From IMG/VR virus record IMGVR_UViG_3300035703_000049, positions 1 through 64,000 of that record: a DNA stretch of 64,000 nucleotides. The stretch is one strand, 5' to 3'. The stretch's first letter is position 1. Every line of letters begins with the position of its first letter. A model generated the notes under the pieces. That model worked only from the letters and a program-made list of their open reading frames with translations. It was not told the DNA's origin and did not search any database. This DNA comes from a virus. The translations under genes were made by a program, and so were the position numbers. Positions 1 to 64,000 of the stretch are shown here, one piece after another.

Positions 1-26
1 AGTTAGCATATTATTAAGAGGACAAT

Positions 27-242
27 ATGGAAAAACAAGAATCTTTAAATTTAAATGATTTAAAACTAATGGCGCAACTTATTAAAGTTGTGTCTACAAG
101 AGGTGCTATTCAAGCAGAAGAAATGGCGCCAGTTGGTATGTTATACGAAAAACTAGTATCGTTTATTAAAGCAACAAGTCCTCCACAGGAAGTTGCTGAT
201 GACAAAACAAATGAAGCAACAGCTTCAACGGAAGGAAATTAA
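27..242 (+). CDS. Small hypothetical phage protein
   Basis: 71-aa ORF with a GAGG Shine-Dalgarno upstream; abuts the next gene. Confidence 0.7.
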   Translation: MEKQESLNLNDLKLMAQLIKVVSTRGAIQAEEMAPVGMLYEKLVSFIKATSPPQEVADDKTNEATASTEGN

Positions 243-243
243 T

Positions 244-894
244 ATGGCACGTTTTTTTAAGCATGTAGGCGAACACAATGGCAAGAAGGTAGTTATTATT
301 GAAAAACAAATACCTGGCGAACCGCATATGTGCGCTGTAATTTATTCAACTAATATCCCAAGCAAGTTCCATGATGATATTATGAAACTACTAGAAAGTC
401 CAGAAGGACAATCTGAAAAAGAGTTTGGTCTTATTCTAAATCGTCGTCAAGGATCTGATGGTCGTAACTTGCTACAAGCCATCGCCCAGGAAGGATTCTT
501 AAAGAAGGCACCAACTAATCAAGTTATTGTTAAGCCAAATGCATCAAGTGCTATTCGTTTAGATGAATTAAACAATCTACTACGTATGGCTGGTGAAGGT
601 GAACATGCAATTCAAAAGCTTGAACAACTCGAGCGTGAGTCTGGACTAAAGGATACACGCAAGATTGCACCACAAGGTAACAATCCTATTAATGCACCAA
701 CCACTAGCGTTGATGTAATGGATGATGCTGCACTTGCGGCAAATTATATTTCACAAAGCACTCGTATGAAAGCAGAAGCACAGTCTCTTCTAGCAGAAGC
801 ACAGCGTCTTGAAGAAGAAGCAGCAAAACTAAATCCTGCTTTAGTTAAAAAGAAAGTTTCAAAGAGTGGCAAGAATACCAAGGTCACTGCCTAA
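244..894 (+). CDS. Hypothetical phage protein with C-terminal coiled coil and basic tail
   Basis: Start revised from 193 to ATG 244 (MARFFKHVG), which follows GGAAGG and removes the overlap with the upstream gene. Confidence 0.75.
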   Translation: MARFFKHVGEHNGKKVVIIEKQIPGEPHMCAVIYSTNIPSKFHDDIMKLLESPEGQSEKEFGLILNRRQGSDGRNLLQAIAQEGFLKKAPTNQVIVKPNASSAIRLDELNNLLRMAGEGEHAIQKLEQLERESGLKDTRKIAPQGNNPINAPTTSVDVMDDAALAANYISQSTRMKAEAQSLLAEAQRLEEEAAKLNPALVKKKVSKSGKNTKVTA

Positions 895-1192
895 AGATTT
901 CGATGATGGGGAAGATTGGCAACAGTTGTTAGAAACAATTGATGCTAGCGAAGTTCCAATAGAGATGTTAAAAAGCTTAAAAGCTCATCTCAACAACGGA
1001 ACAAGTTTTATCTTCCCCATCAAAGAATGGATTGAAGCAGGCGCAGATATCGATGAGATTGATGAAGCAATTATTCGTTGGTATAAATTAAAAGACAAAG
1101 AAATTCTCGGTACTGACTTTGTAATTGATTTACAAAAAGTTAAAGAAGAAGTAATTCCCCAAACAAAGCTAACATTAAAAGATCTTAAATGA
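866..1192 (+). CDS. Hypothetical acidic protein
   Basis: 108-aa ORF coupled to dfr by an ATGA overlap. Confidence 0.7.
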   Translation: MARIPRSLPKDFDDGEDWQQLLETIDASEVPIEMLKSLKAHLNNGTSFIFPIKEWIEAGADIDEIDEAIIRWYKLKDKEILGTDFVIDLQKVKEEVIPQTKLTLKDLK

Positions 1193-1677
1193 TAAACGCA
1201 ATTTTCGCAATAGACGAAGAAGGTGGTATGGGGCTAGATGGTTCTATGCCTTGGCCAAAAAATCTAAAAGATCTAAATTGGTTTAAGGTTCATACTATAG
1301 GACACATTGTAGTAATGGGGCGAGGTACGTGGGATGCAACTGACATGCCAAGCCCACTACCTAATCGCACTAATTGGGTTGTAACTTCAACAGTTGGACC
1401 AGCATTAGATGGTGCACAAATATGGCATAAAGATCCTGTCAAGCTACTGTATAAGCTTGAACGTGAAAATCCTTCAAAGATAGTTTGGGTTATAGGCGGG
1501 GCAAAACTTTTGTCTAGCGTGGACGGCGTATTTGATAGACTATATGTTACACGTTTCTATGGCACGTATGGTTGTAATGTGAAAATTAATTTTGAAGAAT
1601 TAACTTCAGGGTATAAAAAAATATACAGCGATCAAAGTTTTGAAATGGAATTGTCGATATATGGAAAACTATCATAA
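1189..1677 (+). CDS. frd: Dihydrofolate reductase
   Basis: Motifs GGMGLDGSMPW, DLNWFK, VVMGRGTW, PLPNRTN, WVIGGA. Confidence 0.95.
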   Translation: MINAIFAIDEEGGMGLDGSMPWPKNLKDLNWFKVHTIGHIVVMGRGTWDATDMPSPLPNRTNWVVTSTVGPALDGAQIWHKDPVKLLYKLERENPSKIVWVIGGAKLLSSVDGVFDRLYVTRFYGTYGCNVKINFEELTSGYKKIYSDQSFEMELSIYGKLS

Positions 1678-2509
1678 CTTACTAACCAAAATTTTAAACG
1701 AAGGTGAGTTGCGACATGACCGCACTGGTGTTGGCACACTTAGTTTGTTTGGTGAGCAACTCAAATATGATTTATCGCAAGGGTTCCCAGCAATTACAAC
1801 TAAAAAACTTGCATGGCGTTCAGTTGTTTCAGAACTACTATGGTTCCTAGAAGGATCAAGTGATGAAAGACGTCTTGCAGAAATCTTACACGGTACGCGA
1901 GATACTGACAAGAAAACTATTTGGACTGCTAATGCAGAAGCAGATTACTGGAAACCTAAAGCGCGTTACTGGCGTGATCTTGGTCGAGTTTATGGTGTAC
2001 AATGGCGTCATTGGAAAACTCCCAAAGGTTACCAAACAGTAGATCAAGTACAAAAACTAATTGATGGGTTAAAAAATGACCCACACGGACGTAGACATAT
2101 ACTAACAGCATGGAACCCAGGTGAACTAGATCAAATGGCTCTACCACCTTGTCATATGTTTGCTCAATTCTATGTTACAAATAATAATAAATTAAGCTGT
2201 TTGATGCACCAGCGTAGCTGTGACATGTTTCTCGGTGTCCCCTTTAACATTGCGAGTTACAGCTTGCTGACGCATATACTCGCACGGGAATGCAACTTGG
2301 GAGTCGGTGAATTTATCTGGAGTGGAGGTGATTGTCATATCTACGCTAATCACGTAGATGCCGTTAGGCAACAACTGATCCGTACCACACGAGCGCTGCC
2401 GTTGTTGAGTATTCGTGAGGATCGTTCATTAGGTAATTATGAAGTTGATGACTTCACCCTAGTTGGTTACGATCCTCACGACGCTATTAAAGCAGATATG
2501 GCTGTATGA
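1661..2509 (+). CDS. thyA: Thymidylate synthase (ThyA), uninterrupted
   Basis: DRTGVGT, ELLWFL, RVYGVQWR, MALPPCH, QRSCDMFLGVPFNIASY, DCHIYANH, C-terminal IKADMAV; start revised to 1661 (MENYH). Confidence 0.97.
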   Translation: MENYHNLLTKILNEGELRHDRTGVGTLSLFGEQLKYDLSQGFPAITTKKLAWRSVVSELLWFLEGSSDERRLAEILHGTRDTDKKTIWTANAEADYWKPKARYWRDLGRVYGVQWRHWKTPKGYQTVDQVQKLIDGLKNDPHGRRHILTAWNPGELDQMALPPCHMFAQFYVTNNNKLSCLMHQRSCDMFLGVPFNIASYSLLTHILARECNLGVGEFIWSGGDCHIYANHVDAVRQQLIRTTRALPLLSIREDRSLGNYEVDDFTLVGYDPHDAIKADMAV

Positions 2510-3129
2510 AAATTACAGTAATTTCTGCTCATCCTGATGATTTAGAAGTAGCTTGTGCAGGCACGCTTAAGCGATTGCAAGATGATGGTGCACAAGTTAC
2601 TTCTATTATCACAGTTTGCCCAAGTGAAGAAATTAATCCTAAAAGAAACAAAGCAATTGTAGAACGTGAACGCAGAGAAAGTTATTACAAATCAAACTTT
2701 CGTTGCTTTATAATGAACACACAGCTACATGAGGATGGACGTCCTAATCTAATATGCGATAATCAAACGATTACAAATCTATCAACTTATCTAGAAGAAT
2801 GCGACATTGCTATTATTCCTAATCCATTAGATTCACATCAAGATCATCGCAATACGTATAACATTGCATTTCCTCTTGTTAAAAAACTAGCAAAAGAGGT
2901 ATGGTTAATGGAATCTTATCCATATTGCTTAACAACTAACTCGTTTCCAAACTTGTTTTATGATATTACTCATCAATGGCAATTTAAGAAGGAACTGCTA
3001 CAATGTTACAACAGTTACTTTACCATTGATGATATTGAAAAAATTAAAACAGTTAACAAATATCATGGACTACAAAACAATACAGATTTAGCAGAAGCGT
3101 TTACTATAGTTAAAAAGCATGTCCGATAG
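2506..3129 (+). CDS. PIG-L/LmbE-family N-acetyl-sugar deacetylase
   Basis: AHPDDLE and HQDH metal-binding motifs, terminal AEAF. Confidence 0.88.
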   Translation: MKITVISAHPDDLEVACAGTLKRLQDDGAQVTSIITVCPSEEINPKRNKAIVERERRESYYKSNFRCFIMNTQLHEDGRPNLICDNQTITNLSTYLEECDIAIIPNPLDSHQDHRNTYNIAFPLVKKLAKEVWLMESYPYCLTTNSFPNLFYDITHQWQFKKELLQCYNSYFTIDDIEKIKTVNKYHGLQNNTDLAEAFTIVKKHVR

Positions 3130-4150
3130 AATTAAACTATTTCAACTAGATCGTTTATGGAAAGAAGTTCATCTTGATTTAACTCGCCTTGCAGCCGCAG
3201 AAATGAAAAAAGGGTTTGCTCAAAAAGGTCCTTTTGTAGAAAAATTAGAAAATCGCATTGCAGAATACTTTGATAGAAAACATTGTATTACAACCGCATC
3301 ATGTACTGATGCATTGTATATAGGAGTGACCGCATTAGGTCTTCCATCACATTCTAGAATAGCAGTTAACAACTATACCTTTGTTGCTAGTGCTCATGCA
3401 ATTAGAAAAGCAGGACATATACCAGTCCCAATTGATATCGATGATCGCTATTCCATGAATATCGAACTAATAAACAATTGCGATGCTGCAATTGTTGTTG
3501 ATCTATTTGGAAATATGAGTCCTTTACCATATATACCAACTATAGTAGATGCCGCACAAAGTTTTGAAAGTATGGAAGATTGCATCACTAGTGCAAATAG
3601 AGGAAAAATTGCTTGCGTTAGCTTTTCTCCAACCAAAACTATTTCAAGTTGGGGCAGCGGCGGAGCAATATTAACAGACGATGATGACATAGCAGAAAAA
3701 TGCTATAGATTAAGGTTACACGGTAAACTTAAAAACAGCGATGATGCTATCGAAGCTGGCAGTAACAGTATGATAAGTGTTTTTGAAGCTGCTGCGATTT
3801 GGACTGGAATGAATAAAATGCATCGTTGGCGAGATCGTCGAGATTTAATTGCACGATATATAGCTAAAGAAAGCAGTTACGAGTGTGGAATCGATTTAAG
3901 TCAAGATAGACATACACATAGCAAATTAGTTTTTACATCTAAAGATGCACCTGCTATAATTAAAAAACTAAATGATGAAAATATTGAAGCGTGTTTAACG
4001 TATTCAAGACTTATAAGTGAGGAAACGTTATACAAAAATAATAACGATTATCCAAACAGTGTAAGATTAAGGAACACAACATTTACAGTTCCAAATCAAC
4101 ATACACTAACCGATGATGAAGTAGAAAGGATTGCAAAGGCATTGAAATGA
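3119..4150 (+). CDS. DegT/DnrJ/EryC1/StrS-family PLP sugar aminotransferase
   Basis: ASCTDAL, TFVASAHA, DAAQSF, SFSPTK (PLP lysine), GSGGAILTDD, RLHG. Confidence 0.92.
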   Translation: MSDRIKLFQLDRLWKEVHLDLTRLAAAEMKKGFAQKGPFVEKLENRIAEYFDRKHCITTASCTDALYIGVTALGLPSHSRIAVNNYTFVASAHAIRKAGHIPVPIDIDDRYSMNIELINNCDAAIVVDLFGNMSPLPYIPTIVDAAQSFESMEDCITSANRGKIACVSFSPTKTISSWGSGGAILTDDDDIAEKCYRLRLHGKLKNSDDAIEAGSNSMISVFEAAAIWTGMNKMHRWRDRRDLIARYIAKESSYECGIDLSQDRHTHSKLVFTSKDAPAIIKKLNDENIEACLTYSRLISEETLYKNNNDYPNSVRLRNTTFTVPNQHTLTDDEVERIAKALK

Positions 4151-5112
4151 GAATTTTAGTTTGTGGCGGACATGGATTTATTGGAAACAATATCACATAT
4201 AAACTAATGCAGCAAGGACATGATGTTGCTGTAGTGGATAATCATAATAACTACGGTGAAACCCCAAATTGGGAATACAATTCTGTTATGTCATCTAGAT
4301 TAAATCATATTGGAACTCACACTTTTTATACAGTGGACGTTACATCTGCTGTCGCGTTAGATAATATCTTTAAAAAATGTAATCCTGAAATAGTAATTTA
4401 TCTTGCAACTTACCCAAATGCACGAATGGTTAAGCGTAATGTAGTTGATGCTACGCATAATATGGTTGGTGCTGTTGCCACTACTCTTGATCTATGTGTA
4501 AAGTATAAAATTAAACGTTTTGTAATGGCAAGCAGCAGCATGGTTTATGGTGATTTTGGCGAAGCTGCCCCGGTTGAAACTATCAACTGCAACCCACTTA
4601 CGCTTTATGGTAGCTATAAGCTACAAGGCGAGCAAATGTGTAAGATATGGCACAAAGAACATGGTCTTGAATACACATTGTTAAGACCAAGTGCCATTTA
4701 CGGTGTACGTGATGTTATAGTACGTGCCATTTCTAAAATGACTGTAAACGCACTAACAACAAAAACTATTAAAGTTATTGGTGTTAACAATCGTTTGGAC
4801 TTTACGTGGGTTGAAGATGTTGCAGATGGTTTTATTACAGCAGCATTTGCACCAGAGGCAGCAAATGAAATTTACAACTGCACAAGAGGTTATGGACGAA
4901 GTTTACGAGAAGCTGCTGAATTAGTTGCACGTCGAGTACCAGCAGAAATTATCGAACTACCTGCAGATAACTTTTATCCAAATCGTGATACCCTTAACAG
5001 CGACAAGCTTAAAGCACTTGGTTGGAATCCTAGTGTTGATATTGAAGAAGGCGTCAATCGTTATTTAGATTGGTTCTTAGCTCAACCTTTTATTGATAAG
5101 TTGAAACCATAA
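4147..5112 (+). CDS. NAD-dependent nucleotide-sugar epimerase/dehydratase (extended SDR)
   Basis: GGHGFIG, ASSSMVYG, YGSYK, DFTWVED; 3' end overlaps the convergent gene by 31 bp. Confidence 0.92.
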   Translation: MRILVCGGHGFIGNNITYKLMQQGHDVAVVDNHNNYGETPNWEYNSVMSSRLNHIGTHTFYTVDVTSAVALDNIFKKCNPEIVIYLATYPNARMVKRNVVDATHNMVGAVATTLDLCVKYKIKRFVMASSSMVYGDFGEAAPVETINCNPLTLYGSYKLQGEQMCKIWHKEHGLEYTLLRPSAIYGVRDVIVRAISKMTVNALTTKTIKVIGVNNRLDFTWVEDVADGFITAAFAPEAANEIYNCTRGYGRSLREAAELVARRVPAEIIELPADNFYPNRDTLNSDKLKALGWNPSVDIEEGVNRYLDWFLAQPFIDKLKP

Positions 5113-6389
5113 AGAGAATAATAGTAATCCTCTAACCATTTCCAATCAAAACTTAATTGCAATTTATCTAAAGCGCCATTAACACTGTTATAGTAGTTGA
5201 TGGCGTCTTTTGCACCTTGTAAGCAATACTCAGCATTATCACCTTCAGCATATGTTAACCAAACATGCAATCTATGTTGTATTTCTATGTCAGTCCCTGC
5301 ATCAACTTCTTGTTTCAGTTTTAACACTTCCCTAAAAGCACTACGCCATGTTATCCAAGGATCTGTATTAAATCTAGATATACTTGCACAAATTGGTATA
5401 ACTGCATGAGCGGAACTTAATGTAAAATCAATACCTGGGTTAGTATCAAGCACTAATTGTTTATTATATAAATTGATATTCATTGCACCGTATTCTAATC
5501 CATTTAAAGGATTGCGACTATGAAAAATGTAATGCTTTGGTTCTTGCCAATAGTCTGGACTAAAATCAAACTTAAAACTAGATAATACTTCTGTTTTAGC
5601 AAATACAGCAAAGAACCATGGTGTATCGCTTAACATTGCTGCTGCTTTATAAGCAGCTTCTCGCCCAGTTATTCCATCACTGCGTTTTGCTCTTGGACAT
5701 AACGTTTTTAGATTATTCCAATTTGTTTCTGCTATTGGTTCATTATTGGAAATAAAAATAACATCGCTAAGTGTATTGTCTATTATTTGTTTCTTTTCAA
5801 GATATGGATAATCATATACTTGTTTTTGTAAGTAAGTTTTAACGTCTCTTGGCACTAAAGAAACTCTATTATCATTGCTTATTCCGTAAGCAATACGTTT
5901 ATGCCATAAATTAGGTTCAATATTTGTAGTACCGTTTAATGACAAATACAATGAGGGGAAATTAGCATTTATAATTTCTTGTGTTATATTTTCTGTAGTA
6001 GTGTTAATAACTGGCCAAGGTAATCTCTGTACACCGTTACTATGCCAATTAATATCATTATACCATTCTAATAATTCAACATTTTCCTGTTTCTTAAATT
6101 CTTTTACATTAACTAAAAATGTATCACCAAACTTTTGATTACCGCTTGCCCAACAATGTATTTGCTTTTGTTCCCACGGTGTTGGAATGTAATTAAAATC
6201 AAAGTTAGCGTAATCACAGCAACTAGAAATAAGCCAAAAGAATTCTGTACGTGATCTGTTTGAAGCACGTTTTACCATTTCTAGATGTGTAGTCATATAA
6301 CGCATAGTTTGGGCATGTGGCAGCTTCGACAATATCTGCTTAACGTTTTCATCATGTCCACCCATATCCATTATAAACACATCAAACAT
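5082..6389 (-). CDS. Two-domain glycosyltransferase-like protein (GT-A-like, degenerate DxD)
   Basis: C-terminal half aligns by eye with 16347-17258 (AKRSDGI..AYKAAA..SDT; NPLNGLEYG; WRSAFREVLKL); N-terminal half looks like a diverged copy of the same domain. Confidence 0.55.
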   Translation of the reverse strand: MFDVFIMDMGGHDENVKQILSKLPHAQTMRYMTTHLEMVKRASNRSRTEFFWLISSCCDYANFDFNYIPTPWEQKQIHCWASGNQKFGDTFLVNVKEFKKQENVELLEWYNDINWHSNGVQRLPWPVINTTTENITQEIINANFPSLYLSLNGTTNIEPNLWHKRIAYGISNDNRVSLVPRDVKTYLQKQVYDYPYLEKKQIIDNTLSDVIFISNNEPIAETNWNNLKTLCPRAKRSDGITGREAAYKAAAMLSDTPWFFAVFAKTEVLSSFKFDFSPDYWQEPKHYIFHSRNPLNGLEYGAMNINLYNKQLVLDTNPGIDFTLSSAHAVIPICASISRFNTDPWITWRSAFREVLKLKQEVDAGTDIEIQHRLHVWLTYAEGDNAEYCLQGAKDAINYYNSVNGALDKLQLSFDWKWLEDYYYSLYGFNLSIKG

Positions 6390-7542
6390 TTGAACTGTGC
6401 CTGTATCCTGGTTGCAAGAACTTTATTTGCTGCTCACGCCAATCCCAATCTGACCAATGATAGTCGTATGTTGCGCTTACATCATCTACTTCTATCTTGT
6501 ATATGTCTAAGTAATCCCCCATACGATCAATAATGTATTGGAAATCTTTAGTACCAAAGCTACCTTGCAAATCAACTTGACCAAGTGGCAAGTAGCCTAA
6601 ACTTAACTCAGCATTATTAGGTGTATATCCGTTTACACGTAACCATGTATCAAAACCATACATTTCATCACGATGCCATTGATCATGTCGTGTTACACTG
6701 CGTCCCCACTCAATGTCAAACTCACCTGAATAGTACTGTAACTCTGTAATTGCATCGCATGTAGTCTTATCTATTCTAGGTGCGCCCTCGTCTCGATATA
6801 CTTCGTAAAGTGTTTTACCAATTTGACACCAATGCATATAAACACCGCCAAATTCTCTATCGTATTGATTAATGTTAAACAACTCTCTGTCTGACGTTGT
6901 TAAGTTGTAGCGAGGTGCGCTTAACCATGTAGTAATTTGACTTGGCCGTATCCAATTTGGATCAAATGCCTTTTTACGTTGGCTTAAGCATAAGCTTTCT
7001 ACCTCATGGCATAAGTTGTTTAGTTGTCTTATTGCCCACTTAGCATCATCAGTTGCATGTTTATAATAAGGACTTAATTGCTCAACAGTACCTTGCAATA
7101 TTTCAAAGTGATTATGCAGCTTATTCATAATACCGTGCTTTAATGCAAGAGAAAGGGCTAACTCTTCTCTAATACCTTTTGCATACAATTCTTCTGTCAT
7201 CCCCATACCATATACATTGGGGAAACGAACAGCATCAGGCGTAAAGTGTTCCTCAATAACATATGGGTCTAAACCTGCATTTATCCAAGTACTTTGCACA
7301 TGCGGCATGTTTATAGCTTGTATATTACGATTAAGTTCATTACACAAATAAACTAATGTACGTGGACTATTTGGCCAACCATGCCAACAGTAATTCTTTT
7401 CTAATATGTTGCCGCTAGTTAGTAATTCCTTTAAAGCAACTATCCATTTGTGTGATAACTCGTGATCTAGTGAAAAAATGTTATAATCAATTGTATGACC
7501 TGTTCTATAGTCTCGCAATACTACTTTTACTTTAGATGGCAT
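6382..7542 (-). CDS. Hypothetical protein in radical SAM operon (His-rich helical motifs)
   Basis: 386-aa ORF overlapping both neighbours; LHNHFE, LNNLCHE, YMHWCQIGK. Confidence 0.7.
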   Translation of the reverse strand: MPSKVKVVLRDYRTGHTIDYNIFSLDHELSHKWIVALKELLTSGNILEKNYCWHGWPNSPRTLVYLCNELNRNIQAINMPHVQSTWINAGLDPYVIEEHFTPDAVRFPNVYGMGMTEELYAKGIREELALSLALKHGIMNKLHNHFEILQGTVEQLSPYYKHATDDAKWAIRQLNNLCHEVESLCLSQRKKAFDPNWIRPSQITTWLSAPRYNLTTSDRELFNINQYDREFGGVYMHWCQIGKTLYEVYRDEGAPRIDKTTCDAITELQYYSGEFDIEWGRSVTRHDQWHRDEMYGFDTWLRVNGYTPNNAELSLGYLPLGQVDLQGSFGTKDFQYIIDRMGDYLDIYKIEVDDVSATYDYHWSDWDWREQQIKFLQPGYRHSSNV

Positions 7543-8845
7543 CCCACCATTCCTTTATTTTTGGTATGAAAGATAGTGCGTCACTCATAGTGAAACTATC
7601 GCCGCGCCTTTTTTCAAGTTCTAATATTCTAGCTTTACCTTGCCATAATCCAATTATGTATTGCTCAGGCCACTGCTCTTGAAAAGTTGGTCGTTTAAGT
7701 AAATTCTCTAACGTATCAATTAATGAACCGTGTCGCTTATATCTTAGTTCTAAATCACTTATCCAATACTCAACCAGATCTGTTAGTAATGGGCGAGGCA
7801 GCGCAAGCGGACTCATAATAATGTCTGAAGTAAATGCAAACACTACTTTAGTTAGGATATCTACACTATACTGATCTGCAAACCTAACATAATCATTAAG
7901 TACCATCATACCCGGTAACGTAAGTGTTAAATCTAAACGTAATTGTCGTGGGTGTGTTACATATTTTGATCCTATACTAAGATTGTGAGAAAATACATCA
8001 AAATTTAATCCAGTACGTATGTATTCACCAACTGGACCTGTAGCATCTAAACTTGCACATACTTGCCAATCCTTAAAGTATGACAATAGTTCAAACAAAC
8101 ACACAGATTTTGAATGATCTTTGCTTATATGCTCTGTGTGCCAAACACTATGTAAGTTAGTGTTATATCGTACATAAACATTTTTACTAATACCATGTTT
8201 AACCATGTACTTCATCATTTCCCAATGCTCTGGCCAGTCCAACGGTTCTCCACCAACCCAATATATTTCCTCTATGCGTTCTTCTTTAATAGCACGCCAT
8301 AGTTCTTCAATAGCTACTGTCCGCTGAAACTGGGTAATTTGCCTTCTAACGTTTGACACAGCCCATGGATTATCTTGTTCAAAGTTTGTATTGTGTTGAC
8401 GTTCTTCGCTTTCCCATGCACTGCTTAATGGTGGCCCGCACATACGACATTTAAATGTGCATAAGTTAGATATGCGATAATCATAACTTATAGGTAATCC
8501 TTTGTGTGTGCCATCTGGTAGTGTTTGTGCAAGCAGTTGTTCACGCTTGCTACCAAACATTCCTTCAAAGTAATCTCTATATACGCTAGTGTTTAACAGC
8601 TTCTTGTTGCACACTTCACATTCAGGCAGTTCTTCACCCGCCATCATGCGTTTACGAACACTTTTCATGTGATTGCTGTTCCAATGTTCCTCTAGCGTAG
8701 TTGGACGATATTCATTCGTGCCTGCACTTGTGTCTATGTATTGTTTAAAGTTCTGTGCCGGTTCGCGACTTGCACAGCACAAACGCCTTTCAGTTTGTGG
8801 AGATAGATATGTGTGAGTCCAAGGTGCTAAACAATGCTTATTCAT
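7532..8845 (-). CDS. Radical SAM enzyme with N-terminal SPASM/twitch-like domain
   Basis: CTFKCRMC, GGEP, YNTN, YIRTG; N-terminal CLAPW..CC..CEVC. Confidence 0.9.
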   Translation of the reverse strand: MNKHCLAPWTHTYLSPQTERRLCCASREPAQNFKQYIDTSAGTNEYRPTTLEEHWNSNHMKSVRKRMMAGEELPECEVCNKKLLNTSVYRDYFEGMFGSKREQLLAQTLPDGTHKGLPISYDYRISNLCTFKCRMCGPPLSSAWESEERQHNTNFEQDNPWAVSNVRRQITQFQRTVAIEELWRAIKEERIEEIYWVGGEPLDWPEHWEMMKYMVKHGISKNVYVRYNTNLHSVWHTEHISKDHSKSVCLFELLSYFKDWQVCASLDATGPVGEYIRTGLNFDVFSHNLSIGSKYVTHPRQLRLDLTLTLPGMMVLNDYVRFADQYSVDILTKVVFAFTSDIIMSPLALPRPLLTDLVEYWISDLELRYKRHGSLIDTLENLLKRPTFQEQWPEQYIIGLWQGKARILELEKRRGDSFTMSDALSFIPKIKEWWDAI

Positions 8846-9401
8846 CTGCTATAGGAAATTCTTTATCTAAAGATATAATTTTGGCAACCCAAGTATGCCA
8901 TAACGGCGCATAGTGAGTCTTAGTTTTATTTAATGGCCATCTATCCGGATAATCTATGTAAGGATGCAAATCATAAAATGACATATGTGTTAATGATACA
9001 TTATACTTTGCACAAATATCTTTCATTTTTTGAACTTGATTCTTAAAATTTTGTAAGCACCAATTTTCATCATATTTTTCCATCAAGTTAATTCTATCTT
9101 TTGTAGTAGGAAGTATTTGTCGAAATCCATTTTGCTCTTTAAGTTCAAATCTTCTCCAATTAGGCCATAACACATAAATTTTATTTGGTTTATAGTGAGG
9201 AATGATTTCCTCACTCATTCTTACAAGTTGATCTGCGGAGGATCCTCTAATTCCTAAATTTATTAAATTTAATAATGCAGGCCATGCTTCGTGTTCCTCA
9301 ACTCCCCATCCCCATGTATGACTATCACCAATTGCAAAATTTTTATCTTCAATTGGAAATTGCCTAGTATTGTAGTTGAAAATCATATTATTAAATTCCA
9401 A
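8838..9401 (-). CDS. SGNH/GDSL-like hydrolase or acyltransferase
   Basis: AIGDSHTWG block I, NLGIRGSS block II, C-terminal His (THY). Confidence 0.7.
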   Translation of the reverse strand: MEFNNMIFNYNTRQFPIEDKNFAIGDSHTWGWGVEEHEAWPALLNLINLGIRGSSADQLVRMSEEIIPHYKPNKIYVLWPNWRRFELKEQNGFRQILPTTKDRINLMEKYDENWCLQNFKNQVQKMKDICAKYNVSLTHMSFYDLHPYIDYPDRWPLNKTKTHYAPLWHTWVAKIISLDKEFPIADE

Positions 9402-10525
9402 ATTTCTAAATGACTATCAGAAAATGATTGTTTCCTATATTCATCACTTTTTAAAATTCGTTCTTTAAAAATAGATAACATATTTTTCCCTGGAAGTTCC
9501 ATAAATTTAATAACAGAGTTAATTTTATTTTTATTTTGGCATTGCTTCATACGTTCACTGTAAATATATTTTACATTGTCTGGTAAGTTACGCAAGTTAA
9601 ACATTGGTGGTTCATGCAAGATATTATAATGTATATCAGTTATACCTTGCTCGAGAATCCAAGCTTCTGTTTCAGGCCAATAGTAAGAATTTTGAATATT
9701 AAATGTAGTACAAACTTGTAACTTATAAGAACTATCGATTGCTTTACGTATCACTTCTTGTGTTTCATTCCATCTAGCACCGTACCTTTGATATTCAAAA
9801 CGTTTACCAGTATCATCAATACTAAAAGCTATTTCAACTTTTTTGAAGTGTTTCCAAAGATTATTTCGTACCGGCCATATTGTTCCATTAGTATTATAAT
9901 GTATATCAATTTTAGAAGAATACCCTTTTTCAACTAATTTTTCTAATAAATCAAAATGTTCATTAATTAAAAATGGTTCGCCCCCTGTAAATTCTAAATA
10001 TTCAATATGTGGCAACGCATCTTCAAGTGCTTCCCACCAACTAGGTATCTTACGAGGCCATTGACCTTGCTTTAGTTGCTGTAATGCAAGTTCATTATTT
10101 CCATTAGCAATATCAATTTCTTCTTGAGCCCACTTACTACTACTCCAACTACCACATATACGACATTTTAAATTACAAATGTTTCCAAGTTTTAGATCTA
10201 GAAAAATGGGAGTTACATCTGTTTCCTTATATCTAATTTTTACATCTTTTAGTTTAACAAATGTAGCTTTACGTTTGCTCATTCTTCCAATAATTGATTC
10301 TTCTTGCCAACACATGTTACATCCTTTTGGTTTTTCACCTGCTAGAAATTGTTGACGCAAGTTCCTCATATAATCGCTATGTTGTGCATCATGAATAGAA
10401 TGTCCGTTATGAACACTAATTCCAGGTATACTTTCATTATATAAGCAACATGGGCGATAAGTTCCCATTGGTGTAACTTCCATACTTACCCATGGCAGCA
10501 TACAAATAGTTTTAGGCGTATCCAC
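9383..10525 (-). CDS. Radical SAM enzyme with N-terminal SPASM/twitch-like domain
   Basis: CNLKCRIC, FTGGEP, YNTNG; N-terminal CMLPW..CC..CNMC. Confidence 0.9.
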   Translation of the reverse strand: MDTPKTICMLPWVSMEVTPMGTYRPCCLYNESIPGISVHNGHSIHDAQHSDYMRNLRQQFLAGEKPKGCNMCWQEESIIGRMSKRKATFVKLKDVKIRYKETDVTPIFLDLKLGNICNLKCRICGSWSSSKWAQEEIDIANGNNELALQQLKQGQWPRKIPSWWEALEDALPHIEYLEFTGGEPFLINEHFDLLEKLVEKGYSSKIDIHYNTNGTIWPVRNNLWKHFKKVEIAFSIDDTGKRFEYQRYGARWNETQEVIRKAIDSSYKLQVCTTFNIQNSYYWPETEAWILEQGITDIHYNILHEPPMFNLRNLPDNVKYIYSERMKQCQNKNKINSVIKFMELPGKNMLSIFKERILKSDEYRKQSFSDSHLEIWNLII

Positions 10526-11822
10526 GCAAATCTCCGTATTCTAGAAATACATCCTCAAACTTTTCCTTACGAAGAGAATCTAATTGATCTGTAATTAAGA
10601 AAAATTGTTTGAGAGTATTGCTGTTATCATTACTGTTTATAAAATTAATTAATCCTTGATACCCGCTAGTTGCCCGTGTTAAGTGATCTTTATCTTTTAA
10701 CCATTCTAGTGTGCTTTGTATTTTAGAGATAGCAATATCTTTATACTTCTTTGGTAGTATATCTGATCTATAATACAATGGACTATGTAGAATGTTTATA
10801 TTAAAATCTTGTGCTTTGATAAACCCGCGTTCTGTCCAATCTCTATGAAAATCCGTAATGTGTAACAAATTAAAAACATTAACAGTTGCACTTATATAGA
10901 AATCTACGTTAGGACAAATTTGCAACATCTCTTTACGGTTATCCTCAATGTCTGTCCATATTGTACCTTTACGCATATATTCAGCACGCGAACCCATCGC
11001 ATCTAAACTAGCACCAACACTAACGCTGTCAAATTTTTTCCACCACTCTAATACGTTTTGTTTTTTAAACTTAAGTTCACTGAAGTTAGTATTGTATATC
11101 AAACGAACATTTGTACGATTGTTTTCCACTAACCACTTAAGCAGCTTGTAATGCTCTTCCATAATAAGAGGCTCGCCGCCAGCAAAATAAATTTGTTCAA
11201 TGTATGGAAGATGTGGTTGCATTTGTTCCCAAATGTCATCTTTATTTTTACCAGCATGTAAAAACTTGTTATGTCCTATTTTTTCAACACCGTATAATGC
11301 GGCTTTGTCTTCCCACCAATTGCTGCTAAAATTAGGTCCGCAATAACGACATTTAAAGTTACATATGTTGCTAAAGCGAACGTCCCAATACCTTATCTTA
11401 AATTTTGGATTAGTGCCATCTTCTGTTGTTGCACTTACATCTTTAATATGATGACCAAAGTGTTTGTTACTGCTGTTACGCATACTAAACAATCCAACTT
11501 TTTCATCATCATAGCAGCGTTTGCATTCAGCACAAGGTTTATCTTGTAACATATTGCGTCTTACAGTTTTATACTGCTCGTTATTCCAAACAGTTTCCAT
11601 TGAATCTTTTTGAAGATTACCAACTGGTATATTTGACATACAACATAAAAAAGCTTCGCCTGTTGGCCAACCATGCATATGCAACCAAGGCAACATACAA
11701 AAATGTTTGCTTTCAATTAAGTTGTATTTTTCTTCTTCGCTTAAATCATCTAATGAGATATTGATAGGAATACGAGAACCATAGTTATAAGTTTCGTAGT
11801 ACTTTTTTATTTCATCACTCAT
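10512..11822 (-). CDS. Radical SAM enzyme with N-terminal SPASM/twitch-like domain
   Basis: CNFKCRYC, FAGGEP, YNTN; CMLPW..CC..CKRC; likely start MSDEI at 11822. Confidence 0.9.
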   Translation of the reverse strand: MSDEIKKYYETYNYGSRIPINISLDDLSEEEKYNLIESKHFCMLPWLHMHGWPTGEAFLCCMSNIPVGNLQKDSMETVWNNEQYKTVRRNMLQDKPCAECKRCYDDEKVGLFSMRNSSNKHFGHHIKDVSATTEDGTNPKFKIRYWDVRFSNICNFKCRYCGPNFSSNWWEDKAALYGVEKIGHNKFLHAGKNKDDIWEQMQPHLPYIEQIYFAGGEPLIMEEHYKLLKWLVENNRTNVRLIYNTNFSELKFKKQNVLEWWKKFDSVSVGASLDAMGSRAEYMRKGTIWTDIEDNRKEMLQICPNVDFYISATVNVFNLLHITDFHRDWTERGFIKAQDFNINILHSPLYYRSDILPKKYKDIAISKIQSTLEWLKDKDHLTRATSGYQGLINFINSNDNSNTLKQFFLITDQLDSLRKEKFEDVFLEYGDLRGYA

Positions 11823-13141
11823 ATATCTAACCATTCTGCAATTTCTGGACAAGATGCTTTGACATCTTTCGTGCGACGACTATCATATTGCCTTAAAAAG
11901 TTTTTTAAATCTATTTTTAATTTATCAGTTGGGCTTGCACCATCATGTGCTACTGTTACTGTTCTTAGATAGTTAGCTAGTCTCGCTACGTGGTCTTTTT
12001 CCATATTGTGTAGCAATTCATGACCATTTTCATCTAGCCAACGCTCTAGAGAACGAGCAGCTTGATATCGCATACCTTCTGGTAATACTGTTACGCTTTG
12101 AAAACTTGGGAAACGTAATATGTTTAACGTAAAAGTTAAACTATCACGTCCATATAGTTGCTTAAAATACAAACACCAATCTAAGAAATTAGTAATTTCC
12201 ATAATACTTAATACACTTGGTGTGCCCATAACATGTAACCCACGTAGCTTTGCTTCTTTAACTAATCGATGCATATTGTTGGTCCACTGTTCCCAATCCA
12301 TGCCGTCACGTATATATTCAGCTCTATGTGCTATTGCTTCTGCACTTGTATAAATGTCTAACGCTTCAACATCATGACTTAATTGTATTAGTTTATCGAT
12401 AAGTTCTGTCTTTGCACATAAGTTAGTATTGATTGCTAACCGCGTCTTGCTCTTTCCTTTATTTGCTTTATACCAATCAACAAGTCGCCATGTCTCTGAG
12501 GACATAAGCGGTTCTCCCCCGGTAATTCGTAATTCGTCGAGGGTTGCATGGAGGTTTGATTCCCACCATTTGAAGAATGCTTCGACATACGGATTTGTCT
12601 CTCCAATCTTATATAACTGGCTACCGTTATGATTATGAGTGAAATGGTTCCTACCATCGGTAACCAAGTCTGTATATGGTCCATTGTTGTTTATATCCTT
12701 TGCCCATGTTGTTGAAAATGCTGGATTACAATAGCTACACGCAAAGTTGCAAGTGCGGTCAAAGCTGATCTCAAGCGTTTTAAGATTAACGTCCTGCTCG
12801 TACGGCATTTGACTAGCATATAGTAAATCTGTCTGGTTATAAATTTTACTTTTATATACGCGATCGCTTATTGTTCCAGCATCCTCTAGTTTCCAACAAT
12901 ACTCACAACCTGATGGGCGTTTGCCTAGTTGCATTTGTTGGCGCTGTTGTTTCTTTTCGATTGTGTTATGTATAGCACTTGGATTGTTTTTAATTGTATC
13001 CAAATTAATCTTATGAGCTGGCGGATGATGACAGCTTGTAGTCATTCCACTACCTAACCAAATAGTAGCGTTGTACCACTTAGCTGCACAAAAACTTGGA
13101 CTTATTTCATCTAATATCTTTTTAGTCTCTTCATTATCCAT
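11819..13141 (-). CDS. Radical SAM enzyme, CxAKW/SCHH N-terminal subtype
   Basis: CNFACSYC, TGGEP, INTN; CAAKW..SCHHP..CEYC; start revised to 13141 (MDNEE). Confidence 0.9.
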   Translation of the reverse strand: MDNEETKKILDEISPSFCAAKWYNATIWLGSGMTTSCHHPPAHKINLDTIKNNPSAIHNTIEKKQQRQQMQLGKRPSGCEYCWKLEDAGTISDRVYKSKIYNQTDLLYASQMPYEQDVNLKTLEISFDRTCNFACSYCNPAFSTTWAKDINNNGPYTDLVTDGRNHFTHNHNGSQLYKIGETNPYVEAFFKWWESNLHATLDELRITGGEPLMSSETWRLVDWYKANKGKSKTRLAINTNLCAKTELIDKLIQLSHDVEALDIYTSAEAIAHRAEYIRDGMDWEQWTNNMHRLVKEAKLRGLHVMGTPSVLSIMEITNFLDWCLYFKQLYGRDSLTFTLNILRFPSFQSVTVLPEGMRYQAARSLERWLDENGHELLHNMEKDHVARLANYLRTVTVAHDGASPTDKLKIDLKNFLRQYDSRRTKDVKASCPEIAEWLDI

Positions 13142-13553
13142 GTAATATTGCCATATCTCTTGATAGTATAAACAATGGTTTTTGAATTTTAAATTTAAAT
13201 ACACCCTTAAACGCCATAAATCCACCAGTACCGGTTATGATTTGATTGTCATTTGTAGTGTATGTACCAAGTTCATCTATTTCAGGCCAAAAATCAAAAC
13301 CTCTATGGTCTATACGTTTAATTATCACTGCTAAATCTTCAATAATTTGTCCGTTTACAACTTTAGTATCATTTCGTTCTTTATTTAGAAATTCAATATC
13401 AAAACAACGATTTTGTAACGTAAGTATAAATGGGATGACAGTTCGTTCTTTTAAATCAATTGTTTGACTTTGATCTGATGTTGTAATTTTAATTAATGGA
13501 CATTTATTAGGCAAACAAATTGGTTCTAAAGTAATTTCAATTTTTTCACCCAT
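13134..13553 (-). CDS. Small beta-rich hypothetical protein, paralogue of 60028-60495
   Basis: DTKVVNGQIIEDLAVIIKRI resembles ETIVDSNGKIIRDRSFEIEKI. Confidence 0.65.
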   Translation of the reverse strand: MGEKIEITLEPICLPNKCPLIKITTSDQSQTIDLKERTVIPFILTLQNRCFDIEFLNKERNDTKVVNGQIIEDLAVIIKRIDHRGFDFWPEIDELGTYTTNDNQIITGTGGFMAFKGVFKFKIQKPLFILSRDMAILHG

Positions 13554-15006
13554 GTATGCCTCCTTGATTGTTTATCATCTTCATGTGTCCATCGACCATA
13601 TTTTCAAAATCACTAATGAAATCTAATTCCTTGCACAGCTCAACTAATCGCTTAAAGCGTTCAGCTCTTACATTGAAAGTGTTTTCGGGATACTTGTTAC
13701 TTACCCAATTATAAGTTTGGTATCCGTTAACTATATGCTGTTCTATTTCTAATTCCTCAAGCATCTTAGGACTAGTTGATGGCGTGCCATCAAGTAACTG
13801 AAATACCCCAGTTGGAATAATTTGAAGCATTTGATCTTTAGCTAAATGTTTATATTTCTTTATGAGATTAAGAGTGTCCTCATAATCTTGTTCTGTCTCA
13901 GTTGGATACCCTACAAACATAAACCAACTTTGTTTAATATTATTATTAAACAATTGATACGTACAATAATCAATATCAGCATTACTAAACTTTTTACCCA
14001 TGTGATCTCGTACTGATTCGCTACCGCTTTCAATTCCTATCTGCACACGATAAGCGCCACCTTTTGCCATTAATTTGAAATCATTTTTAGGCATTTGATT
14101 TTGAGGACGACAAATAAGTTGTCCTCTGTATTTTATAGTATATGGAATTTCTTCTGCTAGTTTTGTGTTCATAGCACGTAATTCTTTAGTATTGCCATTA
14201 ATCAAACTATCAGTAAATCTAAAATATTTAAAGTTATAGTTCTTATAATAATGTATCAATTCTTCTGCAACTCTTGTACCATTTCTATAACGAAATTTTG
14301 GCCAGTGTTTTCCTATATCACAAAACGTACATTTACGTACACATCCTTTACTAGCTGTAATTGGTATAGCAAAGTATTCATCATCAAGATCATGCATATA
14401 AGAACTAAGATTATAATCACTAAAGTCAGGTAGTGGGACTACATCTAGTTCGTTATTTGTTAACTGTGGTATTTGTACAACACCTGTTAAATTGTTTTTA
14501 ATTACATCAACAATTGCTTTTTCGCCTTCACCAAGAACAACCACATCTGCAATACCAGAATCAAGCATAAGTTGATACCAATTGCTTTGCCATTGTGATT
14601 GATATACATTTGTTCCTTGACCACCTAGTACAATTTTCTTAGCAGGGTTTTCTTGCTTAATAAAATACGCTAAATCCTCTGCTGCACGCTGACTATCTTT
14701 AGTAAACACGCTAATACCAATATAAGGAATATTTGTTTGTGCTATTACTTTTGCATGTTGATGCATCCAATCTTTATAGTTTTCCCATTCAGTAATATTT
14801 GGTTTTGATATAGGATGTTGCATCCAAGCAATAATTGAATCCGTACTTATCTTAGAGTTAATGAAATCAATATTTAAATCCAATGCTTTAGCGTTAATGC
14901 CGTGTTGCGCTAAACACGCTTTTAATAAAGGCGCGGCCATTGGAGGATTAGTATTAAACATGTATGGAACATGAACTAAAAGTATATCGTGTATTAAGTT
15001 AGGCAT
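13546..15006 (-). CDS. Cobalamin-binding (class B) radical SAM enzyme, putative methyltransferase
   Basis: B12-binding-type N-terminus (PPMA..LKACL, IGISVF, IVLGG, GEGE); SKGCVRKCTFC; GIESGS; VGYPTET. Confidence 0.9.
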   Translation of the reverse strand: MPNLIHDILLVHVPYMFNTNPPMAAPLLKACLAQHGINAKALDLNIDFINSKISTDSIIAWMQHPISKPNITEWENYKDWMHQHAKVIAQTNIPYIGISVFTKDSQRAAEDLAYFIKQENPAKKIVLGGQGTNVYQSQWQSNWYQLMLDSGIADVVVLGEGEKAIVDVIKNNLTGVVQIPQLTNNELDVVPLPDFSDYNLSSYMHDLDDEYFAIPITASKGCVRKCTFCDIGKHWPKFRYRNGTRVAEELIHYYKNYNFKYFRFTDSLINGNTKELRAMNTKLAEEIPYTIKYRGQLICRPQNQMPKNDFKLMAKGGAYRVQIGIESGSESVRDHMGKKFSNADIDYCTYQLFNNNIKQSWFMFVGYPTETEQDYEDTLNLIKKYKHLAKDQMLQIIPTGVFQLLDGTPSTSPKMLEELEIEQHIVNGYQTYNWVSNKYPENTFNVRAERFKRLVELCKELDFISDFENMVDGHMKMINNQGGIHG

Positions 15007-16357
15007 TTTCTGTCCAATATTTACAATCATCCCAAAACATTTTCATTTCTGGAAACGTATTAAGAAAATTTAAACGGTGTCTTTTATCATGCTCGCTAAA
15101 AAATCTATAAAAGTCCGCTTTTAGCTTTTTATCATCATTGTGCTGTTTCATCATAGCTATAACACGATTCATACGTTGAACTTCATAGTCCTTAAATCCT
15201 TCTAGTTCCTTCATTGGAGTAGCCTGCATCCAGTCTCGGACTTGTTCAAGCTTCCACGCATATGCTTCTGGAAGTATTTGTAAGCTTTGCCAACTTGGAC
15301 TACGCAACAAAGGCGTGTCAAACCACACACGTTGATAACTGAAACTGTGCTTGATACGTAACTGCAATATCCACTCAAGCAATTCTTGTATACCAGGTAC
15401 CACTAAATTATTCATTGTAATGATAAATGTAAGACTATTACGACCTGGTATTTCAGTTAGAAAACGTTCAACATTATTTTGCAACTTCTTAAACTGCAAT
15501 CCAGGTCTAATATACTCCGCTTGATCTCCCCAAGTATCAACACTTACATACTGCATAAAATGCTCTACGTTCTCACCATCACAAATCTTTTTTACATAAT
15601 CAAGATAATGATTAAATAATCCATCATCGACACTAAAGTTTGATGTTACATTTAGGTGTAGATCTGGTTTAGGATTTTCCAATACATAATTAAAAACACG
15701 GTAAGTATTTTTATCAAGTATAGGTTCACCACCAGTCATACGGAAATGTTTTAGTTTCGGATACAAGTCTGGCCACCAACGCCAAAATGCTTCTACATAA
15801 GGGTTAAACTCCCTATTAGGTATTACACGTCTACGACCTTGGAAATGTTCGGGAGCATTATGAGGTACGGAAGTTGGATATGCCCCATACCGTTCTGCCT
15901 GTGCGGCCCATGTGGTGCTAAATTGCGGACTGCAATAACTACAAGCAAGATTACACGCATTACTAAAATTGACTTCAACGTAGTTTGGAATCTCATCTAC
16001 GGTAAACGGTTGATTACGAATTCTATCAAGATGGATAGCAGCCCAAGGCTCGCCGCTACGATAATGCCGGTCACTAAGGTTACCAGTCCGCTCGATATTC
16101 CAACAATAATTACATTCGTCACACTTAATTCCATTAAGCATTTCCTTTCTACGTTCTTTTTTATAAGGCGTGTTGTGCAAAGCACTAGGGTTAGAATCTA
16201 ATAAACTTGCATCAATTTCATGCAGTGGTGGGTGATAACAACTGTTGGTTAATCCGTTAGTTAGATGAAGACTAACTTGTTGCCACTTAGCAAGACACAA
16301 TGCATCACCAAGTTCTGCTTTCATCTTTTCTGCATCATTTAAAAAATCACTGCCCAT
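14999..16357 (-). CDS. Radical SAM enzyme, CxAKW/SCYH N-terminal subtype
   Basis: CNLACSYC, TGGEP, VTSN; CLAKW..SCYHP..CNYC. Confidence 0.9.
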   Translation of the reverse strand: MGSDFLNDAEKMKAELGDALCLAKWQQVSLHLTNGLTNSCYHPPLHEIDASLLDSNPSALHNTPYKKERRKEMLNGIKCDECNYCWNIERTGNLSDRHYRSGEPWAAIHLDRIRNQPFTVDEIPNYVEVNFSNACNLACSYCSPQFSTTWAAQAERYGAYPTSVPHNAPEHFQGRRRVIPNREFNPYVEAFWRWWPDLYPKLKHFRMTGGEPILDKNTYRVFNYVLENPKPDLHLNVTSNFSVDDGLFNHYLDYVKKICDGENVEHFMQYVSVDTWGDQAEYIRPGLQFKKLQNNVERFLTEIPGRNSLTFIITMNNLVVPGIQELLEWILQLRIKHSFSYQRVWFDTPLLRSPSWQSLQILPEAYAWKLEQVRDWMQATPMKELEGFKDYEVQRMNRVIAMMKQHNDDKKLKADFYRFFSEHDKRHRLNFLNTFPEMKMFWDDCKYWTENA

Positions 16358-17258
16358 CTAATATCATTATACCTTTGTTTTTATGCGGGGTTGCATACTT
16401 TTTAAAAAAACTACTAAAATTTGAATCATCATAGATGATATCTAAACCAAGCTTTATACTAAGTTGATCACCAAAAAATTCAAAATCTCTAGCTTCAACA
16501 TATTCATGGTGTATTAAATGATCGTTAAAAACTTTCTTTAATTCATCAAAATCATGTACTAACTTGTGATCCCAATTATCAAACATAGTCAAGTGTGTTC
16601 CCATGCGAGCACCTAACATTGCCCAATCTCCGTATTCAACATCACTTCCAATGTTATGCCATATGCTTAAATTACGCATGTTGCCAAGACTTACTCTTGT
16701 TTGGAAATCCATTAAGCTTGGTTTAACTCCTCGATCTAAGCACATCTTAACACCTTCACGAAAACCAGCACGCCATGCATGATAAGGAGATTGATTTGGA
16801 TATGTTTTGCTCCACACATCATTCATTGCTATATACCCATCGTTCCAACAAAATTCAACTGCTGTATGATCTTCACCCAAGCTTGCTTCATGGGTACGCA
16901 TATTGTTTATGAACGTTTTAGTCCAACAACTTAAACCGCCATTGCCGTATGTAAGTCCATTTATAATATTGTAAGCTTTCCAACGGAAAACATAATTTTT
17001 ATTAGTTTCATTTAATATTAATTGCTGATCAAAAAATTTTGGTTCAGGAAAGTTATCCCCATCAACTAAAACAAAACGTTCAGTATCGCTTGCTGCGGCT
17101 GCTGCTTTATGCGCTGCATCGCTGCCCTTGACTCCATCTACACGTTTAGCCCACGGAACCATAGCAGATATTTTAGCCCAAAATTCTTCTTTTCGAGGTT
17201 CATCATATGACAAATAAATGCAGTCTAAATCTGCAATATCAACTATCTCTTCTTTCAT
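16347..17258 (-). CDS. Glycosyltransferase-like protein (GT-A fold)
   Basis: IYLSYDE, RVDGVKG..AHKAAA, VLVDGDN DxD motif, WRAGFREGVKM. Confidence 0.65.
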   Translation of the reverse strand: MKEEIVDIADLDCIYLSYDEPRKEEFWAKISAMVPWAKRVDGVKGSDAAHKAAAAASDTERFVLVDGDNFPEPKFFDQQLILNETNKNYVFRWKAYNIINGLTYGNGGLSCWTKTFINNMRTHEASLGEDHTAVEFCWNDGYIAMNDVWSKTYPNQSPYHAWRAGFREGVKMCLDRGVKPSLMDFQTRVSLGNMRNLSIWHNIGSDVEYGDWAMLGARMGTHLTMFDNWDHKLVHDFDELKKVFNDHLIHHEYVEARDFEFFGDQLSIKLGLDIIYDDSNFSSFFKKYATPHKNKGIMILDGQ

Positions 17259-17580
17259 CCCATCCTCGTTCATTACCTATAATAAGCATATTACCTTTTG
17301 TAGTGTACCAAGTTGTACCTTCAACTAATGGTAACTTTTTTAAACGTATTCTTGGTATTTCTTCTAATTTTCCGTTAACAACTTTTAATTTTTTATGTTG
17401 TATATTTTGATTATATTGTTCTCTAGTTATTTCTATCCAAGGTTTATCAGTATCTTCAAATGTCCAACCATCAACTATATTGGTATCAGGATCATACGTT
17501 AATTTTATAACTATTGGTTTTGATACAGGCGCTTTATATTCAGCTAGAGCTTGTAACAAATTTTTGGTAGTTTCGTTCAT
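17239..17580 (-). CDS. Hypothetical protein
   Basis: Likely start MNETT at 17580; overlaps both neighbours in the operon. Confidence 0.6.
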   Translation of the reverse strand: MNETTKNLLQALAEYKAPVSKPIVIKLTYDPDTNIVDGWTFEDTDKPWIEITREQYNQNIQHKKLKVVNGKLEEIPRIRLKKLPLVEGTTWYTTKGNMLIIGNERGWDERRDS

Positions 17581-18394
17581 ATTCTCTAATGACATCATCT
17601 GTAATCCAATCTTTATGATGATAATGTAAAGGTAATCTTTGTTTGTAATGACCAATTAAAGGAACATGTTCATCCCATTCTGTAAAAAGTTGTTCATACC
17701 AAAGTTGCTGTTCGCTAAAACCCCATAAACCTTCTTTGCCGTGTACAAAAGTTGGAATTGATATTGGTAACGTTACATTTTGCATACCATAAATTCTTGC
17801 TGCTATTGCAAATACTTCATCAATTCTAACTCTCATATCTTCATTTTTAATTAAAAATTCTTTAGCAAACCAATTCCATTCGTTAATAATAAGTCTTATA
17901 ACGAAGAAAAATTCGCTTGCTAATTCACTATATCTAAAATACATAAACCCCGCATAAACATCAGGTAAATTGTTTACATCAAATAGTTTTCTGTGTTTTC
18001 TACTTGTAATTATGTTTTCTCTAAAATCCTTAACTTCAGTAGTTAAACAAACGTCGCGCAATCGCATTGCATTCCACCAATGATCTATTGAATGAGTTAA
18101 TAAAATATCAGCTTCAATTAATACTGTTTCTCGCCATGGTGTCAATGCAAATGCTCTGTAATATTGTGTCATATCCCAATCTTGTGGAGTATAATCTACT
18201 ACAATGACTTTATCAAAAACTTTTAAAAATTGAGGATTATTGTCTGCTGATACTTTATCTACAATTACAGCACAGTTATTAATTTTTTGAGTAAATTTAA
18301 TACTCATTGCTTGAACATACGCAAGTCTCAAATACTTTTCACCTAGTGCGAATGTTAAGTAACCTTGATCTTTTTGAAATTCACGCTGTGGCAT
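17540..18394 (-). CDS. GT8-like nucleotide-diphospho-sugar transferase
   Basis: GYLTFA..YLRLAYVQAMSIK, LTPWRETVLIEAD, YAGFMYF, DEVFAIA. Confidence 0.65.
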   Translation of the reverse strand: MPQREFQKDQGYLTFALGEKYLRLAYVQAMSIKFTQKINNCAVIVDKVSADNNPQFLKVFDKVIVVDYTPQDWDMTQYYRAFALTPWRETVLIEADILLTHSIDHWWNAMRLRDVCLTTEVKDFRENIITSRKHRKLFDVNNLPDVYAGFMYFRYSELASEFFFVIRLIINEWNWFAKEFLIKNEDMRVRIDEVFAIAARIYGMQNVTLPISIPTFVHGKEGLWGFSEQQLWYEQLFTEWDEHVPLIGHYKQRLPLHYHHKDWITDDVIREYERNYQKFVTSSS

Positions 18395-19217
18395 TATTCA
18401 ACCTTAATTGATTCATTAAGTTTGTGTCAATCGCGTAGTTTTTATTCATTATATGTAAATCATAGTTCCATAACACTGTTTCATTATCAATAGTTAAAGC
18501 CCAATGATTGGAATTATCTAATCGTGTAACGTGACCATTAACGGGTAAATTCCAAAGACCCATATTATCGTAAGTTGGAACGTTATGTAAATGACAAGCA
18601 ATACTAAAAGCTAAATCGTTTCTATATACATGTTGTGGCATGCCACACATTAACGCATAAAAAGGATAATTATCTCTCACCATTTTAGCAGTATCAAAAA
18701 TAACTTTTGACTCCATGCTATGATCATAACAAATAGCCGTTGCCCAGCGTTGTATTATATCATTGCTAGGTAAATAATCATCTAATTCCATACCAGCAGA
18801 GTTTAAGTTATATGATTTATTAAAGATACAAAAATGCGAATCAATCTTTAACCATTCCTCTAATTGATTTGAAACAATCATATAATCAGCATCTAACAAT
18901 AAAACTCTATCTGCCCACCCATAAGTATATTGAAAAACATCGATTCTTAAATCATTTTTCCATTCGTATTGAATTAAGTCGTTCCCGGCTCTTACATGTC
19001 TTTGAGAAATTTTTGTTGGTTCAGCAAATAAAATTTTAGAAAAAATTGGATATTTTTCTGCTGCAAAAATATCGTTAGTTAGTATAAATGTATCTAATCC
19101 CAAATAATACTTTACTCGTTCTGCTGCTATACTAGCTAAAGCTATATAATCTATTTCTTTACCATCAACTGTTATAGAATTATTGGCTGCGATTACACAA
19201 ATTTTACTCAAGGACAT
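18381..19217 (-). CDS. GT8-like nucleotide-diphospho-sugar transferase (paralogue of 17540-18394)
   Basis: VLLLDADY DxD motif, WATAI, RNDLAFSIA, HIMNK. Confidence 0.65.
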   Translation of the reverse strand: MSLSKICVIAANNSITVDGKEIDYIALASIAAERVKYYLGLDTFILTNDIFAAEKYPIFSKILFAEPTKISQRHVRAGNDLIQYEWKNDLRIDVFQYTYGWADRVLLLDADYMIVSNQLEEWLKIDSHFCIFNKSYNLNSAGMELDDYLPSNDIIQRWATAICYDHSMESKVIFDTAKMVRDNYPFYALMCGMPQHVYRNDLAFSIACHLHNVPTYDNMGLWNLPVNGHVTRLDNSNHWALTIDNETVLWNYDLHIMNKNYAIDTNLMNQLRLNNATA

Positions 19218-19524
19218 GTCTAATTGTCCTTACTTTAGCTAATTGATTGTATTCAATTAACCAATCATTTAGAACTTCTTGGTATCGAGCTTTTGATATA
19301 TCTAACAACTCTTTGGTATTCACTTTTCTTGGAATTTTATTACTATCAAGTAGAATAATCTCATCTTGATTTTGAAATGAATAAAGCAAACAAATTAATT
19401 CTGTATTACAAACCCAAAGCCCATTGGAGTAAGAAACAACTAGTCTGCTTAATTGTTTTTCTTCTAACATTTTTTGAGTCAAAGTTCTATTATAAGAAGT
19501 TTTAGCTAATTCTTGAATATCCAT
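19204..19524 (-). CDS. Hypothetical protein, first gene of the GT/radical SAM operon
   Basis: 106-aa ORF directly downstream of a sigma70-like promoter. Confidence 0.7.
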   Translation of the reverse strand: MDIQELAKTSYNRTLTQKMLEEKQLSRLVVSYSNGLWVCNTELICLLYSFQNQDEIILLDSNKIPRKVNTKELLDISKARYQEVLNDWLIEYNQLAKVRTIRHVLE

Positions 19525-19530
19525 TCAACT

Positions 19531-19558
19531 ATTATAATAGATTTAGTAAAATAATCAA
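19531..19558 (-). promoter_or_regulatory. Sigma70-like promoter giving a leaderless transcript
   Basis: TTGATT-N16-TATAAT-N6-ATG(19524); no Shine-Dalgarno. Confidence 0.65.
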
Positions 19559-19563
19559 TATTT

Positions 19564-20472
19564 TTAAGCTTGAGTATTTGTAATTGTAGTTGGTGTTACT
19601 GATCCCCAAACATTACTAATAAAAACTGATGAAGGAGGAACTACAGAAACATCGAATATTACGTTACCTTGAACGTTATTACCTCCCACTGGTAATGCTT
19701 CGTCTGCAGATGCATCAGTTAAATCAACGTCTACATATAAAATAGTAGCCGATCCTGCACTAGCATCTAATCTAGCTTTGAACACTGCATTATTAGTATT
19801 ATACCCACCAGTAGCAGTAGTACTAAATTGTTGTATAATTGTTTGATAACCAGTAGTTAAATCATAAAATCCTAAATTAGTGTTATTAACTGTAGGTGAT
19901 CCTGAACCGCCAATTTTTCCGCTTGTTTGAGCTGTTATTCTTGCAGTACCACAAGCCGCCAATAATGCATCCCAATCAGTTGACTTTGTATTACCAGACA
20001 AAACAGAGTTAGCAAGGGTAAAATCTATATAACCCCCAGCATTGAAAAAGTAGCGCATTGCGCTTGCATTTGCCCAAGTTAAACTTATTTCTTTAGTTGC
20101 TGAAGTTACCCAAGTAGTTGTGTTTGAAATTGTAGTGTTTGCTGCTGTACCAAATGCAACTGCTGTTAATCTATTTGTAGTTAGGGTAGAAATTACAGAA
20201 CTTAATGTACTTAAATATGTGATAGTATCTCCAGCAATAGGACTAGTTAATCCTGTTAAGGAATTAGTTTGATGTCTAGACATACTATCAAGTCTGCTTA
20301 ATAATGTCGCCCATTGAGTAGCAGTAACCGTATTACCTGCTGCCACCGTAGACAAAGTGGTAGATTGACCGTAACCGCTATCTCCAGAACCAACTCCCCA
20401 AATTGCATTTACAGATGCAACGAACCCATTATAATCTGTTGCCTCAATCAATCCACCACTTGCATAAGTCAT
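19564..20472 (-). CDS. Virion structural protein (tail fibre/baseplate associated)
   Basis: T/S/G/A-rich, MTYASGGLIEATDYN start, MRYFFNAGG; last gene of the tail module. Confidence 0.6.
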   Translation of the reverse strand: MTYASGGLIEATDYNGFVASVNAIWGVGSGDSGYGQSTTLSTVAAGNTVTATQWATLLSRLDSMSRHQTNSLTGLTSPIAGDTITYLSTLSSVISTLTTNRLTAVAFGTAANTTISNTTTWVTSATKEISLTWANASAMRYFFNAGGYIDFTLANSVLSGNTKSTDWDALLAACGTARITAQTSGKIGGSGSPTVNNTNLGFYDLTTGYQTIIQQFSTTATGGYNTNNAVFKARLDASAGSATILYVDVDLTDASADEALPVGGNNVQGNVIFDVSVVPPSSVFISNVWGSVTPTTITNTQA

Positions 20473-20485
20473 CTACATTTTCCCT

Positions 20486-21961
20486 TTATTGTACCTTAAC
20501 TATTGCGTTAATAATTCCTACATCAATAGTGTTCTTTGTTTCTAGTGATCTTCCAATTACGTTAAAGCTTGTAGCTTCGCCTACGTTAGCTGCACGGGCT
20601 AGTCCGTTACCAGCTGATACAAGTCTGTCGCCACGATTAACTTTTCCAATTACTTTAACTGGTACACGACCACTTAATGCAACGGCTGGATGTGTGTCAT
20701 TTTTACCAGCACGACCGTTTAGTAAGAAACCTGGTTGTGTTGAAATAACACCAAATACTTTATCGCTTAGTTCACTTTCTACAGCAGTAATTTCTTTTTC
20801 GCCACCAAGTTCTACAACTGTACCTGGTTCATAAACACTGTCTGCTTCAAAACGTTCTGCCAAGTCGGCGTATTCTGCTTCGGTAGCAGTACCAAACAAG
20901 TTTACGCAATAAATGTCTGCATATTTTCTAATAGAACTACCTAGATTACGTGTACTATCAGCATCTGGAATTAAATTACCAGCTAATGCTGTTGAACCGT
21001 TTGCTCTTAAGAATCCAGTAGTTGAGTTATCAACATAAGCAGTAGTTGCCAATCTTGTTGAATTGTCACCAGCTGTTGGAGTTGCAAATGCGCTTACAAA
21101 TCCTGTTGCACCATCAACAGTTAGTGCTGTTGTTACACCACCAGTTGATCTGTTAATACGCAATAGTATATCGCCATCTGGGGTATTATTTGAAACAAAT
21201 GCATCAGAACCAGTAACAGACAATCTTAAATCACTGTCTACACCAAGTGTTACTCCATTATCGTTTGCAACAGTTAGTGAACCTGACATACTGGCGTTTG
21301 CGTCAGAACGAACAAATTGTGTGCTATTTAAGTTATCAAGTAAATCTGCATTAGTAGCTGTACCAACTAAAGATGCACCTACAACCGCACTTGATATTTG
21401 TATACCAGGACTAATAGTAGCAAAACCTGGAATTGAAGTTTGAGGAGTAAATGTCGAATCTTTTGAAACAATTGCAACAATTACTTCGTTTACGAAAAAT
21501 TGGACGACAACGTGACTTGCGCCAGTATTGTCAACAACAGTAGTAATAACTGCACCCGAAACACCAGTTCCAGCAGTAAAGCTTGGACCAATTAGTGTCC
21601 AACTTGCACCGTTATAAACTCTAAGCTGTGCATTAACAGTATCAAACCAAAGATCACCAAGTGTAGCACCAGTTGGTTGTGTAGCACTTGCTGTTGAACC
21701 TGAGATAATCTTAAAACCTGAACCTGTATAAACTTTTAATGAGTTATTTGAAAGATCCCACCAAAGTTGTCCTGCTAATGGGCTTGCTGGCTGACTGCTT
21801 GAAGCAAAATTTTCCATTAATTTAACAAAGTTTTCGTTTAAAATTTCACCGTAACCGCTGTAGTTTTTACCAATTAAGGTAATGTCTGAAGTGTTGTCAA
21901 TTGTACCATCAGCAATTGTTGTTAACACCCCACCGTTAGTCTTGTTTATAGTATATGCCAT
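20486..21961 (-). CDS. Tail fibre/baseplate protein with C-terminal intramolecular-chaperone (peptidase G2-like) domain
   Basis: MAYTINKTNG..LIGKNYSGYGE..ENF..GQLWWD; C-terminal YADLAERF..GVIS..VALSGRVPVKV..GDRL. Confidence 0.7.
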   Translation of the reverse strand: MAYTINKTNGGVLTTIADGTIDNTSDITLIGKNYSGYGEILNENFVKLMENFASSSQPASPLAGQLWWDLSNNSLKVYTGSGFKIISGSTASATQPTGATLGDLWFDTVNAQLRVYNGASWTLIGPSFTAGTGVSGAVITTVVDNTGASHVVVQFFVNEVIVAIVSKDSTFTPQTSIPGFATISPGIQISSAVVGASLVGTATNADLLDNLNSTQFVRSDANASMSGSLTVANDNGVTLGVDSDLRLSVTGSDAFVSNNTPDGDILLRINRSTGGVTTALTVDGATGFVSAFATPTAGDNSTRLATTAYVDNSTTGFLRANGSTALAGNLIPDADSTRNLGSSIRKYADIYCVNLFGTATEAEYADLAERFEADSVYEPGTVVELGGEKEITAVESELSDKVFGVISTQPGFLLNGRAGKNDTHPAVALSGRVPVKVIGKVNRGDRLVSAGNGLARAANVGEATSFNVIGRSLETKNTIDVGIINAIVKVQ

Positions 21962-21994
21962 TTAATTGAATCTCCTGCGTATAGCTGCTGTACG

Positions 21995-22002
21995 TATTTA
22001 TT
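21995..22002 (-). promoter_or_regulatory. T4-like late promoter (AATAAATA)
   Basis: Intergenic, ~35 nt upstream of the ATG at 21961; a second CATAAATA lies at 22021-22028. Confidence 0.55.
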
Positions 22003-22023
22003 ACTGAAATAATATACACATAT

Positions 22024-22683
22024 TTATGCGATTGTTCCTAAGTTAGTTAATGTTTGTATCCTAACTGTATAATCAATTTGTATTAATCTATTTAAGCTTT
22101 TTTGAATAGGATGAAAAATAACATGCGTTAGTAGTTTACCTGCACCCTCATCTCCGCCCCAAGATTTTAATCCTAATTCATCAAATACGAAATCATCATC
22201 TAAACCAATACTATTGTCAAATGCTTGTTGCCCAGCTGGTTCACCGTAATCTAATAAACAAGTAACAAAAACGTCACTGTAAATTAAACCGGGAGTATGT
22301 CTAATTTCAATTTTGTTTCTACTTGGATCAGTATTTAAAGAACTATTGTCATCAACTACTTTATAATAAGTTGGGTTATATAAATCGGCATTAGCACCTG
22401 TTGTGTTTGATGGTAGATATGTAATAATACCAGTAGTATCTACGCTAGTGCCGCCATTTCCAAAATGCATTTCATGGACAAATCCTACACCTTTATTTCC
22501 TAAACTAAGTGCTAATGCTTCACTCATATTTTCATAGTGAATTGCATTTCGTTTATCAACAAACACTTCATTAGTTTTAGGGTCAAATATTTTAATATGA
22601 CCTTGAACTTGAATGCTTGAAGCTTCGTCTGGTTTGTATTCGTTCATTTTTTTATCCAATTTGTTTAAATTATTACTGCCCAT
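22024..22683 (-). CDS. Baseplate/tail structural protein
   Basis: GHIKIFD..NAIH..FGNGG..FDELGL..THVIFHPIQKS; lies within the tail module; start may be the internal MNEYK. Confidence 0.6.
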   Translation of the reverse strand: MGSNNLNKLDKKMNEYKPDEASSIQVQGHIKIFDPKTNEVFVDKRNAIHYENMSEALALSLGNKGVGFVHEMHFGNGGTSVDTTGIITYLPSNTTGANADLYNPTYYKVVDDNSSLNTDPSRNKIEIRHTPGLIYSDVFVTCLLDYGEPAGQQAFDNSIGLDDDFVFDELGLKSWGGDEGAGKLLTHVIFHPIQKSLNRLIQIDYTVRIQTLTNLGTIA

Positions 22684-25364
22684 ACGTATACCTGTTCGTT
22701 TGTTTTATTGGAAATAGCTTTTGCAAAAACAGCATTTCCTAAATCATTTTTCCCAACACTAATTGCATACCCATGGGTTTCACTAGTAATTAGCAAATCT
22801 CCTTTAGTAACTGTTCCAACACACTTAACTTTTACTTTGCCGCGTAATGCTATTGGAGGGAATAAATCGTTATTATCAGTATCATTCATTATATATGCTG
22901 GATTTTCTGATACAACACCTGCAACAGAAACATCACCTTGTATATTAGTTGTAGTTATTTCTTTATTACCACCAAACACAACTACTGTGCCAACATCATA
23001 TACGACATCAGCTTCATATTTTTCTGCTAAGTCGGCATATTGAGCACTTGAAGAAACACCCCAAATATTTGCGAATCTTAAGGATGTTGACCCTAAATTG
23101 TATGTTACGTTTGCTGTTGGTAAAATATTTGCTGTAACATTTACAGAAGTATCAATTGCCATACGTGTTACAGCAGCATTTAACGCTGAACTGCTAGTGC
23201 TTGCATTAGCTGTTTGGAAAATTAATGTTCCACCAGAACCTGTACCAGTACCTCTGCCGGATCTTATTGTTAAGTTAGCACCTGTTATATTTGTACCACT
23301 TGCATCGGTTGCTCTAATTGTAGAAGCTACTGGTGTAGCACTTGTATCTGATGCACCAAATATATGTGTTGGGTTTCTATGAATTGCTGTACCGGATGTA
23401 GCACCGACTGTCAAGGTAGTAGCTGCACCTGCAAAATTTACAGTTGTTGCAGTAGTGTTTATTAAATTAGTTGTAGCTGCACCAGTAATTAAATCACCAC
23501 CAGCAAATGTAATATCACCCTGAGCGTATATATCTTTCCATCTCAGTGAATCTGATCCTAAATCAAATGTGTTTGTTGTAGTAGGTAAAATATTTGAATT
23601 TACGCCCGACGCACTAAATGTTGTAGTTCCATCTACATTTAAATTACCACTTAAAAAAATACTTCTAAATTTGTTTGAGTTAGAACCTAAATCTATTGCG
23701 CTTGTTGATGGAATTAATGCTGCTGAAAAACGCCCTAATAAATTTATTGTATCAGATGACGATGCACCAAGCGTTAAGCTTCCTGACAGAGAACTTATTC
23801 CATTTACTGCTAATCCAGTTGAAGTTATAGTGCCATTTACATCTAAAGCGGTTGTTGGGTTGGTTTTCTTTATACCAACATTACCGGTACCATTTGGTAA
23901 AATTTGAATATTACCATTTGAATTAGTTGATTCAAGATTGCCGTTTATTAATCTTAAATTACCGCCATTAACTGTAGTACCATTTAATGTAGTTACATTT
24001 GCTGTTCCTGTTACTATTAATGTAGTACCGTCAAATGTTAAATTTGAGCTATCTACAAGTGCATCATTTGCACCTACATAAACAACACGATTAGTTGTTA
24101 AATCAGTAACAGCAAGTGTTGAAGCAATTACTTCACCACTACCATTTGGAGTTAAATTAATATTACCATTAGTATCAGTTGATATAATAGTATTGTCATT
24201 GATTTGTATGTTATCAATATTAGCTATTGTTAAATTGCCAACACTAGTAATATTTGGTTGCGCTGCACTTGTAACTGTGCTAGTTGTTCCTGCTGAGGCA
24301 GCATTTAAGTTAGCTACTTGTGTAGTTGAATTAACTACAAAAGGAGCAGTACCTGTTGCAACGTTACTAATTAGTCTAGATGCTGTTACAACATTAGATA
24401 CGTTAATATCTGTTACATTAGCACTTCCAGTAACTGTTAAGGTTGTTCCACTAAAGCTTAAATTGGAACTGGTTAAAATCTCTTTAGCTGCCCCTGCATA
24501 AAAAATACCTGCTGCACTTACTGATCCAGTATCTATGATTACGTTTCCGGTTCCGTTTGGATCTAATGTTATATTTCCATCCACATTTGTAGAAACTAAA
24601 CTATTTGTAGTAAGTTGTAAATTGCCGCCACTTACGGTCAAAAATACAGTATTAGCAGAACTGCTTATGTCTTGTGAATTTGAAATAGTAATAACATTTG
24701 AGACGGGAGAAGAAATATCAATACCATTGCTGCCAGCAAGTGTATAAAATCTTAAATCTTGAGCAACTTTAACAGCAAAGATACCTTGTCCTGCACCAAT
24801 ATTACTACCAGTATTTGCTTCGCCACCTGTTGCTCCCGGTGGTTGAGCTGGTTCCCAAACTTGGTTAATAACATTCCAAGTTAACACGTCTCCTGTTGCT
24901 GGAGGTGTAGTATATTCAACATCCGCTAAATCATCTGCTGTAGCTAAAGCAATCCTGTCATCAACTCTAGAGTTTGTAAAATATAAATTTGAACCTTCAG
25001 CGACATTACTAGTAGTAGTATTTAATGATATAGTACCAGTAGTTGAACTATAACTTATACCTGTTCCGGCAACTAAACTTTCTCTTGCCCTGCCCTGTGT
25101 AAAATATACATTAGTTGTGCCTTCTGTTAATGCATCAGTAGTTTTTGTTGAAAAATCAGTATTAAATCTAGATGTTGTATAATATTGATTGGTTCCTTCA
25201 GCAATATTTGAAGTCGTTAAAACTACAACACCAGATTGCCCGTTTACACTTATAACTTCTGCATTTTCAAGCGTTGCGATACGTGTATCTAAATCAGAAA
25301 AGTTTCCATCTAATTCATCATATGTTAAAGGGGAACCCTTTTCTGTTCGCAATGTAATAGTCAT
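22665..25364 (-). CDS. Tail fibre protein with repeats and C-terminal intramolecular-chaperone domain
   Basis: LRTEKGSPLTYDELDGNF N-terminus; triplicated TTxxxxEGxxxxYFT, NGNIxxxPNGTG and LPxxxxxxLGSxSxR repeats; YADLAEKY domain. Confidence 0.8.
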   Translation of the reverse strand: MTITLRTEKGSPLTYDELDGNFSDLDTRIATLENAEVISVNGQSGVVVLTTSNIAEGTNQYYTTSRFNTDFSTKTTDALTEGTTNVYFTQGRARESLVAGTGISYSSTTGTISLNTTTSNVAEGSNLYFTNSRVDDRIALATADDLADVEYTTPPATGDVLTWNVINQVWEPAQPPGATGGEANTGSNIGAGQGIFAVKVAQDLRFYTLAGSNGIDISSPVSNVITISNSQDISSSANTVFLTVSGGNLQLTTNSLVSTNVDGNITLDPNGTGNVIIDTGSVSAAGIFYAGAAKEILTSSNLSFSGTTLTVTGSANVTDINVSNVVTASRLISNVATGTAPFVVNSTTQVANLNAASAGTTSTVTSAAQPNITSVGNLTIANIDNIQINDNTIISTDTNGNINLTPNGSGEVIASTLAVTDLTTNRVVYVGANDALVDSSNLTFDGTTLIVTGTANVTTLNGTTVNGGNLRLINGNLESTNSNGNIQILPNGTGNVGIKKTNPTTALDVNGTITSTGLAVNGISSLSGSLTLGASSSDTINLLGRFSAALIPSTSAIDLGSNSNKFRSIFLSGNLNVDGTTTFSASGVNSNILPTTTNTFDLGSDSLRWKDIYAQGDITFAGGDLITGAATTNLINTTATTVNFAGAATTLTVGATSGTAIHRNPTHIFGASDTSATPVASTIRATDASGTNITGANLTIRSGRGTGTGSGGTLIFQTANASTSSSALNAAVTRMAIDTSVNVTANILPTANVTYNLGSTSLRFANIWGVSSSAQYADLAEKYEADVVYDVGTVVVFGGNKEITTTNIQGDVSVAGVVSENPAYIMNDTDNNDLFPPIALRGKVKVKCVGTVTKGDLLITSETHGYAISVGKNDLGNAVFAKAISNKTNEQVYVWAVII

Positions 25365-25382
25365 TTAATTCTCCAACAGTAT

Positions 25383-28300
25383 TTAATATAAATTACCCAC
25401 AACATATCCATTAATTACATAACTTGCCTCAAGATACTTTACGTCAAACACTTTACTTATTGGTAACGCAGTATCCTGTAACAAGAATTTAACTTGTTCT
25501 GTTGTGCTATATTGTAAACCAAGTCCATTTGTAGCGTCAAACTCGCCTTGATCATACCAAACTTTATTATGAGCATTTGGTATTCGCTGTAAGAAGCTCG
25601 CATCTTGAACTAATGTATTAAGTGGAATTGCTAATACTGCACCAGTTCCATCAATCCCTCTCCTAATTTGTGTTAATTTATTATTTTCTAAATCTACACC
25701 ATAATACAGAATTCTCTCTCCACCAACCATTATTATTCCTGGGATTGCTAATTCTGTGTTTGGTTGAGCCAAGACGCTAGCATCTTTTACAAATATTTCT
25801 GTATCAGTAATATTCAAAGTACGTGCTAGTTCTGTAGTAGATCTTGCACCAATTCTGTAGTAATTCCAGTTATCATTTAAATCCTTAAACAATCTAAATG
25901 CAACAGCGGGTATTTGTTGATTTTCTCCAAATTGCGTAATTACTAACAATGATTCATCAAACATAGTAATGTTATTAGATAATTTTATCTTTGTACCATT
26001 TTCAATTAATTCATAATCATTATTAGGCAATAGATATCGTCCGCCATCGATTGCATCTTGATCTAATGTTACCCAAAGATAATTAATATTATTAACAGGT
26101 GTTGGTAAATCATAAATTTTTGTGTTTATTAAATTAGCTTGAACGCTATCATAATTTACAGAATCAAAACCAACGTCATCAAACCCAATCAAAGTAAGAA
26201 CGTTAGATTCTACAGTTCCTTGATAAACACTAGTTTTAATTCCTAGTCTTTCATCATTAGTAAATGTTGTAACACGAATAACATCATTTGTATCTAAACT
26301 TATACTTTGAGAAATTATTATAGTTTTTTCATCAAGTAGTGAATATTCAGCCTTGTTTGTTAAGCTTATAGTTAGTAAATCTAAATCTGTTGGGACTAGA
26401 GAATATAAAATTATTCTAGGTATTGAGCTACCATCAGTTGGTAATAAATCCCAATCGATTGTTGGTAATAGTTGTTCTCCATTTAAAGCTACTCTAACAG
26501 TAGATTCATTAATTGAATTTATATCTATATCTCTTGTATACGGAATATCAAATTCAATAGTTGAATTATCACCAATATAATATTTTTGATTTGGTGGTCT
26601 TAATCTATTATTGTTTAATTCAACTATTATTTTTTCTGCACTTGGATAACTATAACCAATTTCATTAGCTAGTGTAAATGTATAGTTTGTTGGATAAACG
26701 TTACCTGTTACATTAAACAATTCCGTGTTTAAATCAACAAATTGCTGTTCAGTTGATTCAGTATAGAATAAATGAACATGTATAGTATCATTGTCTGTTA
26801 AAGTTATTGAATCGTCAATTGTTAAAGTTGTTAACCCTTGACTAAACAAAGCTAATTCGTAATCTTCAATTTTTTCACCGTTTAGCGTAACTAAAGATTG
26901 ATAAATTAAATCTAAATCAATTTGAAGTGTGTAGCTGTTTATGTTTTCTTGGCAAGCAATTTCTTGATCATAAATTAATCCTTCGCCGCCGCCATTGATT
27001 GCATAAATGTACAATACATCATTTGTTAACAATGATTTTAACATTGTAATAGTTTTATTTTTAAAGTTAATTGTGTAATCTATGTTTTGATCTAATCTAC
27101 CATAATTTTTTGATATAACAATTAAATCGTCACCTTTAGTAATCGTTGTATTAAAAGGATAAACATTGTCAGTATTAACATCATATACTGTAGTAGTAAT
27201 TAATAAACCAAGACCTTTGTCAGCAAAGTCACTTGCTGGTACTGTAAACACTCTAATATCTAATGTATCATAAACTCTACCTGGTATTGCTTCTTCTGGT
27301 GCATGACTTGAGTAAGTATCAACAAATTTTCCACCATGCGTAATAATATCTTCAGGTTTAGTACCTAATGTAGTATCCAAGAAGTTGCTATATATTGTTT
27401 GATCTAGTACGCTTTCGTCAAGAACACTAACGCCTTCAGGACCAATGATAAATTGATCTAGTCCGCTTATATCGTAAGCACCAACATCAAATCCAGGTTC
27501 GTCTCTAAAACTTGCTCCCTGAACTTTAACGCCTGGATATTCTACACCAGCAAACAATTGTCCTAAATCTTTTCCTGGTAGCCCCGCAGCAGGTTGATAA
27601 TAAGCCCAAGTTCTGTTTAAATGACTTTCAAATTCATCTGCATTTAATTCTCTAAAATCTGTTATTTCAAAAGTTTCGCCAGTAGTCGTAACTGGAACAG
27701 AATCTCTTAAAGTATATGCTTTATTATTGTAAACAATAATATCTCCGCGATCATATCGTGTTTCTAATTGCCACTCTAATACTGTTGGAGCATACAGACT
27801 CATATTTCCATCAACACTAACAACTGTGCCGCTTATATCTAATTCATCTGCACCAACAAAATATCCTAACGATCTTAAGTATGCTTGTAAGAACTCAGCA
27901 GTCCAACCCCCAGGTAACTTTTTATATTGTACTTGTATTCTTCCTGAATCATCCGGGAAAATTCTATAGTTACTTGCGTTTTCAACTGGCCATCCAATTT
28001 GACTTGCTTCTTCTTTAATCCACTCAAATCCGCTGAGTGCGTCTAACAGTTCATCTAACACGCCTTGTTCACCAAATACTCTAGATTTCTTTTGATCTCT
28101 AATATCAACTGGATTTTCAAATTCGTCCAAGAATTGTATTAAGAATCCACCGTTGTTTGGAACACGGTCAAACTTAATTACATCTTTAATACTACGAACT
28201 TTTTTATTACCCATAATTGGTACAAGCACTGCACCTTCGCCGCTTGAATCTTCAATCTCTATAATTGGAGTAGTAATATAACCTATGCCTGAATTTACGT

Positions 28301-31300
28301 GAACTTTTGTTATTTCTCCGTTAACAACAGTAGCATCTAATGTTGTACCGCTTCCTGTTGTACCAACTAAAGTTAATGTAGGAGGAGCAGTATATCCTTC
28401 TCCTGAATTATGAACTAAAATTGATTCTACTTCTAATGTAAAGTTGTTTAACCAAGCAGAATACTCAGGACGTTCAAATATTATGTCATCAATTTCATCT
28501 AACCCAGTTGGACTACGATACTTACCATTTGTTTCATTGTAGTAAGCAGGTATATCAAAATCTGTTACACCTGTATTAGCTGTATCTAAACCTTCATGAC
28601 TGTTAACAAATTCGCGTATTTTTGTATGATAAGGTTTAATTTCTTCAATATATTTGCGTAAATTATCTTGTCTATCTTTTTGTAAGGTTGGTATTTGACT
28701 AATAGCTTGTTGATTACGGTGTTCAACTTTAATAAAACTTGTCTTAAAAATATAATCAACATACTTTTGTTCAGCAAGTAGATGCTGCATCATTAATAAG
28801 AACCAACGATTCTTTTCAATTTGTTCAGTTCCTGAGAATATGTCATTATAAACTGAGCGAAGTATGTTTTGTATTTCAGCAGTTGGCCAATCATCAAAAA
28901 TTTGTATATCAAATGTTTCAATATCAAATCCTTGTGCAAATTTTGTTTGATCCCATATAGCATCAATTATTTTATAAGTAGCTGATTCTTGCTTGATTAT
29001 CTCATAGTTATTATTTGTATATTGTAGTATTACGTATCTACCATTGCCAGCATCTTTTACTTTTACAGTGTCCCCTTCACTTGGGATAATGCTAATAAGT
29101 TGATAACTAAAATCAATAGTATAGTCAGTTACAATTGGATCTATCGCACCTGGTTTTAACCAATCAGCAGTTGTTATATATCTTCTATTATCAAAACTTT
29201 GAACTTTCTCAAGTATCCAATTATTATTAACTTTTTTATAGATAGTCCACTTATCACTTACTTCTTCATCAACTTGAACTAAAACTCTATAGTTTTCAGG
29301 ATAAAGTGAAATATTTAAATATCCTAATTCTGTTCTATCGTTCACTACTTCATCATAAGCATCTGTATAAACGTTCGGAATTTCTTCAAAAGACAATAAG
29401 TTAGTTGTATTTTTATTCTCTCTTGCAGGTATACGACTCAATATTAAATTGACATATTCAACAGCAGATTTTAATGCTGATTTTCTATCTCTATATATTG
29501 TTTGACGTGGTCGGTAAGCAATTCCATATTTTTCACCTAGTGTTAATTTAGGATCTGGAACTAAGTTACCTTGTATATCAGAACCTGCTAAACTGTCAAT
29601 TAATTTTTGAACAACTCTATCATTTGGGATACTTTGTGCATCATTTTCTGATATAAGTTGGAATTCAGCATGTATTGAATTTTCATTGAAAACAACATCA
29701 TACTCAATGCTTAAAACTATATTTTTATCTTGTAGTAAGTTTGAACAATTATAAAGAGCTACTGCATTTGATGCTACAAAAGCTATAAACGGTACGCCAG
29801 TTGAACGTGGATTAGCAATTAAGTTTTCTAAATCAACTGTACTGTATCTACGATTCTTAACGTTTGGTATTGTTCTTTTACCTGCGACCCAATAATAATA
29901 TCTATTAGTTACTATTCCAGTATTTGGATCAATATCAGATACTAGATTAAAATTATTTGATCTTGGGAAAGAAGTTGGATCTTTTTCATCCACAAATTGT
30001 GTAGGAGGCAATATACTTTCTGCCCATTCATAACAAATAATAGTTGATCCAGGAAATGCACTGTTCCAATTTATTCCTCTGTTACTAATGTTCCCTTGTT
30101 CGTAATCAATCCATCTAGTTTGACTAATATCCCACCAAACTTGACCTACGTGTTCTTTACCCCACACTCTTCCAGAAGAATTATTGTTGTAAACTGCTGG
30201 ATCAAATGATGTTTGATACGTTATTTCTTGAGCTGCTAAACCGCTTATTTTTCCTTTTACTGGATCAATAAAATCTAAATCAGTAACAATTTGTTGTGTT
30301 TCTTTGTTATAAAGGAAAACACGGTTAATAAGGTTAATGTCAACTTTAGGACTATTACTTCTAATAGTGTTCCATGGTTTTTTATTTTCATTGTTGTTAA
30401 ATGAGAATATCAAACCTGTATTGTTTCCAGTTGTATCATCGCCTGGAGCACCAATATAAATTGTACTAGCGTTAATTGCTATTGATTTACCGTATTCATC
30501 AAAGCTATCAATTAATGGATTGGTTAGTTTTTGTGCTGACACAAATTGTCCTGGATTTGTAATTGATGAATTTGCTACTGGTATAAATTGATACATCCAA
30601 GCAGCACCGCTTTGCTTTTTAATATCATTAAAGCTAGTTGCGCGTGCATCAAAGTAAGTTGTTTTGTTATCAATAGTTGTTTCTAATCTTGTACTTGCGC
30701 GTGCGCTTCCAACTACTAGTATATCTGCTTCTGGACCAATTGCAAGAGATTTACCAAATTCTACATAATGATCATCTGTTGGGCTGTTAATAGTTTGTTG
30801 ATGAGGGAATATTTCTAAACCAATATCAACTAATGGTTGACCTAACGCTGAAGTTATCAATAATCTTTCACCAGTTATCAAACTGTTAGTTTCTAAGTAA
30901 AGATATCCGTTATCGTTTATTGCTGTGACACCTGGGATAGCTGTCTCATTTATTGCATCAACAATTGCATCTAAATCATACCCGGTTTCAAGGAATACAA
31001 AAAAGTCATTTATAACTAAAACACTATCATCCGTTATAATTGGATCTTGTACGGTTCCCGTAATTACACCAAAGAAACGACCTTGATTAATAAATCTATA
31101 AACTTTTCCTGAATTTATCTTACCACTATCTTTTCTTGGTGCACCGATGTATACAGAGCAATTAGTTGGGCATACTTGTATGCTTTCGCCAAATCCAGAA
31201 TCATCTTCTAAATCATCATTAGCGGATTCTAAAGTTAACTCAGTAGTTTGAACTACATTGTTAGTTTCAATTTTTACTAAAGCGCCGGCATCTGGAGGAG

Positions 31301-34300
31301 TAAACAATGTTATTGTATCAATTGTATAGGTATACTCTTCACCTTCAACTAACTTTTTATTGTCAACGTAAACGTATGGCATACCTAAAATATTAGCGGC
31401 AGTGAAAAATTCTACCGTATCACCATCTGCATAGTAAGTTTCTGCAAGTCTATCAAACACATAAACTTTGCCTGCGTTTTCTGCTAATATTGTGCTACCA
31501 TCTTCATCTATTATATTTGTGTTTGGTGCACCAATAATGATTTGTCTTCCGCCATCGGTTAATTCTAATGATTGTCCAAATCTATCATCAACATTAGCAC
31601 TATCGCTAGTGAAGGCAGTAACTAATTCAAAGTGTGTTCTTTGCTCAATGTAAATCTCAACATTAATTGGAGGCACATCATTAAAAGTAACATAATATTG
31701 GTTTCCAATTAGGTCTAATGTATAATCTCTAAATGGAACTTGTATTACACCATCAACTTCAACAAATAGTGCATATATACTTGTTGGTGTTGCGTTATCA
31801 CCTGTTAGACCGTAAGACACTGTTGAACCATCACTAATTATTGTTTGTTGTGGTAACCCTCTCGATACAGTAACAACTATATTACTTCCAAATAAAGGAG
31901 CTGCTGATAACACTAAGTTGCTACCAACTAAAGTATAATCAACGCTTGGTATTAGTGCAATCCCATCTTGTGTAACTATAACATTAGCTACATCATTTGG
32001 ATTAGCAACATCTCCAATTAAAGCAAATATAGTTGAACTACCATCACCTGTAAACGTTACACTCGCTGATGGTAATATAGAAACAAATCTTCTTTGATAA
32101 AGATATACATATCCTTCATCTGCACCTGGTTGACCAACTGCTAGCCAATTTCCGTCATTACTCAGTACAACATTATATCCAAATTCACCATTTAAGTCCA
32201 GTGTATCGGAAGCGATAATTTGTTGAGTTCTAAATTCGCCTGTTTCTGCCGATGGTGCAAGTATTACAACAAACCCTATATCGTCTGAATTTGGGGCGCC
32301 AGCTGCGAAAGTTGCATCATTACTTGCAGAAACAGATTCGCCAACTCCAATAACGCCAACACTATCTGTGGTTAAATTAGCTATTTCTTCTAAAGATCCG
32401 TTAGTAGTAATACTGTAAATTACAACAGAACCAATACCATTATTTGATCCTGGCCTACCGGCTATCATATAATAATTTTGATCATCTGTATCAACAGCAT
32501 ATCCTAGATTATCATTTTCATCAGCAAATGTAGCGCGATAGTTTGTTCCAACTTCCCAAACTTTTTGATTTTCGTAGATTCTCCAACCATTATTGTTTGC
32601 ATTGTCAATAAAGAGTTTATCACCTTCTTGCCAACCTTTGAGTGGTTCTTGTGCTGCAACATCCTGAGATGAGTTAAACTTCATACTCTTTAATTTAAAA
32701 ACAAATCCGCTGAATGGATTAATTTGTATTGATCCGTAACCAGTACCTACTACAAAAGTTCTTGCATCAACAATAGTCGTAACAGTATAAAATCCAAAAA
32801 CATTTGGATTAGTGTTGTCTGATTTAATAAAAATTAGATCATTTTTTTCTAAGTTATGATTGTTAACACAACGTATTGTAGCGTTACCATTTGAAATAAC
32901 ATTTAGCGATTCTAAACGTATATCAGTTTCATCAATGCGATAAACATTCCATTGATTGTTTCTATCTGCTGCTATCCAAATTAAATCACCTGCACCAACA
33001 TCACTTCCTGTTACATAAGAATTTAATGCAGCGCGTGTTGGACTAGCGTAGTCGACATCAGATAATTGAGCATATCCTGCTGTATATAGATCATTAGTAT
33101 TTTTACTATATTCTCTATTATTAATAAAGTTTTTATCATAAGGAACATGCTTTATGAATATATCTTTACTCTTTAAACCTTTGTGACCGTTTGGAAATGC
33201 ATCGTTGTCGCCTAATAACTCAATTACTAGAGGATCTTTAACTGCCCAACTTTCATCTAGCTCAATTTGTAAGTTGCGTGTGTTATCAGTTGAACCATAC
33301 GTACCTAAACGTAATGCCCATTCTTCATAAGAGTTAACAATACCACCAAAGTTATCTACTTTAGCTTTAAGCAGTTTATCTAAGTTTGAGTTAGTTCCTT
33401 TTTGACTAAGCATGCCTTGATAGAACTTAAATTGGCTAGTGTCACTGATACCTAAGTCTTCCATGTAACTTCTAGATTCAAATCCAATTAAATTCTTAGC
33501 TAACTTTTGTGCATCTTGCTCTAAGTTAACTTGATTTGTATCATAGTATTGCTTAAACAATCCTGCTCTGTTTGCTAAGTTTGGCAACAATCCTTTCTTA
33601 ATAGTATTGTAATCAATCTTAATCCATTTATCTAATTCAAAATTAATGCTTGCTGGTATCTTATCGCTAGCAGTGAAGTATTCTTCTTTAAAGAATATGA
33701 TGTCACCTTTATTGTAGTTTACGCCAGATTTCCATTCTTCAACATTATCTTCGTTAATAACGAATCCAGCTGCGCTATAAGATCCATCCCAATCATTAGT
33801 TTTAAATCCTTGAATTCTTAAACGGTGCTGTCTATCACCAATAATTGGTTCGTAAATGATATCATTAAATCTTGTTATGTTGTTGAATAATAGTATGTGT
33901 TCATATTCAACAACATCCAAATCTATCAAGTAGATGCCATGGGTGTTATCAATCTTTGCGTTAAAGTCTCTTCCGTTTCTATATACAGTATACTCGCTCG
34001 CACGAACAATTTTAAAATCTTCATCAAGTATGCGTGTGCTAAGTGGGCGATTACTTAATCCATCTACAACACCAAATGCGCTGCGATAATTAATTTTACT
34101 ACCAACTGGGCTCAAACTGATTGCTACATCAACATCCCATCCCTGTTGTACATAGAATAAAAACTCACGCACAGCAAGATCCCAATCTAGATACCAACTT
34201 GCGTCTTCATCTAATTTGTCAGTAAATTGAAAACCTTGTCGTGTTAGGTAACGACCATAGCTTATTAAGAAATCACCAACTTGATCAATACTAAAGAATT

Positions 34301-37300
34301 CAGTACCGTAAGGAACCCTATAAAGTTCTCCAGTACCATCGTTGTACTTTATAATTGCTAACTTACCAACTTTAATATAAGTTTTATTTTCGTTTTCTGC
34401 ACTTGCTTCTATAGTAAAATATGGTTTATTATCATCATACCCAGTTACGCTATAACCATCAACTGTTTTAGTTACGATAACACCACTGTATGTTAGATTA
34501 AATATTGGTGCACTCTTGTTTAATACAATATCAAAATCATCATCTGGGATAATAACACCTGGGTTATTGCTCGCTGGGGTATATTGCTCAGTAATAATCT
34601 TTAAGTATTTTTTATCAGTATAACCAGCAACTTTATATCCTAGTTTTGATTCTAGTTTTCTAATAATTTGACCAATATTTTTAGTAATGTCAAGTCCGCG
34701 ACACTTACAATAATCGCTTATCCAGTTAATATAACTGTGAACTCGTGCAACATTACCTTCTAGATCAATTTCATTTTGTACAAATTCGTTAGAGAAATCT
34801 CTAATTCCCGTCTTGCTAAAAATTCTTTGCTCGTCATCTAAATCAATTATTTGATTGTTTGTATCTATATTAACACCAAAATATTCTGCTGGTTTCATTA
34901 AAGCAATAGCAAGTTGAATTACGAATGGATATTCACTGCTTTGTCTCCATGCATTTTCAACTGGTCCGATATCACCAAACTTAAAGAATCCACTAACATC
35001 AAGCTCGTTTATATCTTTTGTTACACAATCAATTGGACTTAAAAGTTCACCGCTGCCATCAACAGGAAGTATTTTACTTAAACTAGGTCTTTCGAATCTA
35101 GCATCAATTCCTGCTCTTTCTCCAAATAGTATTTTACCAGCTTCAATATCGTCCCATAAAACAGTGTTGCCACTTGTGTATGGAGCAGGACCATAACTTT
35201 CTTCCCACCAATCTGGTTTATCAGCAAATCCTAACATTTCCCAAGGACGAAGGTGAGGTGCATCTGTATCAAAGTAATATTTGTAAATACCTCTCCAACT
35301 TGAAGCAGGCATTAATTCTCCATCAACACGATTTGTAAATCTACCATAGTTGTAAGTGAAAGGATCGTTTGCTACAAATTGTCTGTAATCGCTTACTGCT
35401 ATTGCATTTGCACCAGACCATGCGCTAAAGTGACTACTTAAAATACTGTTAAATTCTGCTGTAGTGTAATCTGTTTGTCTAAATGCACCTGCGATATAAT
35501 CCCAAATATCAAAACGATTAACATCATATTTTACTTTAATATTATTGTATATTCTTGTTTCAAATTCCAATAACACAGCATCTCTAATATCACCAAACAA
35601 AGCAGTTAAACTACCGTCATGTCCGCGAATCATTTGACGTGTATTTTCACCGTAACCGTCATTTACTATCATAGGAATATACAATGGATATAAACCTAAC
35701 TTAGTCGGAGTAGCAGGAATATAACTACCATCAGTAGTAGTGTATTCTCTAATTTCAAGAATATCACCTTCAACAAGTGTTATTGATGTTAAATCTAATT
35801 CAATAACAGGACGAGTTGTTGAGAAAATATAATCTCTGTTTATCAATAATTGAACATTATTTAGATATACTAAAACTGCTTTATTTGATGCAACTGTTGG
35901 ATCAAATATTTCTGTAAGATCATAGGTATCTAAACGATTATCAACTACTTGATAAATTCTTCTTGTATAATCGTTACCATAAGGTATCATATCGCTTGTA
36001 AAATAAGGGAAATTCTTATTTTTATTAGCAACAATTTCAGATAATGCCCTATCTAAAGTTTGATTTGCAGGTTCACCAACAACATATAGTTCGTTTATTA
36101 ATTGTAGTAATCTATTTTTGTATCGAGCATATTCTCGTTGAGCATTAATAGTTGCGTTAACAAAATTTGCTTGCGGAGAATTCAAGAAGAAATTTGCTAA
36201 ATGTGATGCGCCATCATGCTGTAATATATTACCTCTAAATGTTTTTACATCCAGTGTATCTCGTAAATTAAATTCTGATAAAGACTCATCACTTAGGTTT
36301 GGTATATCTTCTAAACACTTGATAATATGAGTACGCATTTGACCAAGTGTAAGTTCAGTAATTTCTTTGTTAAAAGGATTATTAGTGTAGTTTAATGGTG
36401 GTTCATAAACACTATTTTCATTTGATTCCAAAGACGCAACTTTAATATCAATCTTATCACCAACATTTAAATTTCGATCTAATAGTAGGTATGCTATGTT
36501 ATCTTCAATTTGAAGATCGTAGTGATTTGTATACAACAAATTATTGTTAACATAAACTATAACGTTTGTTAACATCTCTTGATTTGTGCCCATTGGAAAT
36601 GCATTAAGTCTAAACAAATTTCTTTGATATTCTGTCGCAAAATATGTTTGTAATTGTAGTTGTCTAGATTTTTGTCTAACTTTTCTCCACTGATTTCTAA
36701 AAGTAAAAGTTCTATCTGGGGCATTAACTTTTACTTTTCCTCCAATAGTTGATTTTGTAATACTTTGTTGATTTTGACGATATATAAAAGAATCTTTTGT
36801 AATAAAATCAGAGAATACAATGTCACCAATATTATTAATATTACGATACTTTAACTTAAACCCAAGCACAGGATCAACTATGCTAGTACCAGTTTCATAA
36901 CCAAATAAGTTGTTTCCATTAAACGTACTACTAGTATAAACGTTTACGTCACCAAAACTTTTTTTGTTTTGATCATATAAATCAAATTTTGGTGATTGAT
37001 TAACTTTAGTCTTTTGTTGACTAACAACCCAAACACCATTTACAAAATGATAAGTTTTTCCTTGATTGTTTAAACCTTGCTTAATTAAAACAGTGTCGCC
37101 TTCAACAACGTCGTCGCCGTCATCTGCTAAAACCAAGTGAATTTGATCTTCAAATTCAATGCTAACTGATATAATAGATTCGTCAGGTGGTATAGTTGAT
37201 GAAAATACTAAACTTTGTGTACTTGCTACATATGACCAAAAATAACCTTGTGCACCTGCGCTAATCCCGTTTACAAAAACCTTTAATCTTGAAGGTTCAT

Positions 37301-39707
37301 CAATATCAAAATTTAAATCATAGCTATTTGTACTTCCGTCAGAAATAAAAGACCAACTTTTATCATTTGTTTCGCTTTGCGGCCTAATCCATTCAACTTT
37401 GTAAATTTTGTTTCTTACATCGGGATTAGTATCTGCTGTAAAAATTACTCTCATGCCTGGATAAAGAGGAATATCATCAACATAAAATCCTCCTAATCCA
37501 CCTAACTTCATTTGAATAGTTACAACACCGTCAATTGAAGCTGTTTGCTTTACAACCGTATAACCTTCACGTTCTTTTTCAATTTTAAATTCTTCAACCG
37601 CAGAAACAGATCCAGAAAAATTAATAATATTTTCTTCTCTGATTACTATTGGTTGTCCTTCAACTGTGCTTAAAGCATCCAGTGTTACGTTATCAATAAC
37701 ATCAACTGCTTTTTTAGCAATTTGTCCAAAGTTGTATAGTTGTAAGTTTGGATCAAATTCTAATATTGGTCTTTTAGCTCTAGCACTTGAATCAATCGTT
37801 GATAAATAATTATTATATTTTGCAGTGAGGTCTATAACATCTTTATGAAACCAACGGTTATGCCTTACCCATGCGCTTTGCTCAATACTGTTTCTTTTAA
37901 TTACAAAGTAATCTGGAGTTAGTGGAGCGTTAGTTGAGGCAGCAAATTTTTCTGTATCATAAAAATCAGTATCAAATGATATTTCAACAACATCCATCCA
38001 TGTTTCATTAGCAATTAAATCATCAATATCAACTAGTGATATAGATTCTCCTACTCCTTCTACATAATAAGATTTGTTAGCATATTCGCTTTGTATTACA
38101 TCTTCTAAAAATCTTATTTTTAATCCGTTTGTAAACCTAACACCGTTTGGACTTTCATAAGATCTTTTACCTAAGATACTACCTAAAACATCAATCTTTA
38201 AATTATTATTTTGATCAACAATTTCAATTACACCGCCAATATTTGGATCAAGTGAATCAGTATAATAAAGTCGATCTAGAGTAGATGTTATAAGTGGGAT
38301 AACTGTTAAGTCATCATTGCTATCTCTATAGATTTTTTTGTTACCATAAGCAATACCTTCCAAAACAGTAACTTTGTTATTTCTTGGAATAACTGTGCTT
38401 GGTCTTAAAACTATATAACCTTCAGAGTTAATAGTTACATCAAATAGTCCTTTTTGTTGTTCAAAAGATACAGTATCTCCTTGATCAAAACCAGTAGCAT
38501 CAAATGAAAAATCAACAGAGTCAAATGGTTCAGGATTATACCAAGATTGTTGTAAATCATATAATTCTAATTTATTAGCGTTAAAAACGGTACCAGTGAT
38601 AAAATCTTCTAATACACGATAAACATTATTTCCATACTGTATTAATTCCCCTTCAGCATATGCTTTAAATTGCTGCCAAGGTTGAGGATTTTGTCCGCTA
38701 GCTGGATCTTTCAAAAATACTAATTTTTTACCATCAAGCATTCTCTGACCATCAATGCCGCCAAATAAAGTAATGATGTCATCGTACTTTTTATAATGCA
38801 CTTCATTATAACGCAATGCTCGATTTCTATTACTCGCATACGCAACTAAGTTTGTATTTGTAAAATCTGGCATACGCAAGAAGAAATCTTGTGCATCTGC
38901 TTCTGGAACTCTAAATGTAATTGTTCCTACATCGTCCCCGTTATTTTCAACACCAAAAACATCTCTAGTGCTTAAGTTATTTTGCCAAGATAGCTGTTCA
39001 GTTGTGCCAGGTGCAGTTTGTATAAAGAATCCGTGCCCCGTTTGATTAACTTGGAATGTATAAGTTCCGCCTCTAGCCAAACGTATAGTTGGATTTAACT
39101 TAGTACCAGTAATGTTAAACTTAATTCCATCTTCTCTAACACGTTGAAAAACATTTTCGCTAGTGTCAAATCCTTTTAAATCAAAATTTTCTTTTTCGTA
39201 TTCACCGTTAACAATTTGATACAGTGTTGGAGGTGTAACAGTTATATCTAATTCTAATGGTATTTCTGTAGCAAATACTGTAACAGAATCTGGTCCATTT
39301 GGTAACCAATAGTAAGAGCTGTAGTTTAAAAATTTATCATAATCAATAAATGCGTCGTAGTTATATGTAAAATCATCAAATAATCTAGAATGATTGTTAG
39401 TAAATCCACCAAGCACGTCAATGCGTCTTAATAAATCAACATACCCGGATGTAAATGATACTTTACCATTTTCATCAACATAAGTTGTATGTGGTTCAAG
39501 TTGATAGTTTTGTCTTAGATCGCTAAATTCGTTGATAAAAGAATCGTTAGCACCAGCAACTGGACTAAATCTACGCCCAACATAACCATCTAATCTTCTT
39601 AGTTCTGGTTCACTAATTAATTGATCTACAGTGGCATGTAAAAATTTATCATTTACTTCAGTCCTGAAGACGTTTGGTAAAAAGTCTAAAGATCTTCTAT
39701 ATGCCAT
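25383..39707 (-). CDS. Giant (4774 aa) baseplate wedge/virion structural protein
   Basis: Follows the gp6-like gene; contains FG-GAP-like blades, CBM5/12-like motifs, xDGxTxxF repeats and a SGEGYTAPPT repeat. Confidence 0.8.
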   Translation of the reverse strand: MAYRRSLDFLPNVFRTEVNDKFLHATVDQLISEPELRRLDGYVGRRFSPVAGANDSFINEFSDLRQNYQLEPHTTYVDENGKVSFTSGYVDLLRRIDVLGGFTNNHSRLFDDFTYNYDAFIDYDKFLNYSSYYWLPNGPDSVTVFATEIPLELDITVTPPTLYQIVNGEYEKENFDLKGFDTSENVFQRVREDGIKFNITGTKLNPTIRLARGGTYTFQVNQTGHGFFIQTAPGTTEQLSWQNNLSTRDVFGVENNGDDVGTITFRVPEADAQDFFLRMPDFTNTNLVAYASNRNRALRYNEVHYKKYDDIITLFGGIDGQRMLDGKKLVFLKDPASGQNPQPWQQFKAYAEGELIQYGNNVYRVLEDFITGTVFNANKLELYDLQQSWYNPEPFDSVDFSFDATGFDQGDTVSFEQQKGLFDVTINSEGYIVLRPSTVIPRNNKVTVLEGIAYGNKKIYRDSNDDLTVIPLITSTLDRLYYTDSLDPNIGGVIEIVDQNNNLKIDVLGSILGKRSYESPNGVRFTNGLKIRFLEDVIQSEYANKSYYVEGVGESISLVDIDDLIANETWMDVVEISFDTDFYDTEKFAASTNAPLTPDYFVIKRNSIEQSAWVRHNRWFHKDVIDLTAKYNNYLSTIDSSARAKRPILEFDPNLQLYNFGQIAKKAVDVIDNVTLDALSTVEGQPIVIREENIINFSGSVSAVEEFKIEKEREGYTVVKQTASIDGVVTIQMKLGGLGGFYVDDIPLYPGMRVIFTADTNPDVRNKIYKVEWIRPQSETNDKSWSFISDGSTNSYDLNFDIDEPSRLKVFVNGISAGAQGYFWSYVASTQSLVFSSTIPPDESIISVSIEFEDQIHLVLADDGDDVVEGDTVLIKQGLNNQGKTYHFVNGVWVVSQQKTKVNQSPKFDLYDQNKKSFGDVNVYTSSTFNGNNLFGYETGTSIVDPVLGFKLKYRNINNIGDIVFSDFITKDSFIYRQNQQSITKSTIGGKVKVNAPDRTFTFRNQWRKVRQKSRQLQLQTYFATEYQRNLFRLNAFPMGTNQEMLTNVIVYVNNNLLYTNHYDLQIEDNIAYLLLDRNLNVGDKIDIKVASLESNENSVYEPPLNYTNNPFNKEITELTLGQMRTHIIKCLEDIPNLSDESLSEFNLRDTLDVKTFRGNILQHDGASHLANFFLNSPQANFVNATINAQREYARYKNRLLQLINELYVVGEPANQTLDRALSEIVANKNKNFPYFTSDMIPYGNDYTRRIYQVVDNRLDTYDLTEIFDPTVASNKAVLVYLNNVQLLINRDYIFSTTRPVIELDLTSITLVEGDILEIREYTTTDGSYIPATPTKLGLYPLYIPMIVNDGYGENTRQMIRGHDGSLTALFGDIRDAVLLEFETRIYNNIKVKYDVNRFDIWDYIAGAFRQTDYTTAEFNSILSSHFSAWSGANAIAVSDYRQFVANDPFTYNYGRFTNRVDGELMPASSWRGIYKYYFDTDAPHLRPWEMLGFADKPDWWEESYGPAPYTSGNTVLWDDIEAGKILFGERAGIDARFERPSLSKILPVDGSGELLSPIDCVTKDINELDVSGFFKFGDIGPVENAWRQSSEYPFVIQLAIALMKPAEYFGVNIDTNNQIIDLDDEQRIFSKTGIRDFSNEFVQNEIDLEGNVARVHSYINWISDYCKCRGLDITKNIGQIIRKLESKLGYKVAGYTDKKYLKIITEQYTPASNNPGVIIPDDDFDIVLNKSAPIFNLTYSGVIVTKTVDGYSVTGYDDNKPYFTIEASAENENKTYIKVGKLAIIKYNDGTGELYRVPYGTEFFSIDQVGDFLISYGRYLTRQGFQFTDKLDEDASWYLDWDLAVREFLFYVQQGWDVDVAISLSPVGSKINYRSAFGVVDGLSNRPLSTRILDEDFKIVRASEYTVYRNGRDFNAKIDNTHGIYLIDLDVVEYEHILLFNNITRFNDIIYEPIIGDRQHRLRIQGFKTNDWDGSYSAAGFVINEDNVEEWKSGVNYNKGDIIFFKEEYFTASDKIPASINFELDKWIKIDYNTIKKGLLPNLANRAGLFKQYYDTNQVNLEQDAQKLAKNLIGFESRSYMEDLGISDTSQFKFYQGMLSQKGTNSNLDKLLKAKVDNFGGIVNSYEEWALRLGTYGSTDNTRNLQIELDESWAVKDPLVIELLGDNDAFPNGHKGLKSKDIFIKHVPYDKNFINNREYSKNTNDLYTAGYAQLSDVDYASPTRAALNSYVTGSDVGAGDLIWIAADRNNQWNVYRIDETDIRLESLNVISNGNATIRCVNNHNLEKNDLIFIKSDNTNPNVFGFYTVTTIVDARTFVVGTGYGSIQINPFSGFVFKLKSMKFNSSQDVAAQEPLKGWQEGDKLFIDNANNNGWRIYENQKVWEVGTNYRATFADENDNLGYAVDTDDQNYYMIAGRPGSNNGIGSVVIYSITTNGSLEEIANLTTDSVGVIGVGESVSASNDATFAAGAPNSDDIGFVVILAPSAETGEFRTQQIIASDTLDLNGEFGYNVVLSNDGNWLAVGQPGADEGYVYLYQRRFVSILPSASVTFTGDGSSTIFALIGDVANPNDVANVIVTQDGIALIPSVDYTLVGSNLVLSAAPLFGSNIVVTVSRGLPQQTIISDGSTVSYGLTGDNATPTSIYALFVEVDGVIQVPFRDYTLDLIGNQYYVTFNDVPPINVEIYIEQRTHFELVTAFTSDSANVDDRFGQSLELTDGGRQIIIGAPNTNIIDEDGSTILAENAGKVYVFDRLAETYYADGDTVEFFTAANILGMPYVYVDNKKLVEGEEYTYTIDTITLFTPPDAGALVKIETNNVVQTTELTLESANDDLEDDSGFGESIQVCPTNCSVYIGAPRKDSGKINSGKVYRFINQGRFFGVITGTVQDPIITDDSVLVINDFFVFLETGYDLDAIVDAINETAIPGVTAINDNGYLYLETNSLITGERLLITSALGQPLVDIGLEIFPHQQTINSPTDDHYVEFGKSLAIGPEADILVVGSARASTRLETTIDNKTTYFDARATSFNDIKKQSGAAWMYQFIPVANSSITNPGQFVSAQKLTNPLIDSFDEYGKSIAINASTIYIGAPGDDTTGNNTGLIFSFNNNENKKPWNTIRSNSPKVDINLINRVFLYNKETQQIVTDLDFIDPVKGKISGLAAQEITYQTSFDPAVYNNNSSGRVWGKEHVGQVWWDISQTRWIDYEQGNISNRGINWNSAFPGSTIICYEWAESILPPTQFVDEKDPTSFPRSNNFNLVSDIDPNTGIVTNRYYYWVAGKRTIPNVKNRRYSTVDLENLIANPRSTGVPFIAFVASNAVALYNCSNLLQDKNIVLSIEYDVVFNENSIHAEFQLISENDAQSIPNDRVVQKLIDSLAGSDIQGNLVPDPKLTLGEKYGIAYRPRQTIYRDRKSALKSAVEYVNLILSRIPARENKNTTNLLSFEEIPNVYTDAYDEVVNDRTELGYLNISLYPENYRVLVQVDEEVSDKWTIYKKVNNNWILEKVQSFDNRRYITTADWLKPGAIDPIVTDYTIDFSYQLISIIPSEGDTVKVKDAGNGRYVILQYTNNNYEIIKQESATYKIIDAIWDQTKFAQGFDIETFDIQIFDDWPTAEIQNILRSVYNDIFSGTEQIEKNRWFLLMMQHLLAEQKYVDYIFKTSFIKVEHRNQQAISQIPTLQKDRQDNLRKYIEEIKPYHTKIREFVNSHEGLDTANTGVTDFDIPAYYNETNGKYRSPTGLDEIDDIIFERPEYSAWLNNFTLEVESILVHNSGEGYTAPPTLTLVGTTGSGTTLDATVVNGEITKVHVNSGIGYITTPIIEIEDSSGEGAVLVPIMGNKKVRSIKDVIKFDRVPNNGGFLIQFLDEFENPVDIRDQKKSRVFGEQGVLDELLDALSGFEWIKEEASQIGWPVENASNYRIFPDDSGRIQVQYKKLPGGWTAEFLQAYLRSLGYFVGADELDISGTVVSVDGNMSLYAPTVLEWQLETRYDRGDIIVYNNKAYTLRDSVPVTTTGETFEITDFRELNADEFESHLNRTWAYYQPAAGLPGKDLGQLFAGVEYPGVKVQGASFRDEPGFDVGAYDISGLDQFIIGPEGVSVLDESVLDQTIYSNFLDTTLGTKPEDIITHGGKFVDTYSSHAPEEAIPGRVYDTLDIRVFTVPASDFADKGLGLLITTTVYDVNTDNVYPFNTTITKGDDLIVISKNYGRLDQNIDYTINFKNKTITMLKSLLTNDVLYIYAINGGGEGLIYDQEIACQENINSYTLQIDLDLIYQSLVTLNGEKIEDYELALFSQGLTTLTIDDSITLTDNDTIHVHLFYTESTEQQFVDLNTELFNVTGNVYPTNYTFTLANEIGYSYPSAEKIIVELNNNRLRPPNQKYYIGDNSTIEFDIPYTRDIDINSINESTVRVALNGEQLLPTIDWDLLPTDGSSIPRIILYSLVPTDLDLLTISLTNKAEYSLLDEKTIIISQSISLDTNDVIRVTTFTNDERLGIKTSVYQGTVESNVLTLIGFDDVGFDSVNYDSVQANLINTKIYDLPTPVNNINYLWVTLDQDAIDGGRYLLPNNDYELIENGTKIKLSNNITMFDESLLVITQFGENQQIPAVAFRLFKDLNDNWNYYRIGARSTTELARTLNITDTEIFVKDASVLAQPNTELAIPGIIMVGGERILYYGVDLENNKLTQIRRGIDGTGAVLAIPLNTLVQDASFLQRIPNAHNKVWYDQGEFDATNGLGLQYSTTEQVKFLLQDTALPISKVFDVKYLEASYVINGYVVGNLY

Positions 39708-39710
39708 TTA

Positions 39711-42700
39711 TTAATAACCCCCAATAACAGTTCTATTTTGTAAAGCAAAACCAGTTGACACTGTCGAACTTAGCGTTGCTTTTAATTTTGATGCAGTAAT
39801 TGCATCTATTAATTCTACGTCATCTACAGTCGCAGCAGAAATTAGTATTTCATCTGCTCTTGCTTTTATCTGCATAAAATCACTAAACAATAGTGTGTCA
39901 AGTTTAGGTACAATTACTATTGCTGCAAGGTCTGTACTTAATTCTTTATGCAGATATCCAGCTAATTCTGAGAAGTAAAATGTATCTCCAAAATCCCAAT
40001 TTTCTAATGCAAAGTATTTATCTATTGCATTTATTACATTATTTCTAATTTGTGTATTTGTTAGTCTTGTGCTTTCGCTTCTAACAACTTTAAAAGTTGC
40101 TTGAAGAGTTGCTTCTGCTTTTGATCCAAACAATGGTTTATATTTTACTGGATTGAACACAATTGCATCGCTTGTAGCTTTAAACTTTTCTAAACCTTGG
40201 AATAACAAAGCCATGTCTATTGTAGACATTGGACTTGGTTCCATTAGTGTGCCAGTTAAATCTTTTAGATATCTTCTATATTCTGCATCGTATGAACTTG
40301 TTAAGATATACATATCAATTATGTTTGTTGGACTTGGATCAATACGTCTATCATTTGGGCTATTATGTCTGTATTGAAACTTTAAGTAAGATCTACCAAC
40401 ACGAACAACATAATCTGTTGTTTCTCTAATTACACGCTCATCTTCATCTAATAATAATATATAAAATACTTGATCTTCATATGCGTAAAACACAGTGCCA
40501 ACAGGGTTAGCGTTTCTTCCCTCAAGTTCTATATCACTTATTGTTGGATAAGCGACCGATACTGTATTTGGATCTCTCCAACGTAATCTTTCTATATTAT
40601 CAAAATCTAAATATTTTTCTAAAAACACAAGTTTATCTAAATCAAATATAGATACATTTTCGCCTACTACTAAATCAAATACACTAGGATCATCTGGTAT
40701 ACCATCATTGTCACTGTCTGCAAATGTTACTTTAACAATAGTATCATCTTTATACCCATCTGGATAACCAACAGTGTCTGTAATTTCCATTGACAAATCT
40801 TTACCTAATGATGTAAGCCCATCTGCTGATTCATTAAACTTTAGAAACTTAACAGTATCTTTAATTACAGAACTTGTACGCGGATCATAAATCCTAGTTG
40901 CACTATCAAAATAGAATCTTGTATCTAATACGCTGCCAAAGATAAAATCTATACCTCTAGTTAATACAGTATATGTATTGCCGTTGTTTATCATTGCAAT
41001 AAACCAGTTTTCTCCTTCAATTCCTAAATTAAATTCAGAATCAACATTTAAAACCGCAGGAGAAATTGTTAACCAACGTTGAGTTAGTACATCATACTTA
41101 AGACCAAAATCTTGATTGTTTGTTATGTAATTAACAATCTCTTGCTCAACATCGTTTGTTAAATTAGTGTTATATGGTGCGTACAAACTTTCCGCAATCG
41201 CATTTGTTGGAATATTTTTGCTTAACAAAATTCCACCTACACCTGCATCATTTAGACCAAGATTATTAGTTGTGCCATCATCAACAACTGAAATTACACT
41301 TGCCCAAATTGTTGTTGTTTCGCCTAGTAGCGTTGGGACACCTGTACTTAACTGTCCTTCAACATCAAAAAACTGCCCTGTTGGTGCAACGAATTTAATT
41401 AAACAACCTGGTTTAATAAACTTTCTATTACTAGTAACAGTATCTCCAACTTGCCAAGGAATTAAGCTTTCATTTCCAAAATAACCTGTACTTACACCGC
41501 TTTCAGCAGTGCCTCTTACCCAAAATGTATTTGATAGATTATTTTTTGGAAATAGTCCATAATACAAATGTAAACTTGATTTTTTGTTAATAATTGTTCG
41601 TACATTGTTCCTAATAAATCTTCTTATATCATTTAAGTTTGTCCAAACAAATTGTGACCCTTCAGTAATCGTTGTTCGATAAATGTATCCGTCTTCACAA
41701 AATATATTAGTGCTTGAATATTTACCAGTAACATCTTTTACATCTAAGAATCTACTAATACCACTTGCTGTTCTGTTAACTGATTTAACTTTTGTTATTT
41801 CGTTGTAGCGAGTATAAGGAAACACATTATAGTCTTGTCCATTTATCATACGATTTTGTGTATAATAAAATTGTGGAGCGTTTGCTTTAATTTCTGATAA
41901 TTCTTCTCTGCCTTCTGCATTATTGATTGTATATTGCAGTGCTGCACGGATTGTAAGACCTTCAATTCTATTTTGCTTGCTAATATAGGCAATTGACAAG
42001 TTAATTCCTTGCATTGCTGCAGGAGGTATATTGTATTCAAGTGCGTTACTTACACGCACGGTTGCTCTAAATCTTCCTGTTGGAATATCAGAGAAAATAC
42101 CATCACCAAAAATTAAATCAACTTGATCATTTAATCTTGAAGATACAGAGTAAATGTTTCTTTGTTCCTGCGATATAGAATTGTAAATGATGTTGTTATC
42201 TCTTAAATTTTCAACCTTACCCCATTCTCTAAGAATGCCGCCTGCATCGCTTAATTCAAATAACCAAACATCATTATTGTTGATATTATCTAAGTTTAGT
42301 CCAACTAAACGATTTGGTAATGATTCGGTTAGAGAAAAGTCTAAATTGTTTAGTTGTCCTTGTTTGAAACCAATAAAGAATCCAGTGTTAGCACTACCAT
42401 TTCCTCGCCCATCACTTCTAAAAAGCATACCAAAGCTATCGCTAGTTTGCGGACTAACTTCATAAATTCCTTTATCAGTATCTAATCCAACATTGTAAGC
42501 TTCAAATGGGAATGTATTTCCGTTTACTGTTGCGTTGAACGGGAATACTGGAACTAAATTTGGACGCAATCTAAATTGATATAATTCGTTTAATATATCT
42601 CCAACTATTAAACTACCGCTTGGTCTGCTAATACGTTGACCTGGTTGAAGTGCGGCATTTATTACTGTAGTAAACTGTTCTTGCCAATCTAAATTAGTTG

Positions 42701-43139
42701 GATCATCCCAAAATATTGTTTGATTTGCTAAGTTTCTGCCTGAACTATCTCTTAACAATTCAGTAGTGTTTACACTAATAATTTTAAGCATTCCACTAGC
42801 ATTGATATGTCGTTTTGGACTGTAACCAAGCATAGAAGCTAAACGATAAACACTATCTCTACGTTCAGCAGTTGATAAAAAATTCTCTCTAGAATTTAAA
42901 TCCCCACGGAAAGCAAGACTTTGCCCCATAAATGCAATAAGATCAAGCATTGCGATAAATTCACTTGATTCAATGTAGTCGTTGAAATCCTCAGGATAAT
43001 AAGTCCTGAGATAATCTACCATGCTTTTTCTTAATGTTTCGTAATCATAGCTTTGAAAATCAGCAGTTCTAAATGTTGTGTAAAGTCTTTTCCAATCTTC
43101 AGCAGCAAACAAATTTGATTGACGAGTGGTTACAGCCAT
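39711..43139 (-). CDS. Baseplate wedge subunit (T4 gp6-like)
   Basis: DFQSYDYETLR, FNDYIESSE, ENFLSTAERRDSVYRLASMLGY, TQNRMINGQDY; adjacent to gp25-like gene. Confidence 0.88.
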   Translation of the reverse strand: MAVTTRQSNLFAAEDWKRLYTTFRTADFQSYDYETLRKSMVDYLRTYYPEDFNDYIESSEFIAMLDLIAFMGQSLAFRGDLNSRENFLSTAERRDSVYRLASMLGYSPKRHINASGMLKIISVNTTELLRDSSGRNLANQTIFWDDPTNLDWQEQFTTVINAALQPGQRISRPSGSLIVGDILNELYQFRLRPNLVPVFPFNATVNGNTFPFEAYNVGLDTDKGIYEVSPQTSDSFGMLFRSDGRGNGSANTGFFIGFKQGQLNNLDFSLTESLPNRLVGLNLDNINNNDVWLFELSDAGGILREWGKVENLRDNNIIYNSISQEQRNIYSVSSRLNDQVDLIFGDGIFSDIPTGRFRATVRVSNALEYNIPPAAMQGINLSIAYISKQNRIEGLTIRAALQYTINNAEGREELSEIKANAPQFYYTQNRMINGQDYNVFPYTRYNEITKVKSVNRTASGISRFLDVKDVTGKYSSTNIFCEDGYIYRTTITEGSQFVWTNLNDIRRFIRNNVRTIINKKSSLHLYYGLFPKNNLSNTFWVRGTAESGVSTGYFGNESLIPWQVGDTVTSNRKFIKPGCLIKFVAPTGQFFDVEGQLSTGVPTLLGETTTIWASVISVVDDGTTNNLGLNDAGVGGILLSKNIPTNAIAESLYAPYNTNLTNDVEQEIVNYITNNQDFGLKYDVLTQRWLTISPAVLNVDSEFNLGIEGENWFIAMINNGNTYTVLTRGIDFIFGSVLDTRFYFDSATRIYDPRTSSVIKDTVKFLKFNESADGLTSLGKDLSMEITDTVGYPDGYKDDTIVKVTFADSDNDGIPDDPSVFDLVVGENVSIFDLDKLVFLEKYLDFDNIERLRWRDPNTVSVAYPTISDIELEGRNANPVGTVFYAYEDQVFYILLLDEDERVIRETTDYVVRVGRSYLKFQYRHNSPNDRRIDPSPTNIIDMYILTSSYDAEYRRYLKDLTGTLMEPSPMSTIDMALLFQGLEKFKATSDAIVFNPVKYKPLFGSKAEATLQATFKVVRSESTRLTNTQIRNNVINAIDKYFALENWDFGDTFYFSELAGYLHKELSTDLAAIVIVPKLDTLLFSDFMQIKARADEILISAATVDDVELIDAITASKLKATLSSTVSTGFALQNRTVIGGY

Positions 43140-43165
43140 CTTTGATGTCTTTCTTTATATTAACT

Positions 43166-43173
43166 TATTTATT
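43166..43173 (-). promoter_or_regulatory. T4-like late promoter (AATAAATA)
   Basis: Intergenic, ~27 nt upstream of the gp6-like ATG. Confidence 0.55.
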
Positions 43174-43192
43174 TTGAAAATAATATGGTGTT

Positions 43193-43561
43193 TTAAATGC
43201 GTTCAACAACACGACGATCAAATATAAGTTTAAGTGTTTCTGTTTCGTTGCTAGAAACATACTCCAAGCGTAATTCAATTAGTATTCCGTGTTCAAATTG
43301 ATCCACTAAAATTTGATCTACACGCAGTCTTGGATCGTACCGTGCTATCCTAGTTACATCATCTACAATAGCAGCGCGTAATTGTTCTGTGTAAGGTTCA
43401 AAAATACTGTCCCAAATAATAGTCCCAAAATTTGGTTGCATTAGCTTTTCGCCCCTGCGTATGTAAAAATGATTAATTAAATCACGCTTAATTAAGTCTG
43501 CGTCTGTAAGTGTTACGCTTTTGTTTTGATCAATTGTAGAATAACCAACATATAGTGCCAT
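43193..43561 (-). CDS. Baseplate wedge protein gp25-like (GPW/gp25)
   Basis: LINHFYIRRGEKLMQPNFGT..IFEP..YDPRL. Confidence 0.9.
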   Translation of the reverse strand: MALYVGYSTIDQNKSVTLTDADLIKRDLINHFYIRRGEKLMQPNFGTIIWDSIFEPYTEQLRAAIVDDVTRIARYDPRLRVDQILVDQFEHGILIELRLEYVSSNETETLKLIFDRRVVERI

Positions 43562-43566
43562 AGTTC

Positions 43567-43574
43567 TATTTATT
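43567..43574 (-). promoter_or_regulatory. T4-like late promoter (AATAAATA)
   Basis: Immediately upstream of the gp25-like ATG. Confidence 0.5.
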
Positions 43575-43576
43575 AG

Positions 43577-43604
43577 TTGACAATAGCGTATTTTCTAATA
43601 AAAT
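43577..43604 (+). promoter_or_regulatory. Sigma70-like promoter, leaderless
   Basis: TTGACA-N16-TAAAAT-N6-ATG(43611). Confidence 0.7.
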
Positions 43605-43610
43605 TTTAGT

Positions 43611-43799
43611 ATGAAACAAGATCAAATTTATTCAACAACATTTAATTTACTTAAAAGAAGTCATAATCAACCAATTGAAATGACGTTTGCTGACTTAGTG
43701 GATGAGTTAGAAAAGCTAAACGCCTTACCAAAAGAAACTGTTTGGCAAATGCGTTTAGCTATCTTACATACTGAACAAGAAAGAGTTATGGCCACCTAG
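43611..43799 (+). CDS. Small hypothetical protein antisense to the structural operon
   Basis: 62-aa ORF filling the gap between gp25- and gp5-like genes, with its own promoter. Confidence 0.65.
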   Translation: MKQDQIYSTTFNLLKRSHNQPIEMTFADLVDELEKLNALPKETVWQMRLAILHTEQERVMAT

Positions 43800-46623
43800 C
43801 ACCAGGATAGAATCTGCTTGCACCAATTCTAGTTGGTAGTACACCTGCTCTATTTGTTGGCATTCTACCTGCGGTATAAGCAGCTGGATTTGCTGCATCA
43901 AAGTAGTAATTGGTCTTTGGTACAGAACTTAAAATATTTGTCATACTACCATTAATGCTAGCTGCTCTAGTTGGGGTTGGTCCTCTAAGGAAGTTTGGTC
44001 TACCTTTACCAGTAACAGCTTCAAATTGGTTTCTTTCTGCTAATACTGATTGTACAGTTGCGTTGGGCCCTCTTGCTCTTGTTCTATTTAGAATTGTACC
44101 TGAAACCCATGCCTGCTCAGTTTGATTTGTTCCTGCTTCAGCGGCTGTTGCAGCTACAAGAGCATTATATTCTGAATCTGACATAGGTCTACCTAAGTAA
44201 GCTTCTGCTGCTGCTTTGCCTTCAGGATCGTTTGATGCATAATTTGTTTGTCCTGCATTTGCATTTGGATCTCCATCAAATCCTTGTCCTCCTCCAGTTT
44301 CATCTGCTGGTCTATCGCAATTATCACCAGTAGCAAAGCAACCTGTGCCTCCACCACCAGGAGCAGCAGGAAGATCACTTGAAGGAGATTGCCCAAACGC
44401 TTGATCCAGTGCTGTATTTGCTTCCTGTGCGGGAGTTGCACCTGTTAGTTGTTGATCTGCTGGATTTGGCGATCCAAAAACACCTGCAGGTTGTTGTCCT
44501 GGTGTTTCAACGTTTGCTAATGCTGGGTCCGCACCAACAGGTTGCGCACCTCCTCTGCCAAGATATGGATTTGCAGCTGGACTACTAACAGGAATAGTTG
44601 TAGAACTAGTAGTAGGAGCATTAGCATAATTTGTTGTAAAACTACCACTTAAAGCTGCATCGGCTGTTACTACTGAATTTGTTGGAGTTGTTGTGTTTAC
44701 TGTTATAGTTGATGGTTTATTAACCCCATAGTTTGTTGTAAAACTGCCACTCAATGCTGCATTGGCAGTAACATTTGTATTATTAACTGAGGTTGCAGGT
44801 TTATAAGTTGAAGACACTGTTGATCCAGAACTAGTTCTTACTGCACCTTGTAAATTAGTCGTTCTTGCAGCAGCGGGAGCAACAGCAGGAGATGAAGGTT
44901 GAGTAATTGAAGAGTTACCTTGTTGAATACCAGTAAAACTCATACCCATTGATGAACCAGTAGCCGTTCTTGATTGTGTAAGAGTTGTTCCAGCATCTCT
45001 TGGTTGTGTTTGTCCTGCCCCTGATCCCCAATTGTTTGCTCCAGATCCTACTGCATTTCCTGGCAACCCAGTTCTAATAGGTAAACTAAAATTGTTACCA
45101 AGAGATGTATTAGGATTATTGCCTGTTAGTCCAGTTTCAAATCCTAAACTAAAATTATTTCCTAAAGATGTTTGTCCAGTATCTGTTCCAGTTGTGCCGC
45201 CGCCATCAAACATCCCCCCTGGACCTGTTCCGCTTGCACTACCATCTGGGGCTGCTCCGCCGCCGCCGCCAGCACCTTGTCCCCCATCATGTTCTTTGTA
45301 TGGTTCTTTACTTGGTGCGCGAGCTACTGTTGTTTGATATCCGCTGACGTCTTCTGGTTGTTCTGGCGGAACTTGCTCTGCTTCTTTTGCGGTACAACTA
45401 TTCCAGTAAAAACATTTTCCTTTTAAACAAAAATAATTGAATGCTTTCATATGTATATCACCAAATGATGTAAACATCATTTCTTTACAACTATGAACAT
45501 GTAAGCTGTCAACCCCCTCAATCATAGTCTTAGCACCATGTAATTGAAGTTCTTCTCCACCTTGCACTTTAGTTCCTTTCATGCCAACAATCTTTACGCA
45601 TTCGCCTGCATGAATGTTAACATTTTTATCTGCATGAAAGTTAACATCACCATTGGTTGCCATGTTTATACCAGCTGCACCAAATACATCTATTTGTCCA
45701 CTTGGGCTTAGCTCTATCCAACCTGTTCCCTGCGCGTTAATAAGATAAATCATACCAGTATCATCGTGCATAGTAATTTGATTACCACCAGATGTTCTTA
45801 ATCTAATGAGCTTGCTTGTTCCTTCTTGCGACCCATCATCCATAACAAATGTATGACCACCTTTAGAACTAATACCAAAAACATTTGACGGTGCTTCTCT
45901 AAAACTACTTGAAGTAATTGGTCCCCTTAGTGGATCTTCTTGTAAACCTTGTGCTGTTAACGAATCAACTAAAGGTTGGTATGGTTGTCTTTGTATACTA
46001 GTTAAATCCTGAGTAACTGGCACTTGCGGATCAATTGGATTAAATTCAGCCATAGGCGTTTTACCATCAGGTGCGCCAATGGCTGGTACCATGCCGTGTG
46101 CCACAGTTGGAACACAAGCAAACCAAAATCCTCTATTTAAGTTTCCGCCAATAAACATAACAAGAACAGTAACACCAAGATCAGGAGGAACTGCCCACAT
46201 GCCATAACTTGTAATTACTTCCTGACCTTGGCTACCTACAGCACCTTCACCCTGTCTTTGACTTTGACCGTTATTAACTAAATTGTCAACAGTACCTGCT
46301 AAAGGAGAACCTTCAAGTTGCCTAAATTGACTAGGAGATATTGATCCTGCTGCTTGTGCTTCCTGTGCTGTTTGTAAAGGTGTTGGATTAAATGCATTAT
46401 CTCTGTATGGTGTAATACCATAAAAAGGACTAGCATATCTTACTGTTACCCAACTTTTTGGATCATCAATGTTACCACCTACTTCTGGAATATAAACAGC
46501 AAGTCGCCCCATATACAAAGCATCTTTATTTTCTCTAACTACACCTTCGTATATACCAGTGTAAATGTTTAGCCCAGTTCTGCTATCTGGATTTGCTGAA
46601 TCGTATTGATTAAGTATAGTCAT
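43786..46623 (-). CDS. Baseplate central spike (gp5/VgrG-like) with C-terminal SleB/Hydrolase_2-like cell wall hydrolase
   Basis: OB-fold GRLAVYIP..YASPF..YGMWAVPPD; beta-helix GHTFVMDD..IRLRT..; C-terminal AAEA..ILNR..VL...QFE. Confidence 0.82.
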   Translation of the reverse strand: MTILNQYDSANPDSRTGLNIYTGIYEGVVRENKDALYMGRLAVYIPEVGGNIDDPKSWVTVRYASPFYGITPYRDNAFNPTPLQTAQEAQAAGSISPSQFRQLEGSPLAGTVDNLVNNGQSQRQGEGAVGSQGQEVITSYGMWAVPPDLGVTVLVMFIGGNLNRGFWFACVPTVAHGMVPAIGAPDGKTPMAEFNPIDPQVPVTQDLTSIQRQPYQPLVDSLTAQGLQEDPLRGPITSSSFREAPSNVFGISSKGGHTFVMDDGSQEGTSKLIRLRTSGGNQITMHDDTGMIYLINAQGTGWIELSPSGQIDVFGAAGINMATNGDVNFHADKNVNIHAGECVKIVGMKGTKVQGGEELQLHGAKTMIEGVDSLHVHSCKEMMFTSFGDIHMKAFNYFCLKGKCFYWNSCTAKEAEQVPPEQPEDVSGYQTTVARAPSKEPYKEHDGGQGAGGGGGAAPDGSASGTGPGGMFDGGGTTGTDTGQTSLGNNFSLGFETGLTGNNPNTSLGNNFSLPIRTGLPGNAVGSGANNWGSGAGQTQPRDAGTTLTQSRTATGSSMGMSFTGIQQGNSSITQPSSPAVAPAAARTTNLQGAVRTSSGSTVSSTYKPATSVNNTNVTANAALSGSFTTNYGVNKPSTITVNTTTPTNSVVTADAALSGSFTTNYANAPTTSSTTIPVSSPAANPYLGRGGAQPVGADPALANVETPGQQPAGVFGSPNPADQQLTGATPAQEANTALDQAFGQSPSSDLPAAPGGGGTGCFATGDNCDRPADETGGGQGFDGDPNANAGQTNYASNDPEGKAAAEAYLGRPMSDSEYNALVAATAAEAGTNQTEQAWVSGTILNRTRARGPNATVQSVLAERNQFEAVTGKGRPNFLRGPTPTRAASINGSMTNILSSVPKTNYYFDAANPAAYTAGRMPTNRAGVLPTRIGASRFYPGARWP

Positions 46624-46635
46624 TTTTAGTTCCTG

Positions 46636-49335
46636 TTATCTTGGATTGCCAGGTAAAGTTGGATTTGATATTGATCCTGGACTTGGTTTTTCATTTTCTT
46701 CTTGATTTGGTATCTTTACCATGTTTAACTTACAAGTGTATCTGCCACTTTCAAATAAGTTTTCAACAGTAATAACTTGATAAACTCCTCCAACAAAAGA
46801 AGAATCTGTGTTTAAATCCATTAAACCAGTAGTATCGTTATAATCCCTTGGTGTTCTTAATCGTAGTTTGGCATAAACACCTGCAACGTCTATAGCAAGA
46901 CTATTCCACTGGTCTAATTTACTATTAAAATTACCTACTGTTATAGGCCCACCCCTTACGCTAGCGTCTTGAGGAATCCAATCAGGATCGCCAATTATAT
47001 CCATGTCTAAAGTGATGTTATCCGCATAGCTGTTGTTCATTTTTAAATCAAAAAATTCAGCAGCTAAACTTGAATTAATATAGCGTGATGGTTCGTTTGG
47101 AAAAGTTTTTCCAATACTTCCTGGTTTAGATGACTGTTCTGAAAACTTATTTGGATTAGCAAGACCAGGAGTGCTTGTTCTAGCAGCTTCCATTCCTGTC
47201 ATTATTAACCCTAATTCGTTTTTATCAGTAAAAAATCTTGTATAGTATAGTAAATTGAAATTGATATCTACATTAATAATGTCTTCATTTTTTCCAGTAA
47301 AAATCCAATCATATACTTTTGAATAGCCCCAATCACGTATCGGTGCTAATCCACCATTTTTAAAATTTTCACCAAATAACAAAGTATTAAAAACATGGAA
47401 AGTTATTTCTTTTGCATATTCGTTTCTTTTTTTATCCCATTGATTGGTAATCAATTTAATTTGAGGGATAATTTTTATTAGTTGTGCTGGATCGCTGTTG
47501 CTTTCTTGTGCTGCTGGTTTCATTTTAGTATTGAAGTATTCACTTGCTAATACTAAATCTTTAATCGCTTCTTTTATTAATGTGCCGTTAGCAAGTTTAT
47601 ATCCTTGTATAGTTGGATCATTGTTATCGATCACACGCTCATTTATAGATGTTGCTTCACCTCCATTTTTTAGAGGAAATGCAACTTTGCTGTTTTGTAA
47701 TTCTTCTGTTCTAGATCCTGTTTTATTAAAACTATAAAATTCTATTTTATATTTGTCAGGGTATTCTTGTTTTTGATCTTTAGTAACTTTTTCTACTTCA
47801 CTTAAATTTAATCTACCAATTAATCCACTTTCTCCAGGACCAGCAATTTCAAGTAAAGTTTTTCCTTGCACATATTCGCCTTTTGTTAATGAAGCACGCT
47901 TAGGAGTATATTGGTAAAACCCATAAGGCACCATACCAAGTGTATATTTTGCTCCACCTGAATCTAGTTTCATATCAATAGAAATAATCTTTACTGGAAT
48001 ATATTTTTTCCCTTTATCTAAAATACTTTCGACTGGCACACCTGCATCAGTATAACCAGTAAAATCTATTTCTAACAAGTAAGGATTTTCAGCTAGAGTT
48101 ATATTAATCCCGTTTACTTCACCAGCAAGCGCGGCTAATTCCCCAACAAAACTTGCACCGTATGGTTCTGTGATTTCCATTGATAAATCAATATTGTTAG
48201 TTGCTGTGCCTGTTAATCTATTACCTATCACACTAGTAAAACGTAAACTATCAATAGAGAAATCTTTTTCAAAATTTATACCACCCTGCTGCCGTTGATA
48301 ACCGCCTGACTTAGCAATAGTGTATTGTCTAGCACCTTCTGGTATCACGCCGCCTTCCATAATTGAATTATAATCATTTAGTCCTAACAAATATAAACTA
48401 ATTTTATAAGTCCAGTTGGCATAATTGTGTAAAATATTTGGACGAAGTGGTACGTTTGGATTATTTGGTGTGCCCGCTGCTTGATTTGGTACATTAATAC
48501 CTTGTGAAGTAGTACCAATTGTAACTCCGCCAGTACCAATTGTAGCTGCATCAGAATTAACTGTTATTGCATCTGGATTTATAAAACCATTAAAAGCAGT
48601 ACCAAATGGCACATTTCTAGGTTTACCTGCATCATCTGTGTTACCACTTTTGCGGCTATCGGATATTGCAGGTTCTCTTAAAAATTCATCACTTAACCTG
48701 CCAGGTAAATTATTTGTTGTAGGTAATTGATTTAGATTTTCATTAACTATTCCAGTTTGATTTTGTGTTGATTGATTTTTATTGTTAGACTCAATCGCTG
48801 CCCCAATTTGTTCAGCTTCTTTAGCACCCGTATTTGTTCCACTTGCTAGTGGTGTTTCAGGTTGAACTTGTTGAGATTGCGTTGCTGTTACTGGTGCAGA
48901 TTCAATTGCAGTGCTTTGATCAGTTTTTGCTGCTTTAGGATTAACGCCTTGTGGATTAGGATTACTAGTAACGCTTGTGCCAGTATTAGATGGAATTGCA
49001 GCATCGTCTTGGTTTACTGTTGTTTTTGATTCTGGAGAAAATGTAACTTTTGTGTCATCCCCAAAACCTTTAACAAAAAATCCGCTGCCACCTATATACA
49101 ACTCACCAGGTTCTAATTTAACACTAGGAGGAGGTGGTAGTTGACCATAATCTACATAATCATATTTTGCAGCTATACTTTGAGCTTCTCTGTCTAGAGT
49201 AGCTAACGTAACATCTTTACCTGCATATTTTTGATTAATAATTTGTTTATATTCTTGTTGTGCTCTGGCTAATTGTTCATTTGCTATTCTAATTTCCGTT
49301 GGCGAACTAGAAGGAGTAATTTGCTTTTTTGCCAT
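46636..49335 (-). CDS. Baseplate hub protein (gp27/GpD-like) with low-complexity N-terminal extension
   Basis: PNILHNYANWTY, ITEPYG, MDIIGDPDWI, GVYQVITVENLFESG; upstream of gp5-like gene. Confidence 0.6.
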   Translation of the reverse strand: MAKKQITPSSSPTEIRIANEQLARAQQEYKQIINQKYAGKDVTLATLDREAQSIAAKYDYVDYGQLPPPPSVKLEPGELYIGGSGFFVKGFGDDTKVTFSPESKTTVNQDDAAIPSNTGTSVTSNPNPQGVNPKAAKTDQSTAIESAPVTATQSQQVQPETPLASGTNTGAKEAEQIGAAIESNNKNQSTQNQTGIVNENLNQLPTTNNLPGRLSDEFLREPAISDSRKSGNTDDAGKPRNVPFGTAFNGFINPDAITVNSDAATIGTGGVTIGTTSQGINVPNQAAGTPNNPNVPLRPNILHNYANWTYKISLYLLGLNDYNSIMEGGVIPEGARQYTIAKSGGYQRQQGGINFEKDFSIDSLRFTSVIGNRLTGTATNNIDLSMEITEPYGASFVGELAALAGEVNGINITLAENPYLLEIDFTGYTDAGVPVESILDKGKKYIPVKIISIDMKLDSGGAKYTLGMVPYGFYQYTPKRASLTKGEYVQGKTLLEIAGPGESGLIGRLNLSEVEKVTKDQKQEYPDKYKIEFYSFNKTGSRTEELQNSKVAFPLKNGGEATSINERVIDNNDPTIQGYKLANGTLIKEAIKDLVLASEYFNTKMKPAAQESNSDPAQLIKIIPQIKLITNQWDKKRNEYAKEITFHVFNTLLFGENFKNGGLAPIRDWGYSKVYDWIFTGKNEDIINVDINFNLLYYTRFFTDKNELGLIMTGMEAARTSTPGLANPNKFSEQSSKPGSIGKTFPNEPSRYINSSLAAEFFDLKMNNSYADNITLDMDIIGDPDWIPQDASVRGGPITVGNFNSKLDQWNSLAIDVAGVYAKLRLRTPRDYNDTTGLMDLNTDSSFVGGVYQVITVENLFESGRYTCKLNMVKIPNQEENEKPSPGSISNPTLPGNPR

Positions 49336-49336
49336 A

Positions 49337-49636
49337 TTATAGACCTAATACCCTTTTTAGTGTAGTTGATTTTGGTAAAAATATAGTAACACCAGATTGA
49401 AAATCAAATATTGGATCTTCAATAGAATTAGGATTCCTAACCATGAACACCCACCACAAATTTGCATCGCCGTATAAATCATACGCTAAAAGATCAGGTC
49501 GTAATGCGTGCTGTGGTTTTATTGTATAAACAATATCATCTACTTCTTTAGGTATATTTCTGTATGTTAATACATCTAAATATTCACCAAATTGTTCTGT
49601 GTTGAAGTAAGGGCTACTACTCAAATATTCAACCAT
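49337..49636 (-). CDS. Baseplate wedge gp53/LysM-like protein
   Basis: RPDLLAYDLYGDANLWWVF..N. Confidence 0.85.
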   Translation of the reverse strand: MVEYLSSSPYFNTEQFGEYLDVLTYRNIPKEVDDIVYTIKPQHALRPDLLAYDLYGDANLWWVFMVRNPNSIEDPIFDFQSGVTIFLPKSTTLKRVLGL

Positions 49637-50796
49637 TAAATAAATCCTCCTCTAGTTGAGTTTGCTAACAAGCTGCCGGCAGCAAAATTTCTAAATCCAA
49701 AATCTTGACTAATACTTCTACGACTGTAAAGAGGCTTACAAGTTATGCTAAATTGTTGAACGATTGGAACTCTTGTTAACGTATTATTTGCTGCGTTTGA
49801 TGCTGCTGCCGCAGCAGCATTTACTGAACCAGCAGAAGGATTAGTTGAAATATAATCAACATCTTCTGGTAAGCTTACACCAAAACTTTCTATTATAATT
49901 GGCACACCACCAACTTGATCTTTATGTGATCCAAATTGATAATCACCATGCCCTTCTAATCTTAATACTGGCGGAGGAAGCCCTGCCTCAGCATCTTGCC
50001 CATAAAACATTTTAGTTACTGTTCTAAAGAAATGTTGCGCTGCTACAACATAATTTGCATCTTCACTATTTTTACAAGCAAACGTAGCAGTAATGCTTAT
50101 TGACTCTGTGTCGCTGCTTTGATAAAAATGATATGCGTAATTACTATGTGTTAAATTTTCAGAATTATATCGTGCACCGTGATTAACAGAAATGTTAGGA
50201 GTGTAAGGAAATAACACACCATTTGTTGCCCTAAGTGGATATAATACCGGACCTTGTAAAAGTATACCTTGTAATGCACCTGACGGAACTAAAATTCGAA
50301 CTCTAGTATCTTCACCTTTTTCGCTAGTGAATTTTACTAATGGTGTTCCGTTAGATCCTCTAGAATTTTGTGCACCGGCCGGCAATCCAGCATTAGTTCT
50401 GCGTGAATTACTTGGATCAAATGTGTTTGAAGGAACGGTTTCTACTCTAACACGATCAGTGCCAGCTGAACTTACTTCTGGTTGCTTATTTTTTCCTAAC
50501 AAATTAGCAAAACCGTTTAAGCTTTCTAATGCTTGTGCTGCTTCCGCACTTTGAAGCCTATCATCTATAATCTGTGCTTTTTCTCTTGCATTTAGCAATA
50601 TTCCATACAAAGGAACAATACTTGTTGTAAAGTTGCCGCGTTCTGTTCTAACACTAATTGTTTCAGGTATATCGTTTTTAATAAGTGCAGAATTAATTTC
50701 ATCATACGCAATATTCAACTGTTTTGCAGCCGCTGAAACAATTTCTTGTTGCCTTATATTAAAAGAATCTTTGTTTATAGGTCCGTTGGTTGCCAT
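49636..50796 (-). CDS. Tail tube initiator/baseplate protein (gp48/gp54-like)
   Basis: GVLFPYTPNI, THSNY, HFFRTVTKMFYG, PPPVLRL, LPEDVDYI; synteny with gp53-like gene. Confidence 0.6.
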   Translation of the reverse strand: MATNGPINKDSFNIRQQEIVSAAAKQLNIAYDEINSALIKNDIPETISVRTERGNFTTSIVPLYGILLNAREKAQIIDDRLQSAEAAQALESLNGFANLLGKNKQPEVSSAGTDRVRVETVPSNTFDPSNSRRTNAGLPAGAQNSRGSNGTPLVKFTSEKGEDTRVRILVPSGALQGILLQGPVLYPLRATNGVLFPYTPNISVNHGARYNSENLTHSNYAYHFYQSSDTESISITATFACKNSEDANYVVAAQHFFRTVTKMFYGQDAEAGLPPPVLRLEGHGDYQFGSHKDQVGGVPIIIESFGVSLPEDVDYISTNPSAGSVNAAAAAASNAANNTLTRVPIVQQFSITCKPLYSRRSISQDFGFRNFAAGSLLANSTRGGFI

Positions 50797-50804
50797 GATA
50801 TATC

Positions 50805-50842
50805 CAATAAATATTGTCCATAATATTTATTGACAATATAAT
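50805..50842. promoter_or_regulatory. Divergent control region: 11-bp inverted repeat of late-promoter boxes overlapping a sigma70-like promoter
   Basis: CAATAAATATT-N6-AATATTTATTG (50805-50832); TTGTCC-N17-TATAAT (50814-50842). Confidence 0.6.
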
Positions 50843-50863
50843 ATGCTGTTATTTTAGGAGATT

Positions 50864-51658
50864 TTGTTGATTCGCGTAAATTATTTAAACAACAGGGATT
50901 TGTTAAGAGAGATCCATAAAAGTAAAAACAGCTATTGCTCTTACTTAGCCCCAGAAGATGGGCAGTATGACATTATATTGCCTAGTTTAAGCAAAATTAA
51001 TAGAAATACTATAGCACAAGCAAAGAAAAATAGAGCAGATCGTTTAACTAGAGAAGCATGGGAAGCGGGACTAAAATTAGACTCAAAAGTTAAACAAGAA
51101 CAATTTAGAGTAGATTATAAAAAAATACAAAAAACTGAACTAGTGTTTAGGATAATGACATTTGATCATATACCGTTAGCGCCAGGTCGTAAAAAAACAC
51201 CAAAAATTAAAAGCGATCATCACGTTAAAGTTAACTTTCCCCCTTTTCAACATTATCGTTTAGATGAAAATGATCAACCATTTTGTGTTGGCAAAAGTCA
51301 TTGGGTAGGTGGTATGCAAAATGGGTACTTTAGCAAGGAGCAGGGAAAGATTACAAACGAACTTGCTAAAATGTTTATGAAGCTCTGTGAACGTTATGGT
51401 ACTAGAGGTAACTGGAGAGGTTATACATATAATGATGAAATGCGTAGCCAAGCCCTACTACAGTTAAGTCAAGTAGGATTGCAGTTTGATGAATCAAAAT
51501 CATCAAACCCATTTGCATATTATACTGCAACAATTACAAACAGCTTTACTCGTATCTTAAACATCGAAAAGAAAAATCAAAACATACGTGATGACATACT
51601 TGAAATGAATAATATGAATCCAAGCTATTCAAGACAAAACGACTGGCATCAAGAATAA
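50864..51658 (+). CDS. Late-transcription sigma factor (T4 gp55-like)
   Basis: NYLNNRDLL, NWRGYTYNDEM, FDESKSSNPFAYYT..NSFTRILNIEKK; upstream of gp47/gp46 as in T4; AGGAG then TTG start. Confidence 0.88.
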   Translation: MLIRVNYLNNRDLLREIHKSKNSYCSYLAPEDGQYDIILPSLSKINRNTIAQAKKNRADRLTREAWEAGLKLDSKVKQEQFRVDYKKIQKTELVFRIMTFDHIPLAPGRKKTPKIKSDHHVKVNFPPFQHYRLDENDQPFCVGKSHWVGGMQNGYFSKEQGKITNELAKMFMKLCERYGTRGNWRGYTYNDEMRSQALLQLSQVGLQFDESKSSNPFAYYTATITNSFTRILNIEKKNQNIRDDILEMNNMNPSYSRQNDWHQE

Positions 51659-51660
51659 AG

Positions 51661-51690
51661 TTGTTTAACAGGAGTTTAAGAGCTTAAAAT
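51661..51690 (+). promoter_or_regulatory. Sigma70-like promoter, leaderless
   Basis: TTGTTT-N18-TAAAAT-N6-ATG(51697). Confidence 0.5.
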
Positions 51691-51696
51691 TAATGC

Positions 51697-52710
51697 ATGA
51701 GCAACCCTTTTAATCGAGCACTTGTTTTTACAGATATACATTTTGGAAAGAAATCGAACAGTCAACAATTTAATCAAGACTGCTTAGATTTTGTCGATTG
51801 GGCTACTAAGCTTGGTGTAGAAAAAGGATGCGATAGAGTTATATTTTGTGGTGATTGGCATCATAATCGAGCTAGTATTAGTTTATATACACTTACTGCT
51901 AGTCTAAAAGCACTGGAGTTAATTAATGACAGATTTCATCGCGCTGATTTCATTGTGGGCAATCATGATTTATATTATCGTGATAAGAGAACGATTGCCT
52001 CTATGGAGTGGGCAAACCATATTCCTAACATTCATGTTCATAGTGATACCTACCGCGAAGGTGATATGGTCATGGTACCGTGGTTAGTTCAAGACGAATA
52101 TAAGACAATGCGTAAGCTTACTGCAAAGCACGTATTTGGACACTTCGAACTGCCTAAATTTAAAATGAATAGCATGATTGAAATGCCAGACCATGGTGAA
52201 ATTCAAGCTGAGGATTTAGGTAATGTGGAGTATGTATGGACCGGACACTTCCATAAACGACAAGATCGCAATAACATACATTACATTGGCAATGCTTTTC
52301 CGCATGATTATAGCGATGCATGGGATGATGAACGTGGTGTTATGATTCTTAACTGGGATGGCGATCACGACTATTATGCATGGGACGCGGCTCCTAAATA
52401 TCGTGTCATTAAACTTAGCGAGCTACTAGATAATCCAGATTATCACTTAAAAGCTGAAAGCTATCTACGTGTCAATATCGATATTCCAATTAGCTATGAA
52501 GAAGCTAACTTTATACGCGAAACATTTGACTCACAATATCAGCCACGCGAACTTGCTTTGATCCCGCAAAGACAGGATGATTTTGCAATGGATGCTGATC
52601 TTAATATAAAATTTGAATCAGTCGATCAAATTGTCCATTCTCAATTAACCCAAGTTGACAGTAATTTTTATGATTCAAAACTGTTAATGCAAATTTACGA
52701 AAGATTATAA
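51697..52710 (+). CDS. Recombination endonuclease subunit (gp47/Mre11/SbcD-like)
   Basis: DIHFG, GDWHH, GNHD, GHFE, GHFH phosphoesterase motifs. Confidence 0.93.
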   Translation: MSNPFNRALVFTDIHFGKKSNSQQFNQDCLDFVDWATKLGVEKGCDRVIFCGDWHHNRASISLYTLTASLKALELINDRFHRADFIVGNHDLYYRDKRTIASMEWANHIPNIHVHSDTYREGDMVMVPWLVQDEYKTMRKLTAKHVFGHFELPKFKMNSMIEMPDHGEIQAEDLGNVEYVWTGHFHKRQDRNNIHYIGNAFPHDYSDAWDDERGVMILNWDGDHDYYAWDAAPKYRVIKLSELLDNPDYHLKAESYLRVNIDIPISYEEANFIRETFDSQYQPRELALIPQRQDDFAMDADLNIKFESVDQIVHSQLTQVDSNFYDSKLLMQIYERL

Positions 52711-53519
52711 TGAAATATTTGATATTAGGATCTGAAGGACAAATAGGAAAATATTTGTGTAAAACTTTAACTAACTGCGGTGATGAAGTTATTAACTTCG
52801 ATATATCTATAGATGCTAATCAAGATTTAAGGATACCAAATAATAGATTGTTACACTCTGCAGTTAAAAGCTGTGATAAAATTTTTTTTTTAGCATTTGA
52901 TTGCGGTGGAGCAAAATATTTAAAAGAAAATCAACACAAAAAGCAATTTATCGACAATAACATTCGTATAATGTTGAATACATTTGAATGCATTAGTAAT
53001 TATAATAAACCATTTGTATTTGCTAGCAGCCAAATGTCAAATAATTTTGAATCGAGTTATGGTTCATTAAAATTAATTGGAGATCATTATACAAAATCTT
53101 TAAATGGTATAATTGCAAAATTTTGGAACGTGTACGGAAAAGAAGATTTTGGTGTCCATAGTCATGTAATTACCGACTTTGTAAAAGGTGCAAAAGAAAA
53201 ACAACATATTCAAATGTTAACTACCGGTAAAGAAAAAAGACAATTTTTACATGCGACTGATTGTTCAGAAGCACTTAAAACACTAATCGATCGATACGAT
53301 CAAACAGCAGGACTAGAATATCATATAACAAGTTTTGAATGGACTAGTATTCAGACACTTGCGATTTTAATTTCTTCAATTATTCCCTGTAAAATTACTA
53401 ATTGTGATTTTTATGATGAATTACAAAGTAACTATTTGTTTGAACCAAAAAAAGATATATTGTCGTTTTGGAAACCTCGCATTTCTCTGTTAGATGGATT
53501 AAAGGAAATGTGTGAATGA
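52710..53519 (+). CDS. NAD-dependent nucleotide-sugar epimerase/dehydratase
   Basis: GSEGQIG, FLAFDCGG, FASSQM, YGSLK, RQFLH. Confidence 0.85.
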   Translation: MKYLILGSEGQIGKYLCKTLTNCGDEVINFDISIDANQDLRIPNNRLLHSAVKSCDKIFFLAFDCGGAKYLKENQHKKQFIDNNIRIMLNTFECISNYNKPFVFASSQMSNNFESSYGSLKLIGDHYTKSLNGIIAKFWNVYGKEDFGVHSHVITDFVKGAKEKQHIQMLTTGKEKRQFLHATDCSEALKTLIDRYDQTAGLEYHITSFEWTSIQTLAILISSIIPCKITNCDFYDELQSNYLFEPKKDILSFWKPRISLLDGLKEMCE

Positions 53520-54301
53520 AATTTTTATTAACTCAGTTTGCAGAAGGTTCAGGCGGAAGTTTTTTAATGTGTGTGCTTGCAGCTAGTAATTCTGTATGGC
53601 ACTGGGACGAAAAAACACAAAACAATAAAACTGAAGATAAATCATTATCTTATATTAAATCTAAATTTCAAAAGGATTATACACTTTGGATAGCCAGGGA
53701 TCCTAAACCGCAAAATGATTATAATTTACATTTTTTAAGTACCAAATACCCTCGCGGTGATGATTTAACTTTAGAAGAATTTAAATCGTTATGCAAATTA
53801 AATGGCAGCGATCATTTTATTAATGGAATAAACTCCAATCTTTATCAAATTTTACCTTGGCATAAAATAACAATACCAGGATTTTTTAATAATCCACTTG
53901 TTTGTACAATTATAATTGATAAATCTTCTTTACGGTGGTATCACCGTTCATTATGGAATAAAAAATTTGGTATAAAAGATAACTTAATACACATAAAAGC
54001 AGATGACCCAAGTTATAATCCTGAAAGAGAAAGATATTTTCAAATTTTTAATAATCCATATCTTGTAAATAAACCGTTTTTTAATTTCGTAAAAGAAAAT
54101 ATAATACTAAACAAACAAAAATTGTTATTCTTGAATCCTACTATTTCATCAAACAATTCATCAATATTTTTAAGCGAATTAATTGATGAAAAAAAATTTG
54201 TTCAAAAAGTACAAAAAATATGCAGAGAACTTAATCTAGAGTTATTATCAAAAAATTATTTAATTGAATGCCATAAATATTGGAAACAATGTCATGAGTG
54301 A
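53516..54301 (+). CDS. Hypothetical protein, possible sulfotransferase/P-loop-like fold
   Basis: N-terminal FAEGSGGSFL glycine loop after a beta strand. Confidence 0.45.
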   Translation: MKFLLTQFAEGSGGSFLMCVLAASNSVWHWDEKTQNNKTEDKSLSYIKSKFQKDYTLWIARDPKPQNDYNLHFLSTKYPRGDDLTLEEFKSLCKLNGSDHFINGINSNLYQILPWHKITIPGFFNNPLVCTIIIDKSSLRWYHRSLWNKKFGIKDNLIHIKADDPSYNPERERYFQIFNNPYLVNKPFFNFVKENIILNKQKLLFLNPTISSNNSSIFLSELIDEKKFVQKVQKICRELNLELLSKNYLIECHKYWKQCHE

Positions 54302-55451
54302 AACTTTTTTACTTCCACAAACTAAAACAATTTTAGCGTCGCATTTTAATATTATTGATATAATAGATTTAAATCATTATACAAGATCTCCAAATTTACT
54401 GTTAGCAAGATTACAAAAAAACGTAAAAAAAATTTATCATTCTACAGATCGTTTTATTTTTCTACTAGAAGATCACGACTTTTACTTAGACGGAAAAGGT
54501 CCTGGTTTTATATTATACAACTTACAATTGTCGCTTGCTTATTTAAATATACCTAATTATTTCTGTTTGTTATTAACAGGACAACCTAATTACAACGATT
54601 ACACTGAATATGTATGCAAACAATTAACTTGTGACACTATTCCAATTCGATCTATTAACACTATGTTATTTGAAAGTTTTGTTTCCCCAGCAAAAAAAAG
54701 AAACATAAATGAAGAATTAATTAAAAAATCGTTTTGCGTATTAAGCCGTGTAGAAAGGAGTCATAGGACATATTTTATGTCAAAACTTTTTGAAGAACAT
54801 TTAGAAAATCAAGGGATTATTGGTTATAATAATCTTCAAATTAGTGTTGAAACTAAAAAAAATACTGGAGAAGAAGTAAATTATAATTTAGGGTTTTTAA
54901 CTTGCCCAGATGCATTACCGCCAATGATATTATTTAAAGAGCATAATCGTAATGTGTTTGAGAAATTTAAAAAACAGTATAACAATTTTAAAAATTTTAC
55001 TGAGGAAACTGACTTATTTTCACAAAGACAAAGCGCAGAGATTGACTCGCGTAATCCTATACAACGTGGGTTAGTGTATGTAGGATTAGAAACTTTTACT
55101 AATTTAGAGAAAATATTTATATCTAGAATAAGTTTTCGAGGTTTTGTTGAAAATCGACCTTTTGTTTTACTAGCTATTCCTGGATCGCTAAACTTTCTTA
55201 GAGAACAAGGATTCAAAACTTTTAATAATTTTTGGGATGAAGATTACGATTTAATTACAGATTTTGAAACTAGAGTTGATCATATCATTTCTATTTTAAA
55301 AGATATTTCAAATAAAAATTTATTAATGCTTATCGATAAAATGCGTCCTTTGATAGTACATAATCACAACTATTACCATAATGATTTCGCTCTGTCTGAA
55401 CAAAAAAAATTATCCATTGCGTGCATCAATAACTTAAAAGGTTTATATTGA
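54294..55451 (+). CDS. Putative GT-B glycosyltransferase (GT10-like C-terminus)
   Basis: FCVLSRVERSHR; ET..ISRISFRG..RPFV..GSLNFLREQGFKTF..WDEDYD; likely start MSET at 54294. Confidence 0.5.
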   Translation: MSETFLLPQTKTILASHFNIIDIIDLNHYTRSPNLLLARLQKNVKKIYHSTDRFIFLLEDHDFYLDGKGPGFILYNLQLSLAYLNIPNYFCLLLTGQPNYNDYTEYVCKQLTCDTIPIRSINTMLFESFVSPAKKRNINEELIKKSFCVLSRVERSHRTYFMSKLFEEHLENQGIIGYNNLQISVETKKNTGEEVNYNLGFLTCPDALPPMILFKEHNRNVFEKFKKQYNNFKNFTEETDLFSQRQSAEIDSRNPIQRGLVYVGLETFTNLEKIFISRISFRGFVENRPFVLLAIPGSLNFLREQGFKTFNNFWDEDYDLITDFETRVDHIISILKDISNKNLLMLIDKMRPLIVHNHNYYHNDFALSEQKKLSIACINNLKGLY

Positions 55452-55476
55452 CTGCTTGTTAAATTTTTTTTAAAGT
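55448..55476 (+). promoter_or_regulatory. Sigma70-like promoter, leaderless
   Basis: TTGACT-N17-TAAAGT-N6-ATG(55483). Confidence 0.65.
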
Positions 55477-55482
55477 TATATT

Positions 55483-57270
55483 ATGTTTAAAATTAAATCA
55501 CTTTCTGTTAAAAATTTTATGAGTGTTGGTAATGTTACTCAAAGTGTAAATTTTGATAGAAACGACTTAACACTTGTGTTGGGACAAAATATGGATCTTG
55601 GTGGAGATGATGCTGGTGCAAGAAATGGTACTGGTAAAACTACTATGATCAATGCGTTAAGTTACGGACTATATGGACTCGCATTAACTAATATCAAAAA
55701 GGATAACTTAGTCAACAAAACTAATAGCAAAGCTATGGTCGTTACTGTTGATTTTCAAATTAATAACAATTTATACCGAATTGAGCGTGGTCGTAAACCT
55801 ACTTTTTTAAAATTTTATGCAAATGGAATTGCTCAAAAAGAAGATGCTCAAAATGAAGATGATTCGCAAGGCGATAGTCGAGAAACTCAGAAAGAAATTG
55901 AATTACTTTTAGGTATGAGTCATGACATGTTTAAGCATGTTTTAGCATTAAACACCTACACTGAACCATTTTTATCAATGCGTGCTAATGATCAAAGAGA
56001 GATCATTGAGCAATTGCTTGGTATTACACAACTTTCAGCAAAAGCAGAAAAGCTTAAAGAATTAGTTAAGAAAACTAAAGATTCTATAACAGAAGAAGAG
56101 TATCGCATTAAAGCTATTCAAGATGCTAATAAGAAAATACAAGAGCAGATTGAAAGTTTGGAGCGGCGTCAACGTCTTTGGGAAACAAAGCGCGAAGAAG
56201 ATATCAATAATCTTGTACAAGCTTTAGAAGATCTAAAAGATATTGACATTGAAAAAGAAATTAAAAATCATAAGTTGCTTGCAGATTACCACACTAAAGT
56301 AAAACGTAAGCAAGAAGCAGATAAGTGGCTTAAGAGTTTACGCAACGATTATGCTAAAGAAGAAAAGATCTATGAAAAACTCAATAAAGAAATAGTAGAT
56401 CTTCAAGATCACAAGTGTTTTGCTTGCGGTAGTAAACTGCACGATAGTAAACAAGAATCAATTCTTGAAGGTAAGTTAAAACAAAAAGATGACAGCGAAA
56501 AGCATATGCTTAAGCTACAGTCTCAAGCAGATGAATACGAAACTATACTAACAGAACTTGGTGATATTGGCAAAGCACCTAAAGTTTTTTATGATACAAT
56601 TGAACAAGCTATGGAACATAGAAATAGTATAGATAAATTAAGTTCACAGCTGGAGCATAGGCTGGCAGAGCAGGATCCGTATATTGAGCAAATTGCTGAT
56701 ATGCGGATCTCTGCTGTTGAAGAAATTAGCTGGGATCATATTAATGAGCTAACTAAGTTTAAGGAGCATCAAGAATTCTTGTTTAAGCTGCTTACAAATA
56801 AGGATTCTTTCATTCGTAAGACTATTATTGATCAAAATCTTGCATACTTAAATGCACGGTTGCAATACTATTTGCAGCAAATTGGGTTACCACATAGCGT
56901 TAAATTTCAATCAGATTTGACTGTTTTAATCGAGGAACTGGGGCGGGAATTGGACTTTGACAATCTGTCAAGAGGTGAAAGAAATCGACTTATTTTAAGT
57001 TTAAGTTGGGCTTTTAGAGACGTTTGGGAAGGACTTTATCAACCTATTAACTTGTTGTTTATTGATGAAATGGTCGATAGTGGCATGGATACAAGCGGTG
57101 TAGAAGCTGCTATTGCTGTTCTAAAGAAAATGAGTCGAGAACGCAACAAAAGCATTTTCCTCGTAAGTCATAAAGATGAACTATCAAGTAGGGTAAACAA
57201 TATTTTAACAGTTATTAAAGAAAACGGGTTTACTATGTATTCAAACGACATAGAAATAAAAGAAGTATGA
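55483..57270 (+). CDS. Recombination ATPase subunit (gp46/Rad50/SbcC-like)
   Basis: KNFMS, NGTGKTT Walker A, CFAC zinc hook, LSRGE signature, LLFIDE Walker B, VSH. Confidence 0.95.
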   Translation: MFKIKSLSVKNFMSVGNVTQSVNFDRNDLTLVLGQNMDLGGDDAGARNGTGKTTMINALSYGLYGLALTNIKKDNLVNKTNSKAMVVTVDFQINNNLYRIERGRKPTFLKFYANGIAQKEDAQNEDDSQGDSRETQKEIELLLGMSHDMFKHVLALNTYTEPFLSMRANDQREIIEQLLGITQLSAKAEKLKELVKKTKDSITEEEYRIKAIQDANKKIQEQIESLERRQRLWETKREEDINNLVQALEDLKDIDIEKEIKNHKLLADYHTKVKRKQEADKWLKSLRNDYAKEEKIYEKLNKEIVDLQDHKCFACGSKLHDSKQESILEGKLKQKDDSEKHMLKLQSQADEYETILTELGDIGKAPKVFYDTIEQAMEHRNSIDKLSSQLEHRLAEQDPYIEQIADMRISAVEEISWDHINELTKFKEHQEFLFKLLTNKDSFIRKTIIDQNLAYLNARLQYYLQQIGLPHSVKFQSDLTVLIEELGRELDFDNLSRGERNRLILSLSWAFRDVWEGLYQPINLLFIDEMVDSGMDTSGVEAAIAVLKKMSRERNKSIFLVSHKDELSSRVNNILTVIKENGFTMYSNDIEIKEV

Positions 57271-58229
57271 GGATATTAGTTCTTGGTGCAAGCGGATTTA
57301 TTGGAAATTATCTCGTAAATCATTTTCAAAAAAAAGGAAATTACGTATGTGGCGTTGATATCAATCAACCTAAATTCAATTTCTCTAATGTTGACGAATT
57401 TATCATAGGCGATTTGCGTGAAAAAGCATTTGTAAATTCTGTTGCTATTCGATCATGGGACTTAGTTTTTCATTTTGCTGCTGATATGGGTGGAGCAGGT
57501 TACGTTTTTACAAAAACACATGATGCTGATATCTTAAGCAGTAGTCTTCAAATTACCATTAATTTAATGGAAGCATTCAAGCACGGAAAACAAACATTAG
57601 TTTATGCTAGTAGTGCTTGCGTTTATCCTGAACATAATCAATTAGATATTAATAATTTAAAAATCAGCGAAGAAAGTGCCTATCCAGCAAGCCCTGATAG
57701 TAACTATGGTTGGGAAAAACTAACAGGTGAACGCTTGTGTCAAAGTTTTGCGAGCAACTATAATATGGATAATCGAATAATTCGTTTACATAATATCTAT
57801 GGTCCTTTATGTTCATATAATAATGGTAAAGAAAAATCACCCGCTGCACTATGTAGGAAAGTTGTTGAAAGCAACGGAAAAATTGAAGTGTGGGGAGATG
57901 GTAACCAAATTAGGAGCTATTTGTATATCAACGATTTACTTAATGCAATTGATCTTTTATTACAGCACAACATCAAAATACCAATTAATGTTGGTAACGA
58001 GCACTACATAACTATAAATGACTTAGCTAAACTTATAATTAAGATTAGCAATAAAAATATTTCAATAGTTAATAAACCTGGACCAATTGGGGTTAATGCT
58101 AGAACTAGCGATAACACATTAATTAGAAAATTAACAGGGTGGGAACCACAAACATCTTTAGAAGATGGCATAAAACAGTTATACTATTGGATTGAAAACG
58201 AAATTAAAAAGGAGAAAAATAATGAATGA
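57267..58229 (+). CDS. GDP-mannose 3,5-epimerase-like SDR
   Basis: GASGFIG, FAADMGGAGY, ASSACVYPE, AYPASPDSNYGWEKL, EKSPAALCRK, WGDGNQIRS. Confidence 0.85.
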   Translation: MRILVLGASGFIGNYLVNHFQKKGNYVCGVDINQPKFNFSNVDEFIIGDLREKAFVNSVAIRSWDLVFHFAADMGGAGYVFTKTHDADILSSSLQITINLMEAFKHGKQTLVYASSACVYPEHNQLDINNLKISEESAYPASPDSNYGWEKLTGERLCQSFASNYNMDNRIIRLHNIYGPLCSYNNGKEKSPAALCRKVVESNGKIEVWGDGNQIRSYLYINDLLNAIDLLLQHNIKIPINVGNEHYITINDLAKLIIKISNKNISIVNKPGPIGVNARTSDNTLIRKLTGWEPQTSLEDGIKQLYYWIENEIKKEKNNE

Positions 58230-58416
58230 GACAAGTAAAGAACTACTAAAACAAGTTGATGTGTATATTGAAGAGAACACAAAGTTTGTTGAAAAAGGAA
58301 TCAAAGCATCTGCAGGTCGTGCTCGCAAGGCACTAAACGAAATTCGTAAACTTGCTGCTACTCGTCGTAAAGAAATTACCGAAGAGAAAAATGCACTTTC
58401 TGCTAAGAAAGAATAA
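58222..58416 (+). CDS. Histone H1-like (Hc1-family) basic DNA-binding protein
   Basis: KFVEKGIKASAGRARKAL..RKEI motif; AAGGAG 7 nt before ATG 58222. Confidence 0.75.
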   Translation: MNETSKELLKQVDVYIEENTKFVEKGIKASAGRARKALNEIRKLAATRRKEITEEKNALSAKKE

Positions 58417-58432
58417 CTAGGTTGCAACTGGT

Positions 58433-59059
58433 ATGCTATTAACTAATCAAATATCTAAAAAAACATTATCAATGTTAGAAATGTGGTTAAGTAAACAACC
58501 ATATTTTGAAAAACTAGCGCCTGATGGACAGATTTTTTACAAGTACAAACACTTAGATTATCATATTGCTAATAGCATACCTAACCAACTATTAAAACCT
58601 ATAATTGATAGTATTTTACCAAATGCCAATGTACAAACATATAATTATGTAGAATCTTATATACCATTTGATTTGCATGTTGATACTATAAAAGAATCTA
58701 TTAATAGAAATGAGTACGCATTTGATAATGCTTCATCTATTACATACAACAGTGCTGTATTAATTCCTTTAGATGAAGGAGAAAATTTAAGAACTGTGAT
58801 ATTTGATGTTAAGTGTGATGAATGGAAACCAGGTATGAGTGCAAATTACATCACTGATATTGATAATGGATTACGTGAAGATGATTTTTCACATGTAAAT
58901 GAGTTAGATCGACCAAACATTAAGTACTTACCATTGCTTGAAGATAACCAATGGAAACGTGGTGACGTTATTACTTGGGACAGAAAATATCTACATTTGG
59001 CATGTAATTTTAGAAAACATGTTCCATTTAAAAGAGCATTAACTTTATTCTTTCATTAG
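58433..59059 (+). CDS. Putative 2OG-Fe(II) dioxygenase-fold protein
   Basis: LHVD (HxD) ... GDVITWDRKYLH ... KR. Confidence 0.55.
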   Translation: MLLTNQISKKTLSMLEMWLSKQPYFEKLAPDGQIFYKYKHLDYHIANSIPNQLLKPIIDSILPNANVQTYNYVESYIPFDLHVDTIKESINRNEYAFDNASSITYNSAVLIPLDEGENLRTVIFDVKCDEWKPGMSANYITDIDNGLREDDFSHVNELDRPNIKYLPLLEDNQWKRGDVITWDRKYLHLACNFRKHVPFKRALTLFFH

Positions 59060-59060
59060 C

Positions 59061-60050
59061 ATGAATAACGGAAAATTATTTTCTTACTTGTACGGTGTAA
59101 GTAAGAATGCAAACTTTTTTGCAGCTAAAAACTCAGCTTTAAACTTGTATCAAGGATCTCGTAGTATACGTGATCCCGAAGTGTTGGATTGTTTGAACAG
59201 AATCTTTAATACCAACTACCATGACAATTGGCACATGCAAAAAACGTTTGTGAATGAATTTGCAAGTTGGCAAAAGTTAGATCTTTCAAAATACGATGTA
59301 GATTATAGTGCAGGTACTACGCAAAGTTTTGATAGCTTTTATTTTAGACACAGACACAAACGTTTTAGATGTTATGTTGGTGAATACTTCTATCATATCA
59401 AAGCATGGATATCAAACAATGTAAATTGGAGTTTTGTTAGTGACGATAATCCATTACAACAAGGTGATGCTTTAGTACTAAGTTATCCTTTCTGTGATAG
59501 TGGCAATTTTTATGAAATTAAATCAATACTTGAAGAATGTGATAGACTAAACATACCAGTACTAATTGATATGGCTTACTACAATTTAACTAGCGCGTTA
59601 CCAATAGAGTTTGAAAACAAATGCATCGATACTGTTTGTTTTAGTTTAAGCAAAACATTTCCTGTTGCTAATTATAGAATTGGTGTGCGTTATACACAAA
59701 AGCATATACAGGATGGGCAAAAATTACATGATCAAATTAACTACAACAATTATGCAAGCTGTTATATAGGTTACAAACTTATATCTAAATTTTCAAAAGA
59801 TTTTATTGCAAACAAGTATAGATCTAAACAAGTTGAAGTATGTAACTTATTTGATATTAACACAAGCAATAGCGTAATTTTTGCTATAGGCGATAGTGAT
59901 TGGGATTGCTACAGTAGGAAAACACTATTAGATCAATATCAACTATCGTTTGATAGCAAGCTTTTTAAAAATAGAATTTGTCTTAATAGCGTTTATGAAA
60001 ACTGGGATTTATTTATGGAGTTAAAGAATGAAGTTACAACTACATTTTAA
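59061..60050 (+). CDS. PLP-dependent transferase (fold type I)
   Basis: GTTQSFD, GEY, SYPF, VLIDMAY, FSLSKTF..RIG. Confidence 0.75.
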   Translation: MNNGKLFSYLYGVSKNANFFAAKNSALNLYQGSRSIRDPEVLDCLNRIFNTNYHDNWHMQKTFVNEFASWQKLDLSKYDVDYSAGTTQSFDSFYFRHRHKRFRCYVGEYFYHIKAWISNNVNWSFVSDDNPLQQGDALVLSYPFCDSGNFYEIKSILEECDRLNIPVLIDMAYYNLTSALPIEFENKCIDTVCFSLSKTFPVANYRIGVRYTQKHIQDGQKLHDQINYNNYASCYIGYKLISKFSKDFIANKYRSKQVEVCNLFDINTSNSVIFAIGDSDWDCYSRKTLLDQYQLSFDSKLFKNRICLNSVYENWDLFMELKNEVTTTF

Positions 60051-60495
60051 AAACATTATTGATAACCCATGCTGTAAGATTATCGTAAACAATGTAGAGC
60101 TATACGCTGGTGTTGTACACCCAAGCTATTCGTTTGTATATGAAGACGAACACAATACCGTACATCTAAAGATCGTGCATTATGATAAGAAAAATTCAGA
60201 AACAATAGTTGATTCAAATGGTAAAATTATTAGAGACCGTAGTTTTGAAATAGAAAAAATAATTGTAGATGATTATGATTTTGAAAATTTAATTTGGAAA
60301 AGTTTTTTTCAATCAACTAATAATAACGTTTATGAAAGTTGTTTGTTTTTTGGACCTAATGGTTCATTTAATATAAATTTTTACTTACCAGTTTTGGAAT
60401 GGATATTAGAAAACACTAACAACGATGAATCATGGCGCGAGGATTATGAATACTATAAACGTGCTATGAAAATTTTAGGGATACCGTGTGCTTAA
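60028..60495 (+). CDS. Small beta-rich hypothetical protein, paralogue of 13134-13553
   Basis: Shared T.v..G.II.D...I..I and F...G.F.....P pattern. Confidence 0.65.
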   Translation: MKLQLHFKNIIDNPCCKIIVNNVELYAGVVHPSYSFVYEDEHNTVHLKIVHYDKKNSETIVDSNGKIIRDRSFEIEKIIVDDYDFENLIWKSFFQSTNNNVYESCLFFGPNGSFNINFYLPVLEWILENTNNDESWREDYEYYKRAMKILGIPCA

Positions 60496-61537
60496 CGTTG
60501 ATCTAATTAGAGAAATTTCATGGGTGCTTAGTGTAGCAAGTCAGCAAAATATGCTAGATGTATCTGGTGAATACATCTGGGCATATCCTAAGAACAAGTC
60601 GCTTGATGAATTAAAAGTGCGTAGTTGCACTATCTTTAGCAGTGGCAACGCTATAAAAGATGTTGAGGTTAACAGCTTTGTACAACAATCAAACATAGCT
60701 ACTCATTTAAAAGATCCATGGATCGTAAAGAAATTTGAGGAACGATTCTTCAATTGGGTAAAAGAGAATCCAAATCATAAGATAAAAAATTTAGATCTTT
60801 TTAAGTATACAGCTTTCGCAGCAGGTTCACAGGAAACATTTTCTAACTTCTACTTAAGTAATCGAAACAAACGATTTAGAGTTTTCAAAGGTGAATATTG
60901 GTGGCATATGGATGTATGGTCAAGCTTAGGGTTAAGCTGGGCATACATTGAAGATGATGAAATTAGACCAAACGATACTGTAATTTGCAGTTATCCATTT
61001 GCATTGTTTGGTCGTAAGCATCCTCAGTTTGATTGGTTATTAGATGAAGTAAAAGCAAAAAATTGCAAGCTGTTACTGGACTTTATCTATCTACCTAACA
61101 CATGCAATGAAGTTGAAGTAGACTTACAACATGAATGTATTGATGAAATTAGTTTTAGCTTTTCCAAAACGTTCCCAGTTCAATGCGCTAAGATAGCAGT
61201 TCGAATGTTAAAAAATAAACCCGTTGACATGATGCAAATAAGTAACGACGAAAACATATGCAATCGCTTAAGTGCAGGGCTAGGATTGGATATTATGAAC
61301 AACTTCCCTATGAACTATATGTATGAAAAGTACAAAGACAAGCAGCAATTTTGGTGCAGTAAACTAGGATTAACTCCAAGCCCAGTAGTCCATTTTGGAA
61401 CAGGAGATGATTATACTGCTTATGGAAAGCAACATTCTGCTCGTTGGTTCAGTGAATTCAATAATCAACAGGGAAGATACAATTTAGGTATGTTATATGA
61501 AAATGAAAATTTACTTTACAACCTAAACTATATATAG
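60488..61537 (+). CDS. PLP-dependent transferase, paralogue of 59061-60050
   Basis: GSQETFS, KRFRVFKGEY, SYPF, LLLDFIY, FSFSKTFPV. Confidence 0.72.
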   Translation: MLNVDLIREISWVLSVASQQNMLDVSGEYIWAYPKNKSLDELKVRSCTIFSSGNAIKDVEVNSFVQQSNIATHLKDPWIVKKFEERFFNWVKENPNHKIKNLDLFKYTAFAAGSQETFSNFYLSNRNKRFRVFKGEYWWHMDVWSSLGLSWAYIEDDEIRPNDTVICSYPFALFGRKHPQFDWLLDEVKAKNCKLLLDFIYLPNTCNEVEVDLQHECIDEISFSFSKTFPVQCAKIAVRMLKNKPVDMMQISNDENICNRLSAGLGLDIMNNFPMNYMYEKYKDKQQFWCSKLGLTPSPVVHFGTGDDYTAYGKQHSARWFSEFNNQQGRYNLGMLYENENLLYNLNYI

Positions 61538-61558
61538 TATTACATTAAGGATAAGAGG

Positions 61559-62080
61559 TTGCCAAGTAAGGGAAAAGCTAAAGGAAACGGATGGGAAAGG
61601 GAAGTCGCAGATTTTCTTTTCGAGTTGTACGGGGAAAGCTTTGTACGTGTACCCAACTCAGGTGCATTTATTGGTGGCAAAAACAGTCATCGTAAAGGAA
61701 ATTTGAGCGAACAACAAATCCGTGGCTTTAAAGGGGATATAATTCCAGGTCCCAGTTTTCCCCACTTGAACTTGGAAGCAAAGTTCTATAAGGACTTTGC
61801 TTTCCATCAAGTGCTTGCAGGAAGTTGCAAGCAACTTGATGATTGGATAAATCAAATTTTAACTACTTGTGACGAAACAGACATAAACATATTAGCGATG
61901 AAATTTAATCGCAAAGGCTCATTTATTGCATACGAAATAAAGCACATTCCAATCTTAAATTTAGGTCCAAACTACATACGATACTATAATCATAAACATA
62001 CTCATGGCACTTGGATAATTCAAGAATTCAATAATTTTTGGCAGCTTAACGGCACACAAATCAAAAATCTCTCAGCTTAA
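61559..62080 (+). CDS. PD-(D/E)XK nuclease, Holliday junction resolvase-like
   Basis: KAKGNGWEREVA, RVPNSGA, GDI..EAK; TTG start after AAGAGG. Confidence 0.78.
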   Translation: MPSKGKAKGNGWEREVADFLFELYGESFVRVPNSGAFIGGKNSHRKGNLSEQQIRGFKGDIIPGPSFPHLNLEAKFYKDFAFHQVLAGSCKQLDDWINQILTTCDETDINILAMKFNRKGSFIAYEIKHIPILNLGPNYIRYYNHKHTHGTWIIQEFNNFWQLNGTQIKNLSA

Positions 62081-62089
62081 CAGCACACT

Positions 62090-62440
62090 CATTTAGGCTA
62101 AACATAGGCTATATAGCCCCATATCTACGTTCAACTTTGAAGGTTGGCGACACCCCGATATTGTCGCAATTGGGCACAGTAAGGCTAACTTTAGGCTAAA
62201 TGATCGCGGCTCTGTGAAAAAGATACAACCGCAACTAATACACACGTTCGCTGGTTAGGGCGTGGTGAAGTTCCGTCGCAGAAAGCTGGAGTAGGGGGTA
62301 CCGGGCGACCGCCTCCGCTACATGTAAATGTAAATCTCCTTTAACAATCACAACAGTATGATGGAGTACTCAGATGAAGACTTCTATACTTTTCCTGGAA
62401 ACAGGAAAAGTATGACATCATATCTAGATGAATACTTTAA
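62090..62440 (+). ncRNA. Candidate large structured non-coding RNA, family not recognised
   Basis: No ORF; GC above surroundings; stems capped by GNRA loops (GCGA 62305-62308, GTAA 62324-62327, GAAA 62398-62401 on a perfect 12-bp stem); G-U pairs favour the + strand; boundaries approximate. Confidence 0.6.
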
Positions 62441-62508
62441 GTCGCTTAAGCGGTTTGCTCGTATGCAAGTAAAGTTAACACTGTGTTATTAAATTGAAGA
62501 GAAGAAAA

Positions 62509-62600
62509 TGTTCGAGTGTGAACGTAAGTGAACACGAAGAACAGATGTACGTAGTACATCTCAAAAGAATAGATAAGAATCAAAAAGAATATATTAGGAT
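62509..62600 (+). repeat. Two hairpins followed by 10-bp phased AAGAAT repeats
   Basis: Tandem-GA hairpin 62509-62543; AGATGTAC-GTA-GTACATCT 62543-62561; AAGAAT at 62565, 62575, 62585. Confidence 0.7.
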
Positions 62601-62609
62601 AGTTACGAC

Positions 62610-62804
62610 TTAAAAGAATGGAAGACCTGACTTTTTAGTTGTTTCCATATTATCTTTTATAATTTTTCCTATTATCTCTCTTTCTTGATAATCAAGTAAA
62701 AATGCATCGTCGTAAGATAATCCTCCCCTCATATACCAACATATCCTCAATAACTCTTCTTTGAGTGATAACGATTCTTTATCCAGATTATCGAGATATT
62801 TCAC
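62610..62804 (-). CDS. Tail/baseplate assembly chaperone C-terminal extension (gp51- or gpT-like), probably made by -1 frameshift
   Basis: WYMRGGLSY..ERE..GLPFF; frame stays open upstream to the slippery site at 62840-62849. Confidence 0.7.
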   Translation of the reverse strand: MKYLDNLDKESLSLKEELLRICWYMRGGLSYDDAFLLDYQEREIIGKIIKDNMETTKKSGLPFF

Positions 62805-62824
62805 TACCCCATCGTTATCTAATG

Positions 62825-63658
62825 TTAATAACCTGGAGCGAAAAAATTTGCAGGATCAAAATCAATAGAGGTATCATATGTTTTTGAACAACTTTCGCAT
62901 TGTGCAGTAAGTTTTGGTAACTTATAATTTGATACGTATTCATTTATCATATTTTTAACTTTATCAAACATTTCTTTATCTGCTTGCGTGATAAATTCTG
63001 TAATTTCAAAATGATCTGTAACTTTTTCGTAATCTGAAGTAATAATTGCTGCTATACTATGAGCTAACCGATTGTTTACGTTTTTAGCAATTTTCCTCAT
63101 CGTATTTCCTATTATTTCTGAACGTTGTTCGGTTGTAATATTAGGTTGACCTAACTGTTGAAGCATTCTGTTTTCTTCATAACTATCAATATTAAAAGAG
63201 TTAATTTCTTTAAAGTTAAGTGGTTTTAATTCAAAAGTTAAATCGTTAATAGTTGACATTTTTTCCCAATTTGGTTGTTGAATATTTTCCATTATCCAAC
63301 GACAATCAACTTCGTTATCATTAATAGAATTACAGTGAGGGCATTTACTTTCTAATTTTAAGTTAGGGCCATATGTTGCTATTCGTATTGCTAATAAAAT
63401 ATAATCTAAATCTGGTCTTGGTATATCCCAAGCATTCCTAATGTTTGGACAACAACTTTGAATCATATCAACTGTTGCAGATCCATTCATCAATGCATCG
63501 GCATTTTTTAAAAGTAAGTCATCTTTCCCAGTCATGCTTAACACTGGCATTTCTTTATTTTCTGGTAAATTTATCGATCCTGCTGGCCACCATTTACCAT
63601 TGCTAGGCAATTGAATGAATAATTTTGGTTGTCTAAAGTGCTTTGATAATGCTGACAT
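62825..63658 (-). CDS. Baseplate hub assembly/tail chaperone (T4 gp26-like)
   Basis: FRQPKLFIQLPS, MTGKDDLLLK, DLDYILLAIRIATYG, CPHC and CESC zinc pairs, NFF terminus. Confidence 0.8.
   Translation of the reverse strand: MSALSKHFRQPKLFIQLPSNGKWWPAGSINLPENKEMPVLSMTGKDDLLLKNADALMNGSATVDMIQSCCPNIRNAWDIPRPDLDYILLAIRIATYGPNLKLESKCPHCNSINDNEVDCRWIMENIQQPNWEKMSTINDLTFELKPLNFKEINSFNIDSYEENRMLQQLGQPNITTEQRSEIIGNTMRKIAKNVNNRLAHSIAAIITSDYEKVTDHFEITEFITQADKEMFDKVKNMINEYVSNYKLPKLTAQCESCSKTYDTSIDFDPANFFAPGY
62840..62849 (-). other. Predicted -1 programmed ribosomal frameshift site
   Basis: A AAT TTT TTC in the reading frame of 62825-63658: two overlapping X XXY YYZ heptamers. Confidence 0.7.
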
Positions 63659-63680
63659 TTTGATTCCTTGTCTTTTTGGC

Positions 63681-63710
63681 TATAAATATTTGCGTATATC
63701 TATATTTATG
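63681..63710. promoter_or_regulatory. Overlapping divergent T4-like late promoters
   Basis: TATAAATA on + (63681-63688) and CATAAATA on - (63703-63710) in the 62-bp intergenic gap. Confidence 0.7.
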
Positions 63711-63720
63711 TGAGCATATA

Positions 63721-64000
63721 ATGACAGTTAAAGGTACATTTGGTAAAGAAGATATTGAGTTATATAACGCCGCAGAAGAAGATACCCTGCGTAGATTATT
63801 ATATGTTACAGAACTTAATAGTAAAGCAGATAAAAAAACTCTAGATGCGATTGGAAAAGGAATATCATCATCAAATGATGGTCTTGAAGATTTAGATCGT
63901 GCAAGCAGTAGATCATCTGATGGTTTAGAAGAACTTGCATCAAGCACAAAAAATTCAAATAAAGCATTTGGGGATTTTAGTCGTGATTTTAAATGGCATT
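63721..64000 (+). CDS. Probable tape measure protein, 5' part (runs off the window)
   Basis: Open frame from ATG 63721 (MTVKGTFGKEDIELYNAAEEDTLRRLL...), helical Ser/Asp-rich; late promoter upstream; next to the chaperone pair. Confidence 0.55.
   Translation, partial: MTVKGTFGKEDIELYNAAEEDTLRRLLYVTELNSKADKKTLDAIGKGISSSNDGLEDLDRASSRSSDGLEELASSTKNSNKAFGDFSRDFKWH

What the first reader, a model, noticed from the sequence alone, without database searches (positions are those of the whole stretch)
5082..19524. Phage-encoded radical SAM / glycosyltransferase assembly line attached to the tail module
Seen: 14 overlapping, co-oriented genes directly downstream of the tail fibre genes, comprising four GT-A-like proteins (two paralogous pairs), five SPASM/twitch-like radical SAM paralogues, one B12-dependent radical SAM enzyme, an SGNH protein and small unknowns, with no RiPP precursor, protease or transporter. 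Known: twitch radical SAM enzymes such as BtrN and NeoN oxidise or epimerise sugar/aminocyclitol carbons, and class B enzymes such as GenK and GenD1 C-methylate sugars. Inference: a glycan build-and-edit pathway that decorates the virion (the S/T/N-rich fibres are obvious acceptors), or alternatively phage DNA or the host surface. Six radical SAM genes within 9 kb is far beyond model T4-like phages.
Basis: partly seen in the sequence, partly recalled or inferred. Interest (0 to 1): 0.88.

Follow-up and report, generated by a model that had tools for sequence, protein, structure and literature searches.

The report
Jumbo-phage radical-SAM sugar-tailoring operon
An uncultured giant T4-like phage carries, right behind its tail-fibre genes, a tightly packed operon of sugar-transferase-like proteins and six radical SAM enzymes, five of them from a catalogued but never-studied family; it most likely builds and chemically edits an unusual sugar decoration, but the product and its target are untested.

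Summary
On the minus strand, 5082-19524 carries 15 overlapping ORFs. Five are paralogous radical SAM enzymes with an N-terminal twitch domain, all above the NCBIfam NF033640 cut-off. There is also one B12-type radical SAM enzyme, one SGNH-like protein and two pairs of GT-A-like proteins: g13/g14 (GT8/glycogenin-like) and g11/g1 (new family, DxD motif, AlphaFold model nearest viral and bacterial GT-A enzymes).

The gene order fibre-g15-g14-g13-g11-g10-g7-g6-g5-g3-g2 recurs in most of 80 fetched IMG/VR loci (at least 596 match). Its core also occurs in the cultured Ralstonia jumbo phage RsoM2USA.

A glycan build-and-edit pathway is the best reading. Cassettes inserted in relatives are sugar-tailoring enzymes, an amino-sugar cassette converges on the operon, and bacterial homologues sit among glycosyltransferases, epimerases and PhyH oxygenases. 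No RiPP hallmark was found.

The target is unresolved. Virion fibres are favoured by linkage. DNA is weakened: ThyA is genuine and near-complete relatives have no extra hydroxymethylase. Host-surface synthesis is weakened because no operon protein has a membrane segment.

New here: the operon has its own sigma-70-type, leaderless-geometry promoter, conserved in 30 of 57 relatives, so it is not simply part of the late fibre transcript.

This scan has already found and followed up the same module on other DNA.

The parts
19531..19558 (-). Sigma-70-type promoter (TTGATT, 16 nt, TATAAT). The -10 hexamer ends 6 nt before the g15 ATG, so the mRNA would be leaderless or nearly so.
   Evidence: The same geometry (-10 ending 5-7 nt before the ATG, 16-18 nt spacer, -35 with at least 4 of 6 matches) occurs in 30 of 57 related loci, against 1% of shuffles. 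Many relatives also have a GC hairpin after the fibre gene.
19204..19524 (-). g15, a 106-aa conserved first gene of unknown function. A tail-fibre-chaperone role is a lead only.
   Evidence: Found in 56 of 80 loci at about 31% identity. It has no family hit. The protein atlas gives only viral hypothetical clusters; the nearest named one is DUF4376 at 0.89.
18381..19217 (-). g14, a GT8-like GT-A paralogue of g13 with an invariant DAD motif.
   Evidence: hhalign of the g13 and g14 families gives probability 99.1, E 1e-18. D109 and D111 are invariant. The family has no direct PDB or Pfam hit.
17540..18394 (-). g13, a glycogenin-like (GT8) GT-A protein with EAD at the DxD position.
   Evidence: The family profile hits glycogenin-1 at E 2.8e-5. 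It matches phrog_1903. It has 411 metagenome homologues, none with Pfam.
17239..17655 (-). g12, a small variable ORF in a slot that is conserved between g13 and g11.
   Evidence: Only 2 loci hold a homologue. RsoM2USA has a 184-aa ORF in the same slot.
16347..17273 (-). g11, a GT-A-fold protein of a new, very widespread family with a nearly invariant D71-G-D73 motif.
   Evidence: More than 8000 homologous clusters, none with Pfam. The AlphaFold model has pLDDT 85.5. Foldseek's best PDB hit is PBCV-1 A64R at E 6.9e-4, probability 0.99. VIA gives Z 9.2 to GT-A and nucleotidyltransferase structures over residues 10-168. BFVD hits include the Che8 glycosyltransferase.
14999..16357 (-). g10, an N-terminal-twitch radical SAM enzyme and the most conserved paralogue.
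   Evidence: NF033640 at E 1.3e-95. Median identity to orthologues is 62% in 79 loci. It is 35% identical to RsoM2USA ORF349.
13546..15030 (-). g9, a B12-binding (class B type) radical SAM enzyme and a variable accessory gene.
   Evidence: It is present in only 3 of 80 related loci.
13134..13553 (-). g8, a 139-aa ORF of unknown function with no homologue in the related loci.
11819..13225 (-). g7, an N-terminal-twitch radical SAM enzyme and the closest paralogue of g10.
   Evidence: NF033640 at E 1.6e-92. It is 31% identical to g10.
10512..11852 (-). g6, an N-terminal-twitch radical SAM enzyme and the best match to the family model.
   Evidence: NF033640 at E 1.1e-124. Pfam SPASM scores 41.4 bits, above its cut-off, at residues 52-113.
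9383..10525 (-). g5, an N-terminal-twitch radical SAM enzyme.
   Evidence: NF033640 at E 1.1e-99.
8838..9401 (-). g4, an SGNH/GDSL-like hydrolase or acyltransferase and a variable accessory gene.
   Evidence: The Ser of the GDS(H) block and a C-terminal His are invariant. The family profile hits GDSL structures at E 1.6e-7.
7532..8845 (-). g3, an N-terminal-twitch radical SAM enzyme.
   Evidence: NF033640 at E 1e-79.
6382..7542 (-). g2, a conserved protein of unknown function. The model shows a cyclophilin-like barrel with a helical insert, which is a weak assignment.
   Evidence: Orthologues were found in 24 loci. The AlphaFold model has pLDDT 84.5. Foldseek found nothing. VIA gives Z 8.7 to cyclophilin-fold chains.
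5082..6389 (-). g1, a two-domain protein. Its C-terminal half is a g11 paralogue that has lost the DxD motif.
   Evidence: BLASTP to g11 gives E 2.7e-18. The alignment shows FAK in place of DGD. g11-like and g1C-like domains are fused in one protein in more than 200 marine clusters.
2506..5112 (+). Convergent NDP-amino-sugar cassette: PIG-L deacetylase, DegT aminotransferase and a 4,6-dehydratase/epimerase-like SDR. Its 3' end overlaps g1 by 31 bp.
   Evidence: The SDR is also adjacent to g1 in L087. DegT lies 8-12 kb past the operon, convergent, in 4 of 5 large relatives.
19564..25364 (-). Context: the tail-fibre genes g16, g17, g18 and g19 immediately upstream, which are the possible acceptors.
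   Evidence: g17 has Peptidase_G2 IMC at E 2.6e-6. g17 and g19 share a C-terminal region. S/T/N/A/G content is 49-56%. A late-promoter-like AATAAATA lies upstream of g17.

Best explanation
The operon encodes a soluble, cytoplasmic pathway that assembles a short glycan and edits it by radical chemistry.

Proposed steps:
- The GT8-like pair (g14, g13) and the g11/g1 pair transfer sugars from NDP-sugars.
- Some of those NDP-sugars are amino or deoxy sugars supplied by the convergent PIG-L/DegT/SDR cassette.
- The five anciently diverged N-terminal-twitch radical SAM enzymes each carry out a distinct hydrogen-abstraction-initiated step on a sugar carbon. Candidate reactions are epimerisation, oxidation, deoxygenation or C-C bond formation.
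- The B12-type enzyme adds a C-methyl group, and the SGNH protein adds or removes an acyl group.
- The acceptor is most probably a virion protein encoded next door, namely the S/T/N-rich distal fibre protein g16 or its neighbours.
- The enzymes are made from their own sigma-70-type promoter, ahead of or independently of late fibre synthesis.

Shown here: the folds and families of the enzymes, their conservation and gene order, and the promoter geometry. Inferred: that the product is a glycan, that the radical SAM enzymes act on sugars, and that the fibre is the acceptor.
For: GT-like proteins:
- The g13 profile hits GT8 glycogenin at E 2.8e-5.
- g14 is homologous to g13, with hhalign probability 99.1.
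- The g11 model has a GT-A fold and a conserved DxD motif. Its nearest solved structure is the PBCV-1 capsid-glycosylating A64R, and its viral hits include the Che8 glycosyltransferase.
- g11 and g1C are fused in marine relatives.
- g11 and g1C flank the single radical SAM gene in RsoM2USA.

Sugar supply and tailoring:
- The convergent amino-sugar cassette is present and recurs in relatives.
- Cassettes inserted into the operon in relatives are FkbM methyltransferase, hexapeptide acyltransferase, carbamoyltransferase, UDP-glucose dehydrogenase, DegT and GDSL.
- Bacterial homologues of the radical SAM family lie among PhyH, SDR epimerases, GT1/GT4/GT2, UDP-glucose dehydrogenase and GDSL. No peptidase or RiPP element appears in the 25 commonest families.

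Link to the fibres:
- 65 of 70 loci with enough upstream flank have g16, g14 and g13 before g11.
- The only cultured phage with the module also has a g16/g17-like gene directly before it.
- g11 and g10 are far more conserved (56-62% median identity) than the fibres (37-45%), as expected of a core function rather than a sporadic auxiliary gene.

Location: no operon protein has a membrane-like segment; the highest 19-residue Kyte-Doolittle mean is 1.51.
Against: - No sugar, acceptor or product has been observed.
- The GT assignments rest on a modest profile hit (E 2.8e-5 over about 105 residues) and on middling fold scores (Foldseek E 6.9e-4, TM 0.26-0.38; VIA Z about 9). The same GT-A fold also serves nucleotidyltransferases.
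- The best solved sequence match of the radical SAM core is a peptide-modifying cyclopropyl synthase, 8vpo, at E 3.7e-7.
- The operon has its own sigma-70-type promoter, and in many relatives a terminator separates it from the fibre gene. It is therefore not co-regulated with the fibres.
- In near-complete relatives most of the 12-17 family members lie scattered next to unrelated genes. The family is therefore not tied to glycosyltransferases.
- The g2 model resembles a cyclophilin fold, which acts on proteins, although the match is weak.
Confidence: 0.5

Rival explanations
1. Host-envelope remodelling. The enzymes alter the host's LPS O-chain or capsule during infection, to block superinfection or to prevent progeny from re-adsorbing to lysed cells. 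This is the usual reading given to glycosyltransferases in the host recognition cluster of marine T4-like phages.
For: The literature reads GT8 and radical SAM cassettes in pelagimyophage host recognition clusters, and glycosyltransferase clusters in jumbo cyanophages, in this way (PMC7029224; PMC7824862). A sigma-70-type, probably early, promoter fits an exclusion function. Bacterial relatives lie in polysaccharide-like clusters with SDR epimerases, GT4, UDP-glucose dehydrogenase and ABC transporters.
Against: The operon has no membrane protein, flippase, polymerase or priming transferase, and no hydrophobic segment in any product. The core is strongly conserved in sequence and order across at least 596 viral contigs and always follows the fibre genes. 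That pattern is unlike sporadic auxiliary genes.
Confidence: 0.15
2. Direct radical modification of virion proteins. The N-twitch radical SAM enzymes act on amino-acid residues of fibre or other structural proteins, for example by epimerisation or cross-links as in RiPP maturases. The GT-like proteins then glycosylate separately or act as scaffolds.
For: The SPASM/twitch clade is dominated by peptide maturases. The best PDB sequence match is a RiPP cyclopropyl synthase. The operon is linked to the fibres. Scattered family members lie near structural and other genes in complete relatives. g2 may have a cyclophilin-like fold.
Against: No RiPP recognition element, leader-type peptide, protease or exporter was found. 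The variable cassettes in the operon are sugar enzymes. Bacterial contexts are carbohydrate-like.
Confidence: 0.12
3. Small-molecule product. The operon makes a diffusible aminoglycoside-like or nucleoside-sugar compound that acts on the host or on competitors.
For: The enzyme set of PIG-L deacetylase, DegT aminotransferase, SDR, twitch and class-B radical SAM enzymes and glycosyltransferases resembles aminoglycoside and tunicamycin-type pathways (own knowledge of BtrN, NeoN, GenK and TunB; domains). A cyanophage paper annotates similar genes as 'antibiotic synthesis' (PMC12801897).
Against: There is no scaffold-forming enzyme such as a 2-deoxy-scyllo-inosose synthase, no exporter and no resistance gene. 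The constant linkage to fibre genes would be left unexplained.
Confidence: 0.1
4. DNA or nucleotide hypermodification. The transferases and radical SAM enzymes decorate phage DNA bases with an edited sugar, as T-even phages glucosylate hmC.
For: All the enzymes are soluble and are made from an early-type promoter. The operon converges on the frd-td nucleotide genes. Radical SAM enzymes take part in thymidine hypermodification (own knowledge).
Against: The ThyA homologue is a genuine thymidylate synthase above the equivalog cut-off. A 98%-complete relative has only that one PF00303 gene and a 92%-complete one has none, so no dCMP or dUMP hydroxymethylase is evident. The GT folds resemble protein and glycan transferases.
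Confidence: 0.08

Closest known systems
NCBIfam NF033640, N_Twi_rSAM (twitch domain-containing radical SAM protein)
   Same: All five paralogues score above the curated cut-off over the full model length. They have the N-terminal four-Cys domain followed by the CX3CX2C core.
   Different: The family is only a catalogue entry, and I found no paper that reports a reaction for it. Here it forms an ordered five-member array of ancient paralogues beside glycosyltransferase-like genes in a phage. Near-complete relatives hold 12-17 copies.
Host recognition cluster of pelagimyophages and cyanomyophages (Zaragoza-Solas et al. 2020, PMC7029224) and the T4-like environmental genome with 12 radical SAM genes (Nishimura et al. 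2017, PMC5332604)
   Same: Both have a giant structural protein, then tail fibres, then glycosyltransferases (GT8 the commonest) and radical SAM cassettes in a T4-like phage. High radical SAM gene counts have been reported.
   Different: Those papers describe the genes only as variable cassettes or Fe-S clients and propose host O-chain modification. The conserved gene order, the N-twitch family identity, the g11/g1 family and the promoter are not described there. tblastn found no close homologue in cultured pelagiphages or cyanophages; RsoM2USA was the only hit.
Virus-encoded virion glycosylation: mycobacteriophage Che8/Corndog/Myrna type (Freeman et al. 2023, own knowledge; cited in PMC11256854) and chlorovirus PBCV-1 A64R
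   Same: Soluble GT-A enzymes are encoded next to structural genes. A64R is the best solved structural match of g11, and the Che8 glycosyltransferase is among its viral matches.
   Different: Those systems have no radical SAM enzymes. No glycan has been shown here. g11 has no Pfam or CAZy-type family hit.
Aminoglycoside sugar-editing radical SAM enzymes (BtrN, NeoN; class B GenK, GenD1)
   Same: It works like them only in concept: twitch-type and B12-type radical SAM enzymes beside PIG-L, DegT and SDR sugar enzymes.
   Different: In BtrN the twitch domain is C-terminal (own knowledge), whereas here it is N-terminal. No significant sequence match to BtrN or NeoN appeared in the PDB search. Membership was not shown.

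Membership tests
NF033640 N_Twi_rSAM | Full-length HMM score above the curated cut-off of 170 bits | tested here: met
   The five proteins score 268.5, 334.2, 416.6, 310.7 and 320.9 bits. This was repeated on the DNA.
NF033640 N_Twi_rSAM | Cys-rich twitch domain N-terminal to a CX3CX2C radical SAM core | tested here: met
   The Pfam SPASM match precedes the Radical_SAM match. Invariant residues are C52, C71, C110 and C113, then C164, C168 and C171, and the GGEP motif.
Full SPASM domain (two auxiliary clusters) | Seven to eight conserved Cys for two auxiliary [4Fe-4S] clusters | tested here: not met
   Only four Cys are invariant in the N-terminal domain across the five paralogues. This is consistent with one auxiliary cluster, that is, a twitch domain.
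Class B (cobalamin-dependent) radical SAM methylase | N-terminal B12-binding domain plus a radical SAM core | tested here: inconclusive
   Radical_SAM scores E 5e-18, above its cut-off. B12-binding scores 27 bits, below the 32.1 cut-off. Class-B NCBIfam models (TIGR03975, PhpK and others) match at E 1e-32 to 1e-24 but all below their cut-offs.
GT8 / glycogenin-like GT-A (g13, g14) | Sequence-profile similarity to GT8 including the nucleotide-binding N-terminal half | tested here: met
   The g13 family profile hits glycogenin-1 at E 2.8e-5 over positions 5-109. g14 is linked to g13 by hhalign at probability 99.1. No Pfam GT8 hit was found.
GT8 / glycogenin-like GT-A (g13, g14) | DxD metal and nucleotide-sugar binding motif | tested here: met
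   g14 has an invariant D109-A-D111. g13 has E-A-D with D96 invariant.
GT-A fold glycosyltransferase (g11) | Rossmann-like GT-A fold with DxD after the fourth strand | tested here: met
   The model has pLDDT 85.5. Foldseek hits are all GT-A; the best is 2p6w at probability 0.99. VIA gives Z 9.2, rmsd 3.5 over 139 residues, although nucleotidyltransferases score the same. D71, G72 and D73 are at least 90% conserved.
GT-A fold glycosyltransferase (g11) | Membership of a described glycosyltransferase sequence family | tested here: not met
   No Pfam, NCBIfam, PHROG or PDB sequence hit was found. None of the listed homologues carries a Pfam domain.
SGNH/GDSL hydrolase (g4) | Block I GDS Ser, block II Gly and block V His | tested here: met
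   S27, G25 and H163 are invariant. The profile hits 4rsh at E 1.6e-7 and TesA at 1.5e-5, over blocks I-II only. A single-sequence Pfam search found nothing.
RiPP biosynthetic cluster | Precursor peptide, RiPP recognition element, leader peptidase or exporter | tested here: inconclusive
   None was detected by Pfam, NCBIfam or PHROGs. The small ORFs g8, g12 and g15 remain unassigned.
Virion glycosylation system (mycobacteriophage / chlorovirus type) | Glycan covalently bound to a virion protein | not testable with these tools
   This needs virions. RsoM2USA is the cultured candidate.
Phage O-antigen modification (Gtr-type seroconversion) | Membrane-embedded flippase and transferase components | tested here: not met
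   No 19-residue window in any operon protein has a Kyte-Doolittle mean above 1.51. No such Pfam family was found.
T-even type DNA glycosylation | A dCMP or dUMP hydroxymethylase that supplies the acceptor base | tested here: not met
   The only PF00303 gene in the window's record and in a 98%-complete relative is a thymidylate synthase equivalog. A 92%-complete relative has none. The window's own record is only about 25% complete.

The most novel reading that the evidence does not exclude
The N-terminal-twitch radical SAM family performs a new kind of radical chemistry on protein-linked glycans. Each of the five ancient paralogues would install a different carbon-level edit. The result would be a hydrolysis-resistant, chemically unprecedented sugar coat on the receptor-binding fibres of a very large clade of aquatic jumbo phages. 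The 12-17 copies per genome would then be a diversified toolkit for post-translational virion chemistry.
Probability: 0.15. Interest if true: 0.9.

Novelty: new variant of a known kind. Interest (0 to 1): 0.66.

Why it matters
If the reading is right, a large and abundant clade of aquatic jumbo phages invests a tenth or more of its host-recognition region in enzymes that build a radically edited glycan. The scale is at least 596 IMG/VR contigs and more than 8000 protein clusters for g11 alone.

That would add radical SAM chemistry to virus-encoded glycosylation. It would give a first function to a catalogued but unstudied enzyme family that is also expanded in Bdellovibrionota and Bacteroidota. 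It could also bear on adsorption, host range and virion stability.

Ralstonia phage RsoM2USA carries the minimal module in culture: a fibre-like gene, two GT8-like genes, g11, one radical SAM gene and g1C. The question is therefore directly testable.

Tried and rejected
- **DNA similarity.** Megablast of the region against 50,697 phage records found nothing.
- **Single-sequence searches.** Pfam, PHROG and NCBIfam gave nothing for g1, g2, g4, g8, g11, g12, g14 and g15. Single-sequence and profile PDB searches for g11 gave only chance-level hits. The g14 profile against PDB gave nothing.
- **g2.** The protein atlas and Foldseek gave no usable hit. The cyclophilin-like match (Z 8.7) is within the range the tool calls common, so I do not rely on it.
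- **Recurrent accessory family.** This family is absent from this window but has 52 copies in the 80 loci. From memory it looked GT10-like by a TEK...P motif. Neither Pfam nor a PDB profile search supported that, so I dropped the idea.
- **Late promoter.** The T4 late promoter TATAAATA is not enriched: 2 matches against 13.5 expected. The promoter and terminator consensus scan over 4-23 kb is at chance level overall. Only the site before g15 gains meaning, through its conservation.
- **Neighbours of scattered radical SAM copies.** In two near-complete relatives they showed no common theme.
- **Bacterial neighbour tallies.** The adenosine-deaminase and UbiA counts among Bdellovibrionota neighbours probably reflect shared synteny of related genomes, so I did not use them.
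- **Expression data.** No RNA holder was listed for the stretch, so expression could not be examined and read laying was not used.
- **Tool availability.** The first single-protein scan of viral contigs found nothing, whereas the alignment-based scan did.

Full report
**What is there**

The minus strand from 19524 down to 5082 holds 15 mechanically listed ORFs, which I call g15 to g1. Each one overlaps the next. Directly upstream on the same strand lie three S/T/N/A/G-rich fibre genes and a 4774-aa giant protein:
- g16 at 19564-20472;
- g17 at 20486-21961, with a Peptidase_G2 intramolecular-chaperone domain;
- g19 at 22665-25364.

On the plus strand, converging on g1 and overlapping it by 31 bp, are DHFR, a genuine thymidylate synthase, a PIG-L deacetylase, a DegT aminotransferase and a 4,6-dehydratase/epimerase-like SDR. 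The window is part of an 88-kb viral record that CheckV rates about 25% complete. Near-complete relatives are 320-354 kb, so this is a jumbo-phage lineage.

**The radical SAM enzymes**

g3, g5, g6, g7 and g10 are mutual paralogues at 22-31% identity. Each scores 268-417 bits on NCBIfam NF033640, 'twitch domain-containing radical SAM protein', whose cut-off is 170. The Cys-rich domain is N-terminal to the radical SAM core. Four Cys are invariant in that domain, which fits one auxiliary cluster. The CX3CX2C and GGEP motifs are also invariant.

g9 is a B12-binding-type radical SAM enzyme that reaches no specific family cut-off.

I found no paper that reports a reaction for the N-twitch family. 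Its best solved sequence match is a RiPP cyclopropyl synthase core (8vpo, E 3.7e-7), followed by GDGT-MAS, MoaA and viperin. This places it in the SPASM/twitch clade without naming a substrate.

**The transferase-like proteins**

- g13: its family profile hits glycogenin (GT8) at E 2.8e-5.
- g14: homologous to g13 by profile-profile comparison (probability 99.1, E 1e-18), with an invariant DAD motif.
- g11: belongs to a very large family of more than 8000 clusters, typically about 60% identical, none with a Pfam domain.
  - Its AlphaFold model (pLDDT 85.5) has a GT-A N-domain with a nearly invariant DGD motif.
  - The best solved match is the PBCV-1 capsid-glycosylating A64R (probability 0.99, E 6.9e-4; VIA Z about 9).
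  - Viral matches include the Che8 glycosyltransferase.
  - These scores are modest, and nucleotidyltransferases share the fold.
- g1: its C-terminal half is a g11 paralogue without the DxD motif.
  - g11-like and g1C-like domains are fused in one polypeptide in more than 200 marine protein clusters, some with an added GT2 domain.
- g4: SGNH-like by profile, E 1.6e-7.
- g2: models well but has no convincing structural relative.

No operon protein has a membrane-like segment.

**Conservation**

An alignment-based scan of IMG/VR found at least 596 loci encoding a g11 relative. In the 80 loci fetched, the order g18-g17-g16-g15-g14-g13-g11-g10-g7-g6-g5-g3-g2 recurs.
- 65 of 70 loci with enough upstream flank have g16, g14 and g13.
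- 45 of 51 loci with enough downstream flank hold 4-7 N-twitch genes.
- 25 of those 51 show the full g10-g7-g6-g5-g3 order within the 10-kb flank.
- Orthologues are 42-62% identical, so the five paralogues are old and individually maintained.
- g4, g8, g9 and g12 are variable.

Among 50,697 cultured-phage records only Ralstonia jumbo phage RsoM2USA has the module. There the order is a g17N/g16-like fibre gene, a small ORF, g14-like, g13-like, a 184-aa ORF, g11-like, one N-twitch radical SAM gene and g1C-like. Its publication does not annotate these genes.

**What points to a glycan**

- Genes inserted into the operon in relatives include FkbM methyltransferases, hexapeptide acyltransferases, a carbamoyltransferase, UDP-glucose dehydrogenase, DegT and GDSL.
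- The amino-sugar cassette is again adjacent in one marine relative. A DegT homologue lies 8-12 kb past the operon, convergent, in 4 of 5 large relatives.
- In Bdellovibrionota and Bacteroidota genomes the N-twitch family also forms tandem arrays, up to nine in 20 kb. These lie among PhyH oxygenases (22 of 107 neighbours), further radical SAM/SPASM genes, SDR epimerases, GT1/GT4/GT2, UDP-glucose dehydrogenase, UbiA, methyltransferases and GDSL. No peptidase or RiPP element appears among the commonest families.

These are associations, not proof.

**Target**

- DNA is weakened as a target. ThyA is an equivalog-level thymidylate synthase. A 98%-complete relative has only that one PF00303 gene, and a 92%-complete one has none.
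- De novo surface-polysaccharide synthesis is weakened by the lack of any membrane component.
- The fibre is favoured only by its constant linkage to the module, including in the distant RsoM2USA.

**Regulation (new here)**

The only intergenic gap, between g16 and g15, carries TTGATT-16 nt-TATAAT, with the -10 hexamer ending 6 nt before the ATG. The same geometry, a 16-18 nt spacer (17 in most) and a -10 ending 5-7 nt before the ATG, is present in 30 of 57 related loci against 1% of shuffles. In relatives it often follows a GC hairpin after the fibre gene.

The late-promoter-like word AATAAATA stands before g17 and other structural genes but not inside the operon.

The operon is therefore a separate, probably host-RNA-polymerase-driven unit whose first gene would be translated from a leaderless mRNA. 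This fits enzymes needed before assembly. It removes co-transcription as an argument for a fibre function.

**Wider picture**

Near-complete relatives carry 12 and 17 above-cut-off N-twitch genes. Many are scattered singly beside unrelated genes and Fe-S carrier genes.

The literature had already noted glycosyltransferases (mostly GT8) and radical SAM cassettes in the host recognition cluster of pelagimyophages (PMC7029224). It had also noted a T4-like environmental genome with 12 radical SAM genes (PMC5332604). Neither came with a function.

This scan has already found and followed up the same module on other DNA. Those reports reach the same main reading. Some call the promoter late-type, one calls the operon self-promoted, and my survey supports a sigma-70-type promoter for this window and for about half of its relatives.

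**Verdict**

The glycan-editing reading is the best supported but remains inferential, at about 0.5 including the virion target. The chemistry of the main enzyme family is unknown.

It is a new variant of virus-encoded glycosylation rather than a new category. It is interesting mainly because it is widespread, strongly conserved and testable in a cultured phage.

Noticed in passing
window 19525-19563 (minus strand); related loci L002-L081 upstream of the g15 homologue: The only intergenic gap of the block holds a sigma-70-type promoter whose -10 hexamer ends 5-7 nt before the start codon. This implies a leaderless mRNA. The geometry is conserved in 30 of 57 relatives, often directly after a GC-rich hairpin that ends the fibre gene.
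   Followed up: yes
G001 (354 kb) and G002 (320 kb), reached through L028 and L032; loci L167-L180: Near-complete relatives hold 12 and 17 N-twitch radical SAM genes above the family cut-off. Most of those outside the fibre-linked array are single genes scattered next to unrelated genes: gp23, ClpP, chaperonin, DNA polymerase and Fe-S A-type carriers.
   Followed up: partly
proteins P0242-P0361 (marine metagenomes, Tara): g11-like and g1C-like domains occur fused in one polypeptide of 542-1221 aa. Some have an extra GT2 domain or 300-700 further residues without any known domain.
   Followed up: partly
related loci, e.g. L048:15765-17129, L011:12302-13336, L030 (three copies); alignment A7: A recurrent accessory protein family of 310-455 aa is inserted between the radical SAM genes in relatives, with 52 copies in 80 loci and up to three per locus. 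It has no Pfam or PDB match. It is absent from this window.
   Followed up: partly
genome loci L093-L165 (Bdellovibrionota, Bacteroidota and other MAGs): The N-twitch radical SAM family forms tandem arrays in bacteria too, up to nine copies in 20 kb in L139. It is strikingly often next to PhyH-type dioxygenases (22 of 107 neighbours in Bacteroidota-type loci). A few bacterial contigs also hold g11-like and g1C-like genes (L131, L152, L155).
   Followed up: partly
window 6382-7542 (minus strand): g2 models confidently (pLDDT 84.5) as a beta-barrel with a helical insertion. It resembles cyclophilin-fold proteins only weakly (Z 8.7), and Foldseek finds nothing, so it may be a new fold variant.
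   Followed up: partly
window 22001, 43172, 43573, 50830 (minus strand): The word AATAAATA stands shortly upstream of g17 and of three other structural or baseplate-region genes. T4's TATAAATA is under-represented in the window (2 matches against 13.5 expected). This may be the lineage's late-promoter box.
   Followed up: partly
window 25383-39707 (minus strand): A single 4774-aa ORF, a giant structural protein, lies just upstream of the fibre genes. The position matches that of VrlC-like proteins described in pelagimyophages.
   Followed up: no
window 13134-13225 and 17540-17655: The listed starts of g7 and g12 overlap the preceding genes by 92 and 116 nt. Internal ATG codons would give the 4-8 nt overlaps seen elsewhere in the operon, so the true starts are probably downstream.
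   Followed up: no

What the first reader, a model, noticed from the sequence alone, without database searches (positions are those of the whole stretch)
62090..62440. Unrecognised ornate non-coding RNA candidate downstream of the resolvase-like nuclease
Seen: the only large intergenic stretch (about 530 bp) in an otherwise wall-to-wall coding window. It has stacked stems: GGCTATATAGCC (62107-62118), CAACTT/AGGTTG (62132-62146), GCGACA/TGTCGC (62147-62167), GCGG/CCGC (62206-62232), CACGTTC/GGGCGTG with G-U pairs, a three-way junction closed by GGAG/CTCC (62288-62339) bearing GCGA and GTAA tetraloops, and a 12-bp stem with a GAAA loop (62386-62413). Three GNRA loops plus G-U pairs point to a folded + strand RNA with tertiary contacts. 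I see no hallmark of tRNA, tmRNA, RNase P or group I/II introns. Inference: a new or diverged large phage ncRNA (GOLLD/ROOL-like in character), a replication primer RNA, or an RNA partner of the adjacent nuclease.
Basis: partly seen in the sequence, partly recalled or inferred. Interest (0 to 1): 0.85.

Follow-up and report, generated by a model that had tools for sequence, protein, structure and literature searches.

The report
Twin-word structured RNA of lake phages
The gene-free gap holds a real folded non-coding RNA of about 470 bases, shared by well over a hundred uncultured giant T4-like phages; it carries one short purine-rich word twice, always identical within a phage, and its job is unknown.

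Summary
The + strand folds better than shuffles (z -3.65; - strand -1.46). A covariance model built from 63 other phages, without this window, hits it once (62198-62351 +, 109.8 bits, E 2e-22). The RNA is longer than reported, about 62092-62561: a variable 5' domain, a conserved core with a three-way junction and a pseudoknot, a module with two identical 7-base words (AGATGAA at 62372 and 62426), and two tail hairpins.

On 70 sequences 85.6% of proposed pairs form, against about 43% in slid controls. The two words match exactly in 110 of 121 loci and change at least 30 times on the tree. Divergent members carry unrelated words, still twinned. I found no complementary word in the RNA, its flanks or seven phage genomes.

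Rfam 15 has no match here. Polynucleobacter-1 (RF01718) matches only the 5' domain of one relative.

The neighbouring nuclease gene occupies a swappable slot (GIY-YIG or PD-(D/E)XK type). The closest relative has a true homing endonuclease there, so a specific RNA partnership is unlikely.

Function is unknown. The scan has found this family many times on other DNA.

The parts
61510..61538 (+). Sigma-70-like promoter match (TTTACT-17-TATAGT) just upstream of the nuclease gene; possible start of a nuclease + RNA transcript
   Evidence: This is a consensus match only: 5 such sites were found against 5.2 expected.
61559..62080 (+). PDDEXK_15 nuclease gene (173 aa), occupying the nuclease slot directly 5' of the RNA
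   Evidence: Pfam PF24608, E 1.3e-25. It is the only copy in the 88-kb record, and no SegE-type GIY-YIG gene is present.
62092..62182 (+). Lineage-specific 5' domain. It holds hairpins 62107-62118, 62132-62146 and 62147-62167, plus the helix GCCC 62116-62119 / GGGC 62172-62175. AGGCTA occurs at 62095, 62107, 62182 and 62194.
   Evidence: The hairpin 62147-62167 keeps pairing through C-G (window), A-U (L001) and U-A (L085). The GCCC/GGGC helix covaries in relatives as CCCA/TGGG versus TCCA/TGGA. RF01718 does not match this domain.
62183..62197 (+). Hairpin Ha with the conserved loop UAACUU(U/A)AG
   Evidence: helix 1: all 4 pairs show changes on both sides, and 78.6% of cells are paired. It is weak in the window, with 3 pairs.
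62198..62351 (+). Conserved core. Pc: 62206-62209/62229-62232 and 62213-62215/62225-62227. Pd: 62243-62249/62258-62264. Three-way junction: PJ 62288-62291/62336-62339, PG 62294-62298/62312-62316 plus 62302-62304/62309-62311, PV 62319-62323/62328-62332.
   Evidence: Model R1, built without this window, gives 109.8 bits and E 1.9e-22, and it is the only hit in 64 kb.
62251..62253 (+). 5' strand of pseudoknot PK1 (CUG in the Pd loop), pairing with CAG at 62354-62356
   Evidence: helix 5: 93.4% of cells paired, and all 4 pairs show changes on both sides (for example C-G 39 / U-A 18; U-A 41 / A-U 18).
62354..62356 (+). 3' strand of pseudoknot PK1
62363..62384 (+). Hairpin that displays word 1 in its loop (GGAG 62363-62366 / CUUC 62381-62384)
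   Evidence: Across the family, the segments flanking word 1 pair better with their own partner than with partners from other phages (-6.23 against -4.86 kcal/mol, p 3e-8).
62372..62378 (+). Twin word, copy 1 (AGAUGAA), preceded by ACUC
62386..62413 (+). Hairpin PH (12 bp, GAAA loop) between the two words
   Evidence: helix 13: 88.5% of cells paired, and 6 pairs show changes on both sides.
62426..62432 (+). Twin word, copy 2 (AGAUGAA), preceded by AUCU. AUCUAGAU is a palindrome.
62443..62452 (+). Small hairpin CGC-UUAA-GCG, followed by a window-specific insert up to about 62505
   Evidence: the hairpin is shared with L001 and L003, and the insert columns are 67-88% gaps in the family.
62510..62542 (+). 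Tail hairpin T1 with the conserved GA / GAA internal loop and a GUAA tetraloop
   Evidence: the 6-bp outer stem carries 4 pair types per position across 89 sequences, and the inner pairs form in 100%.
62543..62561 (+). Tail hairpin T2 (AGAUGUAC-GUA-GUACAUCU); probable 3' end or terminator of the RNA
   Evidence: 93-100% paired, with up to 5 pair types per position. The terminator scan flags it on the - strand.
62610..62804 (-). gp51-like 64-aa ORF; with gp26 (62825-63658) it converges on the RNA
   Evidence: tblastn finds it 3' of the RNA on the opposite strand in 94 of 121 loci, and gp26 in 87 of 121. Pfam T4_baseplate and PHROG baseplate hub match gp26.

Best explanation
Shown: the gap encodes a + strand, single-copy, structured non-coding RNA of about 470 nt (about 62092-62561). 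It belongs to a large RNA family, uncatalogued apart from the 5' domain of some members (RF01718), of uncultured T4-like jumbo phages. It has a variable 5' domain, a near-invariant core (three-way junction plus pseudoknot), a module with two identical purine-rich 6-8-nt words 49-59 nt apart, and two tail hairpins.

Inferred: the RNA has no room for its own promoter, so it is made as the tail of the upstream nuclease transcript and ends at hairpin T2. It then acts as a free-standing RNA, probably as a ribonucleoprotein (RNP) scaffold. Its working surface is the pair of identical, exposed, fast-changing words, which serve as two equivalent docking sites for a two-fold or two-copy partner that is still unidentified. 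The nuclease gene is a neighbour rather than a partner: the 5' flank of this conserved RNA gene is a slot that free-standing nuclease cassettes occupy and exchange, much as segB sits among the T4 tRNA genes.

Odds: real RNA family member 0.95; co-transcription with the nuclease gene 0.6; twin words as equivalent recognition sites for a trans partner 0.35.
For: - Reality and strand: fold z -3.65 (+) against -1.46 (-). Many G-U pairs exist only on the + strand. The independent model hits at 109.8 bits, E 1.9e-22.
- Structure: 85.6% of cells paired against 40-45% when partners are slid; 366 cells changed on both sides against 70-107; 0 of 500 shuffles reach the observed values. T1 and T2 covary.
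- Spread: at least 121 IMG/VR contigs by one 26-nt pattern. None among 50,697 GenBank phage records. Only 2 contigs of one MAG among 185,579 species genomes. One copy in each of 7 genomes.
- Twin words: exact twins in 110 of 121 loci. Mutual information is 1.0 between the paired variable positions, with no mixed A/G state in 70 rows, and the next-best column reaches 0.23-0.5. There are at least 30 word changes on the tree, and all independent pairs on supported branches (about 12) go the same way. Unrelated words in divergent members are still twinned: ACAGAAU, GGAAAAAG, GACGAA, AGAUCAAG.
- Exposure: word 1 sits in a hairpin loop.
- Nuclease slot: 77 of 100 loci have a GIY-YIG gene and 10 of 100 a PDDEXK_15 gene directly upstream. 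Each genome has exactly one nuclease of one type or the other, never both. The type switches at least 5 times on the RNA tree. The window's nearest RNA relative, L085, has a SegE GIY-YIG + NUMOD3 homing-type endonuclease there. Genes are inserted between nuclease and RNA in L002.
- Co-transcription: only 11 bases separate the nuclease stop codon from the first conserved RNA bases.
Against: - There is no transcript evidence of any kind.
- No partner was found. No complementary word, even allowing G-U pairs, lies in the RNA or within 3 kb. No homologous site in five phage genomes changes with the word (0 of 28). No twin anti-word sites exist. No anti-word sits in a conserved context in seven genomes (best 27 of 50 flank identities against 27-44 in controls).
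- A host partner would have to differ as radically as the words do, which is hard to picture for conserved host RNAs.
- Pairing with a partner does not by itself force two sites to stay identical unless one partner must fit both.
- One nuclease per genome, always adjacent and of only two alternative types, is not the sporadic multi-copy pattern of typical homing endonucleases. It leaves room for a functional link.
Confidence: 0.38

Rival explanations
1. The RNA works with the adjacent minimal nuclease as one module, as scaffold, targeting subunit or regulator. Most of these nucleases are bare catalytic domains (142-173 aa) with no DNA-binding domain. The RNA, with its two identical words, would supply recognition for two nuclease protomers.
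For: 87 of 100 loci have a small nuclease gene directly upstream on the same strand. There is exactly one such nuclease per genome, always next to the single RNA copy, and the two families exclude each other. Most lack any domain beyond the catalytic one.
Against: Two unrelated folds, plus a full-length Seg endonuclease with its own NUMOD3 DNA-binding motif, fill the same slot and switch between close RNA relatives, so one RNA would have to fit all of them. The word changes at least 30 times while the proteins stay conserved. The phage's own genome neither avoids nor accumulates the word or its complement: 164 own-word occurrences against about 153 for control words, and 17-18 against about 10 expected in G000. 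Eleven of 100 loci have other genes in the slot, and in L002 a 564-aa ORF lies between the nuclease gene and the RNA.
Confidence: 0.15
2. It is a cis-acting 3' UTR or junction element. It would stabilise or time the nuclease mRNA and insulate the convergent early and late transcription units, with T2 as a two-way terminator.
For: It lies directly behind the nuclease stop codon with no room for a promoter. It sits at a convergent junction with gp51/gp26 in 94 of 121 loci. T2 is a palindromic hairpin flagged as terminator-like.
Against: A 470-nt, pseudoknotted RNA with a near-invariant core is far more than stabilisation or termination needs. It keeps its sequence when other genes replace the nuclease upstream and when up to 3.7 kb is inserted before gp51. 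Twin-word identity has no role in this model.
Confidence: 0.12
3. The two identical words are donor and acceptor sites for a copying enzyme or other machine that jumps between them. This is copy-choice, as with coronavirus transcription-regulating sequences or the repeat-flanked template of the DRT2 defence RNA. The result would be a product that skips or reiterates the roughly 55-nt unit.
For: Identity in itself, whatever the word, is what template switching needs and what pairing models do not explain. The word length (6-8 nt) and the hairpins between the words fit such systems (general knowledge). No complement exists anywhere searched.
Against: No reverse transcriptase is found in five phage records, including a complete 347-kb genome. 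The unit length is not fixed (49-59 nt). No tandem copies of the unit occur in the genomes, which have one RNA locus each. No product has been observed.
Confidence: 0.07
4. It is a ribozyme, self-cleaving or processing, and the two identical words mark two equivalent cleavage or ligation sites.
For: Its size, invariant core and pseudoknot are typical of catalytic RNAs. The two identical sites could be processed alike.
Against: No Rfam ribozyme family matches, even at E up to 10. The hammerhead-looking UGAUGAG...CGAAA in T1 of relatives is a covarying stem with a GA/GAA loop, not a hammerhead core. No internal guide complementary to the words exists.
Confidence: 0.07
5. It is a replication origin or primer RNA, as the first reader proposed and as a sister note on 'origin-like hairpins' suggests.
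For: Its position at a strand switch, and the direct repeats (AGGCTA four times, the twin words) and hairpins.
Against: Pairing is kept through compensatory changes, including G-U pairs that exist only in RNA of the + strand. The 'ssDNA-type' hairpins are T1 and T2 of the RNA. R-loop primers need no conserved tertiary fold (general knowledge).
Confidence: 0.04

Closest known systems
Polynucleobacter-1 RNA motif (Rfam RF01718; Weinberg et al. 2010, PMC2864571)
   Same: It is an orphan structured RNA from freshwater samples. In the relative L032 it matches (39.2 bits, cut-off 37) the stretch directly 5' of the same conserved core, so it is the 5' domain of some members of this family.
   Different: It is a 141-nt motif listed only in a table as a possible cis-regulator. 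It does not match this window (no hit at E up to 10). Of the 23 family loci scanned, the 15 scanned at the gathering threshold gave only the L032 match, and the 8 scanned at E up to 5 gave none. The core, the twin words and the tail are not part of it.
GOLLD and ROOL large ornate phage-associated RNAs (Rfam)
   Same: They are large, multi-domain RNAs of unknown function encoded by phages and supported by covariation.
   Different: No sequence or structure match was found. The RNA here is smaller (about 470 nt) and not next to tRNA genes (no tRNA in 64 kb). It has the twin-word feature, which to my knowledge has not been described for those RNAs.
Free-standing Seg homing endonucleases beside conserved RNA genes in T4 (segB in the tRNA cluster; from general knowledge)
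   Same: A GIY-YIG nuclease gene sits directly beside a highly conserved RNA gene. In L085 the gene has the full Seg layout, GIY-YIG plus NUMOD3. Different nuclease cassettes replace one another at the same spot.
   Different: Here there is one nuclease per genome, present in 87% of loci, and most are bare catalytic domains. No cleavage site is known.
Identical short core sequences used for jumping: coronavirus TRS-L/TRS-B, DRT2 ncRNA template ends, and take-off and landing codons of T4 gene 60 (from general knowledge)
   Same: Two copies of one short word are kept identical while the word itself drifts. The spacing of about 50 nt with a hairpin recalls gene 60.
   Different: There is no reverse transcriptase. 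No conserved ORF leads into word 1 and no conserved stop follows it in divergent members. No jumped product is known.

Membership tests
Twin-word phage RNA family (uncatalogued; defined here from 63-121 viral contigs) | Conserved core scored by a covariance model built without the candidate | tested here: met
   R1 gives 109.8 bits and E 1.9e-22 at 62198-62351 +, spanning the full model, and it is the only hit in the window.
Twin-word phage RNA family (uncatalogued; defined here from 63-121 viral contigs) | Three-way junction (PJ, PG, PV) and pseudoknot between the Pd loop and the strand after the junction | tested here: met
   The window forms all of these helices, and the family counts support them. 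The window's PK1 is CUG 62251-62253 with CAG 62354-62356, using the compensatory G-C at the position that is A-U in most members.
Twin-word phage RNA family (uncatalogued; defined here from 63-121 viral contigs) | Two identical 6-8-nt purine-rich words 49-59 nt apart, preceded by ACUC and AUCU | tested here: met
   AGAUGAA at 62372 and 62426, 54 nt apart, with flanks ACUC and AUCU.
Twin-word phage RNA family (uncatalogued; defined here from 63-121 viral contigs) | Tail hairpins T1 (GA/GAA loop) and T2 (AGA...UCU) | tested here: met
   62510-62542 and 62543-62561.
Twin-word phage RNA family (uncatalogued; defined here from 63-121 viral contigs) | Synteny: behind a small nuclease gene and convergent with gp51/gp26 | tested here: met
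Polynucleobacter-1 (RF01718) | Score at or above Rfam's gathering cut-off (37 bits) | tested here: not met
   No hit in the window at gathering or at E up to 10. Only L032 reaches 39.2 bits.
GOLLD / ROOL / other large Rfam RNAs, RNase P, group I and II introns, 6S, known ribozymes | Rfam covariance-model match | tested here: not met
   No family reaches gathering in 64 kb. Only two chance-level hits (E 0.65 and 6.4) appear in 1 kb.
tRNA / tmRNA | ARAGORN detection | tested here: not met
   No genes found in the window.
Guide RNAs of RNA-guided nucleases (OMEGA/TnpB/IscB-like) | A RuvC/HNH-type effector encoded beside the RNA, a freely variable guide segment, and targets matching the guide | tested here: not met
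   The neighbours are GIY-YIG or PD-(D/E)XK nucleases. In most members only 3 positions of the word vary, each between two bases. No enrichment, avoidance or co-varying target was found.
Hammerhead ribozyme (considered for T1 of relatives) | Unpaired CUGANGA and GAAA core around three helices | tested here: not met
   The UGAU part is a covarying stem, only GA / GAA is conserved, and no Rfam hit was found.

The most novel reading that the evidence does not exclude
The two words stay identical because identity itself is the function. One possibility is that a polymerase or other machine jumps between them. Another is that the two purine-rich words, which are direct repeats and so naturally parallel, zip into a parallel-stranded homo-paired duplex (A.A, G.G, U.U). 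That is the only structural model that directly predicts same-with-same covariation for any word. Either reading would be unprecedented for a phage-encoded RNA.
Probability: 0.12. Interest if true: 0.92.

Novelty: new variant of a known kind. Interest (0 to 1): 0.72.

Why it matters
Large, intricately folded RNAs of unknown function are rare, and past examples have often turned out to be new ribozymes or RNP machines. This one is specific to uncultured giant T4-like phages. In my searches it was absent from GenBank phage records and, by one exact 26-nt core pattern, from all but one of 185,579 species' genomes. Rfam holds only the 5' domain of some members.

Its twin words show a kind of covariation, same-with-same rather than complementary, that standard RNA covariation methods do not look for and that no pairing model explains. 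Finding out what reads two identical words would probably reveal a new mode of RNA recognition or processing in phage infection. It would also show why free-standing nuclease genes gather beside this gene.

Tried and rejected
- RNA evidence: no RNA holder is listed for the stretch. The single run offered (X1, labelled RNA-Seq but probably DNA, kept as contigs, 5% of words) holds relatives' contigs over the element and says nothing on expression.
- A long-range helix joining the stretch before word 1 to the stretch before word 2 forms in the window (AUGAUG 62358-62363 with CAUCAU 62416-62421) but has no family support: 43% paired, and own -4.18 against cross -4.10 kcal/mol, p 0.72.
- Anti-word hunts were all negative: exact complement within 3 kb; G-U-tolerant complement within the RNA of 7 diverse members; own genome counts of 17-18 against about 10 expected, with no pattern; homologous sites co-varying with the word in five genomes, 0 of 28, with low power because few contexts align; paired anti-words within 150 nt; anti-words in a conserved context across seven genomes.
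- Pairing of word 1 with the flank of word 2 (RGAU with AUCU) exists but predicts that A/G mixed states would be fine. None occurs.
- Ribosome hopping as in T4 gene 60: the small in-frame ORF (AUG ACU ... CUC AGA UGA) is seen only in the main lineage, not in the window or the second subfamily. The landing word is itself followed by the same stop, and divergent words have no stop.
- Reverse transcriptase: none found in 5 records.
- T4 endonuclease VII: none found. The single nuclease may therefore be the phage's branch-resolving enzyme, but this is inference only.
- RF01718 as the 5' third of this copy: not met.
- Default RNAalifold on the full alignment recovered only 21 pairs. A naive all-against-all pair scan was swamped by subfamily structure.

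Full report
**The observation**

The window is the first 64 kb of an 88-kb fragment of an uncultured T4-like myovirus, estimated 25% complete. The interval 62081-62609 lies between two genes. On the + strand is a PDDEXK_15 nuclease gene (61559-62080; Pfam PF24608, E 1.3e-25; the PHROG hit is 'RusA-like resolvase'). On the - strand is a 64-aa gp51-like ORF followed by the gp26 baseplate-hub gene.

The interval is the largest ORF-free stretch of the window. GC content rises from about 0.32 to 0.45-0.54. The + strand folds at z -3.65 against shuffles and the - strand at only -1.46. Rfam 15 gives nothing at gathering over 64 kb and only two chance-level hits at E up to 10 over 1 kb. ARAGORN finds no tRNA or tmRNA.

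**Relatives**

The nuclease protein led to nine viral contigs, two of which (L001, L003) carry a homologous, ORF-free element right behind the gene.

The same RNA is absent from 50,697 GenBank phage records, whether queried with the window's copy or a main-lineage copy. The pattern occurs in only two contigs of one 'Haliscomenobacter' MAG among 185,579 species genomes; these are probably mis-binned phage DNA. Seven phage records that I read in full or in large part carry exactly one copy each.

A covariance model of the 155-position core was built from 63 other phages, with the window and its two closest relatives left out. It hits the window once, at 62198-62351 +, with 109.8 bits and E 1.9e-22. 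Membership and strand are therefore settled.

**Anatomy**

Conservation runs from about 62092 to 62440, drops over a window-specific insert, and resumes at 62500-62561. I tested a hand-built structure on a 70-sequence alignment.

| Measure | Proposed structure | Slid controls |
|---|---|---|
| Cells paired | 85.6% | 40-45% |
| Cells changed on both sides | 366 | 70-107 |
| Covariation score | 0.26 | about 0.065 |

None of 500 shuffles reaches the observed values.

The supported helices are:
- Pc (62206-62209/62229-62232 and 62213-62215/62225-62227).
- Pd (62243-62249/62258-62264).
- A pseudoknot between the Pd loop and the strand after the junction (window CUG 62251-62253 with CAG 62354-62356).
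- The 12-bp hairpin 62386-62413.

The tail holds two further hairpins with abundant compensatory change in 89 sequences:
- T1 (62510-62542) has a conserved GA/GAA internal loop.
- T2 (62543-62561) is probably the 3' end.

These two are the 'ssDNA-type, origin-like hairpins' of a sister note on this window. They are better read as part of the RNA.

The 5' domain (62092-62182) is specific to this lineage but shares its plan with the main lineage: a hairpin, then the helix GCCC 62116-62119 / GGGC 62172-62175, with further hairpins between its two strands. The three GNRA loops are not conserved outside the window's lineage.

**The twin words**

AGAUGAA occurs at 62372-62378, preceded by ACUC, and again at 62426-62432, preceded by AUCU.

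- In 110 of 121 loci the two 7-nt words are identical, with nine versions.
- The three variable positions (A/G, G/A, U/A) have mutual information of 0.7-1.06 with their twins. No mixed A/G state occurs in 70 rows, and no other column exceeds 0.5.
- On a tree built without the words, the word changes at least 30 times. The first position changes 18 times in both copies, which is at the 90th percentile of column rates. All independent pairs on well-supported branches, about 12 in total, change together.
- Divergent members carry unrelated words that are still twinned: ACAGAAU, GGAAAAAG, GACGAA, AGAUCAAG.
- All words are purine-rich.
- Word 1 sits in the loop of a hairpin whose arms covary (own -6.2 against cross -4.9 kcal/mol, p 3e-8).

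Identity itself is therefore under selection, whatever the word.

I looked for a complementary partner in four places and found none:
- Inside the RNA, allowing G-U pairs.
- Within 3 kb on either side.
- At homologous sites of five genomes with different words (0 of 28).
- As paired sites or in a conserved context across seven genomes, one 100% and two 85-90% complete.

These negatives have limited power, but they weaken simple pairing with a phage-encoded partner. Word differences this radical make a conserved host RNA an unlikely partner.

**The nuclease neighbour**

| Gene directly upstream, same strand | Loci (of 100 with enough flank) |
|---|---|
| SegE-type GIY-YIG nuclease (PF19835, E 6e-32) | 77 |
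| PDDEXK_15 nuclease | 10 |
| Other genes | 11 |
| None | 2 |

Each of five genomes has exactly one nuclease of one type or the other, never both, and always next to the RNA. None has T4 endonuclease VII. The nuclease type switches at least five times on the RNA tree. The window's nearest RNA relative, L085 (88% identical), has a 355-aa GIY-YIG + NUMOD3 protein in the slot, which is the layout of a free-standing Seg homing endonuclease. In L002 a 564-aa ORF lies between the nuclease gene and the RNA.

One RNA serving unrelated nuclease folds is unlikely. The simpler reading is that the flank of this very conserved RNA gene is a slot for nuclease cassettes, as with segB among the T4 tRNA genes. 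A looser functional link cannot be excluded, because the pattern of one nuclease per genome, present in 87% of loci, is not the sporadic pattern of typical homing genes.

**What it is closest to**

RF01718 (Polynucleobacter-1) is an orphan 141-nt freshwater motif listed only in a table of Weinberg et al. 2010. In L032 it matches the stretch directly 5' of the same core (39.2 bits against a cut-off of 37). It is therefore the 5' domain of some members. It does not match this window at E up to 10. Fifteen family loci scanned at the gathering threshold gave only the L032 match, and eight others scanned at E up to 5 gave none. The core, the words and the tail are uncatalogued.

**Verdict**

- 'New large phage ncRNA' is supported.
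- 'Primer RNA' is not supported.
- 'Partner of the nuclease' is unlikely as stated.

The function is unknown. My best guess, at 0.35-0.4, is a free-standing RNA made on the nuclease transcript that offers two equivalent, fast-evolving docking words to an unidentified two-fold partner. The less conventional readings together get about 0.1-0.15: jumping between the words, or a parallel word-word duplex.

No transcript evidence could be obtained. This scan has already reported the same family from many other genomes.
- The RF01718-negative lineage represented by this window.
- The covarying tail hairpins T1 and T2.
- The swappable nuclease slot.
- Twins made of unrelated words in divergent members.
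- The negative whole-genome partner hunts.

Noticed in passing
window 62386-62392, 62407-62413, 62432-62438: AUACUUU occurs twice, and both copies are complementary to AAAGUAU (62407-62413). The 3' strand of the 12-bp hairpin could therefore pair instead with the stretch just after word 2, enclosing word 2 in an 18-nt loop. This alternative is not seen in the main lineage.
   Followed up: partly
window 62095, 62107, 62182, 62194: AGGCTA occurs four times in and before the 5' domain, with its complement UAGCC occurring once at 62114-62118. Main-lineage members have AGGCAA in the matching places. Unlike the twin words, these copies are not kept strictly identical in relatives (L001, L011).
   Followed up: partly
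L085:4400-4545 (- strand): The window's closest relative has a 21-nt hairpin (GAAGAGCGCAAAGCGUUCUUC) inserted inside the conserved loop CUAAC^UUUAGG of hairpin Ha, so that loop tolerates an insertion.
   Followed up: no
L130:666-691 and L131:4188-4213: These are the only hits of the core pattern among 185,579 species genomes. They are two contigs (148 and 183 kb) of one 'Haliscomenobacter sp.' MAG. They are probably jumbo-phage contigs binned with a Bacteroidota host, which would be a possible host lead.
   Followed up: no
G006 (complete, 346,856 bp, direct terminal repeats), G007, G008, G009, G000: None of these T4-like genomes has a T4 endonuclease VII (gp49) homologue. Each has one GIY-YIG or one PDDEXK_15 nuclease. 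That nuclease may be the branch-resolving enzyme, swapped between non-orthologous types.
   Followed up: partly
L003, L017, L035 and others, tail hairpin T1: T1 of many relatives reads UGAUGAGC-GAUA-GCGAAA, which looks like a hammerhead core. Covariation shows a plain stem with a conserved GA/GAA internal loop instead. This may be a protein-binding or tertiary-contact motif.
   Followed up: partly
window 62610-62851: The gp51-like ORF starts with GTG immediately after gp26. Sister notes propose a -1 frameshift that would join the two. I did not examine this.
   Followed up: no
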